Virus record (IMG/VR): IMGVR_UViG_3300046792_000297 | Span: 1-64,000 of that record | Strand: one strand, 5' to 3' | Length of the DNA: 64,000 nt | DNA from: a virus | In this document: positions 1-64,000 of the stretch, piece after piece | Position numbering within the stretch: the stretch's first letter is position 1 | Layout of the letters: every line of letters begins with the position of its first letter | Made by a program: the position numbers and the translations under genes | The notes under the pieces: generated by a model | What the model saw: only the letters and a program-made list of their open reading frames with translations | Told to the model about the DNA's origin: nothing | Databases searched by the model: none

Positions 1-106
1 CGAACAGCTTCAGGTAATCCGTGTGCGTGGTGACGTTGGTCTGGCCGATGACCGTTTCGATCAGTTGGCCGTGCTCCAGGGTGGTCAGTACAATGTCTGC
101 TTTCAT
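1..106 (-). CDS. hypothetical protein (3'-truncated by window)
   Basis: ATG at 106 directly downstream of promoter copy 1; frame open to window edge. Confidence 0.6.
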   Translation of the reverse strand, partial: MKADIVLTTLEHGQLIETVIGQTNVTTHTDYLKLF

Positions 107-120
107 TTCTCACTCCAGAT

Positions 121-151
121 ATAGAATAGCGCATAAATCAGATTGATGCAA
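121..151 (-). promoter_or_regulatory. repeated early promoter, copy 1
   Basis: minus strand TTGCAT-CAATCTGATTTATGCGC-TATTCT. Confidence 0.85.
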
Positions 152-223
152 GGGAAAACAGAGCACGATCGCTATAATTATTATGCCCTAAACGGTTGAA
201 ACGGGGGAGGTTGCGGGTGAGGG

Positions 224-538
224 TTACTGGCCGCCTCGCTTCCGGGCGTAGAAGACCAGCGCGTCGGCCTTGAGCACGTCGACCACGACCGGCGGGAAGT
301 TGGCCGCGTGCAGCGTGTCCAGGTTCTTCTGGGTGGCTGCCGCCTGGAGGGTGGTGCCGGGGTACTGGCGGTAGTCGCCATACATCTCGAACATCACCAT
401 GCCCTGCTTGGCGAATTGGATGTGGGCGCAGGAGCCCAGGCCGCGCTGCATCTTGCGGGTCGAGAGCACCAGTTGCGCCACGCCGTGTTCGTTGTCCAAC
501 TCGGGCATGGCGATGACCTGCTTAGGTTCCTTGGCCAT
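224..538 (-). CDS. hypothetical protein
   Basis: ORF downstream of promoter copy 2, GGAGG upstream. Confidence 0.75.
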   Translation of the reverse strand: MAKEPKQVIAMPELDNEHGVAQLVLSTRKMQRGLGSCAHIQFAKQGMVMFEMYGDYRQYPGTTLQAAATQKNLDTLHAANFPPVVVDVLKADALVFYARKRGGQ

Positions 539-558
539 TTCTTGTCGTTCCTCCATTC

Positions 559-588
559 TTAGTGTAGCACAATTCGGATTGATGTAAA
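559..588 (-). promoter_or_regulatory. repeated early promoter, copy 2
   Basis: TTTACA-TCAATCCGAATTGTGC-TACACT. Confidence 0.85.
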
Positions 589-617
589 CAGCGGGCGGGC
601 GAGTTCCGGCCCGATTG

Positions 618-1391
618 TTAGCGGGTGGAAACCAACAGTTGCTCGACGGCGGCGGGCAGCTTGGCCGTCTGCCCCGACCAGCTTCCCCGGCCCCAGTGGA
701 ATCCGGCGTCGCGGAGCGCGTTCAGTACCGACCGTTCCGGCTTTTCGGCGAACGTCACCGAGCAGTACGCGCCGTCGCTCGACTTCTCGATGGTCACGCC
801 GTTCGGCGCGGCTTCGGCCTGGGCGGTGCGCTGCTGCACTCGCGCCACGGTGACCAGGCGTTCCTTGTCGGAGCGGATGCGAGCGCCCAGGTTGGTCAAC
901 TCGTAAGCCAGGTGCGGGGCGCTGCCCCAGTAGCCGCCCGCCGCCGCGAGTTTGGCCTTCAGCGTGTCGAGGTCGAGGCCGAGAGCCTTCAGACCGTCCG
1001 CGTCGCCCTTCTTGTACAGCTTGTTGACCAGCTTCATCTGCTCGCGCTTGGCTTCGTTGGCCGCGATCCGCTGCTTCAGCGCCTCGGTCGCGTCGTCGTC
1101 GTCGGTGAAGATCGCCTTGTCCAGCAAGTGCTCCAGGTTGCTGGCCTTGGACTCGTGCATGTCGGCTTTCTTGCTCAGCCCGACCGACTTGCCGAGCGCG
1201 TTCCAGCTTCGATCCAGCGTGCGGCGATGCCGCTTCTCCGAATGATGCCCCACCAGGATGGGCTGGCCCATCGGAATTCCGGCCACCAGGTTGTGAGAGT
1301 GGTTGTAGGCTTGCGTGGACTGCGCCGTGGCCTTGTCGGCCCAGTCGCGGCGCTTCTCGATCTTGCGTTCCAGTCGTTCCCTGCGGGTCAT
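618..1391 (-). CDS. DUF3560 domain protein
   Basis: IPMGQPILVGHHSEKRHRR signature. Confidence 0.85.
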   Translation of the reverse strand: MTRRERLERKIEKRRDWADKATAQSTQAYNHSHNLVAGIPMGQPILVGHHSEKRHRRTLDRSWNALGKSVGLSKKADMHESKASNLEHLLDKAIFTDDDDATEALKQRIAANEAKREQMKLVNKLYKKGDADGLKALGLDLDTLKAKLAAAGGYWGSAPHLAYELTNLGARIRSDKERLVTVARVQQRTAQAEAAPNGVTIEKSSDGAYCSVTFAEKPERSVLNALRDAGFHWGRGSWSGQTAKLPAAVEQLLVSTR

Positions 1392-1594
1392 TGCTTGCTC
1401 CTCTTCGGTCGTGCGGCCATCCGGGCCTGGTAGTCTTCGAGCGGCACGTAATGATTATTCAAGACGCGGTTCACGGTGCCGGTCGTGACCTTGAACAGGT
1501 GAGCCAGGTGGCTGGCTCTTACGTTGCGCGTCTTGTCGGCGTACATCCGCCGCAGGTCGGCGCAGTCTTCGCGGGTTAACTTCGGTTTGGCCAT
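1388..1594 (-). CDS. small HTH-like protein
   Basis: ASHLAHLFKVTTGTVNRVL helix-turn-helix pattern; overlaps neighbours. Confidence 0.65.
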   Translation of the reverse strand: MAKPKLTREDCADLRRMYADKTRNVRASHLAHLFKVTTGTVNRVLNNHYVPLEDYQARMAARPKRSKQ

Positions 1595-2088
1595 TACTCC
1601 CAGTCCCGCCTCTTCTCGGCGATCTTCATCCCACGGATGTACGCCAAGACTTGCACTTCCAGGGCCAGCTTGCCCACGCTGTTGGTGCTCTGCCAGGCTT
1701 CGCGGATGGGGCGCAGGGCGTCGAGCATGGCGTTGCGGCTCTTGTCGGCGGCCTGGCGCTTGCGGGCCGCGCGTTCGATCTCCAGGGCTCGCTCGTCGGC
1801 CTTCCAGCGGGTGCGCTCGACCTCGTTGGGCCAGAGCCCTTGGTACTTGGCGCTGTTCATTACCACCGAAGTGAGATTCTCGTTGGCGTCCACCTTGTAC
1901 ATACCGCCCAGAAAGATGTTCCCTTTCCGGCACGCCTTCTCGCTGAAGGGGTGGCGCTCTCCGCTGATCTTGCCCGCTTCGTCGACGGCCTGGAGGATCA
2001 TGCCCAGCTTGCCGTCGTCCAACTCTGTCACGCCCGAGCATACGATCAGTTGCACCGTCATGGCCGGTTTGGCTTGTTCGTCTGTCAT
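1594..2088 (-). CDS. hypothetical protein
   Basis: coupled ORF starting MTDEQAK. Confidence 0.7.
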   Translation of the reverse strand: MTDEQAKPAMTVQLIVCSGVTELDDGKLGMILQAVDEAGKISGERHPFSEKACRKGNIFLGGMYKVDANENLTSVVMNSAKYQGLWPNEVERTRWKADERALEIERAARKRQAADKSRNAMLDALRPIREAWQSTNSVGKLALEVQVLAYIRGMKIAEKRRDWE

Positions 2089-2420
2089 GCCGCTCGATCC
2101 TCCTCGATCATCAGGTCGCCCACGAAGGGATGCTCGCCTTCGACTACCGCGTCGCGTTGCGTGCGTCCGCTGAAGTAAAACTTCCAGGTGCCGATGCTGG
2201 CTCCCAGCTTGGCGGGCTTTCCGAAAGTCAGCAATGCTTCCGGCCCGGCATTCACGATGCGCAGCACCGTCTTGCCGTACTTGCGCAAGGCTTCGAGCAC
2301 CGTGCGCCGGGAGGGCCGCATGGCGTAGCAGATCAGCAGCGTTTGCTGGCCATTGGTGCCGATCAATTCGTAGCGCGTCGGGCCGCGTTGCAGCCACTTC
2401 AGTTTCTGTTCCTTGGTCAC
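2085..2420 (-). CDS. hypothetical protein
   Basis: coupled ORF. Confidence 0.7.
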   Translation of the reverse strand: MTKEQKLKWLQRGPTRYELIGTNGQQTLLICYAMRPSRRTVLEALRKYGKTVLRIVNAGPEALLTFGKPAKLGASIGTWKFYFSGRTQRDAVVEGEHPFVGDLMIEEDRAA

Positions 2421-2860
2421 TGTCCCGCCTTTCTCGCCCGGCGCGTGGCCCAGGCTTTCTGTGCTGCATTCATCGGTTTCGCCGAAGGCGCATCCTTGCA
2501 GATGGCGTCGATGCGTTCGGTCGAGAGGCCGGTCAGGGCCGACATGAGTTTGCGGGCTCCCGCTGCCGGGTCTGGGCCGAACTTGGCCGCGTGCGAAGCG
2601 TCGGCCCGGTTGGCGTAGAGGTTGGAGGCATTGACGCTTTGGTGAATGGTGCCCGCCGCGTAGAAGCTGCCCGGTTCGCCGATGGGCTCGACGACCTCAA
2701 CCATCACCAGGCCGCCCTGGCCGCGTGCAAGCACCTTGACGTTGGCCCCGGTCTTGTCATAGAAGCTCGACAAGAAGTAGACCCCGCCGATCTTCAGCGC
2801 AGCGGCCCGGTCAACGCTTCGCTTCTGCATGGCCCGAAAGTCGATCTTGTACCTTGGCAT
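2417..2860 (-). CDS. hypothetical protein with C-terminal KAWATRR motif
   Basis: first gene after promoter copy 3; ends NAAQKAWATRRARKAGQ. Confidence 0.8.
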   Translation of the reverse strand: MPRYKIDFRAMQKRSVDRAAALKIGGVYFLSSFYDKTGANVKVLARGQGGLVMVEVVEPIGEPGSFYAAGTIHQSVNASNLYANRADASHAAKFGPDPAAGARKLMSALTGLSTERIDAICKDAPSAKPMNAAQKAWATRRARKAGQ

Positions 2861-2880
2861 TCGTTCTCCTCAACTCAAGT

Positions 2881-2911
2881 ATAGTGTAGCACGTTAATCT
2901 AATTGATGCAA
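2881..2911 (-). promoter_or_regulatory. repeated early promoter, copy 3
   Basis: TTGCAT-CAATTAGATTAACGTGC-TACACT. Confidence 0.85.
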
Positions 2912-2912
2912 G

Positions 2913-3200
2913 TCAATGCGAGACGCCGAGCGCCGACCAGTTGTCGCGCACTGCCGGGTCCGGGGCGGGAAAGACGATGTGCGGCGGCTCGTGGCGCGAA
3001 GCGATCACGATGGCCTGGATGGCGGCTTGTTTGGTGGCGAAAGCGCCGTGCATGTAGCGGGGATTCTGGGACCGGTAGCCGCCCATCCTCGAAGCGGCCC
3101 ACTGGCCGTCGACCGGCCAGATGATGCCGCGCTTGATGCCCTTCACTTCGACGAAGTTGGCATCCCAGTTCGGTACTTTCGAGAGCGATACGTTCTTCAT
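2913..3200 (-). CDS. hypothetical protein
   Basis: ORF with GAGG upstream. Confidence 0.7.
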   Translation of the reverse strand: MKNVSLSKVPNWDANFVEVKGIKRGIIWPVDGQWAASRMGGYRSQNPRYMHGAFATKQAAIQAIVIASRHEPPHIVFPAPDPAVRDNWSALGVSH

Positions 3201-3207
3201 GGTTTCC

Positions 3208-3570
3208 TCACTTGCCGAATTCGCGGGCCAGCACGGCGTAGGCCGCGCTGACCACCTTGAAGGCTTCGGTGGCGGCGTGGACGCTCATGCCGTTCAGGGC
3301 GGCGCGGTCGGGATGCACCTTCATGGCCAGCTTGCGGTAGGCGCTCACGATCTCCTGCCAGGTGGCCTTCAGGCCCACGCCCAGGATGGTGCGCGGCGAG
3401 TCCGCTTTGTCGTACAGCACGCGCTCGGCTTCCTCGACGCCCATGCGCTGGTAGAACGCGCCGGTCCAGTCATGCGGGTTGCCGTAGCCGTCGGCGTCGG
3501 GATTGTACCGCTTCCTCGCGGCGTCGATCTCGGCGAAGGTCTTGCGAGGCTTGGGGTTTCCACGGGGCAT
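3208..3570 (-). CDS. J-domain (DnaJ-like) protein
   Basis: ILGV...EIVSAYRKLAMKVHPD...FKVVSAAYAVL, HPD motif intact. Confidence 0.9.
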   Translation of the reverse strand: MPRGNPKPRKTFAEIDAARKRYNPDADGYGNPHDWTGAFYQRMGVEEAERVLYDKADSPRTILGVGLKATWQEIVSAYRKLAMKVHPDRAALNGMSVHAATEAFKVVSAAYAVLAREFGK

Positions 3571-3579
3571 CGGCGGCTC

Positions 3580-3819
3580 CTACTTCAACAGGGCTTCGTG
3601 GGGCTGGTTGTGGCCGGGAAGGCCCAAGGCGCGAAGGTGCTTGCAATTGCGGTAGCGAATCCAACCTGGGCAAGAGCACGACCACCAGCGCCCGCTCTTG
3701 CTCTGGGCTACGGTGTAGAGGCGGTTGCTCGACTCCGAGCGAATATCGAAGCGGTTGGTGTAGGCCGCGTTGTCGGCCAACAGTGCCGAGTTCGGGGGTC
3801 GTCTGATAATGATTGCCAT
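3580..3819 (-). CDS. SWIM zinc-finger protein
   Basis: CSCPGW...CKH. Confidence 0.8.
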   Translation of the reverse strand: MAIIIRRPPNSALLADNAAYTNRFDIRSESSNRLYTVAQSKSGRWWSCSCPGWIRYRNCKHLRALGLPGHNQPHEALLK

Positions 3820-3827
3820 GTTCGTCC

Positions 3828-4001
3828 TCATGCTGCCAGTGCGGTGATGCGTGCGTCGTACTCGGCTTCCGCTGCGGCCATTTCCGGGTCGTAGCGGAGC
3901 ACTTCGTCCAGGTAGGCTTCCCAGGTGGCGTCGCAAATCTCGGCCCACTCGGCGTCGGCCTCATCCGGTTCGGGGCCAAGCATATCCAGTTCCTGATCCA
4001 T
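3828..4001 (-). CDS. small acidic hypothetical protein
   Basis: ORF MDQELDML..., D/E-rich. Confidence 0.6.
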   Translation of the reverse strand: MDQELDMLGPEPDEADAEWAEICDATWEAYLDEVLRYDPEMAAAEAEYDARITALAA

Positions 4002-4137
4002 GTCGTTCCCCCTCACGCCGCGCAAACGGCTTCGATCCTTCTCATGCGTTCCGCGCTCGCTGCGTTAAGCCAGGCGATCAGGGCAGCCAACTCTTCTTCG
4101 ATAGTGATTGCCATTCCAGTTCCCTTCCACCAACATG

Positions 4138-4169
4138 TATAGAATAGCAATAAATCTGATTGATGTAAA
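4138..4169 (-). promoter_or_regulatory. repeated early promoter, copy 4
   Basis: TTTACA-TCAATCAGATTTATTGC-TATTCT. Confidence 0.85.
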
Positions 4170-4299
4170 CAGAAATCGTAGGGAATCGTAAGGAATTCTG
4201 CGCCTGTAAACGATGGAAGGGATAGGCTTTAGCGGCGGCCAGAGCGAACGCGGGCCAGCAGGAGGAGCAGCACGACAAAGAACAGGTTCACCATAATGA

Positions 4300-4722
4300 T
4301 TACTCTGCCTCCAACTCGGCCAGGCCGAAGTCGACGAACTGGGTGTGATAGCCGGGAAAACCCACGCTCACCACGCGCTCGGAAACGATCTCCGTCACCA
4401 CGCCCTTGCGATAGCCCAGCCCGGTTTCGGGATTGAACGCGTAGGGCTCGACGGTGCGAACCTTCGCGCCCAACTTGAGCGGCTTCAGGGCCGCGTGCCG
4501 GATGTAGCTTTTGCCTGCCAGCGGTCGTTTGTCGCCGGGGTAGAACAGCTTGGCGACCTTGGCGAATGCCTCGTCGTGGCTGGCGGCCTCGATGGCGAAG
4601 CTCTCCGTGTTCCAGCCGCCGCGCCGGTCCTGGGCTTCGGTGTGCGACGTGGCGCGGCCCGTCACCAGTCCCTTGTTCTTGGCGCTGCGCCCGTTGGCAA
4701 TCACGCGAATGCGGTACTCCAT
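4300..4722 (-). CDS. hypothetical protein
   Basis: coupled ORF. Confidence 0.7.
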   Translation of the reverse strand: MEYRIRVIANGRSAKNKGLVTGRATSHTEAQDRRGGWNTESFAIEAASHDEAFAKVAKLFYPGDKRPLAGKSYIRHAALKPLKLGAKVRTVEPYAFNPETGLGYRKGVVTEIVSERVVSVGFPGYHTQFVDFGLAELEAE

Positions 4723-4985
4723 CAGCGGCCTCCCTCGGCGTCGGCGATGTGATCGACGATTGCGTCGATCTCACGCTGGACTTCCTTGATCTTGACGATG
4801 CGGGCCTCGTGCTCGGCCTGCGCCGTGTGCAGGCCCATCGGACCTTGCGTGTAGTAGTCCCTGCCGTTCGGCCCTTCGCTGTACATCAGCTTGAGCGCGT
4901 CGCCCAGCGCGTGGCTCATCTTCAGCCAGCCCTCCAGCAAATCGTTCTTGCTGGTGCCGTTCAGGTGGATGGTGGGCAAGATCAT
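4722..4985 (-). CDS. hypothetical phage protein
   Basis: MILPTIHLNGTS...PNGRDYY; coupled. Confidence 0.7.
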   Translation of the reverse strand: MILPTIHLNGTSKNDLLEGWLKMSHALGDALKLMYSEGPNGRDYYTQGPMGLHTAQAEHEARIVKIKEVQREIDAIVDHIADAEGGR

Positions 4986-5401
4986 GCGGCCTCCTCGAAG
5001 TCCAGTTTCGGTTCCTGGCCGTGGATCACGGCGCGGATGGGTTGCGACGTCACCGGGACGCTGCCCAGGATCAGGTCCGCCGGGACCGGGCGTTCGCTCT
5101 TCAGCCAGCGGCCCTTGGCCATTGCCTGGGCCAACGGGTCGGCGTTGTCTACTTCCCATTCGTGCTCGCCGGGGGCGAACGCTACGATGGCGATCTTCCC
5201 GCTACCCATCGCCTTGTGAAACTGCCAGTCCATCTTTCCGGCCCAGCGCACCGCGTCGGTGAGGTTATCGAAGGCGTAAACCTCGCCCTGGCCGTAGCGT
5301 TCGCCGCTGGCTTTGGCCCAGTTGCTGGTCTGGAAGCGCAGCAGCCCCTTGGCTTGGATGGCCGCGACCTTGTTGGTGTGCGTGACGTGATAGAGCGTCA
5401 T
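4982..5401 (-). CDS. hypothetical protein, possible ADP-ribosyltransferase/KptA-like fold
   Basis: LYHVT...IQAKGL...VYAF pattern; weak. Confidence 0.45.
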   Translation of the reverse strand: MTLYHVTHTNKVAAIQAKGLLRFQTSNWAKASGERYGQGEVYAFDNLTDAVRWAGKMDWQFHKAMGSGKIAIVAFAPGEHEWEVDNADPLAQAMAKGRWLKSERPVPADLILGSVPVTSQPIRAVIHGQEPKLDFEEAA

Positions 5402-5769
5402 CTAGTTCCCTCCGCAAGTAGTTTGGGCATGTTCGCCGGGTTGACGTGCAGAGTGATGCCGACATCCTTGCCGCAGAAGTACGACCGCTCCACGCATACG
5501 ATGCCATCGGGCAGGGTCACGCGATCCGCGCCGCCCAGCGGGCGGTCGAAAGCCGACTGCGCGGGCACCGGCACCACCTTGCTGGTGGTCAGGCAAAAGA
5601 ATACAAAATAGTCGCGGCTGCCGCCATCCCAGTAGCTGGCCACGTTCAGCGGGCGGTCTTGGGTTTCGATGCTCACGCCCTTGCGGATTTTCACATCCGG
5701 GTAGCAGGCCGCGATGATGGCTTTGAGGCTGGCATCCGGCTTGAGTACGGTTCGAGTGGCAAGTGACAT
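5398..5769 (-). CDS. hypothetical phage protein
   Basis: SYWDGGSR...FCGKDVG; follows promoter copy 5. Confidence 0.75.
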   Translation of the reverse strand: MSLATRTVLKPDASLKAIIAACYPDVKIRKGVSIETQDRPLNVASYWDGGSRDYFVFFCLTTSKVVPVPAQSAFDRPLGGADRVTLPDGIVCVERSYFCGKDVGITLHVNPANMPKLLAEGTR

Positions 5770-5786
5770 TCGATCCTCCAACAAGA

Positions 5787-5816
5787 ATAGTATATCACGA
5801 ATCAAATTGATGTAAA
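5787..5816 (-). promoter_or_regulatory. repeated early promoter, copy 5
   Basis: TTTACA-TCAATTTGATTCGTGA-TATACT. Confidence 0.85.
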
Positions 5817-5826
5817 CATAAAAGAG

Positions 5827-5864
5827 AGCGATAATTATGGGATAAATACACCATAATTATCGCT
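5827..5864. repeat. perfect 14-bp inverted repeat (possible terminator or operator)
   Basis: AGCGATAATTATGG-10 nt-CCATAATTATCGCT, flanked by A and T runs. Confidence 0.7.
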
Positions 5865-5866
5865 TT

Positions 5867-6175
5867 TTACCAGATCGGCGAAGGGCGGGCGCGGCGTTCG
5901 GTGAAGTAGTGGCGGTACATGTCCGGGTCCTGGGCCTTCATCACCCGGCGGGCCATCGCCCGATACCAGAGGGCCTGGGCCTTGACCCAGTCGCGGTCCA
6001 CTTCCGGCGGCAGGATGCCGATCTGCTCCAGGCACCAGCCGCGCATCTCGCTGCGGACCACGCGATCCTCCCAGAGCACGGAGTAGACGTCGCCGTCCTC
6101 GACTGGAGTGCGGGCGCGGAAGCGCCGTTCCACTTCCGCGCGGTAGAGTGTCGTGTGTTGGTCGGTCCAGGTCAT
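5867..6175 (-). CDS. hypothetical protein
   Basis: coupled ORF. Confidence 0.7.
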   Translation of the reverse strand: MTWTDQHTTLYRAEVERRFRARTPVEDGDVYSVLWEDRVVRSEMRGWCLEQIGILPPEVDRDWVKAQALWYRAMARRVMKAQDPDMYRHYFTERRARPSPIW

Positions 6176-6414
6176 CCGCGTTCCGCTATCGCGGCGTCGA
6201 TGGCCCAGTCGCCGCCCGTGGGCTCGCCCGACTGCGCCCGTTCCATCAGTTCCAGGTGACGGGCTTCAGCCTTGGGGGGCTGGTGGGCGAATTCGACCAA
6301 GTGGCGCTCGTGGTCGAGGATGGCCAGGACGGTCTCTTCGCCGACGATCTCCTGTAGGCGGGCGATGGTTTGGGCGAGGGTGTTGCGCAGGGCAAGGACT
6401 TCAGATGAGGGCAT
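6172..6414 (-). CDS. hypothetical protein
   Basis: AGGAG upstream; coupled. Confidence 0.7.
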   Translation of the reverse strand: MPSSEVLALRNTLAQTIARLQEIVGEETVLAILDHERHLVEFAHQPPKAEARHLELMERAQSGEPTGGDWAIDAAIAERG

Positions 6415-6802
6415 CGCTTCTCCTTTGCGTTTTGTTGCGCTGTGGTTGCAGCCCGAACATCACATGCCAAATCCGATGCAGGGCGTTGACGTATGGCTTG
6501 CCGACTCGTCCGATGTGGTGCTCACATTCGGATTTGAAGTTCGACCAACTCTGCTCCTTGGCCATTTCCTCCAGGCAGGCCGCCCAGACTTGCTTGGGCA
6601 CAAACATCCGAAACAGGTAGTCGGTTCCGCTCGACTCGACGATCTTGCCATCCAAGCCGAATCGCTCCTTCAGATTCTCAAGGTGTTGTTTGACTCTGGC
6701 GCGGACCATCAGGTTGTCGGGGTCGATGCACCAGTTGCCGTCCTCATCCTGCTTGTCGGCGCAGGCGACCGAATAGAATCCGTACACGGTAAAAATCCAC
6801 AT
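6401..6802 (-). CDS. conserved phage hypothetical protein
   Basis: MWIFTVYGFYSV...VRAR...DY.FR...NFK pattern. Confidence 0.75.
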   Translation of the reverse strand: MWIFTVYGFYSVACADKQDEDGNWCIDPDNLMVRARVKQHLENLKERFGLDGKIVESSGTDYLFRMFVPKQVWAACLEEMAKEQSWSNFKSECEHHIGRVGKPYVNALHRIWHVMFGLQPQRNKTQRRSDALI

Positions 6803-6819
6803 TTAGATGACCTCGCAGT

Positions 6820-7854
6820 TCATGGGTAAACTTCCAATTGTCGTTTCAGCACCGGCACGATGCGAGCGACCGCCTGGCGCAGCAGGTACACGCCGCGTTT
6901 ATCCTCGCCGCCGCCAGGCGGAATAGCTCCATCAAGCGGATAGGTGAAGGGCAGCTTAGGTTCGTTCTTGTAGCGCACAAAGGCGGCGCGGCCCGCAGGC
7001 CCGACCAGGTAAGAACTGAGCACCGTGACCGTGCCAGCCTTGAGGTCGATCAGGATACGGCGTTGCTGGTAGCGCAGCCAGGTGCAACCTTTGAGCAGGT
7101 CTGGATCGTTCTCCATGTGTTGACGGCCAAGCTGGGCCACGCATTCCTTCGAGTTTGGATAGTAGGAGTACAGTGTGACGGTAAACTGCTGCTCCTTGCG
7201 ATTGGCAAACCAAGTGGCCCAGCCTTCGGTGGCGACGTAGCTGGTGATAAACAGTTGGATGTCTGGTTCGGCATAGACCGGGATCGGCGCGAACCAGCGA
7301 CAAGGTACTTCGTCGCTGACCAGGTCCGGTCCACCGCCCAGGCCCGGCACCACCAGGCGCATGGCGTCGTCCATGCAGTCTAAGGCCGATTGCGCCTGGA
7401 CAGGTGCCAGCCAGAACAAGGAAAGCAGCAGCATCGCGGCAGCGGCCACCACCTTCTTGACGCGCGGCTGGCGCGGCTTGGTGAGGGCGATCTCCGCGCC
7501 GTACTCGCAGCCGATGCCATCCTTGGCCCACTGGGGCAGCTTGTCGTTCATGCGTTCCTTGCGCTGGCGGCGCAGCCAGGCGGGCGGCTTTTCGAGTTCG
7601 GTCATCACGCCCAAGTACCAGGCGTCGTTGCCGTGCTCGGTGAAGTAGCCGCGCACCTTGGCCCAGCCCAGCCCGTTCATGGTCACGTAGATGCGCTGGC
7701 CGATGGCGGGCAGCGCAAACGGAGCGCTCCACAGCATTTCGGTCCCGCTGGCGTCCAGGTAGACAGCCAACTGCTTGCCCAGCGTATTGGCGCTGGTGCG
7801 GCCCGTGGCTTGGGGCGTGAGAATGAAGAAACGCGGCGCGTGGCTCTGGCTCAT
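6820..7854 (-). CDS. two-part protein with internal signal/TM segment
   Basis: internal KKVVAAAAMLLLSLFWLAPVQAQS. Confidence 0.65.
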   Translation of the reverse strand: MSQSHAPRFFILTPQATGRTSANTLGKQLAVYLDASGTEMLWSAPFALPAIGQRIYVTMNGLGWAKVRGYFTEHGNDAWYLGVMTELEKPPAWLRRQRKERMNDKLPQWAKDGIGCEYGAEIALTKPRQPRVKKVVAAAAMLLLSLFWLAPVQAQSALDCMDDAMRLVVPGLGGGPDLVSDEVPCRWFAPIPVYAEPDIQLFITSYVATEGWATWFANRKEQQFTVTLYSYYPNSKECVAQLGRQHMENDPDLLKGCTWLRYQQRRILIDLKAGTVTVLSSYLVGPAGRAAFVRYKNEPKLPFTYPLDGAIPPGGGEDKRGVYLLRQAVARIVPVLKRQLEVYP

Positions 7855-7859
7855 AATGA

Positions 7860-8486
7860 TTAGTTTCCTTTCTTGCGTTCGTAAATTTCCAGCCGGTCGT
7901 GAATGCCGGAGAACTGATAGAGCGGGACGGTCTGCACCCGCTCGAAGTGCTCGAAGAGGTACTCGTGGAAGGCGTCCGTGCCGGTACAGCCTCCGTCGCC
8001 CTCGCCGACGTAAAGCACGCGGTCGCTTCGGTAGGCTTTCAGCACGTCCTCGATCCATTCGCCTTCGTAATCCGGCCACACGGTGAGCAGGGTGCGGTCG
8101 GGGTACTTCTCGACCGCCGCGACTCCGTCTAGCCGTTCGACTTCCCAGAACTTGGTGAACTGGTACTTGTTCGCCGGGCTCGGGTCGAGATCGGTCGCGA
8201 CTACGTCGGCCCCGGCCTGGCGCAATTCGGAAGCCCAGTAGCCGGTGCCCGCGCCGACTTCGAGCAGCGGCGAGTAGGTGGCAAGCAACTCGACCGTATC
8301 GCGGTCGAGAATGCTGAAGCCGTAGAGTGCGATGAATTCGTGGCGTACCTCGTAGGAGCGGCTATAGTCGCCGGGCCTGTATTCGCCGGGCTGCATGTCA
8401 AAGTAACCGTTCGCCTTGGTCCGCACGACCGCTGGCAGTTGGTCGCGAAGGAATCGCACGGCTTCGGTTTCAGCGATCTCGATCAT
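7860..8486 (-). CDS. class I SAM-dependent methyltransferase-like protein
   Basis: LLEVGAGTGYW motif I; VVATD; YVGEGDGGCTG. Confidence 0.8.
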   Translation of the reverse strand: MIEIAETEAVRFLRDQLPAVVRTKANGYFDMQPGEYRPGDYSRSYEVRHEFIALYGFSILDRDTVELLATYSPLLEVGAGTGYWASELRQAGADVVATDLDPSPANKYQFTKFWEVERLDGVAAVEKYPDRTLLTVWPDYEGEWIEDVLKAYRSDRVLYVGEGDGGCTGTDAFHEYLFEHFERVQTVPLYQFSGIHDRLEIYERKKGN

Positions 8487-8495
8487 TGGCTTCCC

Positions 8496-8924
8496 TCAGT
8501 TCAGTTCGTCGAACTCCGAAGCGGCGGCGGCGTCGGTGATGTCGAACTCGCCCACGATGGCCTCGGCCTTGTCGGCGTGCTCGCCCTGGCACTTGATGAC
8601 GTAGTGCAGCGTGAGGGTGATCATGTTCTTGGCGTAGCGGCTGCCGCCGCCTTCGTCCATGCTCGCGCTGTCCTCCTCGATCTCGTAAGTCTGATCCTGG
8701 CCTTCGTGGAACTTGGCCTGGTGCTCCTCGATCTCCGTCGAGCGGTCGTCTTCCAGGGAGAAGTTGAATTCCTTGATCTCGTCGCCGCAGCAGGCCGACG
8801 TGCGGACCGCGCGAACCTCGGCGGTGACCGATGTGCCGTCGTCGGAGACCGACAGGTCATTGACGTCCGGGTCGGCGTTTTCGAGCGAGCAGAACTTGTG
8901 GCAGCTTGGGCAGAGGTTAGGCAT
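8496..8924 (-). CDS. acidic Cys-containing hypothetical protein
   Basis: CPSCHKFC...CC; coupled. Confidence 0.7.
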   Translation of the reverse strand: MPNLCPSCHKFCSLENADPDVNDLSVSDDGTSVTAEVRAVRTSACCGDEIKEFNFSLEDDRSTEIEEHQAKFHEGQDQTYEIEEDSASMDEGGGSRYAKNMITLTLHYVIKCQGEHADKAEAIVGEFDITDAAAASEFDELN

Positions 8925-9265
8925 CAGAGTTTCCCCATTCCCCAGGCGTGCAACAGATGCGGGTTCCGGGCCTGCATGTCACGCATGGTGTTTTCGGCTT
9001 CCTCGCGCTCGTCTTTGGTGAGGCCGGGAAAGCTGGTGATACTGCCGTTGTCGTTGATGCGGACCCGACCGGCCTTGCGGCAATGGTCGCCGGGCAGCAT
9101 CTTGTAGAGCGAGCCGGTGATCGCGCCATCGGCATTCTCCTGGCCGCGCTCAAAGAAGTAGCGGTCGCCTTTGATCAGGAGCACGCTCGTCTCCTGCGGG
9201 CGGGCGAACATCTTGTAGACCACGGCCAGCGTATCGCGGGCATCGACCGTGCAACTGTATCCCAT
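8924..9265 (-). CDS. hypothetical protein
   Basis: GGAGG upstream; coupled. Confidence 0.75.
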   Translation of the reverse strand: MGYSCTVDARDTLAVVYKMFARPQETSVLLIKGDRYFFERGQENADGAITGSLYKMLPGDHCRKAGRVRINDNGSITSFPGLTKDEREEAENTMRDMQARNPHLLHAWGMGKL

Positions 9266-9306
9266 GCTTTCCTCCGTGCGGGCCGCCGCGAAGCGGCCCG
9301 GCTGGT

Positions 9307-10146
9307 TCAGGCAGTCTTGCGCTGCCGCGCTTTCTTGGGAGCGGCGGCGGGCTCTTCGCTGGCCACCGGCTTCTTCTCGGGTTCGCCCACGCTCTTGCGG
9401 AGCGCATCGAGGATGCTGACCACGTTGCTGGCCTTGGCCGGTTCCTCCTGCGGGATCGGCTGGTTGGCGAGTTTGGCTTCCACCAGTTGGCGCACCGCCA
9501 CTTCGTAGCCGTCGATGAACTTGCCGTGGTCGAAGGCGGCGGCTCTCTTCGTGATCAGCGCCGTGGCCATGTCCACCGCATCTTCGTTGGGAGTGGGAAG
9601 TTTCAGGTCGGCGAAGTAGCCGCTGGCCTGGCGCAGTTCGTTCTGGTAGCGCAGCACGAAGGCCATCATGCCTTGTTCCACCGCCACCAGGGCCACAATG
9701 TTCTCGCGCCCACTGGTGGTGAAGGTGCCCACCGCCGCCTTGCCGGTCTTGAGCAGGGCCTCACGCACAATCGCGTAGGCTTCCAGTTGGGTGTCGTTCT
9801 CGGGCAGCACGAAGTAGGGCTTCTCGATGTACGCCGGGCAGAGTTCGTTCACGTCGATGAACTGGCTCACCGCGATGGTGTGCTTGGAGGGAAGGCGCAG
9901 GTTTTCGAGTTCCGTCGGCTCCACGATCACGTACTTGCCCTTGCTGTATTCGTAGCCCTTCACGATGTCGCCCGCATCGAGCGCCGTGTCGCCCGCCGTC
10001 TTCTGCATCCGAATGCGTTCGCCGGTCGCGCGGCTGAGTTGATTGAAGGTGATGCCGGTCTTCGACTCGGTCGCGGTATACAGCCCCACGCCGAACTGTA
10101 CCAGCGAAATCTGGACTTGCCCTTTCCAGTATGGTCTTGCTGCCAT
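9307..10146 (-). CDS. ku: Ku DNA end-binding protein
   Basis: RPYWKG.I...V.LY.A...FNQL...IVKGYEY.KG.YV...PYF; C-terminal NVVSILDALRKS. Confidence 0.95.
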   Translation of the reverse strand: MAARPYWKGQVQISLVQFGVGLYTATESKTGITFNQLSRATGERIRMQKTAGDTALDAGDIVKGYEYSKGKYVIVEPTELENLRLPSKHTIAVSQFIDVNELCPAYIEKPYFVLPENDTQLEAYAIVREALLKTGKAAVGTFTTSGRENIVALVAVEQGMMAFVLRYQNELRQASGYFADLKLPTPNEDAVDMATALITKRAAAFDHGKFIDGYEVAVRQLVEAKLANQPIPQEEPAKASNVVSILDALRKSVGEPEKKPVASEEPAAAPKKARQRKTA

Positions 10147-10171
10147 TCTTTCCCTCTCGATCACTACAAGA

Positions 10172-10202
10172 TTAGTGTATCACGCGAATCGCATTGATGC
10201 AA
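10172..10202 (-). promoter_or_regulatory. repeated early promoter, copy 6 (ku)
   Basis: TTGCAT-CAATGCGATTCGCGTGA-TACACT. Confidence 0.85.
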
Positions 10203-10209
10203 GTCAGAA

Positions 10210-10449
10210 CTACTTGACCTTGCTCACGTGCTTTCCGTTGTGCCACTTGTCGGGGTCCTGCCAGTTGGCAAAGTCGAACGACTCGTTCAGCGTGCCGATA
10301 GCGTCGTTGACTTCCTTGATTCCCTTGTCGGCCCACAAGCCGCCCACGTCGGCGATCTCGGTGCGACCGGACCTGTACTGGATGACGATCTTGCCCTCGC
10401 GGGAGGGGGTCAGGATTGTGATTGCGCCGCTGATGCGGTAGTAGATCAT
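10210..10449 (-). CDS. hypothetical protein
   Basis: AGGAG upstream. Confidence 0.65.
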   Translation of the reverse strand: MIYYRISGAITILTPSREGKIVIQYRSGRTEIADVGGLWADKGIKEVNDAIGTLNESFDFANWQDPDKWHNGKHVSKVK

Positions 10450-10457
10450 CGAAACTC

Positions 10458-11768
10458 CTATGCCGCAGCGGCTGCCGCCGCTGCCTTGGCTCTGCGAGTG
10501 GCCCACGCCTTGTGGGCCGCGTTCATCATGCCGGGCTCGATCACCGGCTTGGGAGCCGGGGCGGGCTGGCTGGCCTTGCGGGTGGCCGCTGCCTTGTAAG
10601 CGGCGGCGCTGGCGGCTTCCTTGACCGTGGGCCGAATGTTTACGTTGACCACCGGAGCGGCAATCGCCGCTGGCTTGACGGCTTCGCCCTTGAAGCGGAG
10701 GCTCTCGTACTGGTCGGCCACGGACTTGTCGTCGCGCTCGCCCTTGTAGACCGCTTGGTAGAGCGAACCGCCGCGCTGAAGGTTCATGTACTCCACTTCC
10801 ACATAGGTGCCGGGAGTCGGGACCTTGTGATTCGGTGGGATGGTAACTTTGCCGACCTCGATCCAGTCGCTGCCGTTCAAGACGGCCACGAACACGCTGG
10901 ACTTCTCGCCGTTCTGCTTGACCACCACACAGGTGGCCGAGCCCAGGAACTTGAACTTGAGCGCGTTGCCGCCCACGTTGGGCCGACCGGGAGTGTACTT
11001 GGCGGACAGCTTCTTGAACACCACGCCCTCGCCCCGCGCCGCCGTGACCTGATCGAACAGGGCCACCTTCTGCCTGACCGTGTTGGCCTTGGCCACGCGA
11101 CCGAGGTAGGGCGACTTCAGCGTGTCGAGCAAGGCTTCGAGCACCGCCAGCCGCTTGTCCAGCGCCCAGCCGGTAAGGTCGATGCCGTCGTAACGCAGGA
11201 TGTCGAACGGCCAGTAGACGTCGCCGACCAGTTCCCCGTCCAGCATAAAGTCCGCTTCCCGCTTGGTCTTCAAGCCCAGAATCATGCTGGCCAGTTCGTC
11301 GCTCACCGGCACCACCAGCCCGCTGCGGTTGCCGCCCGTAACCAGAGCGCCTCGGCGGGTGATCGTGCGGCGATGACCGTCGATCTTCTCTTCCATTTGC
11401 CAGTCGTCGTTCTGCATCAGGGCCATCAGGCGGGTTTCGTCGATGGCGTTGAGCAGCATGAGCGCCGGGCCATTGGCCGCCGGTTCGGCGGCTGCCGGTG
11501 CGACCGGAGCAGCGGCGGGAGCAGGAGGGGCCTGGGGAACCTCCAGCGCGTAGCCCTTGGCCAGTTTCTCGGCCACCAGCGCCTCAAAGATACGCGTGGC
11601 GTCGGCCAGCGGCACGGCGCTGCGGGTCTTGGTGCCCGACTGAAGCGTGCCGCCCCGGCGGCCATAGAGGTAGTTCACGATGAAGCCATCCCGGTAGGCC
11701 GCCACGCTGGCGTGGTACACCTTATCCGATTTGCCTTCCGAAAACGCCAGTTTTGCAGAGAGTGCCAC
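10458..11768 (-). CDS. WGR-domain ATP-dependent DNA ligase with KAWATRR tail
   Basis: N-terminal SDKVY...YGRRG...KLAKGY; ligase motifs EKIDG, LDGELV, FDIL, EGVVFK, LKFK; OB-like region; GTG start with GGAGG. Confidence 0.9.
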   Translation of the reverse strand: MALSAKLAFSEGKSDKVYHASVAAYRDGFIVNYLYGRRGGTLQSGTKTRSAVPLADATRIFEALVAEKLAKGYALEVPQAPPAPAAAPVAPAAAEPAANGPALMLLNAIDETRLMALMQNDDWQMEEKIDGHRRTITRRGALVTGGNRSGLVVPVSDELASMILGLKTKREADFMLDGELVGDVYWPFDILRYDGIDLTGWALDKRLAVLEALLDTLKSPYLGRVAKANTVRQKVALFDQVTAARGEGVVFKKLSAKYTPGRPNVGGNALKFKFLGSATCVVVKQNGEKSSVFVAVLNGSDWIEVGKVTIPPNHKVPTPGTYVEVEYMNLQRGGSLYQAVYKGERDDKSVADQYESLRFKGEAVKPAAIAAPVVNVNIRPTVKEAASAAAYKAAATRKASQPAPAPKPVIEPGMMNAAHKAWATRRAKAAAAAAAA

Positions 11769-11799
11769 TTGTCGATCCTCCTGAATTACCACTGCAAGA

Positions 11800-11830
11800 A
11801 TAGAATAGCACTAATCCAATTGATGTACAA
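11800..11830 (-). promoter_or_regulatory. repeated early promoter, copy 7 (ligase)
   Basis: TGTACA-TCAATTGGATTAGTGC-TATTCT. Confidence 0.85.
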
Positions 11831-11831
11831 C

Positions 11832-12077
11832 TCAAATCTGCGAAGAATCGTAGAGCGCCGCGAAGCCCCGCCAACTGCGGTAGTGGGCCTCGACGGCGGC
11901 CAGGGAGTCGAACCCGTGGTAGGACTCCCGACCGTGGTTCCAGGCGCGGGCGGCGGCGTTGTTGGTGTACATTTCCCACTCCGCCCAGGCGCGGCGGGCG
12001 TGAACCAGCCGCATGGTTTGTCCGCGAACGGCCAGTGTCCACTCGTTTTCCGCCGTTCGGACGATCTGGCTTTGCAT
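11832..12077 (-). CDS. hypothetical protein (single-gene promoter cassette)
   Basis: lies between promoter copies 7 and 8; GGAGG upstream. Confidence 0.75.
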   Translation of the reverse strand: MQSQIVRTAENEWTLAVRGQTMRLVHARRAWAEWEMYTNNAAARAWNHGRESYHGFDSLAAVEAHYRSWRGFAALYDSSQI

Positions 12078-12116
12078 AGTCCCTCCTCCGGTGGTGGCCG
12101 TTCTCGCCCCACATAA

Positions 12117-12146
12117 AGAGTATAGCACAATTCAGATTGATGTACG
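12117..12146 (-). promoter_or_regulatory. repeated early promoter, copy 8
   Basis: CGTACA-TCAATCTGAATTGTGC-TATACT. Confidence 0.8.
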
Positions 12147-12172
12147 CTGAATAATGATTATTGGGACCGGAT

Positions 12173-12799
12173 TCAGACCGGATTGGGACCGGCTTGGTCC
12201 TCCAGGCGGGCCAGAATCTTGCGCACGGTTTCCGGGTAAGGTTTGGAGCGGCGCTGCCAGTCGGGCGCGACGCGGTAGGATTGGTCGTCGATCCGGGCGT
12301 AGCGCACCGCGCAGCCGTTCACGGCCAGCGTCACCCGCCCCTGGCGCAGCAGTTGCTCGGCGTGCGGCGTGGCCAGCAGGGCGGGCAGCACGATCTGCTT
12401 CTGGGGGCGCTGGGCCTGTTGGATGGTGGCATCGACCAGGTACTGCTTGACGCGCAGCACCAGGTGCCCGGCGTAGCCCGGTCGGCCCCGCAGATCGCGG
12501 TTCAGGCCGGGTATGACGCCCACGCCCCACGCGCCGGTCAGGTCGAACAGCATGGCGCGGCGCTCGGGCTCCGAAGTTGGGGGAATCTCGACGCCCTTCT
12601 CCAGCAGCTTCATCATGGCCGCGTTGTAGACCTCTAGCGATACCGAAACGGGCTCGGCGCGGTAGCCGTACTCGGCGAACACCCGCGTGAGGATGGCCGC
12701 CGCCGCGATGCAGCAGTCGGGCCGGTAGGCTTCGAGCAGCGTGGCGTAGGCGACTGGCCCCAGGCTGCGAATCAGGTCGGGCAGGTCGCGCTTTCTCAT
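12173..12799 (-). CDS. hypothetical protein, possible papain/transglutaminase-like fold
   Basis: DCCIAAA...GHLV...VDAT (Cys-His-Asp spacing). Confidence 0.55.
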   Translation of the reverse strand: MRKRDLPDLIRSLGPVAYATLLEAYRPDCCIAAAAILTRVFAEYGYRAEPVSVSLEVYNAAMMKLLEKGVEIPPTSEPERRAMLFDLTGAWGVGVIPGLNRDLRGRPGYAGHLVLRVKQYLVDATIQQAQRPQKQIVLPALLATPHAEQLLRQGRVTLAVNGCAVRYARIDDQSYRVAPDWQRRSKPYPETVRKILARLEDQAGPNPV

Positions 12800-13005
12800 T
12801 CGCACTCCTGGGGCTCGTAAGCGCCGGGCAGCACGCGGATGGGCTCCAGGCCGTTGGCGAGGCGCTGGGGGTTGGCGGCCTCCACGCACGCCAGGCAGAT
12901 CGGCTCGCGGTTGCCGTTCACCCGGATGGAGGGCACGCGGTCGGGATTGAAGTTGAAAATCTGGCGGCAGTTGATACAGGGGGCCATGCAGGTCATGTAA
13001 GCCAT
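12796..13005 (-). CDS. small zinc-binding protein
   Basis: CINC...ICLAC. Confidence 0.7.
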   Translation of the reverse strand: MAYMTCMAPCINCRQIFNFNPDRVPSIRVNGNREPICLACVEAANPQRLANGLEPIRVLPGAYEPQECE

Positions 13006-13265
13006 CAAACACTCTCCTCGTGCTGACCGTCTGTCCACCGTGGATGATCGTCGCGAATGTCGTCGATGGTATAGCGACCCACGCGCACCATGAGAATTCC
13101 TTCCGCTTCCGACTCGTGCTTCTCGGGCACTTCCAAGATCGGAGCGTGGAAGCTCTCGCCGTTGCGTCGGTGCGGAATGTTGCGCTTGTCCAACTGGCGC
13201 TCGATCCACGACAGCTTCGGCTCGTTGGTTCGCTTACAAAACAAAACCCATTGAATGTCCGGCAT
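13005..13265 (-). CDS. hypothetical protein
   Basis: coupled ORF. Confidence 0.7.
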   Translation of the reverse strand: MPDIQWVLFCKRTNEPKLSWIERQLDKRNIPHRRNGESFHAPILEVPEKHESEAEGILMVRVGRYTIDDIRDDHPRWTDGQHEESV

Positions 13266-13451
13266 TCATAATCTCCCAGTCAGGTAATCATTGCGGCGGG
13301 CCAGGTAGATGTCGGCCATCGGCGCGGGCACGCCGCCCGCGATGAAGTGGGCTCGCAACTCTTCGTCGGTCGACGCTTCGTCGTTGGAGAGCACGGCGAC
13401 CATCCAGTTATGCTGCTCGCCGTTGATCTGGCCGTACTCGTGAGTGCTCAT
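13266..13451 (-). CDS. hypothetical protein
   Basis: coupled ORF MSTHEYG. Confidence 0.65.
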   Translation of the reverse strand: MSTHEYGQINGEQHNWMVAVLSNDEASTDEELRAHFIAGGVPAPMADIYLARRNDYLTGRL

Positions 13452-13807
13452 CCGCGCACCGTGCCCAGCGTGCCGGTGGTGTAGGGTTCGCAGTGGCGGA
13501 TTCTGGTTTTGCCGTTCAGCGTGGCGTTGCCCAGGTAGGCGAGGAACTTGGGTTCGTCGAACGCGCCTTGCTGGCGCAAGTCGTAAGCCGGGCCGCTCAC
13601 CGCATGGCCGGAACGGATGAGATGGTCGCACGCGGTCGCGACCGCCTGTTCCAGATTTTCCGCTTCGATGAGGAGCACGTGGGGATCGGTGTAGTGGTAG
13701 GGCACGTCCTGATAGGTCACTTTCCATTCCATTGGCAGTCTCCGTGTTTCGAGGTCGAGCAGGGCGCAGATTTCGCGCCCCAGCGGACCGTAAGCGTGAG
13801 TGTCCAT
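13448..13807 (-). CDS. hypothetical protein
   Basis: first gene after promoter copy 9. Confidence 0.75.
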   Translation of the reverse strand: MDTHAYGPLGREICALLDLETRRLPMEWKVTYQDVPYHYTDPHVLLIEAENLEQAVATACDHLIRSGHAVSGPAYDLRQQGAFDEPKFLAYLGNATLNGKTRIRHCEPYTTGTLGTVRG

Positions 13808-13821
13808 GTTCCCTCACAATG

Positions 13822-13852
13822 TTAGTGTATCACGTGAATCACATTGATGTCA
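13822..13852 (-). promoter_or_regulatory. repeated early promoter, copy 9
   Basis: TGACAT-CAATGTGATTCACGTGA-TACACT. Confidence 0.85.
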
Positions 13853-14299
13853 GGCGGGCTTCTTCTCCCACGCTTGCGGGTAGCCGTGGGTCTGGAAGAA
13901 CAGCGCCGCCTCGCTGCCCTGGAGCGCCGCGATCACCGAGTAGGGACTAACCTTGAAGGATTTGCCGGTCGCCTTTTCCTTGACCTGGAAGGGCTGCTTA
14001 CTGGCGCGGGGGTTGAGCCCGGTGAGCACGAACGGTCTGCCGCCCACGAGAATCTCTTTGAACAGGTCGCCCGCGTCCAGGCCGTAGGAATGGGCGTTGA
14101 CCTTGAAGGCTTCTGCTTCCTTGCCCACCAGCAGACCGTTGGCGGCGACCGTCTTGACTTCCAGCTTGAACGTGGCGCTGGAAGTGGTGTAAGAGCAGTT
14201 GCCCAGGTTGATGCTCAGTCCGTCGATGTGGACGGACGCGAGGGCGGCAGTGATGGCGGCCCGGAGGGTGGCGAGTTGCGGCTTGGTGATTTCAGGCAT
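13850..14299 (-). CDS. conserved phage hypothetical protein
   Basis: AAGGA upstream; GLNPRASKQP. Confidence 0.75.
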   Translation of the reverse strand: MPEITKPQLATLRAAITAALASVHIDGLSINLGNCSYTTSSATFKLEVKTVAANGLLVGKEAEAFKVNAHSYGLDAGDLFKEILVGGRPFVLTGLNPRASKQPFQVKEKATGKSFKVSPYSVIAALQGSEAALFFQTHGYPQAWEKKPA

Positions 14300-14389
14300 G
14301 GTTCCTTCTTTCTTCGCCACGCGGCGAGCAAGATCATTACGGCGTAGACCGAGACGGCGTAAACGCAGACCGCTGTGGTGACGGTGTTC

Positions 14390-14836
14390 TCAGTCATGAG
14401 TTCCAATGTGGGCCTCGCCGTGAAGCGGGCACTTGAAGGCATAGGCGCATACGCATGGCGCGGTGACAGCCAGGGGGCAGCACGCGAGGGCGTGAGGCTT
14501 GGGCTTCTCGCTGGCAATGGCTCCCAGGATCAGGTGGCACTTGGACAGGACCGTCGCGTCGGTGTCGTCGGGCCTGATCACGAAGTCGAACTCCTCGCGC
14601 CGCCCGCTCCACGGCTGGCACTCGACCTTCAGGCAGTGCCGGTGGTGGTCGTGTTGCTTCAGGTTGAAGGGCCGTCCACGCTCCGATCCCGGTTCGGTCA
14701 GCTTGGGGCTCTGGAAGTAGAGCAGTTGGTAGTAGTGCAGGAACCACTGGTCGATTGCCTTCCAGGCTTGCTCCATCGCCTCGCCGGTAGGCAGAGGGAC
14801 GGGCTTTTGTTCTTTGGCAGCGTGCTTCATTTCCAT
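14390..14836 (-). CDS. Cys/His-rich hypothetical protein
   Basis: CCPLA..PCVC...CPLHG. Confidence 0.7.
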   Translation of the reverse strand: MEMKHAAKEQKPVPLPTGEAMEQAWKAIDQWFLHYYQLLYFQSPKLTEPGSERGRPFNLKQHDHHRHCLKVECQPWSGRREEFDFVIRPDDTDATVLSKCHLILGAIASEKPKPHALACCPLAVTAPCVCAYAFKCPLHGEAHIGTHD

Positions 14837-14851
14837 CCTTTCGTTGGCGGC

Positions 14852-15445
14852 TTAGGCCGCCACCACTTCCACGTTGGTGACGGCGGTCCAGTGAACCGTT
14901 TCGGTTGCATCCTTGATGCCCACCCGCACTCCCCAGCGGCTCTCGCCGATCCAGAAGCAGGTGCCGACCGTGCCCACCGCCACCTTGCGACCGCGCACCA
15001 CCTTCAAGGTCTTGCCTTTGGCGGGACGGGCGGCTTCGCGGATGGCCAGTTCCTTGCGGTAGGCTTCCTCGGCGGCGGCCTGGTGAGCCTGCCACTTGGC
15101 CAGCACTTCGGGCGTCGCATCGACGAAGCTGCCCAGCGCGGGATAAGACCAGCCGCGCGTGGTGGCGAACATGATTTCGCGGAAGCTGTCCGTGGCCGGT
15201 TCGTACACGGTCATGTAGAAGTCCGAGTCGTCGTACCCGTTCATTTCGCGCTCGCGAACGCACAGGCCAGCGTGGGTGTGCCACGTCCAGACGGTCAAAT
15301 CCTTCTGCCAGCCGGTCGCGGCTTCGAAGTTCGTGCCGCCCTGCGCCGCACACTCGGCGCGGGCTTCGCTCTCATATTCCTCGAAGCTCTTTTTGCCCGC
15401 CCAATCGGTTTCGGCGTTGTAAGTGGAAAACCTGACGATTGCCAT
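14852..15445 (-). CDS. conserved phage hypothetical protein
   Basis: EMNGYDDSDFY...ATTRG; VVRGRKV; follows promoter copy 10. Confidence 0.8.
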   Translation of the reverse strand: MAIVRFSTYNAETDWAGKKSFEEYESEARAECAAQGGTNFEAATGWQKDLTVWTWHTHAGLCVREREMNGYDDSDFYMTVYEPATDSFREIMFATTRGWSYPALGSFVDATPEVLAKWQAHQAAAEEAYRKELAIREAARPAKGKTLKVVRGRKVAVGTVGTCFWIGESRWGVRVGIKDATETVHWTAVTNVEVVAA

Positions 15446-15466
15446 TCCGTTCCTCCCGACTACAGA

Positions 15467-15497
15467 TATAGAATAGCACGAATCAGATTGATGTCAA
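15467..15497 (-). promoter_or_regulatory. repeated early promoter, copy 10
   Basis: TTGACA-TCAATCTGATTCGTGC-TATTCT (best sigma70 match). Confidence 0.9.
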
Positions 15498-15536
15498 AGG
15501 GAATTCTGCGCCTGGAAACGGTTGCAAACGTGGGCG

Positions 15537-15959
15537 TTAGCGGAGGATGCGCCAGGCCGCCTTGACCCGGCGGCGCAGGTAGGGGCAGAGAGCCATCGGC
15601 TTGCCCAGGTGGCAGCGGTTGTCGAACATACGGTGGCCGTGGATCACCAGGTAGTGGCCGGTGATGCAGACGATGTGTTCGCCGGGCGGGGCGGCGTCGT
15701 ACCAGCGGGCCAGCGTGGGCAGCGGCGTGCGGGCGGTCGCCCCGTCCAAGCCTTGCGTGGGCGCGGGCTTGGCGAACACGATTCCGGCCAGCCGCAGCAC
15801 GGCTTCCAGTTGCACGTTGGTCACGCCGTGGATCGAGCGTTTGCCGCTCACCTTGCGCAGCAGCCCGGCGGCATGGTCGGGATCGCTGCGCAGCACGTAG
15901 GCCAGCGCCGCCGGGCCGCAATAATGATTACGCCCGTAGGGGATGGTGTACTCGCTCAT
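15537..15959 (-). CDS. papain-fold (C39-like) peptidase-like protein
   Basis: YCGPAALA...TGHYLV...FDN. Confidence 0.6.
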   Translation of the reverse strand: MSEYTIPYGRNHYCGPAALAYVLRSDPDHAAGLLRKVSGKRSIHGVTNVQLEAVLRLAGIVFAKPAPTQGLDGATARTPLPTLARWYDAAPPGEHIVCITGHYLVIHGHRMFDNRCHLGKPMALCPYLRRRVKAAWRILR

Positions 15960-16219
15960 AGCGCCAGCCATTCTTGCCAGGTCTTGCCGGTCACGATGGT
16001 GAGCGCCGCCTGTTTGCGCGACGAGTAGGCGATGGCGGTCAGGCTGTTGTAGCCGAACACTTCCTCGTCGGGCGTGCGCCAGAGGTAGGCCAGCAGGGTG
16101 TCCAGCCGGTCCCAGTTGTCGGCCAGGATGTCCACCTGTTTCATGGTATGCGGGCAGGTGGCCATGCTGTCCACGGTGGCGATGATCCGGGCGCGAAGCA
16201 TCTTGGCTTTGTTTCTCAT
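15956..16219 (-). CDS. hypothetical protein
   Basis: GGAG upstream; coupled. Confidence 0.7.
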   Translation of the reverse strand: MRNKAKMLRARIIATVDSMATCPHTMKQVDILADNWDRLDTLLAYLWRTPDEEVFGYNSLTAIAYSSRKQAALTIVTGKTWQEWLAL

Positions 16220-16227
16220 GATTCTCC

Positions 16228-17622
16228 CTATGCCGCTGTCGCGGCTCTGGCGCGGCGGGTGGCCCACGCCTTCTGTGCGCCGCTCATGCCGGGGAGCGCG
16301 GGCTGGGCCGGGTCCTCGGCGGGTGCGATGGCCTTGGCGGCATTCTTCCAGTTCTCCGCAAGACCCCAACGTTCGGCGCAAATCGGGCCGTACCCGGCTG
16401 CCGTCGAGCGGGCATCGCTCAAGGTCAAGTGGCAGAAGCAGCAGTGGCCGGTGAGGTTGCCATACTTGGCCACCACCGCGTGCGGATCGACGGCCAGTTC
16501 GGTCAGCACGCCGGTCAGCGCGGCCAGAAAGGCGGGGCGGCTTTCGGCGTCGCGGCCCGGCTTCCACTCGCCTTCCGGCGTGATGGTGCCGTAGTAGCTG
16601 CGTTGCCCATAAGCGCCGGGCGTGACCACCATGACGTTGCCGTACACCTTGGACTTCGCTCCCGCCCGGTAGAGTTTCACTTCCTGGCCCTCCACCATCA
16701 GGTTGAAGGCGGGGAACTTCAAGTTCTTGGCGGCCAGTTCGAACATCGCGATCACGGGCTGAAAGCTGCCCAGGTTGGTGGGCGTGGCGGGAGCCGCTGG
16801 CGCGGGAGCCGGTTCGCTCACCAGGCCGTCGCGGCGGTCGTAGAAGCCGGGCACCTTGCTGGCGATGATGCTCTGCGCCTTGGCGGGCAAGCTGTCCACC
16901 GCCCGACCGGTCTCCAGTTCCTTGACCATCGAACCGAAGAAGTTGGTCGCGTAGCCGTAGCTGTCGAAGTTGGCGTAAGGCATCAGGGCTTCCACCAGCC
17001 ATGCGTTGGCGGCCACGGCGGCGGCTCTGGCGGCCTCCTCGGCAGCCTTGGCGGCGGCAGCCAGGCTTTCGGCCTCGGCCCGCGCCTGGGCCAGCGCAGC
17101 GGCCTTGGCGATGGCATCGGCATCGACCGCCATCTCGCCGATGGCCAGAACGCGGAGGCGCTTCAGGGCGGCGGGCACGTCGCTGTTCACCCGCTCGATC
17201 ACGAAGCGCAGGTAATCCAACTCCGTCTTGCCGGTGCTGGCGAAGTATTCGTTGGGATGGGGGCGGCTGCCCAGCGCGGCCACCACGGTGGGATGGGCCA
17301 GGAGCGCCAGGGCTTCCTTGCGATCCTCGACCAGCTTGGCGGCGCGGGCTTCGCGGCGCTTGGCGTTCAGGGCTTTCTTCACCGTGTCGAACAACCCGGC
17401 GTCGCCGGTCTTGCGCACGCACTCGTTGCCCACCTTGAACCGCTTGCCGTTGGCGTCGCGAATCCAGCAGCACTCCACGATGGCCGTGCCGCAGTAGTCG
17501 CACGCCGCGCCCGGCTTCCTGATACCGGTGCCGGGGATGGTGAACCACTTCTCCTCGACCGCCACAAAGCGGAAGGGCGCAACGCCCAGCCCGGCTTCCT
17601 CGAACTTGTGCATCATTGCCAT
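16228..17622 (-). CDS. DUF6011 zinc-binding domain protein with KAWATRR tail
   Basis: CCFCHLTLSDARSTAAGYGPICAERWG; N-terminal CDYCG...VGNECV. Confidence 0.8.
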   Translation of the reverse strand: MAMMHKFEEAGLGVAPFRFVAVEEKWFTIPGTGIRKPGAACDYCGTAIVECCWIRDANGKRFKVGNECVRKTGDAGLFDTVKKALNAKRREARAAKLVEDRKEALALLAHPTVVAALGSRPHPNEYFASTGKTELDYLRFVIERVNSDVPAALKRLRVLAIGEMAVDADAIAKAAALAQARAEAESLAAAAKAAEEAARAAAVAANAWLVEALMPYANFDSYGYATNFFGSMVKELETGRAVDSLPAKAQSIIASKVPGFYDRRDGLVSEPAPAPAAPATPTNLGSFQPVIAMFELAAKNLKFPAFNLMVEGQEVKLYRAGAKSKVYGNVMVVTPGAYGQRSYYGTITPEGEWKPGRDAESRPAFLAALTGVLTELAVDPHAVVAKYGNLTGHCCFCHLTLSDARSTAAGYGPICAERWGLAENWKNAAKAIAPAEDPAQPALPGMSGAQKAWATRRARAATAA

Positions 17623-17798
17623 GTCAGTCTTCCTTGGCCGCGCGGGCCGCTGCTCGCATTTCGATGGTGAGCCGGACGATCTCCGCGAGGATTTCGCGCT
17701 TCGCCTTTTGTCCGGCGGCCCAAGCGAAGAACGCCCGCCCTGCCGCCGTGCTCCGTAATGTTGTCGTGGTGGCCATTTCGTTGCCTCTCAATTACAGA

Positions 17799-17829
17799 TA
17801 TAGAATAGCACAAATCTGATTACTGTAAA
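17799..17829 (-). promoter_or_regulatory. repeated early promoter, copy 11
   Basis: TTTACA-GTAATCAGATTTGTGC-TATTCT. Confidence 0.85.
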
Positions 17830-17868
17830 CATAATTCGTCACGCGATAAACGATTGAAAGCAGGTTCG

Positions 17869-18057
17869 TTAGCGGGTGATTTGGAAGCGCAGGTCGGGGC
17901 GGTAGCGTTCCTTGCCGGATTCCAGGCGGGGCGCGGCCCACTCGGCCAGTTCTTTGGCCAGCGCGTCGGACCCGAAGGGATAAGCCTGGCCGCGCCAGAC
18001 GATGCACCACTCGGTGGTGGTGCCGTTCGACAGCAGGGCGATCCGGGTGTCGCTCAT
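17869..18057 (-). CDS. hypothetical protein
   Basis: coupled ORF. Confidence 0.65.
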   Translation of the reverse strand: MSDTRIALLSNGTTTEWCIVWRGQAYPFGSDALAKELAEWAAPRLESGKERYRPDLRFQITR

Positions 18058-18236
18058 TGGCCCTCCCGTATCTCCGCGTACTCGGCTTCGCTGGTGCCCC
18101 AGGTCCTGCCGGGCTGGCTGGCCGCGTAGCGCGGGTGGGTCCAGCGGAACTGGACGCAGAAGCCGAAGCGGACTTCGCCGACCTTGACCCAGCCGCGTTC
18201 GAGCAGCCAGGCGTGCGTGGGATTGACGCGGGCCAT
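18054..18236 (-). CDS. hypothetical protein
   Basis: coupled ORF. Confidence 0.6.
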   Translation of the reverse strand: MARVNPTHAWLLERGWVKVGEVRFGFCVQFRWTHPRYAASQPGRTWGTSEAEYAEIREGQ

Positions 18237-18445
18237 CAGTATTCCTTCTCGCGCCGCCGTTCGGCGCGTTGTTCGATCAGGTAGTCGTAGTTGTCCTCTT
18301 GCCATTCCTGCCGGGTCTGAGGACCGCGCGGCGTCGCCGGGGCGTCGCCGTAAGCGCACTGGTAGCAGCGTTGCGGCCCGTGGCCGGTCGAGTAGAGGGC
18401 CGTGTCACGAGCGCCGCAATCGCTGCAAGCTGGTTGAATCGCCAT
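18236..18445 (-). CDS. small zinc-binding protein
   Basis: CSDC...CYQC. Confidence 0.65.
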   Translation of the reverse strand: MAIQPACSDCGARDTALYSTGHGPQRCYQCAYGDAPATPRGPQTRQEWQEDNYDYLIEQRAERRREKEY

Positions 18446-18459
18446 GTCGTTAACTCCGA

Positions 18460-18801
18460 TCAAAACTTTACCGTGCGCTTTTCGCCAAGGTTGCTGTAGT
18501 AGAGAGCCCCGCCTTCGGCCCCGGACTTGGCTTTGCTGGCCGGTTCGCGGGAAGCCACGATGGACCGCAACGGTCCTACGCCGCTGCGCCGCTGTGCTCC
18601 GTTAAAAGCGTTGGCCGCCGCATGGTCCTGGGTCAATTCAATTTCGACCAGACTGCTGTTTTTCGAGGGATAGGCGACCTTGGCCACGATGGCGATTTCG
18701 GTTTCGATGGCGCAATTGAAACAGTCATTGATGTTGCCGGGCTTGGTGGGAGTAAGGGTGAACTGCATCGAACAGGTCCGGCAGATTCGTGTGGGCAGCA
18801 T
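18460..18801 (-). CDS. zinc-ribbon hypothetical protein
   Basis: CRTC...CFNC; follows promoter copy 12. Confidence 0.7.
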   Translation of the reverse strand: MLPTRICRTCSMQFTLTPTKPGNINDCFNCAIETEIAIVAKVAYPSKNSSLVEIELTQDHAAANAFNGAQRRSGVGPLRSIVASREPASKAKSGAEGGALYYSNLGEKRTVKF

Positions 18802-18817
18802 GGTAACGCCTCCATGT

Positions 18818-18847
18818 TTAGAATAACACGAATCTGATTGATGTAAA
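18818..18847 (-). promoter_or_regulatory. repeated early promoter, copy 12
   Basis: TTTACA-TCAATCAGATTCGTGT-TATTCT. Confidence 0.85.
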
Positions 18848-18865
18848 CAAGAATCGACAGGAAAA

Positions 18866-19177
18866 TCAGAGCCTCGTGTAGAGGCCCGTTTCGCTGGTGA
18901 AGATGCTGTCCAGGTCTTCGGCGTACACGTCGGCGTGGCTGGCCACGGTCTCGCGGATCATGCGCTTGGGCGTGGTGCGGCAGTTCAGGAACTCCACCGT
19001 GTAGGTGTCGGAGGGGTCCAGGGTGACGATCACGTGGGTGATCTTCTTTGCGGCGCGGGGCAGCTTGAAGGACAGCGTGTTACTGGAGCCCACCAGGTTG
19101 CGAGCGCCGGTCATGGTCAGGAAGCGCCGACCGCCGAGTTGCTGAAGAATCGTTTGTGCCACTTCCAGGTTAGCCAT
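18866..19177 (-). CDS. conserved phage hypothetical protein
   Basis: AQTILQQLGG.RF..MTGA...DTY...TGLYTRL pattern. Confidence 0.8.
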   Translation of the reverse strand: MANLEVAQTILQQLGGRRFLTMTGARNLVGSSNTLSFKLPRAAKKITHVIVTLDPSDTYTVEFLNCRTTPKRMIRETVASHADVYAEDLDSIFTSETGLYTRL

Positions 19178-19418
19178 TGCTCACATCCTTCCAAAGCCAG
19201 GTCCAGACATCCGCCGGGTCGCGATGGCCCAGGTCGGCCAGCGTGCAGCCGGTCAGCGTGAAGTGTCCGTAGTCGTTGTGAAAGTGGGCCGGGCCGTCGA
19301 GGTAGTCGACGCCCTCCCAGCGGCCCCGCACGTATTCCTGCACCTGGGCCAGCTTGGAGAAGTTGCGGCGCACGGTGCCGTCCGTCCCGCGATACGTCAC
19401 GCTGTACTTGCTGGCCAT
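19170..19418 (-). CDS. hypothetical protein
   Basis: coupled ORF. Confidence 0.7.
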   Translation of the reverse strand: MASKYSVTYRGTDGTVRRNFSKLAQVQEYVRGRWEGVDYLDGPAHFHNDYGHFTLTGCTLADLGHRDPADVWTWLWKDVSNG

Positions 19419-19660
19419 CAGCGGCCTCCTTGGCAGCAGGGCAGGATGCGGAACAGTTGATCGACCGGGTACTCATTGTCGAACTGGCTGTTTAGTTCGG
19501 CGGCGGCGGCGGCCACGGCGGCTTCCACCGTCTCGCCCTCAATCGTCCAGTCCAGGGGCAAGCGTTTGCGGCTGTTGTGGCTGCATCCGACTGCGTGAAC
19601 CTCCATCGGGTAATCGGTTCTCAAGACTTGAAACTTCAATTCGCTCTCCTCTTCCACCAT
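19418..19660 (-). CDS. hypothetical protein (true start probably TTG near 19639)
   Basis: VH..GC...RILPC; follows promoter copy 13. Confidence 0.65.
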   Translation of the reverse strand: MVEEESELKFQVLRTDYPMEVHAVGCSHNSRKRLPLDWTIEGETVEAAVAAAAAELNSQFDNEYPVDQLFRILPCCQGGR

Positions 19661-19661
19661 G

Positions 19662-19691
19662 TATAGAATAACACAAATCAGATTGATGTAC
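19662..19691 (-). promoter_or_regulatory. repeated early promoter, copy 13
   Basis: GTACA-TCAATCTGATTTGTGT-TATTCT. Confidence 0.85.
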
Positions 19692-19808
19692 TAGCAGAAT
19701 ATCAGAATCAGGGCCACCACCAGGGCCACCAGCAGCCAGGAGCCGCCGCGCTTCTGGCACTGGCAGTGGGCGTGGACGACGATCAGCAGGTCGGACATGG
19801 GGTGCCTT

Positions 19809-20135
19809 TCAGAACGGGATGTCGCTGGGGTCGGGGTCTCGCAGATCGAGCACTTCAACCTCGTCCGGGCGCGGCCCGGCCACGGCGTAGTAGCACTCCG
19901 GGTTGTCGTGCTCGCCTTCGAGCGCCACGGCGGCCTGGGCCTCGGCCTCGGTGGGGTAGTCGGCGATCAGCTTGGCGGCCTCGCCCAGCACCGCGTCGGT
20001 GTGGTTGCAGTAGACCGTGTAGTGGAACACCACGGCCCAGCGCCCGGCGGCGACCACGGCGGCAATCTTGCCGTGGTCGCGGGGGTACTCCTGGGTTAGC
20101 CGCGAATTCTCGTAAGCGGCCTGGAACTCGTTCAT
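19809..20135 (-). CDS. hypothetical protein with SSB-like acidic DIPF C-terminus
   Basis: ends DPDPSDIPF. Confidence 0.7.
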   Translation of the reverse strand: MNEFQAAYENSRLTQEYPRDHGKIAAVVAAGRWAVVFHYTVYCNHTDAVLGEAAKLIADYPTEAEAQAAVALEGEHDNPECYYAVAGPRPDEVEVLDLRDPDPSDIPF

Positions 20136-20325
20136 GGGTTTACTCTCCTGCTTCGATGGTGAGCTTCAGGGTCTTGGGCGGCGCTTGGGCCGGGTTGTCC
20201 AGCATCAGCTTGGGCAGGTAGAAGGACACGTTGTAGTCCGCGTTCTCGTAGACGTGGGTGCCCTTGGTGCTTTTCTTGAAGGCCAGTTCGAGGGTTTTCT
20301 TCATGGTCAGTTCACCTTTCTGTTG

Positions 20326-20523
20326 TTAGCCGAGGGTCAGGAATCCTTGCCGCGCGTAGCGCGTGGCGTTGCCGTCCTTGATGTTGGAGAGGGGGAAGAT
20401 GGCCGTAAAGCGTCCCTGGCGGTTGCAGACCACGATGTGCCGGTCGTCGGCAAAGCCGAGTTTGGCCAGGGCCGCGAGCAGGTTGGCTTCGGTCTTGTAG
20501 GATTTGCTGTCGTCGATATTCAT
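20326..20523 (-). CDS. hypothetical protein
   Basis: AAGGTG upstream. Confidence 0.65.
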   Translation of the reverse strand: MNIDDSKSYKTEANLLAALAKLGFADDRHIVVCNRQGRFTAIFPLSNIKDGNATRYARQGFLTLG

Positions 20524-20686
20524 GGATCAATTCACCTTTCACAGCCAGTGCATCAGCACTGCGCCAACCACCGTCACCAGGCCGCCGATCCAGAGGCCCG
20601 AAAACATCCGGGCCGCGTCTTCAGTGCCGGTGAACCGTTGAGAACCTTTGGGAAGAGCCATCTTGCGTCCCTCTTTCAACTCCATA

Positions 20687-20717
20687 TATAGAATATCACG
20701 AATCGGAATAATGTACA
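20687..20717 (-). promoter_or_regulatory. repeated early promoter, copy 14
   Basis: TGTACA-TTATTCCGATTCGTGA-TATTCT. Confidence 0.8.
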
Positions 20718-20974
20718 CAATTAAATCAGAGATATTTTACCCCGTAAGCCGTTGAGGGGGTTGGTGTTACGAAATAATGATTATGGACCTGCCCTGGTTG
20801 GGTGGTATAGTATTCCGGTGCCGATGGTGAAGGGCTGGGATACTTCTCCTGAACAGAAAACACTCCCTGCCCACTTGTTCCTCGGCGCTTGGCCTGGGAG
20901 GGCCGTTCTCCGGGAGGGAGCGGTCGAAGCCCGCTGGTTTCACGCCAGCGGGCTTTTCCGTTTAGTATGGCGGC

Positions 20975-21310
20975 ATGACGGTGCTGGCCTGGCGGACGGT
21001 GATCACGGAGGGCGACTTCGGGCGTTTCGTGCTGGTCAATGCCGACTACGACGGGCTGGCCTGGAGCGGCAGCGAGTGGACGCCGCACCGCCGGGGCATT
21101 CCCACGGGCCGGGCGCAAGTCTCTAACTTCGACTCCTGGGAGCAGGCGCGGGACTACGCCGAGCAGGCGGGCCTGTCGGTCGTGACCTACCGGCTGGGCA
21201 CGGCGGTGCGCTCGATCACCTGCCTGCGCTGCCAGCACACCAGCTTCAACCCGGAGGATGTCGAGCAGCGTTATTGCGGCCACTGCCACATCTTCATGGA
21301 CGCCGAATGA
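20975..21310 (+). CDS. zinc-ribbon protein, opposite strand to its neighbours
   Basis: ITCLRC.HTS.NP.DV..RYCGHCH. Confidence 0.75.
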   Translation: MTVLAWRTVITEGDFGRFVLVNADYDGLAWSGSEWTPHRRGIPTGRAQVSNFDSWEQARDYAEQAGLSVVTYRLGTAVRSITCLRCQHTSFNPEDVEQRYCGHCHIFMDAE

Positions 21311-21470
21311 GGCTGGCGGCGGCGTCCGGCTGTGCGCCAAGCACGATGGTGAGCCTGGCCAAATGTTCCGCGATCTCCGCCAGCATCACCAGCAGGTGTT
21401 GCTGCATCTTCTCTTCGTCGTACTCGCGCAGGGCACCGCAAAGGTAGTGATTGATTTGTTGCGGGGTCAT
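21294..21470 (-). CDS. small hypothetical protein
   Basis: AGGAG upstream; directly downstream of triple operator repeat. Confidence 0.6.
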   Translation of the reverse strand: MTPQQINHYLCGALREYDEEKMQQHLLVMLAEIAEHLARLTIVLGAQPDAAASLIRRP

Positions 21471-21480
21471 GGTAACTCCT

Positions 21481-21549
21481 GTAGTTGAAACTTCAATAGT
21501 GGACCGTAGTTGAGAATTCAATAAGTGGCGTAGTTGAAAATTCAATAAG
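21481..21549. promoter_or_regulatory. three direct repeats, each with a TTGA-N4-TCAA palindrome (operator array)
   Basis: GTAGTTGAAACTTCAATA / GTAGTTGAGAATTCAATA / GTAGTTGAAAATTCAATA at 21481, 21506, 21530. Confidence 0.8.
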
Positions 21550-21677
21550 CCACCAGCACCAGCACAGCACCAGCAGATAGTAATAAGCCCCAAAACACGG
21601 CGGAAAAGGGCGTCTCCGCGTGAGCGGCTGCACATATTTAGCCGATGAGCGCGAGAATGTCAAATCGAAAGATTGGC

Positions 21678-21914
21678 TCAATCGTCCCAGGTGAGGTCGA
21701 CCACCGCGCCGTGCGCCAGGTCGCAGTATTGCCCGGCTTCGTTCTGGAGCAGCGGGATCATGTTCACGTAGAGCCCGCCGCCAAGGCGCAGTCCGTCTTC
21801 CAGGCCCACCATCAGGCTCTGGCGGTTGTCCGAACCCATGATGATGGTGCCGCTGACGGTTTGGTTGTTGACGCGCAGGGTGACGCGCTGGCCGGAGATC
21901 ACTGCTTTTCCCAA
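21678..21914 (-). CDS. hypothetical protein
   Basis: overlapping ORF in operon. Confidence 0.6.
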   Translation of the reverse strand: MGKAVISGQRVTLRVNNQTVSGTIIMGSDNRQSLMVGLEDGLRLGGGLYVNMIPLLQNEAGQYCDLAHGAVVDLTWDD

Positions 21915-22171
21915 TCAAAGATTGACGCTGTGAATGCGGTTAGTGGACGGTTGGGTTCGCCGTCCTCGCGCAGCGGCTTGATGGTGCTGGACTGCCGCCA
22001 GAATTCCGCCGCTTCGACGAAGGTCTCAAATTGCAGCGCAAGGTGCGGCTTAGCGGTAGTCCACACCCGCCCCAGACCATTCTCGTAATTCGGATCGTAG
22101 TGGAGCACGTAGCGACCGTCATGTTCGGATGGTCCGGCAGTGTCGGCTTCCAGCTTGATGACGTAGCTCAT
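21899..22171 (-). CDS. conserved phage hypothetical protein
   Basis: PLREDGEPNRPLTAF. Confidence 0.75.
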   Translation of the reverse strand: MSYVIKLEADTAGPSEHDGRYVLHYDPNYENGLGRVWTTAKPHLALQFETFVEAAEFWRQSSTIKPLREDGEPNRPLTAFTASIFDWEKQ

Positions 22172-22419
22172 TGCTGGCTCGATTCGATGATCAGGTTGTT
22201 GCCCTCGAAGTACGGATGGTTGGCGCTGTAGAAGATGGTCGGCCCGAATATCTCCAACAACTGGCGGAGTTGAAAGCGGATCGAGCCGTCGGGCTGGGTG
22301 AGCCGCTCGCGGGTTTCCTTGGGAATGCCGCCCGGCCAGCCGCTCAGCCAGACCTTCGCGCCAATGGGCGTGAGACGCACGAACACCTGGTCGTTGAGGT
22401 TGCAGACGAAGCGGGTCAT
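22168..22419 (-). CDS. hypothetical protein
   Basis: NLND.V.VRLT..G...FQL.QL..IFG. Confidence 0.7.
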   Translation of the reverse strand: MTRFVCNLNDQVFVRLTPIGAKVWLSGWPGGIPKETRERLTQPDGSIRFQLRQLLEIFGPTIFYSANHPYFEGNNLIIESSQQ

Positions 22420-22640
22420 TGATCCTCGTTTCGCATGGCGATGAAAAACTTCATCATTTGACTGAGCGTCATCGTGTCCGTGGCTTCGCCTCGAACCAGG
22501 ATGATCAGACCCATGAGCGCGGCGCACAACAGCACACCCATGTCCGCCGTGCCGCTGCACTCATTGCTCAGTTGTGTCAATAGCTTCCGCGCCCGGTCCA
22601 TCGTTGTCCTGGCTTGCTCTTCCGAATCAGTCATGGTCAT
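22416..22640 (-). CDS. hypothetical protein
   Basis: coupled ORF. Confidence 0.6.
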   Translation of the reverse strand: MTMTDSEEQARTTMDRARKLLTQLSNECSGTADMGVLLCAALMGLIILVRGEATDTMTLSQMMKFFIAMRNEDQ

Positions 22641-23044
22641 TGCGTGCCCTTCGGTTGCTGGCAGGCGAGCGCGAGTGCGAAGAACTCATCGGCGTCGAAG
22701 TTGAAGCGTTTCCCGTCGAACGGCATGGGGCAGGTCGCGGTGGCTTCGAACAACGAGTCGTCGATGTCCACGGTTTTCGTGTACGGGATTTTCCTTATCC
22801 AGCCGCGCATTCGTTCGTCGTTCATTAACCTTCCCAGACACGCCATGCGTTCGATGACGGCCATCGCCAGGCCCGTGCGGATGGCCCCGTCGGGAAGAAT
22901 CTCCTTGAGGGTAAACGCGGCTAGTTCGAAGCTATCAAGCTGATCGGCGTCGGGGTCGTGGCGTATCCGCTCGGACATTCCCACGGATAATTCTTTGATG
23001 AGAGCCGGGTCGACCGGCACGTTGCTGAGTTCTCGTTCATCCAT
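22637..23044 (-). CDS. hypothetical protein
   Basis: GGAGG upstream; coupled. Confidence 0.7.
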   Translation of the reverse strand: MDERELSNVPVDPALIKELSVGMSERIRHDPDADQLDSFELAAFTLKEILPDGAIRTGLAMAVIERMACLGRLMNDERMRGWIRKIPYTKTVDIDDSLFEATATCPMPFDGKRFNFDADEFFALALACQQPKGTQ

Positions 23045-24794
23045 TGAGTGCCTCCGCGAATTCCTTGTTGAGTTGAATGGTGCCCGAGCCCTCGATCAAC
23101 TCCAGCGTCCGCAGGCGGCTCAGTGCGTTGTTGAACCCGCCGCCGGACGCGGTGTACGCGCTCTCGTGGGCCAGTTCGTCCTTGGTGATCGGGGTGCGCG
23201 GCGCATCGGCCAGCACGCTCAGAATCATGCGCTCGGCCTTGCCCAGCTTCTGCTGCCAGTGGGCCAGCAGCGCCGCGCCGGTCGGCAGCGGCTCCCAGGA
23301 GCCCAGCGCCTCGAATCCCTTGGCGGTCAGGTCGAGCGGGTCGGAGCCGGTCAGCCAGTTGTTCGACCGGCACTTGGAGATGGCGTTGTTGAACCCGCCG
23401 CCGTTGACCGCGTATCCGGCGTAGGCGGCCACCGCCGCCTTGCTGCTCGATCCGCGCTGCGCCAGCACGGTGAGCACGGCACGCTCGGCCTTGCCCATCG
23501 GCACGCCCCGCGTCTGGACGCCGGTCAGCGGCTTCGGGCGGTCACGCTTGACCTCGTGCTGCTCGTTGAGGAAAAAAGTCTTGGGCTTCACGGCAGCCTG
23601 GATAGCCTGGCGGGCCTGCTCGCCCAGCTTAGGCGGGCTCCAATCCTGGTTGCCGACGATGGTGGCCAGCCGCGTCAGCGCGGCCTGCACGCCCACCACT
23701 GCCGTGCTGCACTCGCCGATGGCTTTACCGAACAGCCCTTGCAGGTGCTCGCGGTTGGCCGCCAGGATACGCCCAAGCTCCTGCTCCTGGGCCAGCAGCA
23801 GGGCGTCGCGGTCCAGCATTTCGCCGGTCTGGGCGTGGGCGTCGCCCAGCATTCGCTTCAGTTTGGCGATCTCCGCTCGCAGCTTGGCCGGGTCATCGGC
23901 CTCGGCCTTCTCGATCACTTGCTGCATGTCGGCGCGGAGCGCCTCGACGTCCATCGGGGTGAGTGTGGCCGCCTTGCGCTTCTGTCCCACCTTGGGCGTA
24001 GCCGAAGCGTCGAATGTGGTTTTCTTGTTGAACTGGAAGCGGGCGAACACGCGCAGCCAGGAGGGCGACCACACGTAGCCTTCGCCTTGGGCCAGGCCGG
24101 GCAGCAGGCCCACGATCTCGCGATCCGCTCCCGCTTCCTGCACCCACTCTTCGAGCGCCTTGCGTTCGTGCGTGCCGTTGACCTGGAGGGCGAACAGGCA
24201 CTCCACCTGGGACAGCACTTCCTTGTTGATTGACTGGGGTCGCTGCGAGATCATGCTCGCGCCCACGCCGTAGTTGCGGCCCAGCCGGATGATGTTCTCG
24301 AACGCGCCCAGCATCCGTGCCTCGTCCGGTCCCACACGCTGCGGCGCGAATAGTTGGGCTTCCTCGACGAACAGGTGCACGGCGGACTTCTGGCTCTTCT
24401 TGCGGTGGAAGAATTCTTCCGCGAAGTCGGCGGCGAAGCGTTTGCGCTCGCCCTGGCGGAAGCTGGAAATGTCGAGGATCACCGACACGTCTTTCTCCAC
24501 CAGCAGCCGTGCGATCCGTTGCCCGGCGTCGGGCAGGATGGGCACGTCGCCGTGTTCGCCGCCCACGATGAAGATGTCTTTGCCGCGAGCCCGGCCATCG
24601 GCGGCCACGCGCAGGCCGTACCAGTTGCCCACGGGATCGAGAATAATGATTTGCGCGTGGCGGTCGAGCATCTGCTCGGCCATCAGCCCGGCCAGGTAAG
24701 TCTTGCCGCTCCCCTTGCGTCCGATGAAGCCGAACGTCTGGGTCACGGCGTCGAGTGGTATGCGCAGGTTCTCGGCCAGAGCTAAGTCAGTCAC
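23037..24794 (-). CDS. HerA/FtsK-family ATPase with two C-terminal winged-helix-like repeats
   Basis: GRKGSGKT, ILDPVG, FVEEAQ, GRNYG, SQRP; duplicated (M/L)GKAER...GGGFNNA unit. Confidence 0.88.
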   Translation of the reverse strand: MTDLALAENLRIPLDAVTQTFGFIGRKGSGKTYLAGLMAEQMLDRHAQIIILDPVGNWYGLRVAADGRARGKDIFIVGGEHGDVPILPDAGQRIARLLVEKDVSVILDISSFRQGERKRFAADFAEEFFHRKKSQKSAVHLFVEEAQLFAPQRVGPDEARMLGAFENIIRLGRNYGVGASMISQRPQSINKEVLSQVECLFALQVNGTHERKALEEWVQEAGADREIVGLLPGLAQGEGYVWSPSWLRVFARFQFNKKTTFDASATPKVGQKRKAATLTPMDVEALRADMQQVIEKAEADDPAKLRAEIAKLKRMLGDAHAQTGEMLDRDALLLAQEQELGRILAANREHLQGLFGKAIGECSTAVVGVQAALTRLATIVGNQDWSPPKLGEQARQAIQAAVKPKTFFLNEQHEVKRDRPKPLTGVQTRGVPMGKAERAVLTVLAQRGSSSKAAVAAYAGYAVNGGGFNNAISKCRSNNWLTGSDPLDLTAKGFEALGSWEPLPTGAALLAHWQQKLGKAERMILSVLADAPRTPITKDELAHESAYTASGGGFNNALSRLRTLELIEGSGTIQLNKEFAEALNG

Positions 24795-25375
24795 TGGTAC
24801 GCTCTCCACACTTCGGTCAGGTCGAGCGCGAAGCCTTCCACGGGACCAGAGCCGTGCAGTTCGCTGTCCGCCGTCATCGTTTCCGTGATGTTGCTGTAGC
24901 AATAGCTAAAGCGCCTGTAGGGATCGATCAGCCAGCCCAACTCAATGCCGTTGGCCATCCAATCGTGCATCTTGTCGTTGGCCGCCGACAGCGCATCAGT
25001 CGCCGACAGCAGTTCGATCACGAAGTTGGGACAGACGGGCGCGAAACCGCGCCAGGCTTCGCGCGGTACGAGGGCGACGCGTTCCTCCGTGATGTAGGCG
25101 GCGTCGGGTCCGAGTTTGGAGCCATCGGGCAGGACGAACACGGTGTTGGAATCGAACACGCGCCCGCGTTTGTGGGTGTGCCACCAATTGCCTAGTTGGC
25201 GGATGATCTCCGAGTTGGCCTCGCTGCTTTCGTTGCCTGCTGGCGTCATCATGCGGATCGTGCCTTCTTTCGTGAGTTCAATATTCATGTCTGGATAGCG
25301 GCGGCAGAGTTCGTCGAACTCGCCGTCGCTCAAGCGCGGTTCAAAAGTCAGCGTGTGGTTACCAAGCTCTGCCAT
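24791..25375 (-). CDS. Uma2 (DUF820) family PD-(D/E)xK endonuclease-like protein
   Basis: FDSNT.F.LPDG...PDAAY...CPNFVIELLS...LGWLIDP. Confidence 0.92.
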   Translation of the reverse strand: MAELGNHTLTFEPRLSDGEFDELCRRYPDMNIELTKEGTIRMMTPAGNESSEANSEIIRQLGNWWHTHKRGRVFDSNTVFVLPDGSKLGPDAAYITEERVALVPREAWRGFAPVCPNFVIELLSATDALSAANDKMHDWMANGIELGWLIDPYRRFSYCYSNITETMTADSELHGSGPVEGFALDLTEVWRAYQ

Positions 25376-25377
25376 AA

Positions 25378-25563
25378 TCACTTCCCTTCCGGGTGGAGCC
25401 GCTGTTCCAGTTTGCGTGCGGTGCGGCCAATCTTCAGCAAGCGCAGTTCACGGGTGAGCACGCCGATGGTAATGTCTTCGCCCGCTGCGTCCATCAGCTT
25501 GGTAATGACTTCGCCAAGCTCGTTGATCAGGCGAAGCACTTCGGGGCGGTCGGGGTCGCTCAT
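25378..25563 (-). CDS. hypothetical protein
   Basis: coupled ORF. Confidence 0.6.
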   Translation of the reverse strand: MSDPDRPEVLRLINELGEVITKLMDAAGEDITIGVLTRELRLLKIGRTARKLEQRLHPEGK

Positions 25564-26135
25564 ACGTTTCCCTTCTCGCGCAGACTGGCGTTCAAACCCT
25601 TGATGCGCATATCGAGCGAGAATTCGCGGTGTTCTTCTTGTTTCTTCTCCAAGAACAGCTTGGCTCGGTGGTAGCGTTTCAGCCTGGTGATGCTGTTGTC
25701 GGCCAGCTTGGGCAAGCGGCCCACGTCCATGTTGTCGGCCAGGTCGGCCAGCTTGATCTCGATGGCCAGCGGGTTCATCGCCACGCGGGGGATGTACTCG
25801 TCCAGGTAGAGTTCGTCGTGGTCGTAGGCCACACTGTCGAACGGCACCATGCCGATCCGGCCCCGCGTCAGGTGATCGACGGCGATGGCCACGGTGGAAT
25901 CGAATTCGCGTTTCAGGTCGGCGACCGTGACCTGGACCTCGGTGGCGAACGTGTCTTCCACCACGTCGTGCAACAGGGCCACGATGGTCTTCAGGTCGCT
26001 GTCGGCGAACTTGGTGGCCAGGCGCAGGGGATGGAGAATGTAGGGCACGCCCGCCAGATCGACCTTTCCGGCGTGGGCGTGAACCGCGATCTCCAGTGCC
26101 TTGTCGATGCTCAGCGCCCGCTCGATGTCGGTCAT
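25560..26135 (-). CDS. HD-domain hydrolase, RelA/SpoT hydrolase (small alarmone hydrolase)-like
   Basis: AH.G..D..G.PYILHPL, ALLHDVVED, IKLADLADN. Confidence 0.88.
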   Translation of the reverse strand: MTDIERALSIDKALEIAVHAHAGKVDLAGVPYILHPLRLATKFADSDLKTIVALLHDVVEDTFATEVQVTVADLKREFDSTVAIAVDHLTRGRIGMVPFDSVAYDHDELYLDEYIPRVAMNPLAIEIKLADLADNMDVGRLPKLADNSITRLKRYHRAKLFLEKKQEEHREFSLDMRIKGLNASLREKGNV

Positions 26136-26338
26136 GCCTTCCCTCCACTGGCTTCGATCTGGTCGGCGGTGCTGCGCAGGATGCGCGGTAGCTGCGCCAG
26201 CAAGGCCAGGTCGCTGGTCTGCACGGAGAAGCCGTCACCGTGGATGCCGCCGAACACCAGCACGGCCACTGCGACGGCCTGGGTTTGCTCGCGGACCTGG
26301 CTGCAAACGGTATCGTACTTGCCGGGGCCGATTGCCAT
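26132..26338 (-). CDS. hypothetical protein
   Basis: GPGKYD; coupled. Confidence 0.7.
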   Translation of the reverse strand: MAIGPGKYDTVCSQVREQTQAVAVAVLVFGGIHGDGFSVQTSDLALLAQLPRILRSTADQIEASGGKA

Positions 26339-26658
26339 CACGCCTCCCTGGCGGCCAGGTTGCGAGCCCGAATGACGGCCACGCAGCCGGGGCACTCCAC
26401 GTGGGCTCCGTTGCCGAACGCGCCGTGCGTGGGGCAAGGGTGCTCGACGGGCTGAGCCTCTGCCGAACTGGGCAGCCGGTTCCACCAGGTATCAATCTCG
26501 GACCGCAATGTCCAGACCTCGCGGCGAAAGGCTTCGATCCGCTCCCGCTCGGGCGAGATGGGGGCGGTCGGTATGTTGGTGAACGCGTGTTCGGAGTAGA
26601 ACTTCAAGGCGACCGCGATGGTCGACACTTCGGACTGCGTGAATGTCTTGCTGGCCAT
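26338..26658 (-). CDS. hypothetical protein with C-terminal zinc ribbon
   Basis: CPTHG...CPGC. Confidence 0.7.
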   Translation of the reverse strand: MASKTFTQSEVSTIAVALKFYSEHAFTNIPTAPISPERERIEAFRREVWTLRSEIDTWWNRLPSSAEAQPVEHPCPTHGAFGNGAHVECPGCVAVIRARNLAAREA

Positions 26659-26682
26659 GTTGCCTCCATAGTTGATTATTAC

Positions 26683-26943
26683 TTAATCGGATTCATGTGT
26701 TGCGGCGACCGGCTTGCGGGTCGGCCACTCCACCTTGTAGCGGCGCGGGCCATCCTTGACGATCTTGAACTTGCGCCCATCCGAGTAGCCCTTGCGCAGG
26801 GCGCGGTAGATGGTGGCCTTGGTGATGCCCAGTTGGGTGGCGGCGGCCATCTTGGAGCCGGTCTGGTGAATCGACCACAGGATGTGATCGAGCGTCAAAT
26901 CGGCCAGAGGCCGGGAAGGCAGTTCGATGAAGTCCTCGCTCAT
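26683..26943 (-). CDS. Fis-type HTH protein
   Basis: GSKMAAATQLGITKATIYR. Confidence 0.8.
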   Translation of the reverse strand: MSEDFIELPSRPLADLTLDHILWSIHQTGSKMAAATQLGITKATIYRALRKGYSDGRKFKIVKDGPRRYKVEWPTRKPVAATHESD

Positions 26944-27386
26944 GCCTCACTCAACTTCCTGGCTAGCTGCCGGACCTGCTCGTCGTCGGGCAGCGCCAGC
27001 GTGACTTCCAGCCGGTTGTCTTCGCAGCGCACGGTGGCCCCGTACTGCGGGGGAAACAGCGCGTCCAGCGCCTGCATTCGCTGGCGGTAGGCTTCCTGCT
27101 CGTCGCGGAACCGGCGGTGCTTGTCATCCTCGGCCTGTTCCCTGCTTTCAATCTCTTCGATCTCTCGCGGCGTGGCAATGCCGACGATGTAGGGAGCGCC
27201 GATGCCCATGCCCACCGCCCGGCCCTTGTCGCGGTAGAAGCGGTTGTTGGCCGCCCGGTCGAGGATGATCTGCGTGGCCGTGACGCGGGCCACGGTGGCC
27301 AGCTTCTGACGGGGCGACCTGAGCGAGCCGGTCTCCAGCGTGACCCGGTCACCGGCCTTGATCTGCGATAGCTGTTCGAGTCTCAT
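26940..27386 (-). CDS. hypothetical protein
   Basis: coupled ORF. Confidence 0.7.
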   Translation of the reverse strand: MRLEQLSQIKAGDRVTLETGSLRSPRQKLATVARVTATQIILDRAANNRFYRDKGRAVGMGIGAPYIVGIATPREIEEIESREQAEDDKHRRFRDEQEAYRQRMQALDALFPPQYGATVRCEDNRLEVTLALPDDEQVRQLARKLSEA

Positions 27387-27616
27387 AATTTATGCCCCAG
27401 TGAGAAGTCGGTTTGCGCAACGTCATGTTTTGCGATGAGCGTCAATTGGTCGATGAGTTGACGCAGGTGAATGTGGCACACGGAGACGGTCCCAATGCCC
27501 TCGAAGCAAATCGAATACACGGGGGCTTGGCTTAGGTCGTAGGGCTGGTTTTGACAAGCATCGCAGCCCTGATTCCTAGTGTCCGTGAACCGTTTAACGG
27601 TGACATTCTGCATCAT
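27383..27616 (-). CDS. small Cys-containing protein
   Basis: CDAC...CH.H. Confidence 0.65.
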   Translation of the reverse strand: MMQNVTVKRFTDTRNQGCDACQNQPYDLSQAPVYSICFEGIGTVSVCHIHLRQLIDQLTLIAKHDVAQTDFSLGHKL

Positions 27617-27848
27617 GTTGCTCCTTCGTCAGTTCGGCACGTTTCGCGCGGCCTGCGGCCAAGGCTGTGGCGCGGTCGGGAAACCTCTGGTTGTCGTTGA
27701 CGTTGATGAAGCGGATGAACTTCGTGAAGAGCCGCCCGGTCCGCTTGTTGCGGGCAGTGCGATACTCCCGAATCGTGCAGAAGTAGCCGCCGATTCCCGA
27801 TGGGGTGGTGCCGATCTTGTAGCGTTGGCTGAGCGTCATTCGCACCAT
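27594..27848 (-). CDS. basic hypothetical protein
   Basis: overlapping ORF in operon. Confidence 0.6.
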   Translation of the reverse strand: MVRMTLSQRYKIGTTPSGIGGYFCTIREYRTARNKRTGRLFTKFIRFINVNDNQRFPDRATALAAGRAKRAELTKEQHDAECHR

Positions 27849-28066
27849 CCCGCACAGGTGGTCGCGCAGGTGGTCGCGAGCAGCAGAAACTTCTCCAGGG
27901 CGGCGATGAAGGCTCGCAGTTCCCGGCGGGGCACGTGAATGGTGATGGCCACGGAGGGCTCTGTCTTACCTTCCTGCTGTTCGATCAGCAGGCGGATGGG
28001 GTCGCTCATGCCGGGCTCGGGTTGAGGCTGGTTTGCAGATGCGGGGGGAACGGGCTTGCGTTTCAT
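27836..28066 (-). CDS. hypothetical protein
   Basis: AGGAG upstream; coupled. Confidence 0.6.
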   Translation of the reverse strand: MKRKPVPPASANQPQPEPGMSDPIRLLIEQQEGKTEPSVAITIHVPRRELRAFIAALEKFLLLATTCATTCAGWCE

Positions 28067-28902
28067 GACTTCTCCTTTCTGCTGGGCACGATCTTGCGGT
28101 AGGCGCGGTGAGCGGTGCGGACGGCATGTTCCCAGCCTGCCTTGTTGGCGGCCCAGAGGTCGACGGCCAGAGCCAGGTTCTCCGAGGCGGCCAGGCGTTC
28201 CAGTTGCGAGTTCTTCTTGGCCGCTGCCGGGCCGGGGTGCTTGGGACGCTTGATTTCCTTCTTGCCTGCCGCCTTGGCTTTGGCGGCGGCTTCCTTGATG
28301 CGGGCGGGAGCCTGTTCGCGGCCCTTGCGGACTTCCTGAATGGCCACCGCCGGGGAAATCTTTATTCCGTCGACGCCCTCGCGGACCATCTGCTTGACCT
28401 CGATGGGGGCCTGGTGGAGTTCGATCCCGTCCTTGACGTGGCGCTGGGCTTTCTTGGGGCTGTAGCCCAGGTGCGGGGCCACGACCTTGGCGATCTGCTC
28501 GATAGTCCAGCCGTAAGCCTGGAGCTTGTCGGCGGTCTTGCCGATCTCCATCTGGGTCAGCGGCAGGCCGTTGTTGGCGGCCAGGCTCTTGGCCAGCGCG
28601 GCGGCCTCGTCGCCCTTGAAGGTGATGGTGGGCAGGTAGACCTTGTTGCCCTCGTCCCACAGTTCCTGGCAGGCCCGCAGACGGCACTCGCCGTCCACCA
28701 GGTACATGGTCTCGCCGTCGATCTGCACGAAGATGGCTTCGTCCACGCCGCGTGCGGTGATCGAACTCTTGAGCCAGTTGATGTGCGCCCGCGCCTGCGG
28801 GCTGCTGGTGTCGCGGCCATTGAAGTCTGGTTTGATCTGGATTTTCCGGGGGTCGACCGCGTAGGCTTCCCACTGCTTCTTTCCCTGCTGGCGTAGCTGC
28901 AT
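28063..28902 (-). CDS. ParB/Srx-like N-terminal domain protein with HTH
   Basis: FNGR...LKSSI..RG...LVDGECRLRA; GWTIEQIAK. Confidence 0.82.
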   Translation of the reverse strand: MQLRQQGKKQWEAYAVDPRKIQIKPDFNGRDTSSPQARAHINWLKSSITARGVDEAIFVQIDGETMYLVDGECRLRACQELWDEGNKVYLPTITFKGDEAAALAKSLAANNGLPLTQMEIGKTADKLQAYGWTIEQIAKVVAPHLGYSPKKAQRHVKDGIELHQAPIEVKQMVREGVDGIKISPAVAIQEVRKGREQAPARIKEAAAKAKAAGKKEIKRPKHPGPAAAKKNSQLERLAASENLALAVDLWAANKAGWEHAVRTAHRAYRKIVPSRKEKS

Positions 28903-28928
28903 AGTTTGGTTTGTCCTCGATTGATTAG

Positions 28929-28958
28929 AGAATAGCGTATCGAAACGATGCGTGTCAA
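28929..28958 (-). promoter_or_regulatory. sigma70-type promoter for the leftward ParB-like operon
   Basis: TTGACA-18 nt-TATTCT. Confidence 0.75.
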
Positions 28959-28967
28959 TACAATACT

Positions 28968-28987
28968 GTAATTTACTGTAATTGACA
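28968..28987 (+). promoter_or_regulatory. two iteron-like 10-mers in the divergent control region
   Basis: GTAATTTACT GTAATTGACA, same unit as 30010-30090. Confidence 0.65.
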
Positions 28988-29102
28988 CCGTGGTGCGAGT
29001 TGTGCGCTGCAACCTCCTATGTTTTTAGTGAGTTATGTAATGACAATAATCATTATCGTATTTCCTTTACACACCGAGCGGCGAGTAGTAATGTTTACGC
29101 CT

Positions 29103-29360
29103 ATGAGTTCGTCCCTGCATTCTCCCACACCGCCCGAGTGGCGGATTCTGGAGGCCGGTGACTCGTCGGTCGAGTGGACCGGCACGATCCTCTATTCCTG
29201 TCCCTACTGCGGCACCGATGCCCGCCTTCCCGTGGCTGGCCGGGTGGTCGCTCAACTCGCGGACGGCAGTCTGGCGTTTGCCCGATGCGGCCCCCAGCGC
29301 ACACCCAAGACCATCAAGTGCAGCGCCTGCCGCAGACAACTTACCAGGGGAGGCGAATGA
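29103..29360 (+). CDS. zinc-ribbon protein
   Basis: CPYC...CSAC. Confidence 0.65.
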   Translation: MSSSLHSPTPPEWRILEAGDSSVEWTGTILYSCPYCGTDARLPVAGRVVAQLADGSLAFARCGPQRTPKTIKCSACRRQLTRGGE

Positions 29361-30391
29361 TGTACGGGAAATTCTTCAAGTCGACTTTTACTGGCTCGAT
29401 GTACGGTGCGGGTCCGACAGTTTTCGCAGTCTGGGGCTTCGTGGTCGCCAACACGGTCGATTCCCTGGTTGAATTAAACCCCGCCTACCTGGCTCCCATG
29501 CTCGGCACCACGCCCGAGGACATCAAGTCGGCTATCGAGTATCTCTGCCAGCCTGACCCCAACAGCCGCAATCACGATGAAGAGGGCCGCCGCCTGATCA
29601 AATGCGGATCGTTTCAATACACCGTGGTGACCTACGAGGTCTACCGGGGCATCCGCAGCGAGGACGAGCGCCGGGCCTACGTTCGCCAGAAAGTCAGGGA
29701 GCATCGCGAACGAAAGGCCCACAAAGAGGCCGACGTTAAAGCGCAAAAGCCAAAGAATCAACACGATGGCCCTGTAAATCAGGATGTAATTTACAGTAAT
29801 CAAAGTAATCCCATACAGAAGCAGAAGCAGAAGCACGATACAGAAGCAGAAGCACCCGTAACCATTCCCCCAAAAAAAGGGGGAACGGTTACGGGGTCCG
29901 TTCCCCCCTCTGACGATCCCAAAGACCCGGACAGCGACAAGGAGACGGAGGTCTGGGGCGGCGACGTGGGCGGTGCACAGGCGGCGGCGGAAGCAACCAC
30001 ACGTGATCCGTTAATTACGGTAATTGACAGTAAGATACAGTCAAATACAGTAAATTACGGTAATTTACATGTAATTGACGGTAATTCACAAAATGGATTA
30101 CAGGAGCGTGCCGAGGTTCGCCGGGTGAATGTCCATGTGGGGGTGGAGATCGGACTCGCCAACTGGTTCTTCGAAGAGTTGGGCTACTCGGCGGACTTCA
30201 ACACGCGGGATATGGCCGCGCAGACCATACGCGGCATGATCAACAAGGGCGCGGAGCCGAAGGATGCGGCAGACTTCCTGCTGCAACAGGCCCGCAAGTC
30301 GATAGAGCCCATCAATCGCTTCTGGTTTCAGGACCAGAAGTACCTTCCCAAGCGCGGGGCCGCCGCCAAACTGAAATACCGGGAGAACTGA
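29357..30391 (+). CDS. phage replication initiator (replisome organizer-like)
   Basis: YGKFF...GSM N-domain; RE.VR.HR; QKQKQK linker; internal iterons; directly upstream of DnaB. Confidence 0.8.
   Translation: MMYGKFFKSTFTGSMYGAGPTVFAVWGFVVANTVDSLVELNPAYLAPMLGTTPEDIKSAIEYLCQPDPNSRNHDEEGRRLIKCGSFQYTVVTYEVYRGIRSEDERRAYVRQKVREHRERKAHKEADVKAQKPKNQHDGPVNQDVIYSNQSNPIQKQKQKHDTEAEAPVTIPPKKGGTVTGSVPPSDDPKDPDSDKETEVWGGDVGGAQAAAEATTRDPLITVIDSKIQSNTVNYGNLHVIDGNSQNGLQERAEVRRVNVHVGVEIGLANWFFEELGYSADFNTRDMAAQTIRGMINKGAEPKDAADFLLQQARKSIEPINRFWFQDQKYLPKRGAAAKLKYREN
30010..30090 (+). repeat. eight 10-bp tandem iterons (putative replication origin)
   Basis: GTAAWTKACR-like units at 30010, 30020, 30030, 30040, 30050, 30060, 30071, 30081; AT-rich island. 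Confidence 0.85.
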
Positions 30392-30393
30392 CG

Positions 30394-31785
30394 ATGAGTG
30401 GAATACCCGACCTGCGCGGCTTCGATGCCGGGCTCCCTGCCAACGTGGACGCCGAGAAAACCATCCTGGGCGCGGTGTTGCTCGACAATAGCGCGTTCTG
30501 CGAGGCCGCCGAGCGGATCAACGCCGACGACTTCTCGCTCGACTCGCACCGCCGCATCTTCCTGCGCATGAAAGCTCTCATGGACGGTGGGCATCAGGTG
30601 GACATCGTGACGCTGGCCGAGGAGTTGGCCAGGGAAAAAGAGGTCGAGGCCATCGGCGGCGTGGCTTACCTGGCTTCACTCACCGAGGGCTTGCCGCGCC
30701 GTCCGGTGATCGGCGAGTACATCCTGATCGTCAAGGACAAGTGCATCCTGCGGCGCTTGATGGGGCTGGGCAGCGCGATGGTGGCGCAAGCCGCCGACCA
30801 GAGCGAAGCGGCGCTGAGTGTGGTGACCTGGGCGGCGGGCGAACTGGAATCCATCGTGGCCAACGAGGTCACCAGCGGGGTCCAGGTGGCCGCCGAGGTC
30901 ACCATCGAAGTGCTCGACCGCTTCAACCAGCAGGCCGCACTCCAACAGTCGCCCGGCCTGAGTTTCGGCGTGGCCAAGCTCGACGAAGCCACGGGCGGCA
31001 TCCAGTCCGGTGAGCAATGCGTGCTGGGCTGCTATTCCGGCGTGGGCAAGACCACGCTGCTGGCGCAGACCGTCGCGGCCAACTGTTCCAAGGGCGTGCC
31101 CTGCGCCATGTTCCTGATCGAGCCTACCCGGCACGACTTCATGCGCCGTCTCTGGTCGATTGTGGGCGACATCCGCTACGGCGCAGTCACCAAGCCGTGG
31201 ACGGCCAGCAAGGAGGAGCGCGACCGCGTGCGCTGGGCGGCGGAACAGGTGATCAACTGGCCGCTCTACCTGCTCGACCGGTCCAACCTCACTCTCGATG
31301 AACTGCTGGCTCACGCGCGGCTGGCCATGCACCGCCACGGTGTCGAGTTGTTGGGCGTCGACTACCTTCAGCGGCTGAAGGTCAAGAGCGAGGATCGCGA
31401 GGACAATGTGCGGCTCAAGATCGGGCGAGCGTCGACCGCTATCGCCGACCTGGTCAAGAACACTTCCTGCCGGTCGATGGTCCTCTCCCAATTCAACCGC
31501 GCCGGGGGCATGGCGGCCTTGCCGACGATGGACAAGCTGCGCGAGTCGGGGCAGATCGAGAACGACGCGGCCACCATCGTGCTGCTGCATCTGGACTGGG
31601 ACGAGGAGCAGGGGCACTTCAAGAACACCGGCTCGGGCATTGTGGCCAAGCAGCGGTTCGGCGTGCCCTCGAACGAGAAGCTCTACAAGGATCAGCGCAC
31701 GGCCATGTGGATGAGCGGCGAACCGCCTCTAATCAACCACCCAGCGATCCTGCCGTACTGGGCGGACACGGAGAGGCCGAATTGA
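30394..31785 (+). CDS. dnaB: DnaB-like replicative helicase
   Basis: LPAN.DAEK.ILGA, GG.AYLASL, SGVGKT, DYLQ, LSQ.NR, LRESGQIENDA. Confidence 0.95.
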   Translation: MSGIPDLRGFDAGLPANVDAEKTILGAVLLDNSAFCEAAERINADDFSLDSHRRIFLRMKALMDGGHQVDIVTLAEELAREKEVEAIGGVAYLASLTEGLPRRPVIGEYILIVKDKCILRRLMGLGSAMVAQAADQSEAALSVVTWAAGELESIVANEVTSGVQVAAEVTIEVLDRFNQQAALQQSPGLSFGVAKLDEATGGIQSGEQCVLGCYSGVGKTTLLAQTVAANCSKGVPCAMFLIEPTRHDFMRRLWSIVGDIRYGAVTKPWTASKEERDRVRWAAEQVINWPLYLLDRSNLTLDELLAHARLAMHRHGVELLGVDYLQRLKVKSEDREDNVRLKIGRASTAIADLVKNTSCRSMVLSQFNRAGGMAALPTMDKLRESGQIENDAATIVLLHLDWDEEQGHFKNTGSGIVAKQRFGVPSNEKLYKDQRTAMWMSGEPPLINHPAILPYWADTERPN

Positions 31786-32096
31786 CGAAAGACGATGGCC
31801 TTCGCGAGATCGAGATGGCGGCCTGGGAGCGCGACTCTGACGGCTGCCTGAACCTGCACGTGCATACTGCCAGGGGCGAACGCGTGCACGCCTGGCTGAG
31901 CCTGCGACCGCAGTATTGCGACCGGGGCCACATCCAGCTAACCATCGACGGGCCGCTCAGTCTGGGCCTCGATGTCGCGGACGGCTTCCCGCGCTACTTC
32001 TTCTCCTTCCGCGAAGCCGACACGCACACCCGCACGTTTCTCAAGTGGCGGCTGTGGAAGCAGCGCATCCACCCGCACACGCTGGAGGTCGCATGA
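31782..32096 (+). CDS. hypothetical phage protein
   Basis: RPQYCDRG...DGFPRYFF. Confidence 0.7.
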   Translation: MTKDDGLREIEMAAWERDSDGCLNLHVHTARGERVHAWLSLRPQYCDRGHIQLTIDGPLSLGLDVADGFPRYFFSFREADTHTRTFLKWRLWKQRIHPHTLEVA

Positions 32097-32242
32097 GCAT
32101 TGGAGATAACAAAAATTTGATCCGCCATGTCGACCGCGCACATGAGGGGAAGATATTATTAGGCTCCTGCAAGCGGTGTAGAGAGTTGTGGGATAAAGCA
32201 AGAGGGAAGACGGCTCCCATTGTCAAACCGGCGGCCCGCTGA
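32093..32242 (+). CDS. small hypothetical protein
   Basis: GGAGG upstream; H..H..CKRC. Confidence 0.5.
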   Translation: MSIGDNKNLIRHVDRAHEGKILLGSCKRCRELWDKARGKTAPIVKPAAR

Positions 32243-32243
32243 T

Positions 32244-32870
32244 ATGACCGAGCAGCCCATAATCTTTACTCACCACATCGACCGGCTCATCGACCGGACC
32301 AAGACCCAGACGCGGCGCACCATCCACCCGCAGCCGAAGTGGGATGCCGAGGTCACCCACACCCGCGTGATCGGCCCGCTAGCCTTCCCCATCGGCGCAC
32401 TGGGCCAGCAGTGCGGCGGCCCGCTGTTCGTCGATGGGCGCAAGGACGGCGTGTTCCACATCCGCAACCCCTACGGCGGCCCGGACAGCCGCCTCTGGGT
32501 CAAGGAGCCCTATCGCCTGGATGGGCTGCGCTACCTCTACCGCGATGGCGCGTTGACCGGCCAGTGGTCGAACCCCATGTTCATGCCCCGCGAAGCCTGC
32601 CGCCTGCGCCTGCGCGTCACCGAGGTTCGCGTCGAGCGCGTCCAGGCGATCTCCGAGGCCGACGCCATTGCCGAAGGCATCGAGCGCGACACCAGCGTGT
32701 TCCTGCACGCGGGCTGGAAGCTCTACGGGCAAACCGAGAACATGACCACCAGCCCCATCGAGAGCTACCGCTCGCTCTGGGACTCAATCAACGCCGGGCG
32801 CAACAAAGGCGTGTTTGCCTGGCAGCACAACCCGTGGGTCTGGGTGCTGACCACCGAGGTTATTCCGTAG
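32244..32870 (+). CDS. ASCH/PUA-like phage protein
   Basis: KTQTRR, W.NPMFMPR, VRVERVQ.ISE.DA.AEG, NPWVWV. Confidence 0.82.
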   Translation: MTEQPIIFTHHIDRLIDRTKTQTRRTIHPQPKWDAEVTHTRVIGPLAFPIGALGQQCGGPLFVDGRKDGVFHIRNPYGGPDSRLWVKEPYRLDGLRYLYRDGALTGQWSNPMFMPREACRLRLRVTEVRVERVQAISEADAIAEGIERDTSVFLHAGWKLYGQTENMTTSPIESYRSLWDSINAGRNKGVFAWQHNPWVWVLTTEVIP

Positions 32871-33077
32871 CCGTTCGGTTCTCCCGGTTCCCTTCACAGC
32901 CTGTTGGCGGACCGGGAGGCGGGGGTTGGGACGAGTCTCCAATGGGGGAGCCTCCCCCAACCCTCCGAAGTTCTCACCGAGGTCCCGTGGAAATGAGATT
33001 GCTGGAGTGGATGGTGGCGTGGGTGGTGGTTGCTTTGTTGTTAACGGGACTGTGGGCACTGCTGTGCCAAGGAAGGG

Positions 33078-33386
33078 ATGATGACACGTAGGATCAAGCT
33101 CGCCAGGCCCATGCCGGTCATGCCGTCGCGCTGCGCCTCCTGCCCGTTCAACGAAGGCGGCGACCTGCGCCTGCGGGTCGCGGTGCTGAACCGCACCATA
33201 CTCCAGGCCAGCCAGCTTTGCCACCACCCGCGTATCCACGGCCACCGGTCCACGCATCTCTGCCGGGGCGCTCGCGACGAGCAACTCACCTTGCTCCACC
33301 GCCTGGGCTGGATCGAGGAACCCACCGACGCGGCCTTCGCCGAGGCTAGCCGGAAAGCACTAGGCAAAAAGGTTGCCAGCGACTGA
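33078..33386 (+). CDS. Cys/His-rich protein (DUF6283-like)
   Basis: CASCPF...LCHH...LCRG. Confidence 0.65.
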   Translation: MMTRRIKLARPMPVMPSRCASCPFNEGGDLRLRVAVLNRTILQASQLCHHPRIHGHRSTHLCRGARDEQLTLLHRLGWIEEPTDAAFAEASRKALGKKVASD

Positions 33387-33504
33387 GGGAAAAGTGTGCA
33401 AAAAGCGGTACAGGTACAAAAAAAATTACGGGCATTAAACACTAGAAACTAATCATTATTCCTTCCAGTGAAACGTTTCCCGCCTGGTAATGAGGAAAAC
33501 GTGT

Positions 33505-33727
33505 CCGTGCGTAACCGCTAAGTCGTGTGTTATGGTTTCTTTCGTCTGCACGGAAGACTGTAACCGGCTAATACCATATCGTTCGCTAGAACGACGACGC
33601 AGGCCGGGCTGGACTCGTTAGTTCCTTTAAAGCACCAACAGGTCGAGATAAACACGCCCAAAACCAACGACCTGCTAACGTCAGTCCTTGCAACACTTTC
33701 CCCGCTCCGCTTCAGTCCGGTTGCGAA
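33505..33727 (+). ncRNA. candidate structured RNA upstream of the late region
   Basis: nested complementary segments in a gene-free gap (see findings); strand inferred. Confidence 0.4.
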
Positions 33728-33731
33728 CATA

Positions 33732-34160
33732 ATGCTAACCTGCAAACTTTCACCCCAACCTTTCGGAGGGCTCTCTGTGCCGCGTACTATTTGCAGTCCC
33801 TGGCAAGTTCAGCTTCATGACGGCACCACGCATCGTTGGACTTCGAGCCGCGAAGCCAACCAAATGCTGGCCAGTGGCGAGGCAATTCGCATTCGCCGTA
33901 AAGCTCACCAGCCGTTCGAGATTATCCGTCTCAAGAAGTCGGTCGAACCGTCCGACTCCGCCTACTCGGCGTGCAGCCTGACGGTCTCCGACATGCGTAT
34001 CCACGCGGGCGAGATCGAATGCGGCGCGATCTACCTCCAGGTGCTGGAGGACAAGATCGAGACCTTCAAGCCCATGTCCCTGCCCGTCATCACGGTCGAC
34101 GCGGTCGTGTTTCAGTTGCCCTGTTGGTTCCGCGCCTACCAGATGGCCGCGACCAACTAG
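33732..34160 (+). CDS. hypothetical protein, paralog of 36860-37099
   Basis: WQVQLHDGT...RRKAHQPFEIIRLKK. Confidence 0.7.
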   Translation: MLTCKLSPQPFGGLSVPRTICSPWQVQLHDGTTHRWTSSREANQMLASGEAIRIRRKAHQPFEIIRLKKSVEPSDSAYSACSLTVSDMRIHAGEIECGAIYLQVLEDKIETFKPMSLPVITVDAVVFQLPCWFRAYQMAATN

Positions 34161-34585
34161 CGCACCCGCAGTTCCAACCGTTTGCCCAGCTTGCCGAGCG
34201 CCCTGGCGATGGTGTCGATCTTCGATGTGTGGCGCAGGTCGAGCAGCCGGGTCATCTCCTGTTTGGCCAGATGCAGCCGGTTGGCCAACTCGACCTGACT
34301 GACCTCCTGCCCGTTCATCTCCGCGACCAGCAGCAGCTTGGCCGAGAAACTGGCCGGAAGTTCAATCCAGTGCTGATCGCGGCCTGGCACCAGCTTGGAC
34401 GGGGCCGGAAACGACTCGCAACGGCCAAACTCGGCCAGATCGGCCAGCGCCGTTTCCAACGCATCGCGACCATGACGGACGGCATCCTCCAAATCGGTCC
34501 CTTGAGAGAAGACGCCGGGAAAATCGGGAAAGCTGACCATGAACCCGTCGCCGTCCCGTTCGATCACTGCCACATAACCTGCCAT
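34157..34585 (-). CDS. hicB: HicB family antitoxin with C-terminal HTH
   Basis: FMVSFPDFPGVFSQG....A; SQVELANRL. Confidence 0.92.
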   Translation of the reverse strand: MAGYVAVIERDGDGFMVSFPDFPGVFSQGTDLEDAVRHGRDALETALADLAEFGRCESFPAPSKLVPGRDQHWIELPASFSAKLLLVAEMNGQEVSQVELANRLHLAKQEMTRLLDLRHTSKIDTIARALGKLGKRLELRVR

Positions 34586-34588
34586 TCA

Positions 34589-34774
34589 TTACCTCAGTTC
34601 CACGCCCAGGTGGCGTTCGATGGAGCGAAGCAGACCGATACCGATGTCCTTGCCGGAGTGCATCGGAAGCACGCTTTGGCGGCCCCCCAGCATCACGATC
34701 AGGTGGGAACCCTTCCCCTCCCTGAACTCCGCGCCCATCGCGGCCAGCTTCCGTCTTATGTCTCTCGCTCTCAC
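34589..34774 (-). CDS. hicA: HicA family mRNA interferase toxin
   Basis: GKGSH...LPMH..KDI..GLLRSI. Confidence 0.92.
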   Translation of the reverse strand: MRARDIRRKLAAMGAEFREGKGSHLIVMLGGRQSVLPMHSGKDIGIGLLRSIERHLGVELR

Positions 34775-34781
34775 ATAACTA

Positions 34782-34803
34782 TAGTAAACAATTTTGTTTA
34801 CTA
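34782..34803. promoter_or_regulatory. palindromic operator upstream of hicAB
   Basis: TAGTAAACAA-TT-TTGTTTACTA. Confidence 0.75.
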
Positions 34804-34980
34804 ATGCAAGGCTTTTCTGTGGAAAACGTCTTTAGATTCAATGTTTTCGCGGAAAAACCTCATTTTGGCTCCGAATGACGGGTTAAGGCCGGATTTCCCC
34901 GATTTTGTCATGGGGGGGTAGGGGGGGCGTCTCTGCCGGGATGGCCGCCAAAGGCTGGGGGCGAGCCACGGGGGTAGCCC

Positions 34981-35598
34981 ATGCCCGAGCCGACCGAGCC
35001 GACCACGGGGCCGATAGAGACACCCAAACGGGGCCGCAAGAGCGGGAAGTTCGATAAGAAGGTCGCCTACGATGTGCTGCGGGCTTGGAGTATGAGCCGG
35101 TACTCGCTTGAACACGTCCTCGATGAATTGAGAGCCGCCAATCCTCGCTACCCAAGTCTCTCTGTGGTATGGACTTGGAGGATCGAGAACGACGAATTCG
35201 AAAAGGCATACGCGCGCGCGAAGCGGTTCAAGGCGGAGTACCTGGCGGACAAGACGCTGGACGAGGCGCTGATCCCGCGCAAGGGCGTGTACAAAAAGGC
35301 GTCCACCAAGAACGGGCGCACCGAGCAGGAAGTTCGCGAGGACGACAACGTGCCTCGCTCGCGGCTGATCAACGACACCTACAAGTGGCGGGCCGCCAAG
35401 CTGTTTCCGAAGGAGTTCGAGGAGCGCCGTGAGCCGCGCGACGAGCAAGGGCCTAACGAGCAACTGGAAGCGTTGCAGAAGGCGCTGCTGGAGGGCGCGG
35501 CGGAGGACGAACCGGTGGAGGAGACGAAAGCCGGTTCCGGTGAGACGAAAGCCGACTCCCCTGAGACGAAGCCTCCCGATGGGGAGACGAAGTCGTGA
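34981..35598 (+). CDS. terminase small subunit
   Basis: PS..VV..W......F...YARA...RSRL..DT.KW.AAKL.PK; precedes TerL. Confidence 0.88.
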   Translation: MPEPTEPTTGPIETPKRGRKSGKFDKKVAYDVLRAWSMSRYSLEHVLDELRAANPRYPSLSVVWTWRIENDEFEKAYARAKRFKAEYLADKTLDEALIPRKGVYKKASTKNGRTEQEVREDDNVPRSRLINDTYKWRAAKLFPKEFEERREPRDEQGPNEQLEALQKALLEGAAEDEPVEETKAGSGETKADSPETKPPDGETKS

Positions 35599-36857
35599 GC
35601 GCGATCTTCAAGCGGTTCGGCACCAAGGCCACCAACTTCATCCGGCGGCATCCTTCGCTGGACCGCAAGTACACGCTGCTGGAGGGCAGCGTGCGTTCGT
35701 CCAAGACCTTCGCGGTGGACGCCAAGCTGATCGTGTGGCTGTGCAGCTACCAGGTGGATGGCAAGCGCATCATCGTGGGCACCACCAAGGCCAAGGTGTA
35801 CAAGAACATCCTGCTGGACGTCTTCTCTGTGGTGGGCAAGGACCACTACAGCTACAACCACACGACCGGCGAGTTGTGGCTGTACGGGGCGCAGTGGTTC
35901 GTGATCGGCGCGAACGACGAGGCCAGCTACAAGCAGATTCTGGGCATGACGGTGGGCATCGCGGTCTGCGATGAGTGGGTGGAGTTCCCGCGCAGCTTTA
36001 CCATGCAGTTGTTCCTCCGTTTGTCGCCCACGGGCGCACGGCTCTACGCAACCACCAACCCCGGTACGCCGCAGCACTACCTGTACACCGAAGTGATCCA
36101 CGGCAAGGAATTCCAGCCCGACCTGGAAGTGATCCACTTCACGTTGAACGACAACCCCAACATTGCCCCGGACACCAAACGGCAGATCATCGCTTCGCAG
36201 ACCGGCGTTTACTACCAGCGGTACATCCTGGGCCTGTGGGTGGTCGCGGAGGGCGCGATCTACAAGGACGCCTGGCACGACCGGCTGCTCTACAACGAGG
36301 CCACCAGGCCGGTCGGGCTCTACGGCGCGGGCGGCTTCGTCGACCATGTGATCGCGGTGGACTATGGCACCACCAACCCCTGCGTGTTTCATGAACTGAT
36401 CGACGACGGCACGGGGGCCTGGCTGGACCGCGAATACTACTGGGACTCGGTCAAGGAGATGCGGCAGAAGACCGATGCCGAGTATGCCGACGACCTGCAA
36501 GCCTTCATGGGCCGCACGCGGATCAGTAGCCGCCCCAACCCGCGCATCGTGATCGACCCCAGCGCGGCCAGCTTCAAGGTGGAACTGATCAAGCGCGGGC
36601 TCTGGGTAGTCGACGCCGACAACGATGTCGAGAACGGCATCCGGCGCATGGCCAGCCTGATGGCCCAAGGGCTGTTCCGGGTGCATGAGGAGTGTACGGA
36701 GTTCCGGCGCGAAGTGGCGATCTACGAGTGGGACCGCGACGCGGCGCTGGACAAGGGCGTCGAGAAGCCCATCAAGACCAACGACCATACGATGGACGCG
36801 GATCGCTATGGGCTGGCCGACCTGTTCCCCGAGTGGAGATTGGCCAAGGCGGCGTGA
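35595..36857 (+). CDS. terminase large subunit (PBSX-type)
   Basis: EGSVRSSKT, CDE, TTNP, DNP, VDYGTTNP, DPSA, DHTMDADRY. Confidence 0.96.
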   Translation: MSAIFKRFGTKATNFIRRHPSLDRKYTLLEGSVRSSKTFAVDAKLIVWLCSYQVDGKRIIVGTTKAKVYKNILLDVFSVVGKDHYSYNHTTGELWLYGAQWFVIGANDEASYKQILGMTVGIAVCDEWVEFPRSFTMQLFLRLSPTGARLYATTNPGTPQHYLYTEVIHGKEFQPDLEVIHFTLNDNPNIAPDTKRQIIASQTGVYYQRYILGLWVVAEGAIYKDAWHDRLLYNEATRPVGLYGAGGFVDHVIAVDYGTTNPCVFHELIDDGTGAWLDREYYWDSVKEMRQKTDAEYADDLQAFMGRTRISSRPNPRIVIDPSAASFKVELIKRGLWVVDADNDVENGIRRMASLMAQGLFRVHEECTEFRREVAIYEWDRDAALDKGVEKPIKTNDHTMDADRYGLADLFPEWRLAKAA

Positions 36858-36859
36858 CA

Positions 36860-37099
36860 ATGAAAAGCAGAGCATGGCAAGTGCAGTTGTACGACGGGAC
36901 AGTCTCGGGCTGGGTTAGCCAGCGCGTGGCCGAGGAGAAGATAAAAAGCGGACAAGCCGTGCGGCTACGGCGCAAAGCCCACCAGCCATTTGAAGTGGTC
37001 CGGCTCAAGAAGGAACCCGAGTATGCTCGCGCGTATCCGGTGCGGGCCGCGATGCCACGACCCGACGAGACCGTGTTTCCCAGGAAACCGGCGGCGTGA
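36860..37099 (+). CDS. hypothetical protein, paralog of 33732-34160
   Basis: WQVQLYDGT...RRKAHQPFEVVRLKK. Confidence 0.75.
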   Translation: MKSRAWQVQLYDGTVSGWVSQRVAEEKIKSGQAVRLRRKAHQPFEVVRLKKEPEYARAYPVRAAMPRPDETVFPRKPAA

Positions 37100-37100
37100 G

Positions 37101-37448
37101 ATGGATGACCGGCAGGGCAGCTTCGAGTTTCCGGGGCCGCTGCCCGAGGCGCAAGCCAAGCCGCGCCGGGCTCGCAAGCCCAAGCCGGTGCCCACCCAGG
37201 AAGAGGAACTGGAGCGCGTCTCGCACCGCATCGAGGGCGCGGTGCATGAATTCTGCCGGGAGCGGCTGGCTCGCGCCGAGGACCTGTTCCACATGGAGGA
37301 CCTGCTGCGCTACGTCAACGACGTGCCTGAGATCAAGGTAGCGCCTGCCAGTCCCGACCGGGTGCTGCGGGCCATGCGGGCCAAGGGCGTGGTGAACTAC
37401 ACCGTGGTCGAGCGGTCCAAGTCGCTCTACCGCGTCACGGCGGCATAA
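37101..37448 (+). CDS. winged-helix-like hypothetical protein
   Basis: APASPDRVLRAMR.KG.VNY.V..RSKSLY. Confidence 0.7.
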   Translation: MDDRQGSFEFPGPLPEAQAKPRRARKPKPVPTQEEELERVSHRIEGAVHEFCRERLARAEDLFHMEDLLRYVNDVPEIKVAPASPDRVLRAMRAKGVVNYTVVERSKSLYRVTAA

Positions 37449-37469
37449 TCATTTTCGGCTGGAGAATTC

Positions 37470-37730
37470 ATGTCGATCACTCGCCAGTATCTAATCGAGG
37501 TTTCGCTCGATGCGGTCACGCTGCGCCGGGTCGAGGTGACCTCACCCACCGGCATACCGGGCCAGCTTGTCGAGGGCATCTACATTCCGTTGGGCGTGCA
37601 TCCTCCCGACCTCATGCTCAGCTTGCCGCCCACGTCCCTGCCCACCAACAACTGGGTCCGCCTGCGACTGCTCTCGGCGCAGGACGTGCCTACGCCGCTT
37701 AGGATTATTGAGGTTCTCAAGCCGGAATAA
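37470..37730 (+). CDS. hypothetical protein
   Basis: GGAG upstream. Confidence 0.6.
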   Translation: MSITRQYLIEVSLDAVTLRRVEVTSPTGIPGQLVEGIYIPLGVHPPDLMLSLPPTSLPTNNWVRLRLLSAQDVPTPLRIIEVLKPE

Positions 37731-37733
37731 TGA

Positions 37734-37943
37734 TTATTGCGGCCTGCGGACCAGCAGGTTCCACATTTGCTCGGCGTGCCTGGTCGAGGACACCACGCCC
37801 GTGGGCGCGGGCATCATGCCGACACAGTGACCACAACCGCCGCAGTACCATTCTTCGAAGTCCTGTTGCCCGATGGTGAGCGGCTTGCAACCGACCGCCA
37901 TCGGATGGCGACCGCACTTGGGGCACTTGTTGAATAGCGGCAT
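37734..37943 (-). CDS. Lar-like zinc-ribbon protein
   Basis: CPKCG...CGGCG...AEQMWN. Confidence 0.6.
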   Translation of the reverse strand: MPLFNKCPKCGRHPMAVGCKPLTIGQQDFEEWYCGGCGHCVGMMPAPTGVVSSTRHAEQMWNLLVRRPQ

Positions 37944-37958
37944 TCATCCTCCAGCCCG

Positions 37959-38216
37959 TTAAAGCGGGTCGATTCCTTCATCCAGGGCCGCCGCCAGCCA
38001 ACAGTGAATGTCTTCTGGGGTCTCGATGCGCAACACGGTCTGGCGCAGCGCGGCCAGGCTGGGACTGGGTGCCCAGGCGGGCGCATCAATCCACTGTGCC
38101 AGGTAAAGTTTGACCAGATGAATCTGGCGCAGACTCAGAGGACGCTGTTCCAGGTAGGCGACGATGGCGGGCTGTAGCTCGCCTCCGGTTTCGTTCATCC
38201 AGTAGCCGAGCGTCAT
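37959..38216 (-). CDS. hypothetical protein
   Basis: YWMNETGG.L...GIDPL. Confidence 0.7.
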   Translation of the reverse strand: MTLGYWMNETGGELQPAIVAYLEQRPLSLRQIHLVKLYLAQWIDAPAWAPSPSLAALRQTVLRIETPEDIHCWLAAALDEGIDPL

Positions 38217-38413
38217 GCGTACTCCACCCGGCCCTTGCAGCGAAACGTAGCGACCTGTTCGACGACTTGTTCGGCCTGCTCGCGGGTGTAGCGTTTGGCT
38301 TCGGCCAGGTTGCTGGTGTGGCGCAGGACCTCCCGGCCATCCTGCCGGTAGAAGCGTTGCACGTACAGGCAATACTCCTGATTCTTGGCGCGAAGCGCGA
38401 CGACAAAGGCCAT
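38213..38413 (-). CDS. hypothetical protein
   Basis: coupled ORF MAFVVALR. Confidence 0.6.
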   Translation of the reverse strand: MAFVVALRAKNQEYCLYVQRFYRQDGREVLRHTSNLAEAKRYTREQAEQVVEQVATFRCKGRVEYA

Positions 38414-38428
38414 GCGGGCATTGTAATC

Positions 38429-38604
38429 GCGTGCCCGGCCCGGTAGAGCAGGGTCGACTTTCCGCCTACCAGTGATGGCGTTTCGACGTTGCCAGCGCAA
38501 ACCTTGCGGTCCGCTGGACGTAGCCATCCCCGTTCACTGAAGCCCGAAGGCGTGGGACGCAACCATTTTTCCAGACTACCTTGGAAGCGCAACGCCGGGC
38601 ACGC
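38429..38604 (-). ncRNA. candidate multi-stem RNA closed by an 11-bp inverted repeat
   Basis: GCGTGCCCGGC/GCCGGGCACGC ends; c(UUCG)g and GCAA tetraloops on the minus strand. Confidence 0.55.
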
Positions 38605-38632
38605 TAACTACAAGTTTACTCATGGGTGAGCC

Positions 38633-40408
38633 ATGTCCAAGCGCCGCAAACAATCCGGGGCGCTGGCCAAGTTTCCCGTCAACGACGGTTCCCTGCCCGA
38701 GATGCGGCAGCCCATCGCCATCGACTCCTACTCCAACCCGGCGGCCCGCCTGGGCATGGGCACCACCAACCTGGCCGAGCAGTCGAGCTACCCGCTGGTG
38801 CGGATCACCGAGGACTACCCGCTCATCCTCTCGCTCTATCGCGGTTCGTGGATCGTGCGCCGGGTGATCGAGACCATCCCCGACGACATGCTCAAGTCCT
38901 TCCCGGTGCTGGACTCGGAGATCAACCCCGACCTGCTCAAGCGGTTCGAGAAGATCGTGCGCAAGACGGGCACACTGAACAAGCTGCGCTCGGCGGCCAA
39001 GTGGGGCCGCTTGTTCGGCGGCGCAGCCGCCATCATCGTGATCGCCGGGCACGACGACCTGGCCCAGCCGCTGGAGTTGGACGACATCGAGCCGGGAGCC
39101 TACAAGGGGCTGATCCCGCTCGACCGCTGGAGCGGCATCATACCGGGGCCGGAACTGAATCAGGACATCGAGGACACGGTCAACTTCGGGCTGCCGATCT
39201 ACTACAACGCCATCATGGACGCGGGCAACGCCAGGATTCATCACAGCCGCGTGCTGCGCTTCATCGGGCGTGAACTGCCGCAGTGGGAGCGGCAGGTGGA
39301 ACTGAACTGGGGCATGTCGGAAGTCGAGCTGATCTTCGACGAGTTGCGCAAGCGCGACTACAGTTCGTGGAACATCGTTTCCCTCTTGACACGGGCGCAG
39401 ATACTCTCGGTCGAAGAGCCGCAACTGGCCGCCCTGATGTCGGGCGCGGGCGGTTCGAACGAAGCCTACAACAACTTCGTCCGCCGCATGGAGTCGATCT
39501 CGCAGTTGCTCAACAACCAGGGCCTGCTGGTGCTGGGCAAGGACGGCAAGCTGAACCAAAACAGCTACACCTTCGGCGGCATCGCCGACGTTTACCACGA
39601 GTTCATGAAGGACCTCTCGGCGGCCTGCCAGATTCCCTACGAAGTGATCTTTGGGCGCGAGTCCGGGCTGGGCTCGAACGGCGAGAGCGGGCTGCAACTC
39701 TACTACGACATGATCGAGCAGAAGCGCGGCACCGACCTCGACCCGCAGATGGATCAGTTGATTCCCGTCATCGCCATGAGCGCGTTCGGCGAAGTGCCCG
39801 ACGACCTCGATCACCACTGGCAGCCGGTACGCTCGATGAGCGACAAGGAACGCGCGGAACTGGCCAAGGCGACCGGCGACAACATTGTGGCCTACTTCAA
39901 CGCCGACCTGATGACCAAGAAGGAAGCGCGGGAGGAGATACAGCAGTCGTCGAGCACCACCGGGCTGGGCACCAACCTGAGCGACGAGGCTGTGGCCGCG
40001 ACGCCCGACAAGTACGCCAGCGAACTGGGCGGCGGCGAAGGAGGGATGCCAGGCATGGGCGGACCGGGCGGGATGCCAGGTGGCCCACCGGGCGAGCCTG
40101 GCGAGGGCGAACCACCCAAGCCAGGCGGGGAAAACCCGCAGTTAGGCGCAGGAAAGCCAGCAGGCGGCCTGGGCGGGCCTGGCGAGGCAGCCGGGCCGAG
40201 AGGCGTGGCCAACGAAGAGGCTCCCGCCAACACGCCGCGCGAGCTAACCGCGCCTGCGCATCGTCCGCAACTGGGCATGGGCGGCGAGAACCCGTTCGCC
40301 CGCAAGCCGGTCGAGGATGACCAGACGGGGACTTCGCGCTATCAGCCGCCTGCGGCACGGCAGCATGAAGCGCCGACTGCGAGGCAGCATGAACTCCCTG
40401 ATCGCTAA
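38633..40408 (+). CDS. portal protein (DUF1073 type) with low-complexity tail
   Basis: LYR.SWIVRRVIE..PDDM, WGRLFGG, IHHSR, IP...IFG...GL...GE. Confidence 0.92.
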   Translation: MSKRRKQSGALAKFPVNDGSLPEMRQPIAIDSYSNPAARLGMGTTNLAEQSSYPLVRITEDYPLILSLYRGSWIVRRVIETIPDDMLKSFPVLDSEINPDLLKRFEKIVRKTGTLNKLRSAAKWGRLFGGAAAIIVIAGHDDLAQPLELDDIEPGAYKGLIPLDRWSGIIPGPELNQDIEDTVNFGLPIYYNAIMDAGNARIHHSRVLRFIGRELPQWERQVELNWGMSEVELIFDELRKRDYSSWNIVSLLTRAQILSVEEPQLAALMSGAGGSNEAYNNFVRRMESISQLLNNQGLLVLGKDGKLNQNSYTFGGIADVYHEFMKDLSAACQIPYEVIFGRESGLGSNGESGLQLYYDMIEQKRGTDLDPQMDQLIPVIAMSAFGEVPDDLDHHWQPVRSMSDKERAELAKATGDNIVAYFNADLMTKKEAREEIQQSSSTTGLGTNLSDEAVAATPDKYASELGGGEGGMPGMGGPGGMPGGPPGEPGEGEPPKPGGENPQLGAGKPAGGLGGPGEAAGPRGVANEEAPANTPRELTAPAHRPQLGMGGENPFARKPVEDDQTGTSRYQPPAARQHEAPTARQHELPDR

Positions 40409-41660
40409 CGGCCTGGAGGACTGGACGCTGGCGGTCGACGCCGACTTTGATGAGTCGGCAGTCAAGCGGGTTAGCAAAGGCAAGGAAGGCGGCGGGCAGT
40501 TCACGTCCAAGGGCGGCGGCGAAGAGAAGGGCGAGGAAGCCTACTTCGCGAGTGGTATTGGACCGGGAGAAGAAGCGGAGCCGGGTTACGAGCCGCCTGC
40601 CAAGAAACTGACGCCGGGTCAGAAAGCGGCGGCGACCAAGGCTGGCAAGAAGGTAATGGCCGCAGCGGCAGCGGTCCACCAGAAGACAGAAGCCGCGCAG
40701 CCGCCACAGCCCGTCACAGCCTCGAAGCATCCGAACTGGGCCGCGATGTCGCCGGGGCAAAAGGCCGCCTGGACGAAGAAGCAGAACCAGGCGGCCAACA
40801 ACAAAAAGATTCAGGAAGCGGCAAAGGCCACACCGGCCCAGCAGAAGCAGGCGGAGCAGGCGCTGACGGCGGCGGAGCAGAAGGGCCACAAGCCGCTCTG
40901 GGTCAAAGCCACGGTGAACGGCGAACCCCAAATCTTCAAGCTCCAAGGCGTGCCCAGCGGCCTGGATAGTACGGCCAGCGTGCAGAAGCTGCTGGGCGAA
41001 CAGCCCGATAAGTGGGGCGAGCTACACCCGGTTAGCGTTCAGAACGTGTCGCTGTGGAATGAATCGAAACCTCTGCCTCCCGCTTTCGAGACCGTCACGG
41101 CAGAGCAGAAGGCCATCGACAAGCTGGAAACCGAGAAGTACGAAGAGGCCAAAGCGGCGGTCCTGGCCAGCGGCCCGATCACTAGTAGCGAGTCACTAAG
41201 CGACGACATCATCTCTTCCATCAAGAGCTACACTGACGGCAGCTACCTGGCCCTGAATAAGGCGCTGCGAACCGGGCAGCCTCTGCAAAGCCACCAGGCC
41301 GTAATGGCGGCCAACCTGGACAAAGCCATTCGGAACAACAAGGTGCTGAGTGAGCGCAAGGTTTATCGTGGGCTTACGGATGCCGAAAAGTTCTTCGGCC
41401 CGACCGTGAAGATCGGCACCATCGTGATTGACAACGGCTTCATTTCAGTCAGCAAACACAGGGACACCGCCGATAACTTCGCGGGCTACAACGGCAAGGT
41501 GTGCGTGATTTCGCTGCCCAAGGGCAGCCCGGCGCTGGACATAGAGGCGTGGAGCTTGCTTGGCGATAGTGAGAAAGAAGCCCTATTACCTCGTGGTTCA
41601 ATGTTCAAAGTCACCAACGTGAGCGGCAAGGAGGTTCACCTTGAGTATGCCAACTATTGA
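40389..41660 (+). CDS. ADP-ribosyltransferase (VIP2/Alt-like) with shared N-terminal leader
   Basis: YT..SY..LN.ALR, VYRG, GFISVS, EKEALLPRG (R-S-ExE). Confidence 0.9.
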   Translation: MNSLIANGLEDWTLAVDADFDESAVKRVSKGKEGGGQFTSKGGGEEKGEEAYFASGIGPGEEAEPGYEPPAKKLTPGQKAAATKAGKKVMAAAAAVHQKTEAAQPPQPVTASKHPNWAAMSPGQKAAWTKKQNQAANNKKIQEAAKATPAQQKQAEQALTAAEQKGHKPLWVKATVNGEPQIFKLQGVPSGLDSTASVQKLLGEQPDKWGELHPVSVQNVSLWNESKPLPPAFETVTAEQKAIDKLETEKYEEAKAAVLASGPITSSESLSDDIISSIKSYTDGSYLALNKALRTGQPLQSHQAVMAANLDKAIRNNKVLSERKVYRGLTDAEKFFGPTVKIGTIVIDNGFISVSKHRDTADNFAGYNGKVCVISLPKGSPALDIEAWSLLGDSEKEALLPRGSMFKVTNVSGKEVHLEYANY

Positions 41661-41832
41661 CCCCGAGCGGCTGAAGCGTTACCAGTGGGACCAGGACTCG
41701 CTCACCGTGGCCAGCGTGGGCACGGGCGAGGAAGTCAAGCTCGACCAGCCCAAGGAGGCCAAGAAGGACGACCAGGCCAAGGACCAGGCCATCTTCTCCA
41801 ACTCGCTCGACGTGATGCTGGACGAGGAATAA
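41647..41832 (+). CDS. small acidic protein, putative ART inhibitor, with C-terminal copy of the leader motif
   Basis: overlaps ART stop; GGAGG upstream; ends AKDQAIFSNSLDVMLDEE. Confidence 0.7.
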   Translation: MPTIDPERLKRYQWDQDSLTVASVGTGEEVKLDQPKEAKKDDQAKDQAIFSNSLDVMLDEE

Positions 41833-42752
41833 TGATTAGCTGCCTGATCGCCAACGGCTTGGAAGACTGGACCCTGGCGGTCGACGACTTCAAGGAAGCG
41901 GCGGTTCCGCGCGACGAGTCGGGCAAGTGGACCGGCAAGGGCGGTTCGAGCGGCGAAGCCAAGCCCCTGAACGCGGCGCACAAAGCCTGGGCCACGCGCA
42001 AAGCTAAACAGCAGGCGGCGCAATCGAAGAAGCCGGTCGACTATCTGGCCAAGAAGGTCGGCGGGCAAGGGGGCTCCAATCCGGGCGGGACCTATGAGGG
42101 CAGTGACGGCAAGAAACGCTACGTCAAGTTCTACAAGAACATGGCGCAGGGTCGGGCGGAATGCACGGCGGACACTATCTACAACGACCTGGGCATCGGC
42201 GCACACAAGAGCGACGTGTTCGAGGCGGACGGCAAAGAGGCGTTCGCGGCGGAACTGATCGACGGCGGCGACCTGCTCAAGGATGTGGGCCTGAACAAGG
42301 AGAACGCTCGCGCCATCATGGAAGGCTTCGCGGCAGACGTGCTCATGGCCAACTGGGACAGCGTCGGCCTGGTCAACGACAACATCCTGCTCAAGGATGG
42401 CAAAGCCTACCGCATCGACAACGGGGCCACCTTCACGCACCGCGCGATGGCGTCCAGTCCGCCCAAGCCGGAAGGGCTGCTGCACAAGATCACCGAATGG
42501 GACGGGCTGTTCAACCCCAACATCAACGCGCAGTTCAGCCAGGTCGCCAAGGCCGCCGGATACAAATCGCCCAGCGACATCCCCGACATCAAGGCGCAAG
42601 TGGAGAAGATCGTCAAGCTCCGCGACCAGAGCGGCGGGTGGGACAAGTACCTCCAGGGCAAAGCGCCGTTCCTGTCCGACCAGGAGCGAAAGCAGTATGC
42701 CGGAATGCTGGACAGCCGCACCAAGCTACTGAGGGAGAAAGTCCAGGCGTGA
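41832..42752 (+). CDS. HipA/PI3-PI4-kinase-fold protein with shared leader and KAWATRK
   Basis: GGSNPGG.Y...YVK...AE; D..MANWD...NIL...RIDNG. Confidence 0.75.
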   Translation: MISCLIANGLEDWTLAVDDFKEAAVPRDESGKWTGKGGSSGEAKPLNAAHKAWATRKAKQQAAQSKKPVDYLAKKVGGQGGSNPGGTYEGSDGKKRYVKFYKNMAQGRAECTADTIYNDLGIGAHKSDVFEADGKEAFAAELIDGGDLLKDVGLNKENARAIMEGFAADVLMANWDSVGLVNDNILLKDGKAYRIDNGATFTHRAMASSPPKPEGLLHKITEWDGLFNPNINAQFSQVAKAAGYKSPSDIPDIKAQVEKIVKLRDQSGGWDKYLQGKAPFLSDQERKQYAGMLDSRTKLLREKVQA

Positions 42753-42762
42753 AGGGGTGGCG

Positions 42763-43626
42763 ATGAGAGATTGTCTGATCGGTAACGGCCTGGAGGATTG
42801 GACCCTCACCCTGGCGCTCGACGAGGGCGACTTCAAGGAGGAGCAGCACCCGCGCGACGAAACCGGCAAGTTCTCGCTGGGCAAAGGCGAGTCGACCGAG
42901 GAAGCCTTCAAGCATCCCACGACCGGCGAGTACGCGCCCAAGCGTTCGCAGCGCCACCAGGCCATTGTGGACAAGATCGTGGCGGGCAAGAAGTCCAGCG
43001 GAGCGCCCACCGCCTACATCATGGGCGGCGGATCGGCTTCGGGCAAGTCGACCGGCTTCAAGAAGAAGTTCGCCCGCAAGATGCGGATGGCGCTGGCGCA
43101 CATCGACTCCGACGCCATCAAGAACCATCTTCCCGAGTACGAGAGGCTGAAGCAGATTGATCCCGAGAAGGCCGCCTACCGGGTGCATGAGGAGTCCAGC
43201 CACATCGCCAAGAAGGCGCTGGCGGCGGCCATTGCCGGGAAGCTCGACCTGGTCTACGACTCGACTGGCGCGGGCGGCGGCACGCAGGACATGGCCAAGC
43301 GGCTCAAGGGCGAGGGTTACAAGGTGCACGTGGTCTACTTCGACATTCCCATACCGGAGGCCAAGGTGCGGGCCGGGAAACGGGCGGAGAAAACCGGGCG
43401 GCACATTCCCGAGCACGTGATCCAAGGTTCGCACAAGGGCAGCGCCAAGAACTTCATGGAGATGACCAAGGGCGGTCACATCGACAAGATGAGCCTCTAC
43501 GATACGACCGAGCGCGTGCCCACGCTGGTCTACTCCAAGGAAGGTTCACGCCCTGGTATGATTATGGAAGGTGAGAAATGGAAAGAGTACATGAAGAAGG
43601 CGGGAGTGGAGGAGAACCAGAAGTGA
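42763..43626 (+). CDS. zeta-toxin-like P-loop kinase with shared leader
   Basis: MGGGSASGKST, IDSDAIK..LPEY, VHEES, YDST, R...TGR. Confidence 0.88.
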   Translation: MRDCLIGNGLEDWTLTLALDEGDFKEEQHPRDETGKFSLGKGESTEEAFKHPTTGEYAPKRSQRHQAIVDKIVAGKKSSGAPTAYIMGGGSASGKSTGFKKKFARKMRMALAHIDSDAIKNHLPEYERLKQIDPEKAAYRVHEESSHIAKKALAAAIAGKLDLVYDSTGAGGGTQDMAKRLKGEGYKVHVVYFDIPIPEAKVRAGKRAEKTGRHIPEHVIQGSHKGSAKNFMEMTKGGHIDKMSLYDTTERVPTLVYSKEGSRPGMIMEGEKWKEYMKKAGVEENQK

Positions 43627-43745
43627 TCCACCACTACACCGACGACACCGATTCCGACGTATTCCAAGACAAGGACGACCTGGCCGAGTTCGATGCCATG
43701 CTGGATAAAGCCAAGCAGGCGGCCAAGCAAAAACCCACCCAGTAA
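43623..43745 (+). CDS. 40-aa acidic protein, putative antitoxin of the zeta-like kinase (not in ORF track)
   Basis: GTGA overlap; GGAGGAG upstream; MIHHYTDDTDSDVFQDKDDLAEFDAMLDKAKQAAKQKPTQ. Confidence 0.6.
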   Translation: MIHHYTDDTDSDVFQDKDDLAEFDAMLDKAKQAAKQKPTQ

Positions 43746-43806
43746 TTCCCCTCACATTCTGACCTTCTTCCGGCACCGGGAGAACCTCGACCCACGGAGA
43801 GAGCGC

Positions 43807-44049
43807 ATGGCCGACTGGGACGGAGCCCTCCAGGCTCCGCAGGGGATGTTTCGCGTGATTGGCGAGGACGAGCTACAGACACCAGCCGTGCGCTCGTGGA
43901 TCGGCGACTACCGCTCGCTGGCTAGCGCCCGGCGGGTGGCCAACGACCACGCTACGCCGCTGAATCCGGTAGTCGTATTCGATGACCAGAGCAAGACCCA
44001 GTGCCTCACCTGGGGCGACGTCGAAGTGGACGCGGAGGGCATCGTATGA
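43807..44049 (+). CDS. hypothetical protein
   Basis: GGAG upstream; coupled to next gene. Confidence 0.65.
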   Translation: MADWDGALQAPQGMFRVIGEDELQTPAVRSWIGDYRSLASARRVANDHATPLNPVVVFDDQSKTQCLTWGDVEVDAEGIV

Positions 44050-45473
44050 GCGTGACAGGGGGAACCACCGGTAGCTCGATCACGCTCGGCAGCCTGGGGC
44101 TGGTCAAGTACAGCGACGACGAGGTTGGCTGGGGCACGGGCTGGAACGGCAACATGGACACCATCGACGCGGCGATCTCCAGCCTCCAGGTGGGCGGGTC
44201 GCAGGTGCAGGCCGACTGGGATGCGACCTCGGGCCTGGCCGAGATTCTCAACAAACCGGACCTGGCTCCGGTCGCGACTTCGGGCGACTATGCCGATCTG
44301 GTCGGCGTGCCCGCGCTGCCGCACAACTTCAGTTCGCAGCCGCACCTGTTCCTGAACGGCTACAACGCCATCCTGGGCGTGTTCTCGGCGGCCCAGGCGA
44401 CCGCGTCGGACGTCTCGGGGCTGGCACCTATCGCCATCTCGGGCAGCTACAACGACCTCACCAACAAGCCAGTGCTGCCTGCGACTCAGGTGGCAGTGCC
44501 CAATCGCTTCTTCACCGCCTACAGCGCGACGACTGGCTTGTTTACGGAGGCGCAGCCTACAGCGCTGGACGTCTCCGGCCTGGCCGCCGTGGCAACCTCC
44601 GGCTCCTACACTGATCTCATCAACAAGCCGGTCCTGGCGGCTAACTCGCCTGCGGTGGCTCACCAGTTTCTCACCAGCTACGACAACATCACCGGGGCGT
44701 TCACCAAGGCCCAACCTGGCGCGGCGGATGTCAGCGGGCTGGCTCCTTCGGCAACTATCGACACCACCAACGCGCTCAACATCACTTCGGGCACGCTGGC
44801 CGTGGCGCGGCTGCCTGTCATTCCGGCCACGCAGATCAGCGGGCTGGCGCTGGTGGCCACTTCGGGCTCCTATCTCGACTTGAGCAACAAGCCGGTGCTG
44901 GCAGCGACCATTGCCGCGACACCGAACAACTTCCTGACCGCCTACAACGCGGTCACGGGTATCTTCACCAAGGGCCAACCGGCAGCGACGGACGTAACCG
45001 GCCTGGCCACGGTCGCCACGACCGGCAGCTACACCGACCTGATCAACAAGCCCATCCTGCCAGTCAACACGGGCAGCACGCCGCACCAGTTCTTCATCGC
45101 CTACGACAACACGACCGGCGGCTTCCTCAAGGCGCAGCCAGCGGCGGCGGATGTGACTGGTTTGGCGACGGTCGCCACTTCGGGCTCCTACAACGACCTC
45201 ACCAACAAACCAGTCTTGTCCACCGTGGCAGGCTCGGGCTCCTACCTGGACCTCACGCACAAGCCGACCTACTCATTCTGCCCAGGCACGACGCCGGGTA
45301 CGGTGTTCGTCTCGCCAGGCGCGGTGATCGCGGTGACCTACAACGGCACCGTGCTGCCGCGCGGCGTGGCCGCTCCCAAGCTGAGCTACACGCTGGCCGG
45401 GGATAACGTGACGATCACGCTCAACTTCACTGCCGAAGCCGGAGACCGAGTCGATGCGTTCTGTACTACTTAG
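44046..45473 (+). CDS. fibre-like repeat protein
   Basis: repeated GLA.VATSGSY.DL.NKP units; W..NMDTIDAAI N-terminus. Confidence 0.8.
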   Translation: MSVTGGTTGSSITLGSLGLVKYSDDEVGWGTGWNGNMDTIDAAISSLQVGGSQVQADWDATSGLAEILNKPDLAPVATSGDYADLVGVPALPHNFSSQPHLFLNGYNAILGVFSAAQATASDVSGLAPIAISGSYNDLTNKPVLPATQVAVPNRFFTAYSATTGLFTEAQPTALDVSGLAAVATSGSYTDLINKPVLAANSPAVAHQFLTSYDNITGAFTKAQPGAADVSGLAPSATIDTTNALNITSGTLAVARLPVIPATQISGLALVATSGSYLDLSNKPVLAATIAATPNNFLTAYNAVTGIFTKGQPAATDVTGLATVATTGSYTDLINKPILPVNTGSTPHQFFIAYDNTTGGFLKAQPAAADVTGLATVATSGSYNDLTNKPVLSTVAGSGSYLDLTHKPTYSFCPGTTPGTVFVSPGAVIAVTYNGTVLPRGVAAPKLSYTLAGDNVTITLNFTAEAGDRVDAFCTT

Positions 45474-48400
45474 GGCAGTCGGAATAATGATTTTTGTGCT
45501 GGCGGGGCGGGCGGCGGCTCAGAGCAACCCGCACACCCAGATCGCCTGGCCCGCGAACTGCGACGACAGCAACTTCATGACCTACAACGTGCTCTCGAAT
45601 ACCTGCTTCAATGCCGGATCGACTAAACGTCCCATCGCGCCGCTAGCCAACGTTTCCCGGCCCGCGAGTTCCTCGGCCACCGGCGCGGCCATGCCCCAAC
45701 AGGTGATCGCTTTCTTAGGTAATTCGCTGGTCGCGGGTGACACTGGGAGCACCACCGAATTTTGCAATGAAGCAGGGATAGCTTCCACTAACGGACTTGG
45801 TCCTTTATTTATGGCGGGACACCAGTGCCGCCCGGCAACCAACATCACCGTGGACAGCAGTAACAATGTGACCCTGGCGGTCAACAACGCCGACGGGTAC
45901 TTTCAGAATGGTACGCGCTTCACCGCGTATGGTGGGGCAGGAGTGGATGGCGGATGTCTCTACGATTCCTACATCGTCACCAGTGCCACGACAACGCAGA
46001 TCGTATTCCCCAGTGCGCCCAACACGCCTTGCGCTCCGCTCGCCAGCACTCCGGTGGTCGCGAACAATGTTTTGTTGACCACCAGCCTCCAGAGGTTCGG
46101 CCAAAACGGCGGTTCGCTGGATTCATGGTTTAGCACCGTAGGCAACTGGACCTTTTCCGGCTACAAGACTTGGATTCAAGGAGCAATCGCGGCGGGGCAA
46201 ACCCCGATTACCATCATGCGCGATGCGGGAATCATGACCAATTCCACCCGTATGAGCGCAATGGACTATCGGGCCTGGATGGCCGACCTCATGCCGGTGA
46301 TCGCGGCTATCCAGGGCATTAGTGCTACGAATCCGGCAGGAGAAACAGTTTATGTTTCCAGCTTGCCATTCTACATCGACACCGGGAATCCCGAGGCTTG
46401 CAACACCGCTATGACGGCTTCCAGTACAGCGCCGTGTTCGGGAGGTCAGAACACTGGGGCTGGCGGAGTGTATGTTCCACCCGTGCAGATGCCAGCCGGT
46501 GTGCAATATGTCTTCCCTTATGGGACACCGGGAAGCCAGTTTACAACTCCCGCTACGATCACATCGGGAGCCATCAGCGCGGGAGCCAATACGGTAACGA
46601 TCAATCCGTGTCCGCCTGATCTTTGGGGTGGTCCCGGCGATGTGATTCCCACCGCACTCGATTCGAACGGACTGCTACGCAGTCACGGCAACCTGATCCA
46701 GATGGTGGTTGATTCTGCCGCCTCGGCTGCGCAGGAACTTGTTTCGTTGACCGCGATCATCCCCACGGGAGCAACTGGACTGCATAATTGGCAGACTTGT
46801 CAGGTATCGTTCACTGCCGCTTTCGCTCATGCTGCGAACGCACCGATTTATGCCACGCAGTTTACGGCTGACCAGACCTGGGTGCGGTGGAAGCTGCAAA
46901 TCCCTTATGATGTGGCGGCTGCTTATCCCGGCCACATTGAAGTAATAGACACGCTCACCGCGATGGGGCGACAGGTTGCGAATCCCGGCTGGTGGATAGG
47001 GAATGAGCTTCATCCTGGTCTGGGTGGATACGCCAAGATCGGCAACCGGGAATTCACGGCACTAGCGTCCTATCAGCTTGCGCCCAAGCCTCCACCTACT
47101 CCTGATCCTTTAGCGTTTGATTATGCCACGCACCAAGTCAGCTTGCGAACAGGCGCGATTGACATCAACTTTGATCTCGACGCGGCAACGGCGGCTCGTG
47201 CCTTAGCTCTTGGGCACAATTGCGGTATGTACTACAACAAGTGCGACATAGACCCAGCTATGTTTTATCCCTCTGCCCTCTCGCCCACCATGACCTTCAC
47301 TCACGGTACGCAGTTTGCTCGTATGACGATGGCGATTCAATCGGGGCAGAATTTGAGTGGAGACGGGCAAACGGGCGATTTTCTCTATACCAGTGTTGGG
47401 GGTAGCTGGCAACCAACGACACTAACTGCAATGGGGTTTGTTCCCGCCAGCTTACTGGGTTTCAATTTTACCGGCACCCCCCCTGTGGACATGTCTGGCC
47501 GAGGGGCCATCATGCGTCCCTTCTATGCTGATCCGCTACAAGGAGCGAAGTTTGCCGCGCATCCGATCAGTTATCCGCTGAATGGCACCTATAACCTCAA
47601 GGTGGGCACTTCAACAACGAATAACCTGGTGTTTTCCATTCCCGTCGCTCAGAATCCCGCTGTCATTGGCGGGCAGACTCTAACCTGTTTGCAAATCGAG
47701 ATGCAAGCCGGAGACTGGATTGTCACCGCAGGAAACATTCCCGGTTCACAGGCTACCGCCGCCGGGGTGTCCATCCAGTTGCCGACCGGAAGCTGGAATC
47801 CTCTCACCTGCACCTGGACGGACACCAGCGGAACAAACTACAGCGTCTACAACGGCGTGATGGCTACGCTGGTGCAGCAGTTCAGAGCGCCGGATGCAAC
47901 GTTCAGTCTCGTTACCGCGCAGCAAAAAATACAAACACAAGCACTAACTGCGTTACAGGGCGTTCAATCGCCCGGTACGCCCACTGTTATAGGTGTGGTT
48001 GGAGGAGCATTTACAAGCGCAACTACTGGCGGCAATTGCGCGAATGGAACAGCTTACACTCTAGGTCTGGCTTACATGCCTCTTGGTTGGGGAACGGACT
48101 ACACTCATGCAGGTGCGATTCGCACCGTCTATGCAGTCTATACGCCAACTACCGGTACGACAACGGATGTTGTCGGAATCAATATCACTACAGCAGCGCC
48201 CTTTGGTTACACAACGGTAGCCTATCTGCTTATTGGTGGGACTTATTATGCGTTCGGCAAAGCACCGTCCACAGGTGCAGGTGTGATTACGACAACCTGC
48301 CCAGCAACCGGCGCTGGATTGATTGTGGCCAACACTTATGATAACGGCAGTGTGGGCTTTGTAGGCCCGGCATTCAGTTCGAGCGCCCCCCAGACCACTG

Positions 48401-48651
48401 TCAACTGTTCCACTTCAGGAACTGCAATCTTCGCGCAGACGCAAACCGGATCGAGCGAGAAGAAGGTGCTGGTCTATCTGGCGGCTTGCAGCGGCACGGC
48501 CAGCTACACCTTCCCGGTGCCGTTCACCCACTCGCCCAGCGTGTTCGGCTCGGACGATGTGGCGGCCAGCATCGTGACGGCCAAGAGCACGACCGCCGTG
48601 ACGGTGACCGGTGCGCCGTCGACCGGGGCGCTCGTGCTGGACAGCTTCTGA
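45454..48651 (+). CDS. large Cys/Thr/Gly-rich protein with signal peptide and SGNH/GDSL-like hydrolase motifs
   Basis: MRSVLLRAVGIMIFVLAGRAAA-QS; AFLGNSL, GQNG, NELHP..GGY. Confidence 0.7.
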   Translation: MRSVLLRAVGIMIFVLAGRAAAQSNPHTQIAWPANCDDSNFMTYNVLSNTCFNAGSTKRPIAPLANVSRPASSSATGAAMPQQVIAFLGNSLVAGDTGSTTEFCNEAGIASTNGLGPLFMAGHQCRPATNITVDSSNNVTLAVNNADGYFQNGTRFTAYGGAGVDGGCLYDSYIVTSATTTQIVFPSAPNTPCAPLASTPVVANNVLLTTSLQRFGQNGGSLDSWFSTVGNWTFSGYKTWIQGAIAAGQTPITIMRDAGIMTNSTRMSAMDYRAWMADLMPVIAAIQGISATNPAGETVYVSSLPFYIDTGNPEACNTAMTASSTAPCSGGQNTGAGGVYVPPVQMPAGVQYVFPYGTPGSQFTTPATITSGAISAGANTVTINPCPPDLWGGPGDVIPTALDSNGLLRSHGNLIQMVVDSAASAAQELVSLTAIIPTGATGLHNWQTCQVSFTAAFAHAANAPIYATQFTADQTWVRWKLQIPYDVAAAYPGHIEVIDTLTAMGRQVANPGWWIGNELHPGLGGYAKIGNREFTALASYQLAPKPPPTPDPLAFDYATHQVSLRTGAIDINFDLDAATAARALALGHNCGMYYNKCDIDPAMFYPSALSPTMTFTHGTQFARMTMAIQSGQNLSGDGQTGDFLYTSVGGSWQPTTLTAMGFVPASLLGFNFTGTPPVDMSGRGAIMRPFYADPLQGAKFAAHPISYPLNGTYNLKVGTSTTNNLVFSIPVAQNPAVIGGQTLTCLQIEMQAGDWIVTAGNIPGSQATAAGVSIQLPTGSWNPLTCTWTDTSGTNYSVYNGVMATLVQQFRAPDATFSLVTAQQKIQTQALTALQGVQSPGTPTVIGVVGGAFTSATTGGNCANGTAYTLGLAYMPLGWGTDYTHAGAIRTVYAVYTPTTGTTTDVVGINITTAAPFGYTTVAYLLIGGTYYAFGKAPSTGAGVITTTCPATGAGLIVANTYDNGSVGFVGPAFSSSAPQTTVNCSTSGTAIFAQTQTGSSEKKVLVYLAACSGTASYTFPVPFTHSPSVFGSDDVAASIVTAKSTTAVTVTGAPSTGALVLDSF

Positions 48652-48659
48652 GGACCATT

Positions 48660-48881
48660 ATGCCCATCACTGACCTCGAACACGCGCAACTTCGGGTGGA
48701 GCATGGGCAGTTGAAGTTGCAACTGCTGGAAGCGCAGAGCCGGATCGTGCAGCTTCAACACACGCTGCTCGCTAAGGAACTGGAGCAGGCGACCAAAGAT
48801 TATCAGGCGCTCAAGGAGCAGGCCGATGCCCAGGTCGACCAGACCCTCAACCTCAACGGCCATCTTCGCGAACAGTCTTGA
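48660..48881 (+). CDS. small coiled-coil protein
   Basis: GAGG upstream; heptad L/Q pattern. Confidence 0.7.
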   Translation: MPITDLEHAQLRVEHGQLKLQLLEAQSRIVQLQHTLLAKELEQATKDYQALKEQADAQVDQTLNLNGHLREQS

Positions 48882-49326
48882 CTACTGGACAGACTCCCAG
48901 TGGGCGGCGGACGCGGCGCAGTCTACCTTTCGCCGCCTGCATGGTTTGTTAATTGTTGTTGAAAATCCACAATACTCGCTGCGCCAGGGACGCGGCTGGA
49001 TGTCTGCCGCACCCGCTGATTACGGCTACATCGCAGGCACCAAGGGAGCCGACGGCGACGAAATCGACTGCTACGTGGGTGACAACCCGGAGAGCCGGAT
49101 CGCCTATATTGTGGATCAGAATAAAGTCGGCTCGCCGTTAGAGTTCGACGAACATAAGGTATTCCTAAACTACCCTTCCCTGGCTGCGGCCAAGCAAGAC
49201 TACCTCGACGGGCACACGGACGGCGCGAAGATTCTTCGCGCCATTACGGCTGTCGACCTGAAGACTTTGAAAGCGTGGCTGAAGCAGAGTAACCATGAGC
49301 GACCCTACAGCGAAACCGCAAGATAA
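48826..49326 (+). CDS. inorganic pyrophosphatase-like protein (phage polyvalent-protein type) with shared leader
   Basis: IVVENP..S.R, DYGYI.GT.GADGDEIDCYVG, FDEHKV; leader IFANSLDYW...AADAA. Confidence 0.85.
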   Translation: MPRSTRPSTSTAIFANSLDYWTDSQWAADAAQSTFRRLHGLLIVVENPQYSLRQGRGWMSAAPADYGYIAGTKGADGDEIDCYVGDNPESRIAYIVDQNKVGSPLEFDEHKVFLNYPSLAAAKQDYLDGHTDGAKILRAITAVDLKTLKAWLKQSNHERPYSETAR

Positions 49327-49450
49327 TGGACCGGGCAAGAGCCTGACCATCGTGATCTGCCCCCGGTGTGGCGCACTGATCTCCGAGGAACTGAAGGCCA
49401 AGCACAACGAGTGGCACGAGCAGCTACGGCAGATCGGTATGCCGGAATGA
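49295..49450 (+). CDS. 51-aa C2H2-like zinc-finger protein (not in ORF track)
   Basis: CPRCG...HNEWH. Confidence 0.55.
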   Translation: MSDPTAKPQDNGPGKSLTIVICPRCGALISEELKAKHNEWHEQLRQIGMPE

Positions 49451-49462
49451 AAGGTCGCGCCC

Positions 49463-50743
49463 ATGAACGCCAGCTTTGCCAACTCCCTCGACGGGATCGA
49501 CTGGGACGAGTCAGCCTGGGCGCTCGACGCCGAGTTCGATGAATCGGCCATCAAGCGTGTAAGCGCGGGCAAGGAAGGCGGCGGCCAGTTCGCGTCCGGC
49601 GGCGGAGCCGCAGGAGCCGAAGCTGGAGCCGAGGCGGGCGAACGCGAGCCCGTGGCGGGCGGTGAACAGGAAGCGGGCGCAGAGGGCGAGGAAGGCGAAG
49701 AGGACGAAGAGGAAGACGAAGAGGCGGGAGCCAAGCAGAAGGCCCGCAAGTCGGCCCACCTGGTAGCGGCGGGCGAGAACCGCGAGCAGTGGCCGGAACA
49801 CATTCGCAAGATGGTCATCCCACCCGCCTGGACCGACGTCCAGATCGCCATGTCGCCCGACGCCGACCTGCAAGTGGTGGGCCGGGACAAGAAGGGCCGC
49901 AAGCAGTACGTCTACTCGGAGCAGTTCAAGAACTCGCAGGCGGCGCTGAAGTACGCCCGCATGGAGTCGCTGCGCCAGGAGAAGCCGGGTATCATCGGCC
50001 AGCTTGCGGAGATGCACCAGAGCGCCGACCGCAAGCTGCGCGACCACGCCGACTGTGCCACGCTGGTCATGAAGATGGGCATCCGGCCTGGCTCGGACAC
50101 CGACACCAAGGCGGAGAAGAAGGCTTACGGCGCGAGCACGCTCGAAGGCAAGCACGTGGTGGTCGAGAACGGCCAGGTCTTCCTGCGCTTCACGGGCAAG
50201 AAGGGCGTCGACCTGAACCTGCCGGTCGAGGACAAGACGCTGGCCGCCAACCTGGCCAGCCGGGCCAAGAAGGCCGGGGCGGAGGGGCGGCTGTTCGGCG
50301 ACGTGTACTCCGGTTCGCTGCTCCAGTTCGTCAAGAAGGACCTGGATCACGGCGGCTTCAAGACCAAGGACTTCCGTACCCTGCTGGCCAACGAGTTGGC
50401 CGTCAAGGCCATGAAGGGCGTGGCCAAGCCCAAGGATGCCAAGCAGTACAAGGCGGCGGTCAAGGAAGTGGCCACGCACGTGTCCAGCCGGTTGGGCAAC
50501 ACACCCACGGTCGCGCTCCAGTCCTACATCCACCCGGCGGTGTTCGGCGAGTGGAAGGGGGCCGCCGACGTACCGGCGGTCCAGGCCAAGGGCAAGAAGA
50601 AGGGTAAAGCCAAGGGGAAGAAGAAGCCCGCCGCCAAGCCCGCCGAGCCCGGCAAGCTGAGTGGAGCCGCGCTGGCCTGGGCCACGCGGCGAGCCGCCAA
50701 GGAGGCCGCCCATGCCGGAACCGCAGCCGCAGCCGCAAGCTGA
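49463..50743 (+). CDS. DNA topoisomerase IB with shared leader and AWATRR tail
   Basis: IPPAWTDV, GRD.KGRKQY.Y, GIRPG, F.GKKG, KDFRT, LGNT, SYIHP. Confidence 0.95.
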   Translation: MNASFANSLDGIDWDESAWALDAEFDESAIKRVSAGKEGGGQFASGGGAAGAEAGAEAGEREPVAGGEQEAGAEGEEGEEDEEEDEEAGAKQKARKSAHLVAAGENREQWPEHIRKMVIPPAWTDVQIAMSPDADLQVVGRDKKGRKQYVYSEQFKNSQAALKYARMESLRQEKPGIIGQLAEMHQSADRKLRDHADCATLVMKMGIRPGSDTDTKAEKKAYGASTLEGKHVVVENGQVFLRFTGKKGVDLNLPVEDKTLAANLASRAKKAGAEGRLFGDVYSGSLLQFVKKDLDHGGFKTKDFRTLLANELAVKAMKGVAKPKDAKQYKAAVKEVATHVSSRLGNTPTVALQSYIHPAVFGEWKGAADVPAVQAKGKKKGKAKGKKKPAAKPAEPGKLSGAALAWATRRAAKEAAHAGTAAAAAS

Positions 50744-50909
50744 CGAGGAACTGCCCGAACTGCACTTCGGACGCGCCGACGCGCCGCCGCTCGACTGGAG
50801 GAAGTACAAAGATGATTCCCTGGATGATGACGAGCCGCTTGCGCAAACGCCTGCGAGCACGGTTGCAATCCTCGGCTTCGACCCCCTCGACCTCGACAGC
50901 GACGAATAA
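50712..50909 (+). CDS. small acidic protein, putative topoisomerase partner
   Basis: overlaps topo IB end; DDDE.LAQTP..TVAILGFDP. Confidence 0.7.
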   Translation: MPEPQPQPQADEELPELHFGRADAPPLDWRKYKDDSLDDDEPLAQTPASTVAILGFDPLDLDSDE

Positions 50910-50931
50910 TGATTTTTCCGGGGGTGCGCTC

Positions 50932-51147
50932 ATGTCGCCGCCGCTCGACTGGAGAAGGTACAAGGTACACATCGACCCGGACGCCATCGTGATCCAAGGC
51001 AAGCGCATCGACCTGGGCGTGTTCCTGGCCCTGATCGACGCCGACAAGCGGCTGCTCTGGCGCTTCATTGAGCGCGAGGGCAAGATCGAGGCCGTGTGCT
51101 TCGACGAACAGCAAGTGATCTGGATCGACCAACCACCGGCAGAATAA
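50932..51147 (+). CDS. hypothetical protein sharing PPLDWR.YK with the preceding ORF
   Basis: 27-nt near-identical repeat at 50783 and 50937. Confidence 0.6.
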   Translation: MSPPLDWRRYKVHIDPDAIVIQGKRIDLGVFLALIDADKRLLWRFIEREGKIEAVCFDEQQVIWIDQPPAE

Positions 51148-51174
51148 CCTGGCACGCACGCAAGCGGAGGCTCC

Positions 51175-54100
51175 ATGAAGCGAATCCTGGGCTGGACCCT
51201 CTTGCTCTTCGTGTGCCAGGCCGCGCTCGCGCAGATGGCGCAAACCCCCAACCTGGGCTTGAACCTGCCGCCGCAGGGCTACCCCAACTGGGCCAACCTC
51301 AACAACCAGAACTTCGTCACCATCGACGCCGTAGTCGGCGGCTTGCAAAAGCAGTGGCAGGGCACCTGGACCTCGGCGGTCACCTACCAACCGGCGCAAA
51401 TCGTCACCTGGCAAGCCTCGTCCTACATCTCCATCACGGGCACCAACGCCAACAACCAGCCCGACCTCTCGCCTGGCTACTGGGCCAAGATCGGCACGAC
51501 GGCGGCGGGAGCCGTGAATGAGTTGCAGATGAATGCCGGGGGTAGCTTCGCCGCGACCACCGGCATGACCTACGACCTCACCAGCAATACGCTGCGTGCG
51601 CCGCAGGTCAACGTGAGCGGCAACATTCAGGGCGTCTCGTTGAAGTTGAGCGGGCTGGCTCCCGGCTCGGCATTGGTCTGCACCAGTGGCACCGACGGCA
51701 CGCTGACCAATGGAGCGTGCAGCGTTCCACCCGCCTCTGTGGCCTGGCCGCCAAGCTGCACGGGGGTCTACGCGCCTGCTACCAATACCTGCGTAGCGGT
51801 GGGAACGGCGGCCAATCCCGCAGGCAACGTCAAGGAAGTGCAATTCAATGCAGGAGGGACGTTTGGCACTGATTCTGCCATCACCATCGACAACTCCACG
51901 CACACGCTCGGCTCACAAAACGTTTCCGGCAGCGCCAACACCGTTCTCTATGTGAAAGCTCCTCCATACAACGCCAAATGCGACGTTCATGTAGGCGGGT
52001 TGGGAGATGCGGTCATTACTTCCGGCACGACCACTTACGGTGGTTTCTCGACTGCGGATGTGGGCAAGACCGTCAAGGGCGTCTCATCTCAAGCTAATGG
52101 GAGCGTGTCTTATGTTGGCAAGATTGTTTCATGGGTAGGCGGGACCACCACGCTCAGCCCCGCCGCCACCATCACGCTTCATTATTGGGAGTGGGCAACC
52201 GACGATCATGACTCACTCATGGCAGCGCTCAATGATGCGTATGCTCAGAACGTAGAAATCCAGCTTCCCGCTGGGCAGTGCTTAACTAGCACGCTTGTCT
52301 GGAAAGGGCAGTCCTTTCACGGCTCTGGAAGGGGCGTAAGCTATGTCAGAGGTATGCCGGGACAAGATGTGTTTCAGATGCCAGAGTATGGCACCAGTTA
52401 CTCCATTACGTCATGGTCGATCACTGGGAACGTGGCGACTTTTCAGACTACTAGCAATAATCTGCTAGCAGGGAACGTCGTTACTCTCGGCGGCTTCGGA
52501 ACATCCACGTTTTTCAATCTGCAAACCGTGACTGTCACTTCGGCTACAGGGACTCAATTTGTTGCGCCCATCACTCATGCTAATGGCTCTGCCACAGAAG
52601 CTGGCTTTGCGGCAACTGGTGGAGCATTTCCTATCACGTCGTGGTCGATCACTGGAAACGTGGCAACTGTTCAAGTAGCTAACAATTTTCCAGCGGGAGC
52701 CAATATTACTTTAAGCAGGTTTGGGACTTCCACATTTTTCAACGCTCAAAATGTGACCATCCTCGCGGCGGGTCTTTCTCCAACTCAGTTCTCTTTTAAC
52801 TTTACTCATGCTAACGGTTCGGCCACGGAGTCTGGACTGGCGACAACCCAAGCTACTTCCATACGCCAGTTCAACGTTCATGATCTCAGTATCGTAATCG
52901 ATTCGACGGTGAACGCGGCAGCGACGGCGGCAGGTGGGAACAACACTTTTCCCTACCGCATAGGCGGAACCTTTCAGGGGATGACGCCGTTCACTCCTCC
53001 CCCCGCTCCCGGTGTTCCAGTATTCGGAACGTGTGGCGCTGGGGGAGGGTACGCCGACGCTGGCGGAACTCTGGTGACTATCACCTGCCCCCTTACTGGG
53101 TTACCCCTCAACCTTGCCAGCTTAGAGCCGACGTGGGTGATCAATGCTCCAATTACTGTCGATGGAGCAGGAGCGGCTGGCGGAGTATATGCAGGTCACA
53201 TTCAAAGTATTGTCAACGATGGTGTCACCAGCGTTTCTGGTTCTGGAGGAAGCGGGATGACGGTAGGCACTTACCCGCTCTCCTTCTCTGGAGGGGGCGG
53301 GTCTGGCGCATCGGGGACCATCGCGGTGACAAACGCCACTACTTATGTGGTGCTTCTTAGGGTTGGAGGCGCAGGCTACACTTCTCCGCCAACGGTAACC
53401 GCTGCTACTGGAGGGACGCCGCCGACGTTTACAGCCGCCATCGGAACTAGCTGCGCTGGTGGGACCATCTGCACCGTGCGCGTGGATAATGCCATTGCTA
53501 CATCAGTGAGTGCCACTACCGGTACTTGGTTAACCGCACAGACGCCACCGTGGTACTTCGGCAACGCTGGCATCGCGATGCCGTGTTCTGGTGGGGGTGC
53601 TTGCAATGGAGTCGGCTTCAGTGTTATTCGCAACGTAAACTTTGATCAGGTAGCCAACGGCTATATCGGCAGAAGCCACACTACGGGTATCTTCACGCAG
53701 GCGCAGATGTACGGAGATAGCTTCGAGAACCTAGTCTTCACTCAGCTCTACGGAGGTTACATCGAGGTGCAGCCTCCTGCTGGAAATCTCAGCACCGCCG
53801 ATACCATGTCATTCAAGGATATTAGCTTTTACAACGAGAACTTCCCGATCATGACTTACAACGGCAATGATCGTGTGATCAACGGCATGAATATCTATCA
53901 AGAGCTTCTCCTTTCGGAGGGGCCGTTTTTCTTCAGCAGGCAGCAGGCTCTTTCGGGGTATCTAAACTGGGCGATCAACAGCTTCTATATCGAAGGCGGA
54001 GCTTCTACCAACGGAGAATGGGCGCGTTTTCAAGGTGGCCCTTTTCATATGAGGGCGGCCAGCTTCGGCGGCGGGAACCCGGCTGGATCATACATCGAGT

Positions 54101-55905
54101 TCACGGGTGGTGGGTCAAGTTTGTGGGAAGGTGGGATTGGCGGCGCTCTTCATATCGATGGCAGCAACATGAACACTTTCCGCAACACCGGTATTCTGCC
54201 GGGGTCTGGGCTTATTGTTGACAACGGCCACGGGAACATTTTTGAAACGCAGTACGTTGCAGGCGTGCGGCAATATCTGGGGAGGCGTGTTTATGCTGGC
54301 ACTAAGCCTGCCCGGAAGCCAGTTGGTGAGATGGACGGCTCAGCCATCGTGGGCGGCAGTGCGACAACACCTTACTACAGTGCTTCCGATCTGATGACAA
54401 CTTGTTCAGATTGGGCATTTGCCTATTATCCCGGCACAACGGCAGGGTCATGCGTAAGCGATCCGAGCGGGACAGAGTTGCCACACGGTTATTTTGAATC
54501 TGCAACGCCCACGCCTGGCTTTGACATAGTCAATGCTTCGCCGGGTGGTGGCTGGGCGGGAGGCCCACGGTTATTTGGTGGTCATGCGCCTCTGCAAAAG
54601 GTAAGAGTCTACGTGACAGGCCGCTGCGTTGGCGCTGGATGTGCCGCAACGACGCTAGCAACCTACAGAGATTCGCCTACGAGCACGGAGTTCGGCAGAG
54701 CTACCTTGAACTTTACGTCATCGTGGTCAACTCAGTCGTTTCCTGCCGATGCGAGTAACGGTGTAGCGGGAAACATCCCCAACGTAACTATGACCGGTTG
54801 GACCAACACGGGAACAGCTTACGACATAGCGATGATCACCATTCAGCCGATCCCGACGGATACGATCAACGTCACCTATCTGGGCAACACTCCATCGCAA
54901 GCGGCAGCGGCGTTCGGATCGCCTGTGATACTCAGCATGGAGAAGGTGACGACTGGAGTTAGTGTTTTTTCGCTGCCTGATTCTACTTCACCAACAGGAT
55001 TCTCGAATACGGCTACGGCATCTGGCGGTTGGATTTGCTGCACTACTTTTCCGAATGGCACTGGTGTCTATCTTGGTGGAAGGGACTTTCCGACTAGCTA
55101 CGGAGTGTTGCAATGGACGGTGCAGGGTCCATCCGTCTGGACCGATACACTCAATGGTCTTCTGACCAACGTGGCGACCACATGCACCTTGACTACTTTT
55201 AATACTTCAACTTGGCAAGCTAATGGGTACTTCCTCATCGATCAAGAGATTCTTGGCTACACTGGGGCAGTGCCGGGGAGTAATGGATTTACCTGCACAC
55301 GCGGCAACTTCGGAACTATCGCGCAGCAGCACTCTAATGGTGCAGCCGTGTCCAGCGTGGGGACGACAAACTTCCTGACCAAATGCAACAACCTAGATGC
55401 ATCCACCGGGCGTAGCACCGTCGTTCCCATTCTTCCGACATGGCAGCAATATCGGCAAGCATTTGTCGGCACCGCCTGTTCTGGGTACACTCCCGCCTTT
55501 CAGATGTTTGCTGGCACCGGTCCAACGGGACAAACGTTCAAGGTGGCCAGTATCACCATAGAAAGTTTGCAGGGCGTTCTTCCCCAGCCCACCGCCGCCA
55601 ACCAAGTGTTAAGTTCTGGCGCGGTGCTAACTGGCGGCGCGGGGTATGCGTTCAACACGCTGACCACCATGCCCCCAGTTAGGGCCGGAACATGGGCGAT
55701 CTCGGCGGCGACTTCCGCTCCCATCACGTTTGCCCCGGTCATGCTGGCTACACCGACAAGCTGCGCTGTCACGCCCTCCGCCAGCGCCGCCACAACTGGC
55801 ACACCATTCGCGTCTAGTCTCGCGACCACCGGGTTTACGGTCAACGTTCCCACCAGCGGCAGTTTGAGCGGCACCTACCTGTGCGCGATCACCAACGCCT
55901 ACTAA
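51175..55905 (+). CDS. 1576-aa spike/fibre-like protein with signal peptide and pectate-lyase-like beta-helix region
   Basis: MKRILGWTLLLFVCQAALA-Q; TPNLGLNLP...W....N.NF..ID; VKAPPYNAKCD...TDD...LPAG; duplicated SITSWSITGNVAT domain. Confidence 0.8.
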   Translation: MKRILGWTLLLFVCQAALAQMAQTPNLGLNLPPQGYPNWANLNNQNFVTIDAVVGGLQKQWQGTWTSAVTYQPAQIVTWQASSYISITGTNANNQPDLSPGYWAKIGTTAAGAVNELQMNAGGSFAATTGMTYDLTSNTLRAPQVNVSGNIQGVSLKLSGLAPGSALVCTSGTDGTLTNGACSVPPASVAWPPSCTGVYAPATNTCVAVGTAANPAGNVKEVQFNAGGTFGTDSAITIDNSTHTLGSQNVSGSANTVLYVKAPPYNAKCDVHVGGLGDAVITSGTTTYGGFSTADVGKTVKGVSSQANGSVSYVGKIVSWVGGTTTLSPAATITLHYWEWATDDHDSLMAALNDAYAQNVEIQLPAGQCLTSTLVWKGQSFHGSGRGVSYVRGMPGQDVFQMPEYGTSYSITSWSITGNVATFQTTSNNLLAGNVVTLGGFGTSTFFNLQTVTVTSATGTQFVAPITHANGSATEAGFAATGGAFPITSWSITGNVATVQVANNFPAGANITLSRFGTSTFFNAQNVTILAAGLSPTQFSFNFTHANGSATESGLATTQATSIRQFNVHDLSIVIDSTVNAAATAAGGNNTFPYRIGGTFQGMTPFTPPPAPGVPVFGTCGAGGGYADAGGTLVTITCPLTGLPLNLASLEPTWVINAPITVDGAGAAGGVYAGHIQSIVNDGVTSVSGSGGSGMTVGTYPLSFSGGGGSGASGTIAVTNATTYVVLLRVGGAGYTSPPTVTAATGGTPPTFTAAIGTSCAGGTICTVRVDNAIATSVSATTGTWLTAQTPPWYFGNAGIAMPCSGGGACNGVGFSVIRNVNFDQVANGYIGRSHTTGIFTQAQMYGDSFENLVFTQLYGGYIEVQPPAGNLSTADTMSFKDISFYNENFPIMTYNGNDRVINGMNIYQELLLSEGPFFFSRQQALSGYLNWAINSFYIEGGASTNGEWARFQGGPFHMRAASFGGGNPAGSYIEFTGGGSSLWEGGIGGALHIDGSNMNTFRNTGILPGSGLIVDNGHGNIFETQYVAGVRQYLGRRVYAGTKPARKPVGEMDGSAIVGGSATTPYYSASDLMTTCSDWAFAYYPGTTAGSCVSDPSGTELPHGYFESATPTPGFDIVNASPGGGWAGGPRLFGGHAPLQKVRVYVTGRCVGAGCAATTLATYRDSPTSTEFGRATLNFTSSWSTQSFPADASNGVAGNIPNVTMTGWTNTGTAYDIAMITIQPIPTDTINVTYLGNTPSQAAAAFGSPVILSMEKVTTGVSVFSLPDSTSPTGFSNTATASGGWICCTTFPNGTGVYLGGRDFPTSYGVLQWTVQGPSVWTDTLNGLLTNVATTCTLTTFNTSTWQANGYFLIDQEILGYTGAVPGSNGFTCTRGNFGTIAQQHSNGAAVSSVGTTNFLTKCNNLDASTGRSTVVPILPTWQQYRQAFVGTACSGYTPAFQMFAGTGPTGQTFKVASITIESLQGVLPQPTAANQVLSSGAVLTGGAGYAFNTLTTMPPVRAGTWAISAATSAPITFAPVMLATPTSCAVTPSASAATTGTPFASSLATTGFTVNVPTSGSLSGTYLCAITNAY

Positions 55906-55999
55906 TAATGATTATTTTGGCCCTGTTCGCGCTGGCCGTACTCCTGGCGCTCAGCCGTTGGTGGCCCGACCTGTTGAACCCGCTCTGAGGAGAATCGGT

Positions 56000-56335
56000 A
56001 TGGACACCAAGAAGACTGTCGCCTGGATCAAGACCGCCCTCATCTCGTCCGTGGTCGGCGGCATCATGGCCGCCATTGCCGCCGCCTGCGATCCGTCCAA
56101 GTACCGCTTCCCCCAGGACTTGGGCAGTGGGAAGCTCTGGCCGTTCTTTCTGGCCGGGGCGGGGGCGATGTTCGGCGGGATGCTGCTGAAGTCGCCGCTG
56201 GGTCAGTCGGCGCTCAGCACGTTCAAGGACAGCCAGGCGCAACTGGCGCAGAGCAAGCAGGACCTGGCCGACGCCAAGGAGCAACTCAAGCAAACCCCGA
56301 CCGGGCCGCCGCCCAACGGGCCGGGAAAGGCGTAG
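56000..56335 (+). CDS. two-TM membrane protein (holin-like)
   Basis: two hydrophobic segments plus coiled-coil tail; GAGGAG upstream. Confidence 0.55.
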   Translation: MDTKKTVAWIKTALISSVVGGIMAAIAAACDPSKYRFPQDLGSGKLWPFFLAGAGAMFGGMLLKSPLGQSALSTFKDSQAQLAQSKQDLADAKEQLKQTPTGPPPNGPGKA

Positions 56336-56342
56336 CGTCGTA

Positions 56343-57203
56343 ATGCCCGGCTTCCGCCCGCCCAACCGCATCGAGATCGCTTACCGGCGGGCCATCACCG
56401 ACGCGCTGGCCGAACTGCTCGGCCTGATCCCGCCCGACCTCAGTGAAGGCGAGTGGCTCACCCAACTGGCGGCGCTCGGCTACCGCCCGGAGATGCTCGA
56501 CCTGGCCGCTCGCACGGCCTACAAGATGGTCGAGTGGATCAACATCGACAACGCCAAGAGTTGGCGGGCCGCCTCGCGGCAGTCGCAACGCTCGCAAAGA
56601 TTATTCCGCCTCTTGCAGCACGAACTGGCCGGGCCGGTCGGCGTCACCCTGAACTGGCTGGTGCGGGAGAACGCCAAGCTGATCTCCTCGATCCCGTCGA
56701 CTGTCGCGTCGATGTTGACCGGCGAGATCGCGACGGCGGCGCAGGGCGGAGCCCGGCACGAAACGATGACGCGGATGATGCGGGTCCGCTTTCCCGAATT
56801 GACCCACAACCGCATCGCCCTGATTGCTCGCACGGAGACGGCCAAGGCGTCGACGGCGCTCACGCGAGCGCGGTCGGAAGAGTTGGACCTGACCTGGTTC
56901 GTCTGGAAGACTTCGGAGGATCGCCGGGTGCGCCCGGCGCATAAGAACCTGAACGGCGTGCTGGTTTCCTGGGCCGACCTGCCGCAGCCCGAGGCGCTGA
57001 TCGGGGAGAAGAGCACGCTGGGCAAGGGCGCGGCGGGCGACTTTCCCAACTGCCGCTGCTACCCCGCCCCGTTGCTCTCGCTCGACGACGTGTTCGCCAA
57101 CGGCAGCGTGCGGGCGCGGGTGTATCACAACGACCACATTGAACGCATGACGCGGGCGCAGTTCGCGCGGCTGTCGGGCGTCGAGCGCCGCTACGCGGCT
57201 TGA
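56343..57203 (+). CDS. MuF/SPP1 gp7-like head morphogenesis protein
   Basis: LIARTETAKA, W.T..D.RVR..H..LNG, NCRC. Confidence 0.93.
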   Translation: MPGFRPPNRIEIAYRRAITDALAELLGLIPPDLSEGEWLTQLAALGYRPEMLDLAARTAYKMVEWINIDNAKSWRAASRQSQRSQRLFRLLQHELAGPVGVTLNWLVRENAKLISSIPSTVASMLTGEIATAAQGGARHETMTRMMRVRFPELTHNRIALIARTETAKASTALTRARSEELDLTWFVWKTSEDRRVRPAHKNLNGVLVSWADLPQPEALIGEKSTLGKGAAGDFPNCRCYPAPLLSLDDVFANGSVRARVYHNDHIERMTRAQFARLSGVERRYAA

Positions 57204-57214
57204 AGGACACCATA

Positions 57215-58444
57215 ATGCCTACACGCAAGGATGCAGTCGCCGACCTGGGCTTCGATCCCACCGGCAAGCAGGACTGTTCGCCCCGTCTGACCGACTACCT
57301 CAATTCCAGCGACGCCAATGGCGGCGAACTGCACTTCCCTGCCGGGCGCTACTACTACCGCTCCACCGTGGAAAGCAACCAGAAGAACGTCAAGTTGGTG
57401 GGCGACGCACACTTGGCCAACATGGGCGACAGCCCGGTGGCCTTCTGCTCCGATCAGTATCTTGAGGCGATTTTGTGGTGGAACGGTTCGCAACCTACTT
57501 CCAATATGAACGGGCCGAGAATCGACCACGTTCAATTTCAGGACACCAGCAGCGACCACGCTCACTTGCGTAGCGCCATCCGCCTCACCGCGACCGCGAA
57601 CGCGGAACTCAAGGTGGGCTTTTTGAATCTTCATCCGCAACGCTACTGCAATGGCACGGCGGCGGTGAGCACCAACTCGAAGACCGTTCAGGGAGCGGGC
57701 ACCAAGTGGCAGGACTACATGAGCCGCTGTGCCTGGCTGGTGATTGATGGCTATCCGTATGAGATCGCCAGCGTGGAGTCGGAGACTGCGCTGACGCTGG
57801 CCATCGAGTACCAGGGGCCGACCGCCAGCAATAAAGGATACGCAATCAACTGGGGCGGCGTGGGCGTGTGGCTCGATCCAGGCACAGACTTTTGTCAGTA
57901 TGGCAAAGAATGGAGCTTGAATGGCCGCTGTGCGTGCGCCCTGTTCGCAGCGGCGGGCGCTACCAGCCCGCGCTACACCGGGACCAGCAGGATCAAGGTA
58001 TTGAGTGGCTACTTAAATGGCGAGGGGATTCCAGACAGCATCGCCGGTTATTTCGGACCCTATTCCGACACGTTCGTTTGGGATTGCGCCATGAACTCGT
58101 TTGCCTTCGGACTTGTCATTGCGAACGGACACCAGCACGACGTGCAACATGGCGATTATGAAAATGCTGGCGGGCCGGTGCCGGTCACGGGTAAGCCGTT
58201 GAGCTACGATTCCTGCCACGGCATCCTGGTCATGTCCTCCAATCACAGCGATACCTGGGGCAACCGCCTGGGTGGATATTTCAGACAGATCGGGACGGCG
58301 ATGGAACTCTATGGCACGCCCGGCAAAGCGCCTGATTGGACAATCATCGGCGTGTCCACCTTCCGCTCCAACAAGGCCAAGCTGATCGTGGGCAACGCCA
58401 CCAACACCGAAATTCTGCAACCGTCGCTCGCGGGCGGCGTGTAA
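57215..58444 (+). CDS. beta-helix (pectate-lyase-like) protein
   Basis: DLGFDPTG..D....L...GG.LHFPAGRY. Confidence 0.7.
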   Translation: MPTRKDAVADLGFDPTGKQDCSPRLTDYLNSSDANGGELHFPAGRYYYRSTVESNQKNVKLVGDAHLANMGDSPVAFCSDQYLEAILWWNGSQPTSNMNGPRIDHVQFQDTSSDHAHLRSAIRLTATANAELKVGFLNLHPQRYCNGTAAVSTNSKTVQGAGTKWQDYMSRCAWLVIDGYPYEIASVESETALTLAIEYQGPTASNKGYAINWGGVGVWLDPGTDFCQYGKEWSLNGRCACALFAAAGATSPRYTGTSRIKVLSGYLNGEGIPDSIAGYFGPYSDTFVWDCAMNSFAFGLVIANGHQHDVQHGDYENAGGPVPVTGKPLSYDSCHGILVMSSNHSDTWGNRLGGYFRQIGTAMELYGTPGKAPDWTIIGVSTFRSNKAKLIVGNATNTEILQPSLAGGV

Positions 58445-58459
58445 ACCACGGAGGGACTA

Positions 58460-58828
58460 ATGCCGCTTACCAACAAGGGCGAATCAATCTTGAACTCGAT
58501 GCGCGAAACTTACCCCTCGGAGGCAAAGGCCAAAGAGGTCTTCTATGCCTCAAAGAACGCACACACCATCAGTGGCGTCGACGCCATGTGCCGCGACGCC
58601 GACGAGATCGACGACGTGGGCCAGTCGGTGCTGCACGCGGTCGATGCGGAGTATCCCATGCCTGGCCAACTGCCCGGCATCCGCATCAACGAGACGGGCC
58701 AGTCGGTGCTGCACGCCATCGACGCGAACGGCGGCGGCAACTCGGGCGCGGTGATCTCGCCCACGCCGGAACTGGGCCAGAGCGCCTACCAGCGTGGCGA
58801 GGCCATCCCCGAAGCTAAGCGGGATTAG
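58460..58828 (+). CDS. small head-region protein with repeated GQSVLHA(V/I)DA motifs
   Basis: MPLTNKG..IL..M...Y......VFYASKN. Confidence 0.75.
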   Translation: MPLTNKGESILNSMRETYPSEAKAKEVFYASKNAHTISGVDAMCRDADEIDDVGQSVLHAVDAEYPMPGQLPGIRINETGQSVLHAIDANGGGNSGAVISPTPELGQSAYQRGEAIPEAKRD

Positions 58829-58830
58829 CC

Positions 58831-58890
58831 GTCTGCCACGTCGCGCCAACTTGCGCCATGTCGCGCCAACGAACGCCAACTTGCGCCAAC
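58831..58890. repeat. six 10-bp phased repeats (NNNYGCCAAC-like)
   Basis: GCCA core at 58835, 58845, 58855, 58865, 58875, 58885. Confidence 0.8.
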
Positions 58891-58914
58891 GAACTCAATA
58901 ACCAGGAGGTTGTC

Positions 58915-59073
58915 ATGATCGCAGTAATTTTGATCATTCTGGTGTTAATGAATGGCATTGGGGCATGGGCATCCCCACAACCGGGTTACTACAGGCATGG
59001 ATGGGGCGTGTTGGGTTTGATTTGCCTAATCCTGTTGATCATCTTGTTACTAAAGCCAGAGTTGCTCCACTGA
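58915..59073 (+). CDS. small two-TM membrane protein
   Basis: AGGAGG upstream; two hydrophobic stretches. Confidence 0.7.
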   Translation: MIAVILIILVLMNGIGAWASPQPGYYRHGWGVLGLICLILLIILLLKPELLH

Positions 59074-59081
59074 GGGCCGCC

Positions 59082-59447
59082 ATGACGATACAGGCTGGAC
59101 ACTCCGCATTCTCCGATCCACCCGCCGTGACCCATGCGGTCCAGCGCGACGAGCAGGGGCGCTTCGCCTCAGATGGCATCGGCGCGGGCAACTCCGCCTT
59201 GAGCGAACTCGCGCCCATCAATGCTCTACCCGTGCAGGTCTACGAAGCCTCGGAAAGCGAAGGCCCGCCGTTCGGCAGCGAGGCGGTGATCGAGCGCAGC
59301 GACGCGGGCCAGGCGACCAGCGAGCAGGCGGTCGAGCCGCTGATCAGCGCGGCCAAGGACGAAATGCGTCACCAGGAAGAGGGCTGGGACCCCGCCGGGT
59401 CGGCTCCGCAGCCGCTGCGACCGTGGGACGACAGCGCGGCCAAATAA
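59082..59447 (+). CDS. acidic head-region protein with RDEQGRF motif
   Basis: GHSAF, QRDEQGRF, GNSAL, AAKDE. Confidence 0.7.
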   Translation: MTIQAGHSAFSDPPAVTHAVQRDEQGRFASDGIGAGNSALSELAPINALPVQVYEASESEGPPFGSEAVIERSDAGQATSEQAVEPLISAAKDEMRHQEEGWDPAGSAPQPLRPWDDSAAK

Positions 59448-59471
59448 CACCACATTAATCATTGTCGAGTA

Positions 59472-59705
59472 ATGTCCTGGGTTCACCGGACGAGCGCCGT
59501 GATGCGCCTGGGAGTTGCTTTCATGGATGACCAACGCAAGGTTAGCCCAAACGAAGTCCGCGCCATGCAGGCGGAACTCGACCGTATGGAGCGCGAAAGC
59601 CCCCACCATCCTGAGATCGACGCCCTGCGCAACCGGCTCCAGATTGCCTACCTCGAACTGGGCGTGCAGGAATTCGGAGGACACCATGCCGATGAATCCG
59701 GGTAA
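59472..59705 (+). CDS. hypothetical protein
   Basis: ORF overlapping next gene; start uncertain. Confidence 0.55.
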   Translation: MSWVHRTSAVMRLGVAFMDDQRKVSPNEVRAMQAELDRMERESPHHPEIDALRNRLQIAYLELGVQEFGGHHADESG

Positions 59706-60138
59706 CTCGGCCTTCGAGGCCATGCCGGTCGTCCACGACAACTTCACGTCGCTGGGGCCGGGCTCCATCCCGGTCACCGACGCCCGCGAGCTTCCCTTCG
59801 CGCCGGACTCCCTTCCGGCGCTCGACGCGGGCACCACCGAGGGCGCGAAGAAAGCCTGGGAGTCGCGCAGCGGCGGCGAGCCGACCACCTCCAAGGGATC
59901 GCGCAGCAAAGCCAATTCTGGCCTGGCCACCATCTCGCGCAAGTATCACAACTCGATTCCGGTACAGGAAATCAACCACGCCCTGACCTCCGCTGGCCTC
60001 CAGCCGATGGAAGGCGGAATTTTCACCGGCAAAGAGGGGCGCTCGCACGAACAGGTTGGCCCCAACACCTGGCTCTCCTTGCAGTGGCACAAGATGGAAG
60101 CCACCGGGCGCTGGGAAATCAACGCCTACGTCAGCTAA
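59686..60138 (+). CDS. head-region protein with GNSAF leader, ALDA site and KAWESR
   Basis: GGAGG upstream; PALDAGTTEGAKKAWESR. Confidence 0.75.
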   Translation: MPMNPGNSAFEAMPVVHDNFTSLGPGSIPVTDARELPFAPDSLPALDAGTTEGAKKAWESRSGGEPTTSKGSRSKANSGLATISRKYHNSIPVQEINHALTSAGLQPMEGGIFTGKEGRSHEQVGPNTWLSLQWHKMEATGRWEINAYVS

Positions 60139-60170
60139 CCACCACCTACATCTCTACCGGAGCGTGAGCG

Positions 60171-61838
60171 ATGCCCAAGTATTACTCCCTCATGCTCAGC
60201 CCCCACATCTCCAAGACGCCCGAGGGCTACCTGATTTGCCGCGACGTGAACATCTGCCGCAGCGGCTTTCAGGAGTACCGGGGCAACGAGTTGAGCCGCT
60301 TCCCCGGCTACGAGCATAGCTGGAACCTGGACCCCGGCCAGACCTACAAGGTCTACCGGCCCAAGGAAGAAGTGCTCAACCCCGACACGATGGCCAGCTT
60401 CGAAGGCAAGACCGTGGTCAACGAGCACCCGGACGGCGACGCGGTCTACATCGACAACGATGGCGAACTGAATTGCGGCCACATCCAGGGCGTGCATCGC
60501 GGGCCGGACCTGCCGCCCAGCGAAGACCTGCCCGAAGGCGCAGTCACCTTGCAGGGCGACCTGCATGTCAAGGACCCGGAACTGGTCGAGAAGATTTGGC
60601 CAGCGGGCGACCCGGAGAACGGAGTCCGCGACATCAGTTGCGGCTACTCACTGAGGCTCAAGCGTCTGGCGGACGGGACGCTTGTCATGACCCACATTCG
60701 CGGGAATCACGTGGCTGTGGTCGAGAAAGGCCGCGCGGGAAGTCTGATCGCTATTCAAGATTCCGCGCCGCAAGCCAAGGCGGAAATCCTGGTTGCGATC
60801 TGCGACTCGGCACCGCCCGAAATCAAACAACAGCGGAGGAAAATCATGACCATCAAAGAATTGATTTTCGGGCGAGGGGTCAAAGCCATGATGCCAGATG
60901 CCAGCCCGGAAGAGGTCAGCGCCGTCCTCAAGGACCTGGAGGATGACAAGAACGGGCACAAGCCTGTAGCCAAGGACTCACTCACCAAACAGGACGAACT
61001 GGCCTCCGAACACCCTCACCGGGTCGCGGCTCATGCGGCGCTCGACCGCTGCATGGACGCTCGCGGGAGCGCGGACGGTATGGGCAAGGACGCCTTCGGC
61101 AAGCCTTCCCATCTGAACCAACTCAAGAAGGAACTGCTCAAGTTCATCGAGGAAGAGGAGGCTGCGGAGGAAACCAAGCCGCCCGGCGAAGAGGGCAAAC
61201 CTGCGCCCGCCACCGCCGCGCCGCCGCCCGCTGCACCACCCGCCGAAGCTGCGCCGCCTGCCAAGCCAGAAGAAGAGGATGCCGCGCCGCCCGAAGAAGC
61301 CAAGCCGGAGATCGAAGAACTGGCCGAAGGCGAAGGCGCGGAGGCGGAAGCTCCGCCGGAGGAAGCCGGTACTGCGCCGCCCGAGGAAGAGAGCGAGGAT
61401 CGCGGGCCGGAAGGCAACGAAGAGCCGCCGGAGGAAGGCGACGAGGAAGAGGAAGAAGCCAACGACGCCGAAGTGACCGAGAAGGGCGAGAGTGTGCTCA
61501 AGCAGGCCAACGATTCAGTGCGGGCCTACATTCGCGCCACCAAGCCGGTGATCGCCGCCATCGTGGCCAAGCCCAAGAGCAAGCGCAGCCCCAAAGAGGT
61601 CCTGATGGTGGACAGCTACAACCGGGCCGTGCGCGGGGTCAATGCGGCGGGTCCGGCCTACCGCGTGCTGGCTAAGGTCAAGGTGCCGCCCCGCATTCCG
61701 GCACTGGCCGTCGACGCCGAGAAGGCTCGCACGGAAGCCAAGGCCGAAACCGATTTGATCGCGAGTTTTTACGAAGGGGTGCCGTGGAATAAGGGCAAGG
61801 AACGCCACGACCTCTATCTCACTACGAAGGGAAAATAA
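60171..61838 (+). CDS. DUF2213 prohead protease fused to acidic scaffold
   Basis: TPEGYL.C, YRP.EEV, SFEGK.V..EHP, ISCGY, GNHVAVV.KGRAG. Confidence 0.92.
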   Translation: MPKYYSLMLSPHISKTPEGYLICRDVNICRSGFQEYRGNELSRFPGYEHSWNLDPGQTYKVYRPKEEVLNPDTMASFEGKTVVNEHPDGDAVYIDNDGELNCGHIQGVHRGPDLPPSEDLPEGAVTLQGDLHVKDPELVEKIWPAGDPENGVRDISCGYSLRLKRLADGTLVMTHIRGNHVAVVEKGRAGSLIAIQDSAPQAKAEILVAICDSAPPEIKQQRRKIMTIKELIFGRGVKAMMPDASPEEVSAVLKDLEDDKNGHKPVAKDSLTKQDELASEHPHRVAAHAALDRCMDARGSADGMGKDAFGKPSHLNQLKKELLKFIEEEEAAEETKPPGEEGKPAPATAAPPPAAPPAEAAPPAKPEEEDAAPPEEAKPEIEELAEGEGAEAEAPPEEAGTAPPEEESEDRGPEGNEEPPEEGDEEEEEANDAEVTEKGESVLKQANDSVRAYIRATKPVIAAIVAKPKSKRSPKEVLMVDSYNRAVRGVNAAGPAYRVLAKVKVPPRIPALAVDAEKARTEAKAETDLIASFYEGVPWNKGKERHDLYLTTKGK

Positions 61839-61841
61839 ACC

Positions 61842-62402
61842 ATGCCCGCAACTGTCATTCCAGTAAAGGGACTCAAACTTGGCTTCGTTGGGAATATCAG
61901 TAATGAGGGCTATTCCCTTCGCACGCCGCGCATGGTCAAGGCCGCCGATCCGAATCCTATCGCGTTCGGTGAGACCGTGACCGTCAACTCCGACAACACC
62001 TACTCCAGCATCAAGAGTTTCGTCGCGGCGGCGGGCACGGTCCTCGCCACCACGCCGCTGGGCATTGCCGTGTCGAACGTGAACATCAACCCGGTCTACG
62101 CCACCACGGGTTCCGGCAACCTGCTCACGGGCGGCGGCAAGTACAACCAGGGCGAGATCGCCGACGTGCTGGTCAAGGGTACGGTGAATGTTTACTGCGC
62201 CAACGGTGCGCCCACCGCCAACGGCAACGTCTACATCCGGGTCGCGCTGAACGGCGCGATTCCCAACGGCGTCATCGGCGGCCTGGAAGCGGCAGCCGAC
62301 GCAGCCAACTCCGTCCTGCTCACCAACCTGAAGTGGAAGACCGGGTACATCGAAGACGATGGCTCTTGCCAGGTCACCATCCTCAACCGCTTCATCCCCT
62401 AA
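61842..62402 (+). CDS. head decoration/cement protein
   Basis: between protease and capsid; I.FG..V...DVLVKG.V.V. Confidence 0.8.
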   Translation: MPATVIPVKGLKLGFVGNISNEGYSLRTPRMVKAADPNPIAFGETVTVNSDNTYSSIKSFVAAAGTVLATTPLGIAVSNVNINPVYATTGSGNLLTGGGKYNQGEIADVLVKGTVNVYCANGAPTANGNVYIRVALNGAIPNGVIGGLEAAADAANSVLLTNLKWKTGYIEDDGSCQVTILNRFIP

Positions 62403-62465
62403 TCGCGGGCAGTAAAAGCGGGCCGCGTTCGCGGTCCGCCACTTCATTGAAGGAGAAACGAAGCA

Positions 62466-63491
62466 ATGACTCCCAAAGAGTATCAGCAGTCGCTTGCTGC
62501 CCTGCGAAGTGGTCAGGTCTTGTCCGATGCCGCGCAAGCGGCCACGGGCCAGACATTCCTGATGGCAGAGTTGAGCAAGCTGGACCCGGTGGTACGGCTA
62601 CCACTGGAGAATTACACCTACCTGCGCGACATTCCGCTGGACAAGGGCGGCGGCTGGGTAATGAACCACATCGCGCACAACGTGGATTTTCGCGGGCCAC
62701 GTGATGCCGGAGCAGGCTCGCAGACCAACGACTCGCGGGTGATCGAGTACAACGTCAACCAGGACACCTGGCCGGTTTATCCCTACCAGGTCCGCATTCG
62801 GATTCCCATCGTGGAGTCCCTGCGCATGGCCCAGGTAGGGCGTTCTCCCCAGGACCTGCTCGACAAGGGCGTCCGCGTCGACTATTCGAAGACGCTCGAC
62901 ACCCGCACCTACCAGGGCTTCCAGGGCGGCGTCAGCGGCGGAACTAATTATTATGGGCTGATCGGCAACCCCGCCGTTACCGTGACCGCGCTGCCCAACA
63001 CCGGCACCGGCTCGACCCTCACCTGGTCGACCAAGAACGCCAGCCAGATTCTGGGCGACTTCAACTTCATGGCGCTCACCATCTGGAACGCGTCCGGCAA
63101 CGCGCCCGGTGCCATGCCCACGCGCTTCCTGGTGCCGCCCACGCAGTGGGTGCTGCTCACCCAGCCGATGGCTGTGGTGGGCGGACCGTCGGGCTACGCG
63201 TCCATCCTCGACTACATCGAGAAGAACTACCTCGGTGCGGCCTTCGGGGTGAAGCCGGAAATCTATCCGCTGCCGGTGTGGCTGGACAACGCCGGGCCGG
63301 GACCGAGCCAGTTGATCATCGCCTACAAGTACGACAAGGACTGCCTGTCGCTGGGCATTCCCCAGGAGATCACCCGCTTCGGCGCTCCGCCGTCCATCGT
63401 GTCGGGCTGCTTCGAGTTCCTCTACCTCGCCAACATCGGCGTGGTCAAGGTGAACCGGCCCTCCACAATAGGCGGATTCTACGGCTGCTGA
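62466..63491 (+). CDS. major capsid protein (DUF2184 type)
   Basis: FL..EL.KLDP...PL...TY.RDI; YGLIGNP; W..K...QIL.D; P...LVPP. Confidence 0.92.
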   Translation: MTPKEYQQSLAALRSGQVLSDAAQAATGQTFLMAELSKLDPVVRLPLENYTYLRDIPLDKGGGWVMNHIAHNVDFRGPRDAGAGSQTNDSRVIEYNVNQDTWPVYPYQVRIRIPIVESLRMAQVGRSPQDLLDKGVRVDYSKTLDTRTYQGFQGGVSGGTNYYGLIGNPAVTVTALPNTGTGSTLTWSTKNASQILGDFNFMALTIWNASGNAPGAMPTRFLVPPTQWVLLTQPMAVVGGPSGYASILDYIEKNYLGAAFGVKPEIYPLPVWLDNAGPGPSQLIIAYKYDKDCLSLGIPQEITRFGAPPSIVSGCFEFLYLANIGVVKVNRPSTIGGFYGC

Positions 63492-63570
63492 GTAACACTC
63501 ACTTGCCGCCCGTCATGCAAGTTCAACGGGATGGGCTAGGTCTGCGCCTGGCCCATCGAGGAGACTGCTC

Positions 63571-64000
63571 ATGCAAATTCGAGCGCACGCCAGCGTCAAT
63601 CTCTGGACCGCCGACACGGTGGCCTACCCGTTCGGCCTCGTTCACGTGGAGAAGGACACCGTCGCCACGGTGCCGGACGACGTCATCGACTATAAGGGGT
63701 ACTCCCTGCTGGTACAGGCGGGCGATATAGTCGTAGTTTCGCCGCCGGGCGGCGGCCCTCCCCCGGAAGTTCCCAGCGGCGAGCCCAGCGAAACAAACCA
63801 AGTCCAGTGGGATGTCAAGGAAGCGGATACCGACATCGCGCTGGTGACCGCGCCGTCCACCGCCGTGGTGGTCGGCAGCGTGTTCCTGATCGACCTGGAA
63901 TACATGACCGTCGGCGACATCTCCAACGTCGATAACCCCGGCGTGACTCGTGGGACCTATAGCTCGACCGTCACCACGCACACGGCGGGCACTCCAGTCA
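63571..64000 (+). CDS. structural-region protein (3'-truncated)
   Basis: GAGGAG upstream; MQIRAHASVNLW...; frame open to window end. Confidence 0.7.
   Translation, partial: MQIRAHASVNLWTADTVAYPFGLVHVEKDTVATVPDDVIDYKGYSLLVQAGDIVVVSPPGGGPPPEVPSGEPSETNQVQWDVKEADTDIALVTAPSTAVVVGSVFLIDLEYMTVGDISNVDNPGVTRGTYSSTVTTHTAGTPV

Follow-up and report, generated by a model that had tools for sequence, protein, structure and literature searches.

The analysed window, bases 1-64000 of a circularly assembled 103,954-bp virus record, belongs to a soil phage of ~104 kb (G000) and carries dispersed copies of the 13-bp 6-1-6 palindrome AATAAT-N-ATTATT, which recurs genome-wide at one copy per ~4 kb along the entire phage genome. 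The window also encodes a ParB/KorB-like protein, our candidate reader of these sites (Table 1). Three copies of the palindrome in the window are perfect (AATAATGATTATT), compared with 0 in dinucleotide shuffles. When up to two mismatches were allowed, 16 matches representing 15 distinct sites were found, versus 0.16 in the shuffles.

Table 1. Palindrome copies and genes considered in this analysis; coordinates are window positions unless marked as genome positions.
Feature	Position	Strand	Sequence	Context
Site, 2 mismatches	173..185		TATAATTATTATG	~30 bp upstream of an early promoter's -35 box
Site, 2 mismatches	1447..1459		CGTAATGATTATT	within a weakly supported 68-aa ORF
Weak site, 3 mismatches	3805..3817		GATAATGATTGCC	at a gene start
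Site	4292..4304		CATAATGATTACT	stop/start junction of minus-strand genes
Site	7852..7864		CATAATGATTAGT	stop/start junction of minus-strand genes
Perfect site	12150..12162			centre at ~-46 of an early promoter; same placement in relative G001 at 21250
Site	15920..15932		AATAATGATTACG	30 bp inside the 5' end of a gene
Site	20773..20785		AATAATGATTATG	intergenic; ~60 bp upstream of the -35 box in a variant early promoter
Weak site, 3 mismatches	24642..24654		AATAATGATTTGC	within the gene for a 585-aa P-loop ATPase
86-aa protein	26683..26943	-		HTH-like segment by eye, no family match; rival candidate reader or possible partner
ParB/KorB-like protein, 279 aa	28063..28902	-		candidate reader of the sites
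Predicted sigma-70-like promoter of the ParB-like gene	28929..28958	-	TTGACA-18-TATTCT	
Site	29045..29057		AATAATCATTATC	divergent intergenic region; centre at ~-129 of the predicted ParB-like gene promoter
Site	33448..33460		ACTAATCATTATT	intergenic
HicB-HTH protein	34157-34585			rival candidate reader
Perfect site	37726..37738			overlaps a TAA stop
Site	41828..41840		AATAATGATTAGC	TAATG stop/start overlap
Site	45483..45495		AATAATGATTTTT	probable start of a 1054-aa protein
Site	50905..50917		AATAATGATTTTT	99 bp into a called 111-aa ORF
Perfect site	55904..55916			stop of a 1576-aa protein
Site	62943..62955		ACTAATTATTATG	within the major head protein gene
HNH enzyme	genome 93686-94276			candidate endonuclease

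The sequence-only reading, which first listed these sites, had claimed that such a word should be rare in a GC-rich genome. This claim withstood shuffling of the whole genome with every protein, the codon usage, and all start and stop codons held fixed: the complete genome contains 26 sites with at most two mismatches, whereas the shuffles averaged 1.5 and never exceeded 6. All of the coordinates listed in that reading hold the words it gave, but the copies at 59456, 13285, and 37445 are weak half-sites. The proposed evenness of spacing was likewise borne out against random placement. For the set of TAATGATT sites in the window, the gap CV is 0.30 (P = 5e-6), and 12 successive gaps all measure 3.56–5.42 kb, a run that occurred in none of 20,000 simulations. 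Across the whole genome the gap CV is 0.40, and none of 100,000 simulations gave a value as low, regardless of whether the null was uniform or restricted to gene junctions. The widest gap genome-wide is 7,039 bp, whereas simulations averaged 14,187 bp (P = 1.4e-4). The series extends past 56 kb into the structural genes, where the copies are weaker, and the genome-wide set of sites ignores strand and gene module, as had been suggested. The expectation that relatives would share the motif also held, as the collinear phage G001 retains both the palindrome and its even spacing (CV 0.51, P 0.001) at mostly different positions.

Gene junctions or intergenic DNA hold 21 of 29 sites, and the other eight lie deep inside genes; the description of the palindrome as recurring inside genes is thus correct for the latter and not for the former. 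At many junctions the motif provides the TAA stop or ATG start, as the sequence-only reading had cautioned, although the ATG within the motif is a real start at just 2–3 sites. The motif set is non-random, genome-wide, and evenly spaced, and it prefers gene junctions. Such placement would suit a signal at the RNA level, in which an AU-rich junction word serves as an RNase E-type processing element or as a translational coupling or occlusion element overlapping stop codons, start codons, and ribosome-binding sites. Consistent with this idea, in an unrelated phage discussed below (G003) the TTTGGAG end of the motif is often found 7–12 nt before a start codon in a Shine-Dalgarno-like position. 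We nevertheless regard an RNA signal as improbable, because even spacing over 104 kb and the presence of sites upstream of promoters, between divergent genes, and deep inside genes would be unexpected for an mRNA element. Furthermore, as judged by eye, the AATAAT form could form no more than five A-U pairs around a 3-nt loop, which would not be stable, and the exact palindrome is retained whichever strand is transcribed.

Information content is confined to ~13–17 bp, with ~0–0.5 bits outside the 13-bp core, and the position six bases from the centre is A or T. The half-sites are conserved about equally and the site is symmetric within noise, as judged from mismatches counted by hand, so that the copies look like stand-alone symmetric protein sites. 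The central base is strand-biased (18 G versus 5 C in a hand count over the genome-wide sites), with G on the plus strand in the leftward and rightward gene arms alike in G000 and the reverse in G001. Binding by a symmetric dimer would leave this bias unexplained. Alternatively, the sites could be nicked or cut by a phage endonuclease such as the HNH enzyme, in the manner of the localised single-strand breaks known from phages of the T5, LUZ24/tf, and phiKMV types, or they could be used as recombination or priming signals. The exact core TAATGATT lies on the plus strand in 15 of 19 copies irrespective of gene direction, and genes for a DNA ligase, a Ku-like protein, and an HNH endonuclease are present in the phage genome. 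In the collinear G001, however, the bias of the exact core is flipped (4 plus versus 10 minus), and the orientation thus does not follow any polar process of the genome. Together with the symmetry of the site and the fact that the HNH gene is not common to the phages with other palindromes, this makes a nick or priming signal quite improbable.

The ParB-like protein has an N-terminal ParB CTPase-fold domain with a GECRLRA box, an HTH domain, and a C-terminal helical pair. It matched PHROG 1033 (E 2.4e-35), and its homologues carry PF02195, with distant homologues carrying PF17762 or PF08535. A profile search with the protein matched ParB, Spo0J, and Noc chains (E 1.5e-9); a Pfam search with it as a single sequence returned no match. 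The top fold matches of its AlphaFold model (pLDDT 88) were KorB, ParB, and Noc, with the KorB-KorA-DNA complex 8QA9 as the best solved match (E 1.8e-8) at ~21% identity to KorB. The profile and fold matches make it a genuine member of the ParB family, with a ParB/KorB fold. The CTP box departs from GERRxRA in that Cys stands in place of the first Arg, with the second and third Arg kept, and in place of ENLQR the sequence is ANNGL, in which the Asn is invariant. Because of these deviations, nucleotide binding by the protein is uncertain.

No ParA was detected in the complete genome, either as a match to PF13614 or PF01656 or as a KGGxGK[ST] Walker box, and no integrase, resolvase, or other sign of lysogeny was found in it. 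This makes a classical partition role unlikely. The N-terminus of the ParB-like protein also lacks an LG(K/R)GL-type ParA-interaction motif as defined previously (PMC12704722), and a ParABS partition system was rejected on the absence of both the ATPase and this motif.

G000 has just one gene in common with four phages that are otherwise unrelated to it, namely the ParB-like gene (tblastn E 1e-30 to 1e-68); even at E 0.05, no other gene is common to the whole set. Three of these phages have a dispersed 6-1-6 palindrome of their own sequence, namely TTCCAAA-N-TTTGGAA in G003 (23–25 copies), GTCCAAA-W-TTTGGAC in G004 (8–9 copies), and TGACAG-S-CTGTCA in G002 (6–9 copies); these relatives were found through the ParB-like protein itself, and the association with the motif is correlative. 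Spacing is even in G004 (CV 0.48, P 0.02), and G003 shows a deficit of short gaps (P 0.003). In 9 of 30 further metagenome contigs recovered with the ParB-like protein, TCCAAA-W-TTTGGA lies 33–61 bp upstream of the parB-like start, and it repeats 2–5 times per longer contig. An AATAAT-type site overlaps the parB-like start codon in G001, L047, and L048. Together with the G000 site centred at ~-129 of the predicted promoter, these cases place a site at or near the gene's own promoter, the arrangement expected for autoregulation. In the ParB tree, the AATAAT-type proteins group as a single clade (support 100/100) with a long stem (0.46). In an outgroup clade whose proteins have a short HTH, no repeated palindrome was recognised, and a dispersed array is absent from G005, the only whole genome of that clade scanned, despite its ParB-like homologue. 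Curvibacter phage PCA1 and Salmonella phage 9NA also have ParB-like homologues and no dispersed array. As far as the sequences indicate, the motif type follows the ParB tree, and this ParB clade is linked to dispersed 6-1-6 palindromes across unrelated phages. Among the binders that the sequence-only reading had put forward, the evidence from co-occurrence, parB-adjacent sites, the tree, and the fold favours the ParB-like protein.

These comparisons also bear on the earlier interpretation of the palindrome as a Fur/PerR 7-1-7 box, and on the possibility that a host Fur/PerR/Zur-family regulator binds the sites for titration or metal-responsive control. ATAAT-N-ATTAT is the core common to the Bacillus subtilis Fur, PerR, and Zur 7-1-7 boxes, and it equals the core found here, as in the site at 29045. 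We rejected this identity for the site because the outer T/A and discriminating positions are not conserved (the outer positions carry no information, and position 6 is A/T rather than a discriminating G/C) and no Fur gene (PF01475) was found in the phage. The even spacing and junction placement are unlike the operators of a regulon and fit poorly with the logic of metal-regulated promoters. Moreover, phages with a related ParB use the non-Fur-like TCCAAA-W-TTTGGA or TGACAG-S-CTGTCA, and 6-1-6 palindromes of unrelated sequence in phages that share the ParB-like gene are not explained by a host Fur protein. Binding by such a host regulator is thus very improbable.

Another dimeric DNA-binding protein of the phage might read the sites as a genome-wide repressor or roadblock similar to stoperators, with ParB merely linked. 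The 86-aa protein is confined to AATAAT-type loci (G000, G001, and L045/L046) and is encoded directly downstream of parB in L045/L046, while TCCAAA-type loci have in common a different 59-aa protein, encoded just upstream of parB, that is another candidate. None of the alignment columns in the HTH region of the ParB-like proteins separates the AATAAT type from the TCCAAA type, and the putative recognition helix differs widely among proteins sharing the TCCAAA site; the fixed differences between the two types fall in the C-terminal helices (residues 237–273). Since the specificity contacts of KorB lie outside the HTH, this lack of covariation neither excludes nor supports ParB as the reader. 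Most sites are in short intergenic junctions, as are stoperators (PMC4351075). The Cluster A stoperators, read by the L5 repressor gp71, are similarly numerous 13-bp sites that are located in short intergenic regions genome-wide and co-evolve with their reader (in part from PMC4351075). They are, however, asymmetric, oriented with transcription, and found in temperate phages with an immunity repressor, whereas the sites described here are palindromic, their central base is oriented independently of transcription direction, and the phage has no integrase or other lysogeny sign; identity with Cluster A stoperators was rejected on the palindrome and the central base. In addition, no small-protein family is detectably common to the three motif types, and three types with one 6-1-6 build point to one reader family. 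We therefore consider a different phage reader unlikely.

On the sequence comparisons, it is slightly more probable than not that the palindromes serve the phage's own ParB-family protein, an orphan KorB-like clamp, as its operators or loading points. The closest parallel is plasmid RK2, which has 12 OB sites on 60 kb. Both systems have a ParB-family protein that combines an N-domain of the CTPase fold with an HTH domain, dispersed sites at about one per 4–5 kb, and some sites tens to ~170 bp upstream of promoters with others far from any. The operator is a 13-bp 6-1-6 palindrome in both, with the KorB OB core being TTTAGCGGCTAAA (PMC11790492). The differences are that the present system belongs to a phage rather than a plasmid, has no ParA/IncC partner and no recognised KorA in the phage genome, and has statistically even sites that are mostly packed into stop/start junctions; binding and sliding are also putative here, with an altered CTP box and low identity to KorB.

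By analogy with KorB on RK2, a ParB-like dimer would dock at each palindrome, close into a clamp in a probably nucleotide-dependent manner, and slide along the flanking DNA. A site per ~4 kb would leave every base within ~3.5 kb of a putative loading site. KorB-CTP reaches promoters by sliding up to 1.5 kb (PMC11790492), and considering this reach together with the density of sites, the whole chromosome, including ~13 strong early promoters, would fall within clamp range. The likeliest outcome would be genome-wide transcriptional control through silencing or timing of host-polymerase promoters, and coating or organising of the phage DNA is possible in addition or as an alternative. We infer all of these elements, namely binding, nucleotide dependence, sliding, and functional outcome. 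The sequence-only reading had set promoter control aside, which does not agree with the finding that 4 of the ~13 early promoters have a site 30–170 bp upstream and that the ParB-like promoter has one as well; KorB-like silencing of promoters from a distance is accordingly still a live function.

More broadly, and tentatively, with slightly less confidence than we would need to prefer it outright, a phage without signs of lysogeny may use a partner-less ParB/KorB-like clamp and an even lattice of loading sites to cover its entire chromosome, either as a genome-wide switch for host-polymerase transcription or as a protective or organising coat. The gene would have moved between unrelated backbones, each evolving its own lattice, with the palindrome switched at least twice. 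We found such a layout, with docking sites for a ParB/KorB-type clamp dispersed over the replicon, described for plasmid RK2 and not for phages. Orphan or specialised ParB-family proteins that read many scattered palindromic sites have precedents: the NBS sites of Noc lie tens of kb apart on the bacterial chromosome and serve nucleoid occlusion, and the plasmid-prophage N15 has four dispersed centromere sites and a ParA-type partner.

A further comparison is offered by the Cluster O mycobacteriophages such as Corndog, in which 17-bp dyad repeats were described, with no function assigned and no link to a ParB-like protein drawn by the authors (PMC4351075). As in G000, dozens of copies of a short palindrome are partly intergenic and partly intragenic, and their orientation is meaningless (PMC4351075). 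The Corndog repeats differ in their 7-3-7 build and in their overall uneven spacing (CV 1.06), with copies crowding the right end. Our scan of the Corndog sequence confirmed 34 copies of the repeat, and Corndog gp90 is a distant homologue of the ParB-like protein (E 3e-6).

Copies of the palindrome AATAAT-N-ATTATT in the soil phage genome G000 were compared with shuffled sequence. The perfect 13-mer AATAATGATTATT occurs in three exact copies and in none of the dinucleotide shuffles. With up to two mismatches to AATAATNATTATT, 16 sites were found in the window, versus 0.16 expected, and 26 across the genome. Whole-genome shuffles in which every protein sequence, the codon usage of each gene, and all start and stop codons were kept averaged 1.5 sites and never exceeded 6. 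This excess bears out the sequence-only reading, which had flagged the word as one that should be rare in such DNA (62% GC). Three additional copies, each with three mismatches, hold the exact core TAATGATT. Conservation is limited to 13 bp (at most 13–17 bp) and the two half-sites are about equally conserved, as counted by hand from the mismatches in sites with at most two, so the motif has the form expected for the site of a symmetric dimer. A longer repeat, promoter, or MITE was rejected as the origin of the copies, as no conservation was found past 13–17 bp. An artefact of TAATG stop/start junctions was also rejected: the internal ATG is a true gene start at just 2–3 of the 19 exact-core copies, and the excess over shuffles that retain starts and stops excludes it as well.

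The lattice is a real feature of the genome, and its even spacing is statistically robust. For the exact-core set in the window, the coefficient of variation (CV) of the gaps is 0.30 (P = 5e-6), and 12 consecutive gaps fall between 3.56 and 5.42 kb, a run seen in 0 of 20,000 simulations. Genome-wide, gaps between the sites with at most two mismatches average 3,993 bp (CV 0.40), and no CV as low was reached in 100,000 simulations of uniform or gene-end-only placement; the regularity first noticed by eye therefore withstands comparison with random placement. No gap exceeds 7,039 bp, versus a largest gap of 14,187 bp expected (P = 1.4e-4). Every base lies within ~3.5 kb of a site, a spacing rule that suggests coverage by sliding. 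Gene junctions and intergenic DNA hold 21 of 29 sites, in a genome that is 86% deep coding sequence (P = 1e-12), and many sites contribute a stop codon (TAA) or a start codon (ATG). The earlier statement that the motif recurs inside genes thus applies to the remaining eight, including one in the major head protein gene, and not to the majority. A 26-codon ORF starts at the ATG within the perfect copy at 55904, directly after the gene for a 1576-aa protein; its hydrophobic product (MIILALFALAVLLAL...) is possibly a small membrane protein.

Whether relatives keep the pattern was examined in G001, a collinear 95.6-kb genome (57% GC) with 65–79% nucleotide identity to G000. The motif and its even spacing are both present, with 19 sites at up to two mismatches and a CV of 0.51 (P = 0.001), but the majority of site positions are not conserved. 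A clear exception is the site that abuts the -35 element of the early promoter near the ligase gene. The exact core is biased in strand within each genome, with plus:minus ratios of 15:4 in G000 and 4:10 in G001, and the central base on the G000 plus strand is G in 18 cases versus C in 5. Because the bias is reversed between the two genomes, a polar, strand-specific signal (a nick, Chi-like, or priming site) was rejected; our guess is that concerted evolution of the sites lies behind the bias within a genome. The early promoter itself is of the sigma-70 type and strongly conserved, reads TTTACATCAATCTGATTCGTGCTATTCTATA or near variants on the minus strand, and divides the leftward arm into short operons. 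A site lies 30–170 bp upstream in 4 of its ~13 copies, and a predicted sigma-70-like promoter also precedes the G000 ParB-like gene, with a site centered at about -129.

The window spans bases 1–64000 of the G000 record, which comprises 103,954 bp with a 127-bp terminal overlap; from this overlap the assembly was taken to be circular. The sole public run that contains the phage DNA is a soil metagenome, its probable source. Genes run leftward from 1 to 29 kb and rightward from 29 to 82 kb. Near-identical phages were not found in GenBank, a search of genome_contigs returned no relative, and all relatives of the portal share <40% identity. Going by the sampling sites of the homologues, our guess at the host is Acidobacteriota of peat or soil. 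The complete genome contains no genes for ParA, a tyrosine or serine recombinase, or a Fur-family protein.

Features of G000 and dispersed palindromes of other phages with a ParB-like gene (G000 genome positions unless another record is named)
Feature	Position	Strand	Details
Structural and packaging annotations			portal, large and small terminase, protease, major head protein
Replication annotations			DnaB-like helicase, primase-like protein, clamp loader
Recombination annotations			RecT, exonuclease
End-joining and nuclease annotations			Ku-like protein, ATP-dependent ligase, HNH endonuclease
P-loop ATPase			585 aa
ParB-like protein	28063-28902	minus	279 aa
C-terminal helical pair of ParB-like protein	28063-28230	minus	residues 225-279
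Ku-like protein	9307-10146	minus	
ATP-dependent DNA ligase	10458-11768	minus	
Early promoter	100-20720; also 99689	minus (100-20720)	~13 copies
Site abutting early promoter	12150; 21250 in G001		
26-codon ORF	55908-55988	plus	GC3 0.81
HicB-like antitoxin domain fused to HTH	34157-34585	minus	Pfam PF15919, E 2.8e-9
Variable cargo region	~40040-48860		ADP-ribosyltransferase/protease-like gene, kinase-like genes, 1054-aa protein
Second ParB-fold protein	90536-91234 (L044:6536-7234)	plus	232 aa, outside the window
G003 palindrome			TTCCAAA-N-TTTGGAA, 23-25 copies
G003 palindrome end as Shine-Dalgarno (L025-L029)	28406, 30612, 35123, 47263		examples
G004 palindrome			GTCCAAA-W-TTTGGAC, 8-9 copies
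G002 palindrome			TGACAG-S-CTGTCA, 6-9 copies

The profile of the ParB-like protein matches ParB, Spo0J, and Noc chains, and the protein itself had no match in Pfam. In its AlphaFold model (pLDDT 88), the N-terminal part adopts the ParB fold and is joined by a helical domain for DNA binding and a pair of C-terminal helices. The KorB-KorA-DNA complex of plasmid RK2 is the best solved match, ahead of ParB, Noc, and Spo0J. The CTP box has the altered sequence GECRLRA. We lean modestly toward the lattice being the site set of this orphan KorB-like ParB protein, its probable reader. The likeness to a Fur box noted in the sequence-only reading is confined to the core, and the outer positions that define such a box fail, so that reading was dropped.

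Four further complete virus records were recruited through an alignment of ParB-like homologues. When all G000 proteins were searched against them with tblastn, the ParB-like gene was the sole gene common to all four (E 1e-30 to 1e-68); the other proteins were absent or at noise level even at E 0.05. Three of these four unrelated phages have a dispersed 6-1-6 palindrome of their own, and none was found in the fourth, G005. The G003 palindrome often has its TTTGGAG end 7–12 nt ahead of a start codon, so that this end also serves as a Shine-Dalgarno sequence, a parallel to the doubling of the G000 form as TAA stops and ATG starts. Among 30 metagenome contigs recruited with the ParB-like protein, nine carry TCCAAA-W-TTTGGA 33–61 bp upstream of the parB-like start, and longer contigs hold 2–5 copies each. 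The AATAAT form overlaps the parB-like start codon in G001 and in two metagenome loci (L047 and L048). A maximum-likelihood tree unites the AATAAT-type proteins in a single clade with 100/100 support and a long stem; the TCCAAA-type proteins are paraphyletic and look ancestral. No repeated palindrome was recognised in an outgroup clade with a short HTH. A dispersed array was likewise not found in the isolated phages PCA1 and 9NA, which encode more distant homologues; the TAACAC-type repeats of 9NA occur in local clusters only. Other ParB-like homologues (P0035, P0041, P0051, and P0059) are encoded on contigs of 92–122 kb.

No HTH column of the alignment tells the two main motif types, AATAAT and TCCAAA, apart. 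Differences that are fixed fall in the C-terminal helices, with residues 168, 190, 191, and 201 as softer candidates. The C-terminal helical pair exists in two unrelated versions that track motif type. In two loci (L049 and L050), both the C-terminus and the sites are of the TCCAAA type but the N-terminal part is closest to the AATAAT clade, a combination that hints at domain shuffling. It is possible that the reader, or a partner of it, is instead a small protein encoded beside parB, as an 86-aa protein (26683–26943 in G000) in which one segment resembles an HTH is common to AATAAT-type loci and a 59-aa protein to TCCAAA-type loci.

ParB-family CTP clamps function in chromosome and plasmid segregation, and newer roles of the family include long-range silencing by KorB, counter-silencing by VirB, and nucleoid occlusion by Noc. 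Mechanistically, the closest model is KorB with its OB operators, whose core, TTTAGCGGCTAAA, has the same 13-bp 6-1-6 palindromic build as the G000 site; from these operators, KorB-CTP slides to promoters as far as 1.5 kb away (PMC11790492). Among described phage phenomena, the 17-bp dyad repeats of Cluster O mycobacteriophages come nearest; these phages also encode a Ku-like protein, as G000 does. We confirmed 34 copies in the Corndog sequence, and gp90 of this phage is distantly homologous to the G000 ParB-like protein; unlike the G000 lattice, the Corndog repeats are unevenly spaced overall. Stoperators differ from the G000 sites in being asymmetric and oriented, and the Fur box shares the core of the motif but not its outer positions. 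Orphan ParB genes are common in phages, where their targets and roles are largely unknown, and the accessible part of a 2025 survey describes many orphan ParB-fold proteins from phages and mobile elements and names no target arrays (PMC12704722). A description of evenly spaced ParB-type arrays in phages was not found in the searchable literature. The lattice provides a concrete, testable target set: the 13-bp site and the protein are both defined, specificity varies naturally in three forms, and the spacing follows a rule. If confirmed, it would represent a virus able to tile its own genome with a clamp-loading lattice and would account for dispersed dyad repeats without known function, the Cluster O repeats among them.

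Several other features of the genome were observed. The second ParB-fold protein has an N-domain of the nuclease or methyltransferase-associated type, is 77% identical in G001, and is absent from the phages with the other palindromes. The adjacent Ku-like and ligase genes form an NHEJ-like pair, and both are retained in G001. Between the portal and the later head genes lies a variable cargo region, in place of which G001 has ~1.4 kb. Immediately upstream of the HicB-HTH gene and on the same strand is a 49-aa ORF, and the two may constitute a HicAB-type pair.

Follow-up and report, generated by a model that had tools for sequence, protein, structure and literature searches.

Why should one short basic peptide, KAWATRR, recur on otherwise unrelated proteins of a single phage? 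The window, i.e., the whole 64,000-nt stretch of DNA that was analysed, belongs to a 104-kb phage genome in which we count at least seven unrelated carriers. Five window proteins (p147, the WGR-DNA ligase, the DUF6011 protein, a presumed "kinase" and topo IB) bear the peptide in the form [ML][NS][AG]AxKAWATR[RK]. Two further copies, on an AAA+ protein and on p247, are absent from the initial annotation because they lie outside the window.

Carriers of the peptide in one phage genome

The carriers and their tags are listed below, each copy being scored with an HMM made solely from the copies of other phages.

2417-2860, minus strand: p147, a 147-aa protein with the tag at its C-end (from the sequence)
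2435-2473, minus strand: p147 tag MNAAQKAWATRRA, C-end (HMM 32.2 bits, i-E 4.5e-9)
10458-11792, minus strand: ATP-dependent DNA ligase with N-terminal WGR domain (PF01068 2.8e-16, PF05406 2.5e-4, phrog_114)
10488-10526, minus strand: ligase tag MNAAHKAWATRRA, C-end, followed by an oligo-Ala end (HMM 22.6 bits)
10572-10607, minus strand: degenerate upstream copy in the ligase, AAAYKAAATRKA, W replaced by A (HMM 10.1 bits, i-E 0.04)
16228-17622, minus strand: DUF6011-containing protein with the tag at its C-end (PF19474 2.4e-12, phrog_4046)
16249-16287, minus strand: DUF6011 protein tag MSGAQKAWATRRA, C-end (HMM 19.8 bits)
41832-42752, plus strand: cargo protein, the "kinase" of the initial annotation (from the sequence)
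41967-42005, plus strand: tag LNAAHKAWATRKA of this kinase-like protein, in the N-terminal linker after the shared capsid leader (HMM 25.5 bits)
49463-50743, plus strand: type IB DNA topoisomerase (PF01028 8.6e-18, PF21338 4.3e-10, AlphaFold)
50657-50695, plus strand: topo IB tag LSGAALAWATRRA, C-end, L replacing K (HMM 10.9 bits, i-E 0.02)
Genome 96523-97725, minus strand, outside the window: clamp-loader-like AAA+ protein ending in SNAALKAWATRRR (HMM 24.9 bits)
Genome 90491-91234, plus strand, outside the window: ParB-like p247 with SPGQKAWITRK near its N-end (HMM 9.7 bits, i-E 0.055)

The initial annotation placed the peptide at six sites, and it was found at all of them. Of the seven carriers then claimed, five are statistically upheld, whereas the protein at 59851 and the ART are not recovered by the HMM. 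The carriers are indeed unrelated to one another, as was said. The label "kinase" is unsupported: no family could be confirmed by a Pfam, PHROG or PDB match. Pfam and PHROG searches gave no match for p147; for p247 Pfam gave none, and its likeness to ParB is weak (Spo0J, E 0.16). Two copies stand in the C-terminal tail of the ligase, and copies lacking the W, like AAAYKAAATRKA, were also seen within arrays elsewhere and in the p247 orthologue.

All copies appear by eye to lie in a flexible terminus or linker, the location first proposed for them, and for topo IB the AlphaFold model agrees. This enzyme consists of a capsid leader, an acidic linker, the catalytic core, a Lys-rich linker and the C-terminal tag; the linker at residues 369–400 is modelled with pLDDT ∼51–63 and the tag as a lone helix at 401–425 with pLDDT 82–86. 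The subtype in this phage is P-x-[ML]-[NS]-[AG]-A-x-K-A-W-A-T-R-[RK]-A.

Recurrence beyond chance

Ala and Arg codons abound in high-GC genomes, and the recurrence could thus reflect chance likeness in Ala/Arg-rich tails, or else a recently copied DNA cassette without function. The pattern [KL]AW.T[RK] occurs seven times among the 109 coding-like ORFs of the genome, compared with an expectation of 0.007 copies from whole-protein shuffles and 0.013 from 30-aa block shuffles, which preserve local composition; the enrichment above chance in such tails that the initial annotation presupposed is therefore present. Synonymous codons vary between the copies, again as claimed, and the HMM built from other phages recovers them. 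Orthologues also conserve tags. The relative G001 has a terminase 78% identical to that of this phage; its ligase and topo IB, at 55–56% identity, are both tagged, MNAAHKAWATRRA being kept in the 55% identical ligase; an AAA+ homologue retains the tag at only 26% identity. The p147 orthologue of G001 (49% identity over residues 1–85) is without the tag, and for topo IB it was found only in the 4 closest of 120 homologues (as RAWATRR, KAWASRR or KAWATRR). No GenBank phage matched 12 kb of the window in a megablast search. Together, the shuffle, codon, HMM and orthologue controls refute a chance or cassette origin, whose probability we consider negligible: the tag is a non-random motif under selection at the protein level.

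A repeat unit of many viruses

The initial annotation had proposed a motif search across phage proteomes with a table of the fused domains, which we ran on viral contigs and representative proteins; it revealed both an enrichment in viruses and a mixed set of partners. At E≤1e-3 there were 284 representative proteins, and nearly all of the best 150 of these 284 have 2–5 units in tandem, spaced with modes of 18, 20 and 22 aa. The consensus unit in the arrays is K-R-S-x-A-A-x-K-A-W-x-T-R-R-x-N, within which Trp is invariant. This consensus indicates that the peptide of our phage is the single-copy form of a wider repeat unit. The arrays are strongly basic, a trait of known DNA-binding repeats.

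The pattern gave 94 viral matches, compared with 30 for the reversed control pattern, and 36 of the 94 viral matches were in frame with extended context, against 4 of the 120 prokaryote-genome matches listed, a comparison of sample with sample. Among viral contigs, 78 carriers hold 91 copies; of these, 42 lie no more than 30 aa from the C-end and 25 no more than 40 aa from the N-end, leaving 24 that are internal. Carriers span phages of 25–68% GC, a giant-virus MAG and eukaryote-like proteins. The word-indexed protein search with a 44-column profile is a source of examples rather than a census; only 24 proteins appeared at E≤10, because single copies score 24–35 bits against 5.8 billion sequences. 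A tblastn search with one array protein against GenBank phages gave no match. A family of ∼300-aa array proteins (P0152, P0007, L248, L251) was considered as TcmP-like, a candidate dropped when NCBIfam gave no match.

The motif is thus modular, conserved and enriched in viruses, and to call it an "address tag" of one phage understates what, to judge from its distribution, is a general viral module. Searches of Pfam, PHROGs and NCBIfam found no model of it, its profile matched no PDB sequence, the ESM Atlas gave no usable match, and a literature search for the motif strings found nothing relevant. It is new to the curated catalogues searched (Pfam, PHROGs, NCBIfam, PDB sequences) and to that literature search.

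Helical models and the closest known systems

In the AlphaFold model of a 119-aa protein with two copies, both lie in one continuous helix (pLDDT 86–94). With the topo IB model, this agrees with the short basic helix first suggested. A Myb-like spacing of W residues was also considered and rejected, since the model of the 119-aa protein contains one continuous helix and no three-helix bundles.

The homing endonuclease module NUMOD3 (PF07460), also part of the DNA-binding domain of I-BmoI, resembles the KAW unit in several ways. Each is a short unit, helical in NUMOD3 and modelled as helical in KAW, that opens with Ser/Thr, is basic in its middle and closes with Gly/Asn. Units occur alone or in tandem, joined by extended linkers, and the two kinds alternate in the C-terminal tails of GIY-YIG/HNH homing endonucleases. 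They differ in signature, K-[IM]-S…G-K in NUMOD3 but an invariant W-x-T-R-R in KAW, and in range, since KAW extends to ligases, topoisomerases, clamp loaders and cargo proteins. The Pfam NUMOD3 model did not match pure KAW arrays or tag-only proteins even at E up to 1–10. In I-TevI and I-HmuI, NUMOD3 forms an alpha-helix that binds the minor groove (PMC3664794).

Other small DNA-binding elements are more distant. AT-hooks are likewise very short basic modules, single or repeated, on many unrelated proteins and with weak DNA affinity, but they are extended around an R-G-R-P core, whereas KAW is modelled as a helix with an invariant Trp, and its unit consensus contains no G-R-P. The basic region of bZIP proteins, N-x2-A-A-x2-[CS]-R with a heptad leucine zipper behind it, is likewise basic and helical, with two adjacent Ala residues and Arg, and in the AlphaFold model KAW too is continuous with a long helix. 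By inspection, however, the KAW arrangement S-x-AA-x-KAW-x-TRR is in another register and has no dimerisation element, and no leucine zipper was found in the sequences after the tags of this phage. In function, the single-copy tags are analogous to the adenovirus pVIc "molecular sled", a basic peptide of ∼11 residues that gives cargo proteins a non-specific sliding affinity for DNA, although there is no sequence similarity.

Fusion partners and a proposed DNA tether

The fusion partners comprise GIY-YIG/HNH homing endonucleases with NUMOD3, clamp-loader AAA+ proteins, RadC, a tyrosine integrase, topo IB, ligase, an N6/N4 DNA methylase, DUF5131, MuF and the giant-virus nucleoprotein DVNP. A DUF2637 membrane protein and eukaryote-like proteins fused to ubiquitin are carriers as well. 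Recognisable fusion partners are mostly DNA enzymes; in about two-thirds of the carriers no domain could be recognised, and the bias therefore concerns a minority of carriers. NUMOD3 is also present in 4 of 70 carriers, and KAW and NUMOD3 units are interleaved in the DNA-binding tails of L233, L267, L234 and P0024. By inspection the first two are HNH-type and L234 is GIY-YIG-like; P0024 is GIY-YIG by Pfam. In P0024 the best NUMOD3 stretch, at residues 212–230, is away from the KAW units near the C-end.

Judging from the fusion partners, the tandem arrays and the co-occurrence with NUMOD3, binding to DNA, and in the manner proposed here, is most likely. We consider it probable, if far from certain, that the tag is a modular tether for nucleic acid, presumably DNA, independent of the capsid leader. 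Specifically, KAWATRR would be the core of a helical module of ∼16 residues that viruses add through disordered linkers, singly or in arrays, onto unrelated proteins. The module would be a helix that binds nucleic acid, probably double-stranded DNA, and its small Ala residues could let it approach the backbone or a groove closely while the invariant Trp, Thr and Arg-Arg make the contacts. In this phage single copies may give the seven carriers a weak, mostly non-specific affinity. The tagged ligase, topo IB, AAA+, ParB-like, DUF6011 and kinase-like proteins and p147 would in this manner be held on phage DNA which, for the cargo proteins, would be the packaged or injected DNA. The kinase-like cargo protein is a counter-case in that it has no evident DNA function. 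Also against the tether reading are the membrane and ubiquitin-fused carriers elsewhere, the weak DNA binding to be expected of a lone helix of 12–16 residues, and the failure of both the NUMOD3 model and PDB sequences to match.

Alternatively, as the initial annotation also allowed, the tag could be a docking peptide, a short linear motif that recruits its carriers to one protein hub. Such a hub could be SSB, RNA polymerase, a replisome scaffold or the sliding clamp of phage or host, for example. Motifs that bind hubs are typically short peptides at a terminus, attached through a flexible linker; ∼2/3 of the helix surface is conserved, and the tag is common to several replication-type enzymes. 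The hub would, however, have to serve phages of widely different GC content, a giant virus and eukaryote-like proteins, and a spread over viruses this different makes one shared protein partner unlikely. DNA is also the better fit to the arrays of 3–5 units, which make up very small and strongly basic proteins devoid of domains, and to the interleaving with NUMOD3 in endonuclease tails; we regard a hub as unlikely.

An arginine-rich RNA-binding helix, like the N peptides of lambda and P22, might instead bring the proteins to structured RNA. The tag is helical and basic with an invariant Trp, and by eye its A-x-T-R-R with a stacking Trp appears to resemble the ARM peptides of lambdoid N proteins (…AQTRRRERRAEKQAQW…). 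The recognisable partners act on DNA, though (ligase, topo IB, integrase, homing endonucleases, DNA methylase, DVNP), and we judge RNA binding distinctly unlikely.

DNA could also be bound with more specificity than a tether needs. The unit would then be a pan-viral DNA-reading repeat, with arrays forming a modular recognition code and single copies serving as universal "sled" tags. Each array unit of ∼20 residues would touch successive DNA steps, the variable helix positions −1, +3 and +7 would set the sequence preference, and single copies would keep viral enzymes, including those delivered by the capsid, on the viral genome. A possible target in this phage would be the recurring palindrome AATAATnATTATT. 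This version is speculative and, in our estimate, quite improbable.

If the plainer tether does bind DNA, it would be a very small portable module that turns soluble enzymes (ligase, topoisomerase, clamp loader, methylases, nucleases and injected effectors) into DNA-tethered ones. Hundreds of otherwise domain-less array proteins would then gain an annotation, as would many phage enzymes at their termini. The NUMOD-type toolkit of homing endonucleases would have a new element, and biotechnology a compact fusion tag.

Relation to the capsid leader

Capsid-targeting leaders of the T4 CTS type are likewise short peptides common to unrelated enzymes of one phage, and in this genome the capsid leader is found on the ART, the kinase-like protein and topo IB. 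KAW, by contrast, is mostly C-terminal, stands on leaderless early enzymes and is common to unrelated viruses, and is therefore a separate module. Indeed, all the strong window copies but that of the kinase-like protein, four of five, are C-terminal, which sets them apart from the leader class, and the ligase, the DUF6011 protein and the AAA+ ATPase, encoded in early or replication regions, are tagged without a leader. The supposed independence of tag and leader is thus supported, the tag being present both on leaderless early enzymes and on leader-bearing cargo. Under the tether reading, two independent short signals, for the capsid and for DNA, would be joined on topo IB and the kinase-like cargo protein, which suggests that proteins with both are cargo that stays on DNA through packaging and ejection.

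The same arrangement could prompt a view of the tag as a virion address, a prohead-protease site or a C-terminal degron, given that three candidate carriers in the head module also bear the leader, and that the Ala-rich tails ending the ligase, the DUF6011 protein and topo IB recall ssrA in their oligo-Ala. The strongest copies are, however, on early, replication-type, leaderless proteins, many other viruses have the tag at the N-terminus or in arrays, and the weak copy at 59851 in the head module is not upheld by the HMM; we hold these possibilities to be highly improbable. The doubtful copies are the following.

40611-40652, plus strand: possible degenerate copy TPGQKAAATKAGKK in the ART, doubtful (negative HMM score)
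40749-40784, plus strand: possible degenerate copy SPGQKAAWTKKQ in the ART, doubtful (not detected by the HMM)
59851-59868, plus strand: EGAKKAWESR (KAWESR) in a small head-module protein, without T-R-R (HMM 4.0 bits, i-E 3.4)

The copies in the ART resemble the [ST]P[GA]QKA[WA]xT[RK] subtype that p247 shares with its orthologue; for TPGQKAAATKAGKK the likeness is to their SP[GA]QKA[WA]ITR[RK]. The KAWESR sequence is probably not a member of the family.

Copies of the tag in the phage genome

A six-frame regular-expression scan recovered, in its place, every one of the KAWATRR-like peptides listed in the initial annotation, and the copies do differ in their codons as it had claimed, the differences falling at synonymous positions. 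The strong copies share the signature [ML]-[NS]-[AG]-A-x-K-A-W-A-T-R-[RK]-A, which is longer than the one first described and is usually preceded by proline. Such copies are enriched above chance even for Ala/Arg-rich tails: the pattern [KL]AW.T[RK] occurs 7 times in 109 coding-like ORFs, compared with 0.007–0.013 expected when these ORFs are shuffled whole or in 30-residue blocks that preserve local Ala/Arg richness. Scanning the whole virus record (103,954 bp, ∼62% GC), whose first 64 kb make up the window, reveals two further carriers.

Proteins carrying the tag
p147, unknown 147-aa protein: tag at C-end
window 10458–11792, WGR-ATP-dependent DNA ligase: tag at C-end
DUF6011 protein: tag at C-end
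window 49463–50743, type IB topoisomerase (topo IB): tag at C-end
window 41685–42752, kinase-like cargo protein: tag in N-terminal linker
outside the window, clamp-loader or RuvB-like AAA+ ATPase: SNAALKAWATRRR at C-end
outside the window, p247, with a weak ParB/Spo0J-like N-domain: SPGQKAWITRK near N-end

Scored with an HMM trained exclusively on copies from other phages, the p147, kinase-like, AAA+, ligase and DUF6011 copies reach 20–32 bits, and the topo IB copy, the p247 copy and a degenerate upstream copy in the ligase about 10 bits. The same HMM gives no support to KAWESR at 59851 or to the two peptides of the cargo protein ART. Seven carriers had originally been named; five window proteins are confirmed (seven genome-wide), ART and the 59851 protein are not.

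The ligase's WGR domain is N-terminal and lies just under Pfam's cut-off (E 2.5e-4); its pairing with a ligase is unusual in a phage. The kinase-like protein, first called HipA/PI3K-like, has no sequence match in Pfam, PHROG or PDB. Beyond the C-terminal tag, three proteins finish in an oligo-Ala stretch: the ligase (…AKAAAAAAAA, window 10458–10487), the DUF6011 protein (…ARAATAA, 16228–16248) and topo IB (…HAGTAAAAAS, 50696–50743). Ala-rich tails also terminate the orthologues in the related genome G001 and close topo IB homologues, and they bear a likeness to ssrA-type C-terminal signals.

Gain and loss of the tag

The phage portal (38633–40408) has distant matches among GenBank phages, and megablast of 12 kb of the window against these found no close cultured relative. 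G001, a complete 95.6-kb genome, is a true relative, its terminase being 78% and its portal 65% identical. It has two tagged proteins, and the seven of our phage are unusually many. The ligase and topo IB orthologues in G001 (55–56% identical) retain the C-end tag; the p147 orthologue diverges past residue 85 and lacks it, and G001 has no orthologues of the kinase-like, DUF6011 and AAA+ proteins. Because the p247 orthologue has SPAQKAAITRRQ in place of SPGQKAWITRK, the ligase's AAAYKAAATRKA is plausibly a decayed tag copy, as perhaps are the ART peptides.

When a collection of 5.8 billion proteins is searched for topo IB homologues, the tag is confined to the closest four of the best 120 (as LAWATRR, RAWATRR, KAWASRR or KAWATRR); the others stop just past the catalytic core. 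An AAA+ homologue at just 26% identity (locus L042) also ends in the tag. This pattern of retention and absence marks the tag as an add-on: it is acquired and lost, and thereafter conserved.

Distribution among viruses and tandem arrays

The back-translated pattern A-x-K-A-W-A-T-R matches 94 stretches of a viral contig collection, compared with 30 for the pattern read backwards. If the match must also be in frame in an ORF of 55 codons or more and show the wider context [AGSP]A.KAWATR[RK], 36 of the 94 remain, versus 4 of the first 120 prokaryote-genome matches listed, of which at most one looks genuine. A KAWETRR scan adds 63 loci. Together the two scans give 78 distinct carriers on contigs of ∼25–68% GC, one giant-virus MAG included; of their 91 copies, 42 are no more than 30 residues from the C-end, 25 no more than 40 from the N-end, and 24 internal. 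Six other phage contigs (L038, L025, L047, L078, L082, L056) each encode two or three different tagged proteins. On these sequence counts the motif is general, extending beyond a single phage.

A 283-aa radical-SAM protein outside the window (genome 94823–95674, minus strand; L224:10823–11674) has counterparts of 70–72% identity in four viral loci that show no other relationship, L026, L059, L078 and L090; in L059 and L090 the counterpart is ∼1 kb or less from a tag-bearing ORF.

When 1.84 billion representative proteins were searched with a profile, a setting in which single-copy proteins cannot attain significance, 284 proteins reached E ≤ 1e-3, and nearly all of the best 150 have 2–5 copies. 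Many of these array-bearing proteins are very small and extremely basic. Their units follow the consensus K-R-S-[EA]-A-A-x-K-A-W-[EA]-T-R-R-x-N, with A(-2), K, W, T and the first R at least 94% conserved and spacings most commonly of 18, 20 or 22 residues; degenerate units without W also occur inside arrays. Two database proteins, P0155 and P0207, one of them ubiquitin-fused, have 4–5 units RS-x-AA-KKGWETRR-x-N separated by acidic spacers; they are eukaryote-like, and the unit therefore extends past phages. Six proteins of ∼300–350 aa (P0152, P0007, P0170, P0289, L248:4759–5634, L251:3497–4438) have 2–5 units at the N- or C-end and, by eye, a common F/LDFxG-type motif; they may be methyltransferase-like. 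P0152, P0007, L248 and L251 have no NCBIfam match, and P0007 and P0152 none in Pfam.

Fusion partners, predicted structure and probable function

Most carriers have no recognisable domain. Pfam matches among 70 carriers from viral contigs were NUMOD3 (4), clamp-loader/AAA (3), RadC (2) and, once each, tyrosine integrase, DUF932, DVNP nucleoprotein, Mu F, topo IB, ligase+WGR, PI3/PI4-kinase, GIY-YIG, MUG113 and DUF2637; the array proteins add DUF5131 (gp37/gp68), N6/N4 DNA methylase and the ubiquitin fusion. Homing endonucleases are the most informative carriers. Those judged by inspection to be HNH-type (L233 and L267) or GIY-YIG-like (L234), and the GIY-YIG protein P0024, have the units among NUMOD3 units in the C-terminal DNA-binding tail, in L233 and L267 as a composite repeat KAWETRR-x-NGTD…EQR..MS. 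NUMOD3 has been described as the helix with which I-TevI and I-HmuI bind the minor groove (PMC3664794); by sequence, the tag does not belong to that family. Our phage has an HNH endonuclease with NUMOD3 (7.6e-11) outside the window (genome 93686–94447, minus strand; L224:9686–10447), probably a homing endonuclease in the replication module, adjoining the tagged AAA+ gene.

AlphaFold predicts, for a 119-aa carrier (9-sequence alignment), a small N-terminal helix and beta-hairpin followed by a long helix (50–108) containing both motif copies (pLDDT 86–94). For topo IB (35-sequence alignment) the confident core spans ∼100–368, residues 369–400 are coil (pLDDT ∼51–63), and the tag is a separate helix, 401–425 (pLDDT 82–86). 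On a helical wheel the variable positions -1, +3 and +7 would form one stripe and the conserved residues would occupy some two thirds of the helix surface, which fits a helix embedded in its ligand.

In the likeliest reading, the tag is a small helix that binds nucleic acid, probably DNA, and would tether enzymes to DNA. The initial annotation had proposed a tether to DNA or to one shared partner, and the first of these agrees with our interpretation. A common protein hub is a less probable target, since the same unit occurs in viruses that could hardly share one partner; the target may, also less probably, be RNA. Readings as a capsid address, protease site or degron are at odds with the distribution of the tag. 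The unit has no usable match in Pfam, PHROGs, NCBIfam, PDB sequences or the ESM Atlas, and the motif strings occur in none of ∼8.4 million papers. It differs from AT-hooks in lacking their core and from zipper-type proteins in having no zipper. The unit would take its place among the short modular DNA-binding add-ons.

The capsid leader, an N-terminal peptide of cargo proteins, is visible on ART, the kinase-like protein and topo IB. The tag is independent of it, as had been suggested, since topo IB and the kinase-like protein carry both and the early enzymes the tag alone. In other phages, homologues of topo IB (P0035–P0136) are fused to portal-type DUF1073, Mu F, zeta-toxin kinase, NUDIX or ART, a polyvalent/cargo-protein pattern that fits a virion-delivered enzyme here.

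Follow-up and report, generated by a model that had tools for sequence, protein, structure and literature searches.

Phages that inject enzymes into their hosts must keep those enzymes harmless beside replicating DNA and beside the ~100 kb of DNA condensed in the head, and how packaged enzymes are kept harmless is known mainly from T4. The question is raised by a locus of an uncultured phage (IMGVR_UViG_3300046792_000297, whole genome 104 kb), of which a stretch of 64,000 nt, termed the window, was analysed. An ADP-ribosyltransferase (ART), a zeta-type kinase and a type IB topoisomerase (topo IB) are probably head-packaged cargo enzymes of this phage, and a tiny acidic open reading frame (ORF) overlaps the 3′ end of each of their genes. 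What might these small proteins do? The most likely reading is that they are enzyme-specific masking partners, which is well supported for ORF3, behind topo IB, only. The features concerned are:

40389..41660, + strand: ART cargo gene, N-terminal leader MNSLIANGLEDW... (Pfam ADPrib_exo_Tox, 3e-17)
41647..41832, + strand: ORF1, an acidic 61-aa protein, coupled both to ART upstream and to the gene downstream
41828..41837, + strand: junction word AATAATGATT, containing the ORF1 stop and the next gene's start
41832..42752, + strand: 306-aa cargo protein, family unassigned, leader MISCLIANGLEDW (leader motif scan)
42757..43626, + strand: leader-bearing cargo gene for a P-loop kinase of the zeta-toxin type (Pfam Zeta_toxin, 9e-28)
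43623..43745, + strand: ORF2, 40 aa, acidic body and basic tail, an orphan
43807..44049, + strand: 80-aa gene (MADWDG...FRVIGED); L001, a related phage, has a conserved copy after a RelA/SpoT cargo gene
48826..49326, + strand: InPase (pyrophosphatase of the polyvalent-protein type) cargo gene, leader ...AIFANSLDYW (Pfam InPase, 1.4e-31)
49463..50743, + strand: topo IB cargo gene, leader MNASFANSLD (Pfam; alignment to PDB 2f4q and 2h7f)
50712..50909, + strand: ORF3, 65 aa, member of a topo IB-linked module family
50905..50914, + strand: junction word AATAATGATT, containing the ORF3 stop
50932..51147, + strand: ORF4, 71 aa, also conserved downstream of the L001 module

The cargo genes are united by a leader motif, [IFLVM][ASG]N[GSA]L[DE], of which the + strand of the 104-kb genome has six copies. 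Five of the six copies lie at enzyme N-termini (ART, the 306-aa protein, zeta, InPase and topo IB), and the sixth is the C-terminus of ORF1. No small acidic partner ORF accompanies the 306-aa protein or InPase, two of these five enzymes. The 306-aa protein may be kinase-like, judging by the appearance of its motifs, and its homologue in phage L072 is fused behind topo IB and the module. A Pfam search of these enzyme proteins found ART, Zeta_toxin and Topoisom_I domains and no MuF domain; in L001, MuF is a separate gene.

ORF1, ORF2 and ORF3 are confirmed as real small acidic coding genes that are coupled to the enzyme genes. The initial annotation had placed all three correctly, and each overlaps the stop codon of the upstream enzyme. 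ORF1 runs from ATG 41647 to its stop at 41830-41832. Its first 14 nt lie within the end of the ART gene, whose stop is at 41658-41660, and its TAA runs into the start codon of the gene that follows (TAATG, 41832). A further possible start is TTG at 41641. ORF2 starts with the GTG at 43623, sharing GTGA with the zeta stop, and GGAGGAG lies 10 nt ahead of it; the frame is open upstream as far as ATG 43578, and the public gene call gives the identical 40-aa protein. The 80-aa gene that follows starts at 43807 rather than 43693 and thus does not overlap ORF2. ORF3 begins at ATG 50712, 6 nt behind AAGGAGG, and overlaps the 3′ end of topo IB by 32 nt; the N-terminus of ORF4 repeats the ORF3 segment PPLDWR[KR]YK.

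The description of all three as D/E-rich also holds: D and E make up 15/61, 10/40 and 18/65 residues of ORF1, ORF2 and ORF3, with net charges of -7, -5 and -14 and pI values of 4.36, 4.47 and 4.05, respectively. Outside the overlaps, third-position GC is 0.95, 0.79 and 0.74, and the codon log-odds per codon are 0.49, 0.43 and 0.17 (ten large genes, 0.01-0.45); the other five frames score lower in each case, by a small margin for ORF3. Pairwise comparison reveals no relationship among the three proteins, as would be expected of cognate partners. The ART and zeta cargo genes of other phages are likewise followed by small overlapping ORFs, which are mostly acidic.

The family of ORF3 offers the richest evidence. 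It comprises a module of ~50 aa with the consensus LPDVHFG..D..P.DWR...DDDEEL..TP.DVVA.LGFDPL, and its defining motifs (HFG...DWR...DDDEEL...TP..VV..LGFDP) are all present in ORF3, 3′ of topo IB. Relatives include 10 database proteins and, in IMG/VR, 38 loci, 36 of which have the module directly behind topo IB. Across a 34-row alignment G20, D40, L43, T46, P47 and LGFDP are invariant or nearly so, and the median dN/dS of 0.13 (10 pairs) indicates that the family is clearly under purifying selection. No paper and no Pfam, PHROG or NCBIfam entry was found for it, and the family is widespread and apparently undescribed.

The linkage holds in the reverse direction, in which 80 independently sampled phage topo IB loci, the best of 216, were scored for a downstream module. 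It lies on the same strand within 400 nt in 67/80, making the proposed co-occurrence of this pair strongly positive; among the remaining loci, six have the module 0.5-2.4 kb downstream and one is cut by the contig end. Four of the 80 have no module downstream, two of them carrying one on the other strand. The module start overlaps the topo IB stop by 1-14 nt in most loci, and the module occurs in three forms: on its own, joined to the head protein that follows, or continuous with the topo IB frame. Stand-alone modules account for 41/67 adjacent loci and end 0-40 residues (mostly 0-12) past LGFDP. In 23/67 (19/56 distinct sequences), the module is the N-terminal part of the variable head protein that follows, with partners including InPase, ART, NUDIX, ferritin-like, DUF6098, an ATLF-like peptidase, a 2H phosphoesterase with S78 protease, and DUF2213. 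Fusions in frame with topo IB are seen in L032, L060, L072 and L114, and in L010, L017, L027, L033 and L036 the portal and topo IB form a single open frame. Fused modules are followed by the element ..EF.E.EHPR...GKF, so that the module occupies the slot of the short LIANGLEDW or FANSLD segment in the cargo of the window.

Where would ORF3 act on the enzyme? Alignment to PDB 2f4q and 2h7f gives R208, K246, R305, N346 and Y355 as the catalytic positions of topo IB, the first four corresponding to variola-type R130, K167, R223 and H265. The multimer modelling proposed in the initial annotation, run for this pair, gave ipSAE values of 0.66, 0.68 and 0.74 (median 0.68 vs 0.00 for the best of three controls); the ipSAE mark is reached by 58/80 solved complexes and 2/110 mismatched pairs, counts that hold only roughly here because the complex model was fed our own alignments. 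At least 84% of contacts are common to the runs, and the pLDDT of the partner is at least 70. The predicted site, supporting binding at the active site, is the DNA cleft, where ORF3 covers four of the five catalytic positions; the interface takes in R208, K246, R305 and N346, plus S354 beside Y355. ORF3 residues 15-20 are modelled as pairing with topo IB 147-151, the equivalent of poxvirus Q69-Y72, and the interface includes the Q148-Y151 strand. An AlphaFold2 model of the natural cis fusion from L114 has a mean pLDDT of 87, the TP..VV..LGFDP half of the module reaching 73-82 and its N-terminal half being weak (47-61). ORF3 alone has a pLDDT of 0.26 in the Atlas, and its model confidence is higher only with topo IB present. 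Structure predictors are prone to putting acidic peptides into basic clefts.

For ORF1, two homologues were found (P0017 and L024), and genomic position was compared in L024 alone. The protein has a conserved N-terminal core, ER..RY.W...D..V..VG.G, and a C-terminal tail, AIFSNSLDVMLDEE. Between the tail segment AIFSNSLDVMLD and the start of an L001 leader, AIFANSLDVMLDG, 11/12 residues are identical, and at the DNA level 26/30 bases match the RelA/SpoT cargo leader of L001 from TTC onward; the tail thus resembles the leader version of a related phage, unlike the leaders in its own genome. The motif scan bears out the claim that ORF1 ends in the address motif; 'reverse order' is a loose description, the tail being the first half of the leader placed at a C-terminus. 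P0017, a fragment, is 68% identical to ORF1 and retains the leader-like tail (9/10 residues), the middle of the protein having diverged with an indel. In L024, a 45-aa ORF behind a homologous ART (the ARTs are 46-50% identical) matches the N-terminal half of ORF1 (BLASTP E 4e-5), starts at an ATG within the same ...LEY codons and overlaps its ART by 14 nt. Two conserved arginines use differing synonymous codons, and the core is conserved at the protein level; the L024 protein has no leader-like tail. With one positional homologue and one fragment, co-occurrence of the ART pair is more thinly supported than that of the ORF3 pair.

A search of 5.8 billion clusters gave no homologue of ORF2, and it matched nothing in Pfam, even at E 10, no Epsilon-antitoxin and no PHROG or NCBIfam entry. 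It resembles one equivalently placed ORF elsewhere only marginally (E 0.045-0.1), and the zeta-type cargo genes of other phages are followed by small, mostly acidic ORFs unrelated to it. The ORF2 segment LAEFDAMLD resembles the leader part ..LDAEFDES...

How might such proteins work? We give about even chances to the view that the coupled small acidic proteins are each specific to their own leader-bearing cargo enzyme and mask it. Translation of each would be coupled to the 3′ end of its cargo gene in the late head operon. ORF3, a peptide that is probably disordered by itself, is predicted to bind topo IB in the DNA cleft. In the model, its HFG segment would pair with the DNA-recognition β-strand of the topo IB N-terminal domain, its acidic run would cover the catalytic Arg/Lys and its LGFDP end would pack against the catalytic-tyrosine helix. 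From this pose we infer that ORF3 competes with DNA and inhibits the enzyme. ORF3 would hold topo IB off phage DNA during head assembly, and masking would probably last within the head until the enzyme is set free in the next host. ORF1 is probably the equivalent partner for ART, and its copy of the first half of a cargo leader may route it along the cargo path, allowing co-packaging; ORF2 may be the zeta counterpart. The earlier proposal that all three silence their enzymes in assembly thus fares best for ORF3, for which linkage and the cleft model both fit silencing, less well for ORF1 and least for ORF2, which lacks homologues.

Alternatively, the module could serve not to inhibit but as a tether or packaging adaptor, docking on topo IB, which many phages have fused to the portal or MuF, and coupling the next cargo or head protein to it; stand-alone modules would be passenger-free docking peptides, and ORF1 an adaptor that brings ART to the packaging route. 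This we consider unlikely. The fusions to variable downstream proteins fit a tether and a cap equally, and occupation of the leader slot and the frames shared by topo IB and portal speak for a tether, but the 41 stand-alone modules have nothing to tether, and a mere handle need not fill the DNA cleft and catalytic residues as in the modelled pose. The roles of tether and inhibitor are mutually compatible. Another reading, distinctly unlikely, takes ORF2 and the ORF1 tail for functionless leader or linker leftovers of polyvalent-gene splitting or cassette swaps. The third-position GC of ORF1 and ORF2 and codon scores matching those of large genes argue against this, as do the retention of the ORF1 tail in P0017 despite its diverged middle, the conserved core in L024 and the purifying selection on ORF3. 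It gains from the orphan status of ORF2 and its leader-like segment, from an ORF1 tail nearly identical to the L001 leader and not to those of its own genome, from the ORF1 and ORF3 stops both lying within the genome-wide word AATAATGATT, and from the single-ORF fused versions of the same cassettes in L032 and L072.

That the small proteins are classical immunity proteins, in the MuF or toxin-antitoxin sense, which act in the cytoplasm to protect the producer, lysogen or kin, is very unlikely. Small downstream genes are the rule for MuF toxins with toxin-type domains such as ART and zeta, and the mutual unrelatedness of the three proteins would suit this reading; however, none of the enzymes contains a MuF domain, topo IB is not a classical toxin, and ORF2, which has no Epsilon-antitoxin match, lies downstream of zeta, on the opposite side from epsilon and PezA, whose genes are upstream. 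The module, moreover, is found in frame with topo IB or fused to head-internal proteins (S78 protease, DUF2213). Such fusions would locate the module in the procapsid, not loose in the cytoplasm, which argues against classical free immunity genes. Of the MuF analogy drawn in the initial annotation, the small gene in the cognate downstream position stood and the MuF fusion did not; the module is fused to the following head protein in about a third of loci, and sometimes is in frame with topo IB.

Masking partners remain the preferred reading. A broader form of it, in which head-packaged enzymes carry dedicated 'safety caps' that make up an in-capsid immunity and loading system so far undescribed, is doubtful. 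The ORF3 module would then act as a portable docking peptide for topo IB, occluding the cleft within the DNA-filled capsid, and, when fused to another protein, would also load that protein onto the portal-anchored topoisomerase; ORF1 would be the same device for ART, its N-terminal half binding the enzyme and its tail being of leader type. An ORF3-type peptide, linked to a head-module topo IB in most sampled loci, is a handle testable in vitro. Such a peptide would act on a type IB topoisomerase as a natural protein inhibitor or docking peptide, and would speak for topo IB in the virions of many uncultured phages, as in poxviruses. Some very small phage ORFs, usually dismissed, would be conserved functional partners, and more might be sought by a simple rule: inspect whichever gene overlaps a cargo enzyme's stop codon.

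Iyer, Burroughs, Anand, de Souza and Aravind 2017 (PMC5512222) described phage-type polyvalent proteins and effectors fused to portal or MuF, work from which the InPase Pfam family derives; a term search of that paper finds 'topoisomerase' once, in the reference list, and nothing that resembles a small acidic partner. As in polyvalent systems, ART, zeta-type kinase, InPase and RelA/SpoT stand beside portal/MuF genes, with packing and injection predicted for them. Unlike polyvalent proteins, the enzymes of the window are separate ORFs, each with its own leader, and the window is a split version of the fused form seen in L032 (1393-aa open frame) and L072. The leaders recall the T4 capsid targeting sequence and internal proteins (IPI-III, Alt) in that a short N-terminal address is used and ART is among the cargo; we know of no leader-bearing mini-protein or cognate small partner in T4.

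Jamet and colleagues reportedly described, in 2017, small immunity genes directly downstream of MuF polymorphic toxin domains. The small genes here are similarly placed directly behind a head-associated enzyme and are domain-specific, but no enzyme here is fused to MuF, the ORF3 module may be joined to the protein on either side, and neutralization is putative. In epsilon/zeta and PezA/PezT, the antitoxin gene lies upstream of zeta and encodes 90-160 aa; the locus shares with them a zeta-type kinase beside a small acidic gene, but ORF2 is downstream, has 40 aa and shows no match to the Epsilon_antitox or PezA family. Ocr, ArdA, Ugi, phi29 p56 and T4 Arn are small acidic phage inhibitors that mimic DNA. 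ORF3 has no sequence relation to these proteins; like them, it is small and strongly acidic (-14 in 65 aa, pI 4.05) and is modelled in a DNA-binding cleft. The DNA mimics display carboxylates, arranged like the phosphates of DNA, on a rigid, stable fold, whereas ORF3 alone is predicted to be disordered, and they target host enzymes, whereas the putative target of ORF3 is the phage's own.

Three small open reading frames lie directly behind genes for cargo enzymes, that is, enzymes with an N-terminal leader that are probably packed in the head. ORF1 follows the ART gene, ORF2 a zeta-toxin-type kinase and ORF3 a type IB topoisomerase (topo IB).

41647–41832: ORF1, 61 aa; 14-nt overlap with the ART stop, and a terminal TAATG that is the start of the next gene
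43623–43745: ORF2, 40 aa; GTGA overlap with the zeta stop, with GGAGGAG 10 nt upstream
50712–50909: ORF3, 65 aa; 32-nt overlap with the topo IB gene, with AAGGAGG 6 nt upstream

Each of the proteins is acidic, ORF1 with a net charge of −7, ORF2 of −5 and ORF3 of −14. Outside the overlaps, third-position GC is 0.95, 0.79 and 0.74, and the codon scores are 0.49, 0.43 and 0.17, comparable with those of ten large genes (0.01–0.45). The other five frames score lower in each case, by a small margin for ORF3, and all three proteins are present as called genes in a public protein collection. The initial annotation described three small acidic ORFs coupled to cargo enzymes; coordinates, stop overlaps, net charge and codon signal confirm this. 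The start of the gene after ORF2 is corrected from 43693 to 43807, and this gene therefore does not overlap ORF2. Its 80-aa product (MADWDG...FRVIGED..., 43807–44049) is 47% identical to that of L001:12440–12643 in a related phage; its gene follows zeta and ORF2 in the window, but in L001 comes immediately after a RelA/SpoT-type cargo, and it is a further candidate for a small protein associated with cargo. The TAATG at 50909, behind ORF3, is ruled out as a gene start, since its frame ends after 27 codons.

None of the small ORFs has a credible family match in Pfam (to E 10), PHROGs or NCBIfam, the sole line returned being SR7P, whose E of 0.034 falls well short of its cut-off. Among GenBank phages, megablast finds no close relatives of the region and tblastn no match to ORF3 or ORF1. 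The idea that the three are diverged copies of one module was dropped, since ORF3 reached a probability of at most 0.1% in profile comparison against either ORF1 or ORF2.

The viral record is 103,954 bp long with direct terminal repeats, and the window is its first 64 kb, with a GC content of about 62%. The cargo genes follow the portal gene in this order:

Plus strand, upstream of the cargo genes: portal gene (PF06381, 2e-85)
Plus strand, after the portal: ART gene (ADPrib_exo_Tox, 3e-17)
Plus strand, after ART: 306-aa protein of no known family
Plus strand, after the 306-aa protein: zeta-toxin-type kinase (9e-28)
Plus strand, between zeta and InPase: three proteins without a Pfam match, one shortened here to 80 aa
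Plus strand, before topo IB: InPase (1.4e-31)
Plus strand, after InPase: type IB topoisomerase (Topoisom_I, 9e-18)

Five proteins of this cassette share an N-terminal leader, the first part of which is [IF][AS]N[GS]L[DE]; the second part, usually present, is of the type ..DF.E....R...GK..G.F. Across the whole genome the plus strand carries the leader word six times, at five enzyme N-termini and, as the sole C-terminal case, at the end of ORF1, bearing out the address motif that had been noticed there. The InPase family was defined in work on phage 'polyvalent proteins', which are predicted to be virion-packed (PMC5512222), and because of this membership the cassette is taken as a split form of the polyvalent-protein kind. 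Between 40000 and 52000 no Rfam family is found and promoter- and terminator-like sites do not exceed chance; the cargo region reads as one late operon. In two phage loci fetched for comparison, single open frames (L072:2404–5586 and L032:2736–6914) join topo IB, the ORF3 module (an ORF3-type family of about 50 aa), an HPR...G.F linker and further domains. The L072 frame includes a 50%-identical homologue of the 306-aa protein, and a DUF2213-like N-terminus precedes the other domains in L032; both frames are fused (polyvalent) versions of the split cassette.

Several further features of the region were recorded. Very large head-module proteins of 1065 and 1576 aa, without a Pfam match, are encoded at 45454–48651 and 51175–55905; third-position GC of their genes is 0.61 versus 0.76–0.88 in neighbours, and the 1576-aa protein begins with a signal-peptide-like sequence. 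The peptide KAWATR[RK] (window 41982, 50672 and elsewhere) lies in linkers or at termini of several proteins, the 306-aa cargo and topo IB among them, and is also found in L001 proteins, including the topo IB C-terminus. The 10-mer AATAATGATT occurs ten times in the window versus zero expected (100 shuffles), at 12150, 15920, 20773, 24642, 33451 (minus strand), 37726, 41828, 45483, 50905 and 55904. In the cargo region it falls exactly at gene junctions, where it provides the stop codons of ORF1, a 490-aa gene, ORF3 and the 1576-aa gene, and it could serve as punctuation for regulation or recombination; the L001 homologue of ORF3 ends without it. A direct repeat (50786–50811 and 50938–50963) encoding PPLDWR[KR]YK is common to ORF3 and ORF4, a 71-aa gene 3′ of it (50932–51147, plus strand), and resembles a scar of local duplication or recombination, because the L001 homologue of ORF4 lacks that N-terminal segment.

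The ORF3 family is real and widespread. A word-indexed search returns ten family proteins of 51–74 aa, and a pattern scan of IMG/VR finds 38 loci with the module. The 34-row alignment has the consensus LPDVHFG..D..P.DWR...DDDEEL..TP.DVVA.LGFDP, with G20, D40, L43, T46, P47 and LGFDP fully or almost fully invariant, and ten pairs of moderate divergence have a median dN/dS of 0.13. The topo IB gene stands directly upstream in 36 of the 38 loci, across which the other neighbours vary and portal identity falls to about 21%. Sampling in reverse, by topo IB alone (the best 80 of 216 IMG/VR relatives), the module is found on the same strand no more than 400 nt downstream in 67 loci, near-duplicates included (56 distinct module sequences), and 0.5–2.4 kb downstream in six more; the remainder comprise one locus cut by the contig end, four without the module and two with it on the other strand. 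Co-occurrence of the ORF3–topo IB pair in homologous loci, a check proposed in the initial annotation, is thereby upheld. Across the module-adjacent loci topo IB is 41%–59% identical to that of the window, and in most of them the module start overlaps the topo stop by 1–14 nt. The only cultured phage with a distant topo IB (28% identity) is Bacteroides phage BS162P1, where the gene lies outside any head module and the ORF behind it is unrelated to the ORF3 module.

Among the 67 adjacent cases the module stands alone in 41, ending 0–40 residues (mostly 0–12) after LGFDP, forms the N-terminus of the next protein in 23, and is in frame with topo IB in three (L060, L072 and L114); L032, from the first set of loci, has this arrangement too. 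Downstream, the module is fused to mutually unrelated partners, among them DUF6098, InPase, an ATLF-like peptidase, ART, a 2H phosphoesterase with an S78 prohead protease, DUF2213, NUDIX, a ferritin-like domain and a KptA/PARP-like domain. Several fused proteins carry ..EF.E.EHPR...GKF, the second part of the cargo leader, after the module, and the fused module occupies the position that the short LIANGLEDW or FANSLD segment has in the cargo of the window. The constant feature across module loci is topo IB upstream. By its fusions the module is placed among head-interior proteins. In many uncultured phages, represented by L010, L017 (608–3022), L027, L033 and L036, topo IB itself shares one open frame of about 805–850 aa with the portal, and would there sit on the C-terminal end of the portal.

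A complex of topo IB residues 98–380 (24-row alignment) with ORF3 (34 rows) was modelled, with scores of 0.66, 0.68 and 0.74. The median of 0.68, versus 0.00 for the best of three controls, is a mark that 58 of 80 solved complexes and 2 of 110 mismatched pairs also attain, counts that apply only approximately here because custom alignments were used for the model. The runs have at least 84% of contacts in common, with partner pLDDT of at least 70. No similar complex is known to us, which makes it unlikely that the score merely reproduces a known structure. For this enzyme, the pairing looked for by multimer modelling is thus predicted; the model supports ORF3–topo IB binding without showing it. 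The interface, mapped by alignment to the Deinococcus radiodurans (2f4q) and variola (2h7f) enzymes, includes R208, K246, R305 and N346 (poxvirus R130, K167, R223 and H265) and takes in S354, beside the catalytic Y355. ORF3 residues 15–20 (PELHFG) pair with topo residues 147–151, equivalent to poxvirus Q69–Y72, the strand by which the poxvirus enzyme reads its target sequence, and the ILGFDPL end, with LGFDP at ORF3 residues 54–58, lies against topo residues 330–361. An AlphaFold2 model of the natural cis fusion from L114 has a mean pLDDT of 87 and pTM of 0.82; the TP..VV..LGFDP half reaches 73–82, the HFG...DWR half only 47–61. ORF3 alone has a pLDDT of 0.26 (ESM Atlas). The picture is of a disordered acidic peptide that would fold onto the DNA cleft; the modelled pose suggests that ORF3 blocks DNA access, and competitive masking would be consistent with it.

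For ORF1, an exhaustive profile search of 1.8 billion representatives yields one true homologue, P0017, a 47-aa protein 68% identical to ORF1, encoded on a 6.7-kb contig and probably truncated at its 5′ end. It keeps the N-terminal core LKRYQWD.DSL.V.SVGTGEEV and the tail F.NSLDVML; the middle has diverged, with an indel. Alignment of the ART catalytic domain against IMG/VR finds the L024 contig only (46–50% identity), and a search of genome contigs finds no ART relatives. Directly behind the L024 ART is a 45-aa acidic ORF, the first 26 residues of which match the ORF1 core (BLASTP E 4e-5); like the ORF1 start, its ATG is embedded in the ...LEY codons of ART with a 14-nt overlap, and the codons for two conserved arginines differ synonymously between the phages. 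In its N-terminal half, ORF1 goes with ART and not with the downstream gene, because the latter differs in L024 while the ART-linked ORF recurs. Recurrence of the ART partner thus stands for this half, but the address-like FSNSLD tail is missing from the L024 ORF. FANSLD-type first parts are likewise absent from the readable topo IB and ART leaders of L024, a parallel that, with only two phages, is at most suggestive. The ORF1 tail is closer to the L001 version of the leader than to any in its own genome, matching the L001 RelA/SpoT cargo leader at 26 of 30 bases. Behind a more distant ART, in L071, a 49-aa acidic ORF overlaps the ART stop.

ORF2 has no homologue among 5.8 billion clusters. 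Of fifteen phage loci with zeta-type cargo, at least nine have small ORFs directly behind the zeta gene, most of them acidic. These include one family in L126, L127 and L128 (E 1e-7 and 0.002), a second in L134 and L137 (E 4e-6) and a third sequence common to L129–L132. Only the L134 protein resembles ORF2, marginally (D.SVF.D.DL.EFD; E 0.045–0.1); an acidic body with a short basic tail is common to ORF2 and three post-zeta proteins. This is a recurrence of position and not demonstrated homology.

ORF1, ORF2 and ORF3 are mutually unrelated, each behind a different enzyme, and one unrelated small protein per enzyme is the pattern of candidate cognate partners. For ORF2 and the ORF1 tail, an alternative is that they are leader-sequence leftovers after cassette exchange. 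The linkage of ORF3 to topo IB, the fusions on either side and the model all point to physical binding between the two. A type IB topoisomerase produced late, close to DNA that is being replicated and packaged, and later shut in with that DNA, could nick and religate the genome, recombine it or be covalently trapped on it; a plausible reason for a partner is that it would keep topo IB from acting on the genome it must leave with. The main rival reading is that the module is a docking handle loading other proteins onto topo IB, and this may coexist with a DNA-blocking role. That the module is fused to head-internal proteins, and to topo IB, is easier to reconcile with a partner accompanying the enzyme than with an immunity protein of the cytoplasm.

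Three known systems come nearest: polyvalent proteins (PMC5512222), toxin/immunity pairs of the MuF type (PMC5576092) and DNA-mimic inhibitors that are small and acidic. A term search of the polyvalent-protein paper (PMC5512222) finds 'topoisomerase' once, in the reference list, and no small acidic partner. A full-text literature search for phage topo IB with virion, portal, DNA mimic or inhibitor returned nothing relevant. New here are a modelled ORF3 pose that covers catalytic residues, a tally of stand-alone versus fused modules, and the ART-linked ORF1 family.
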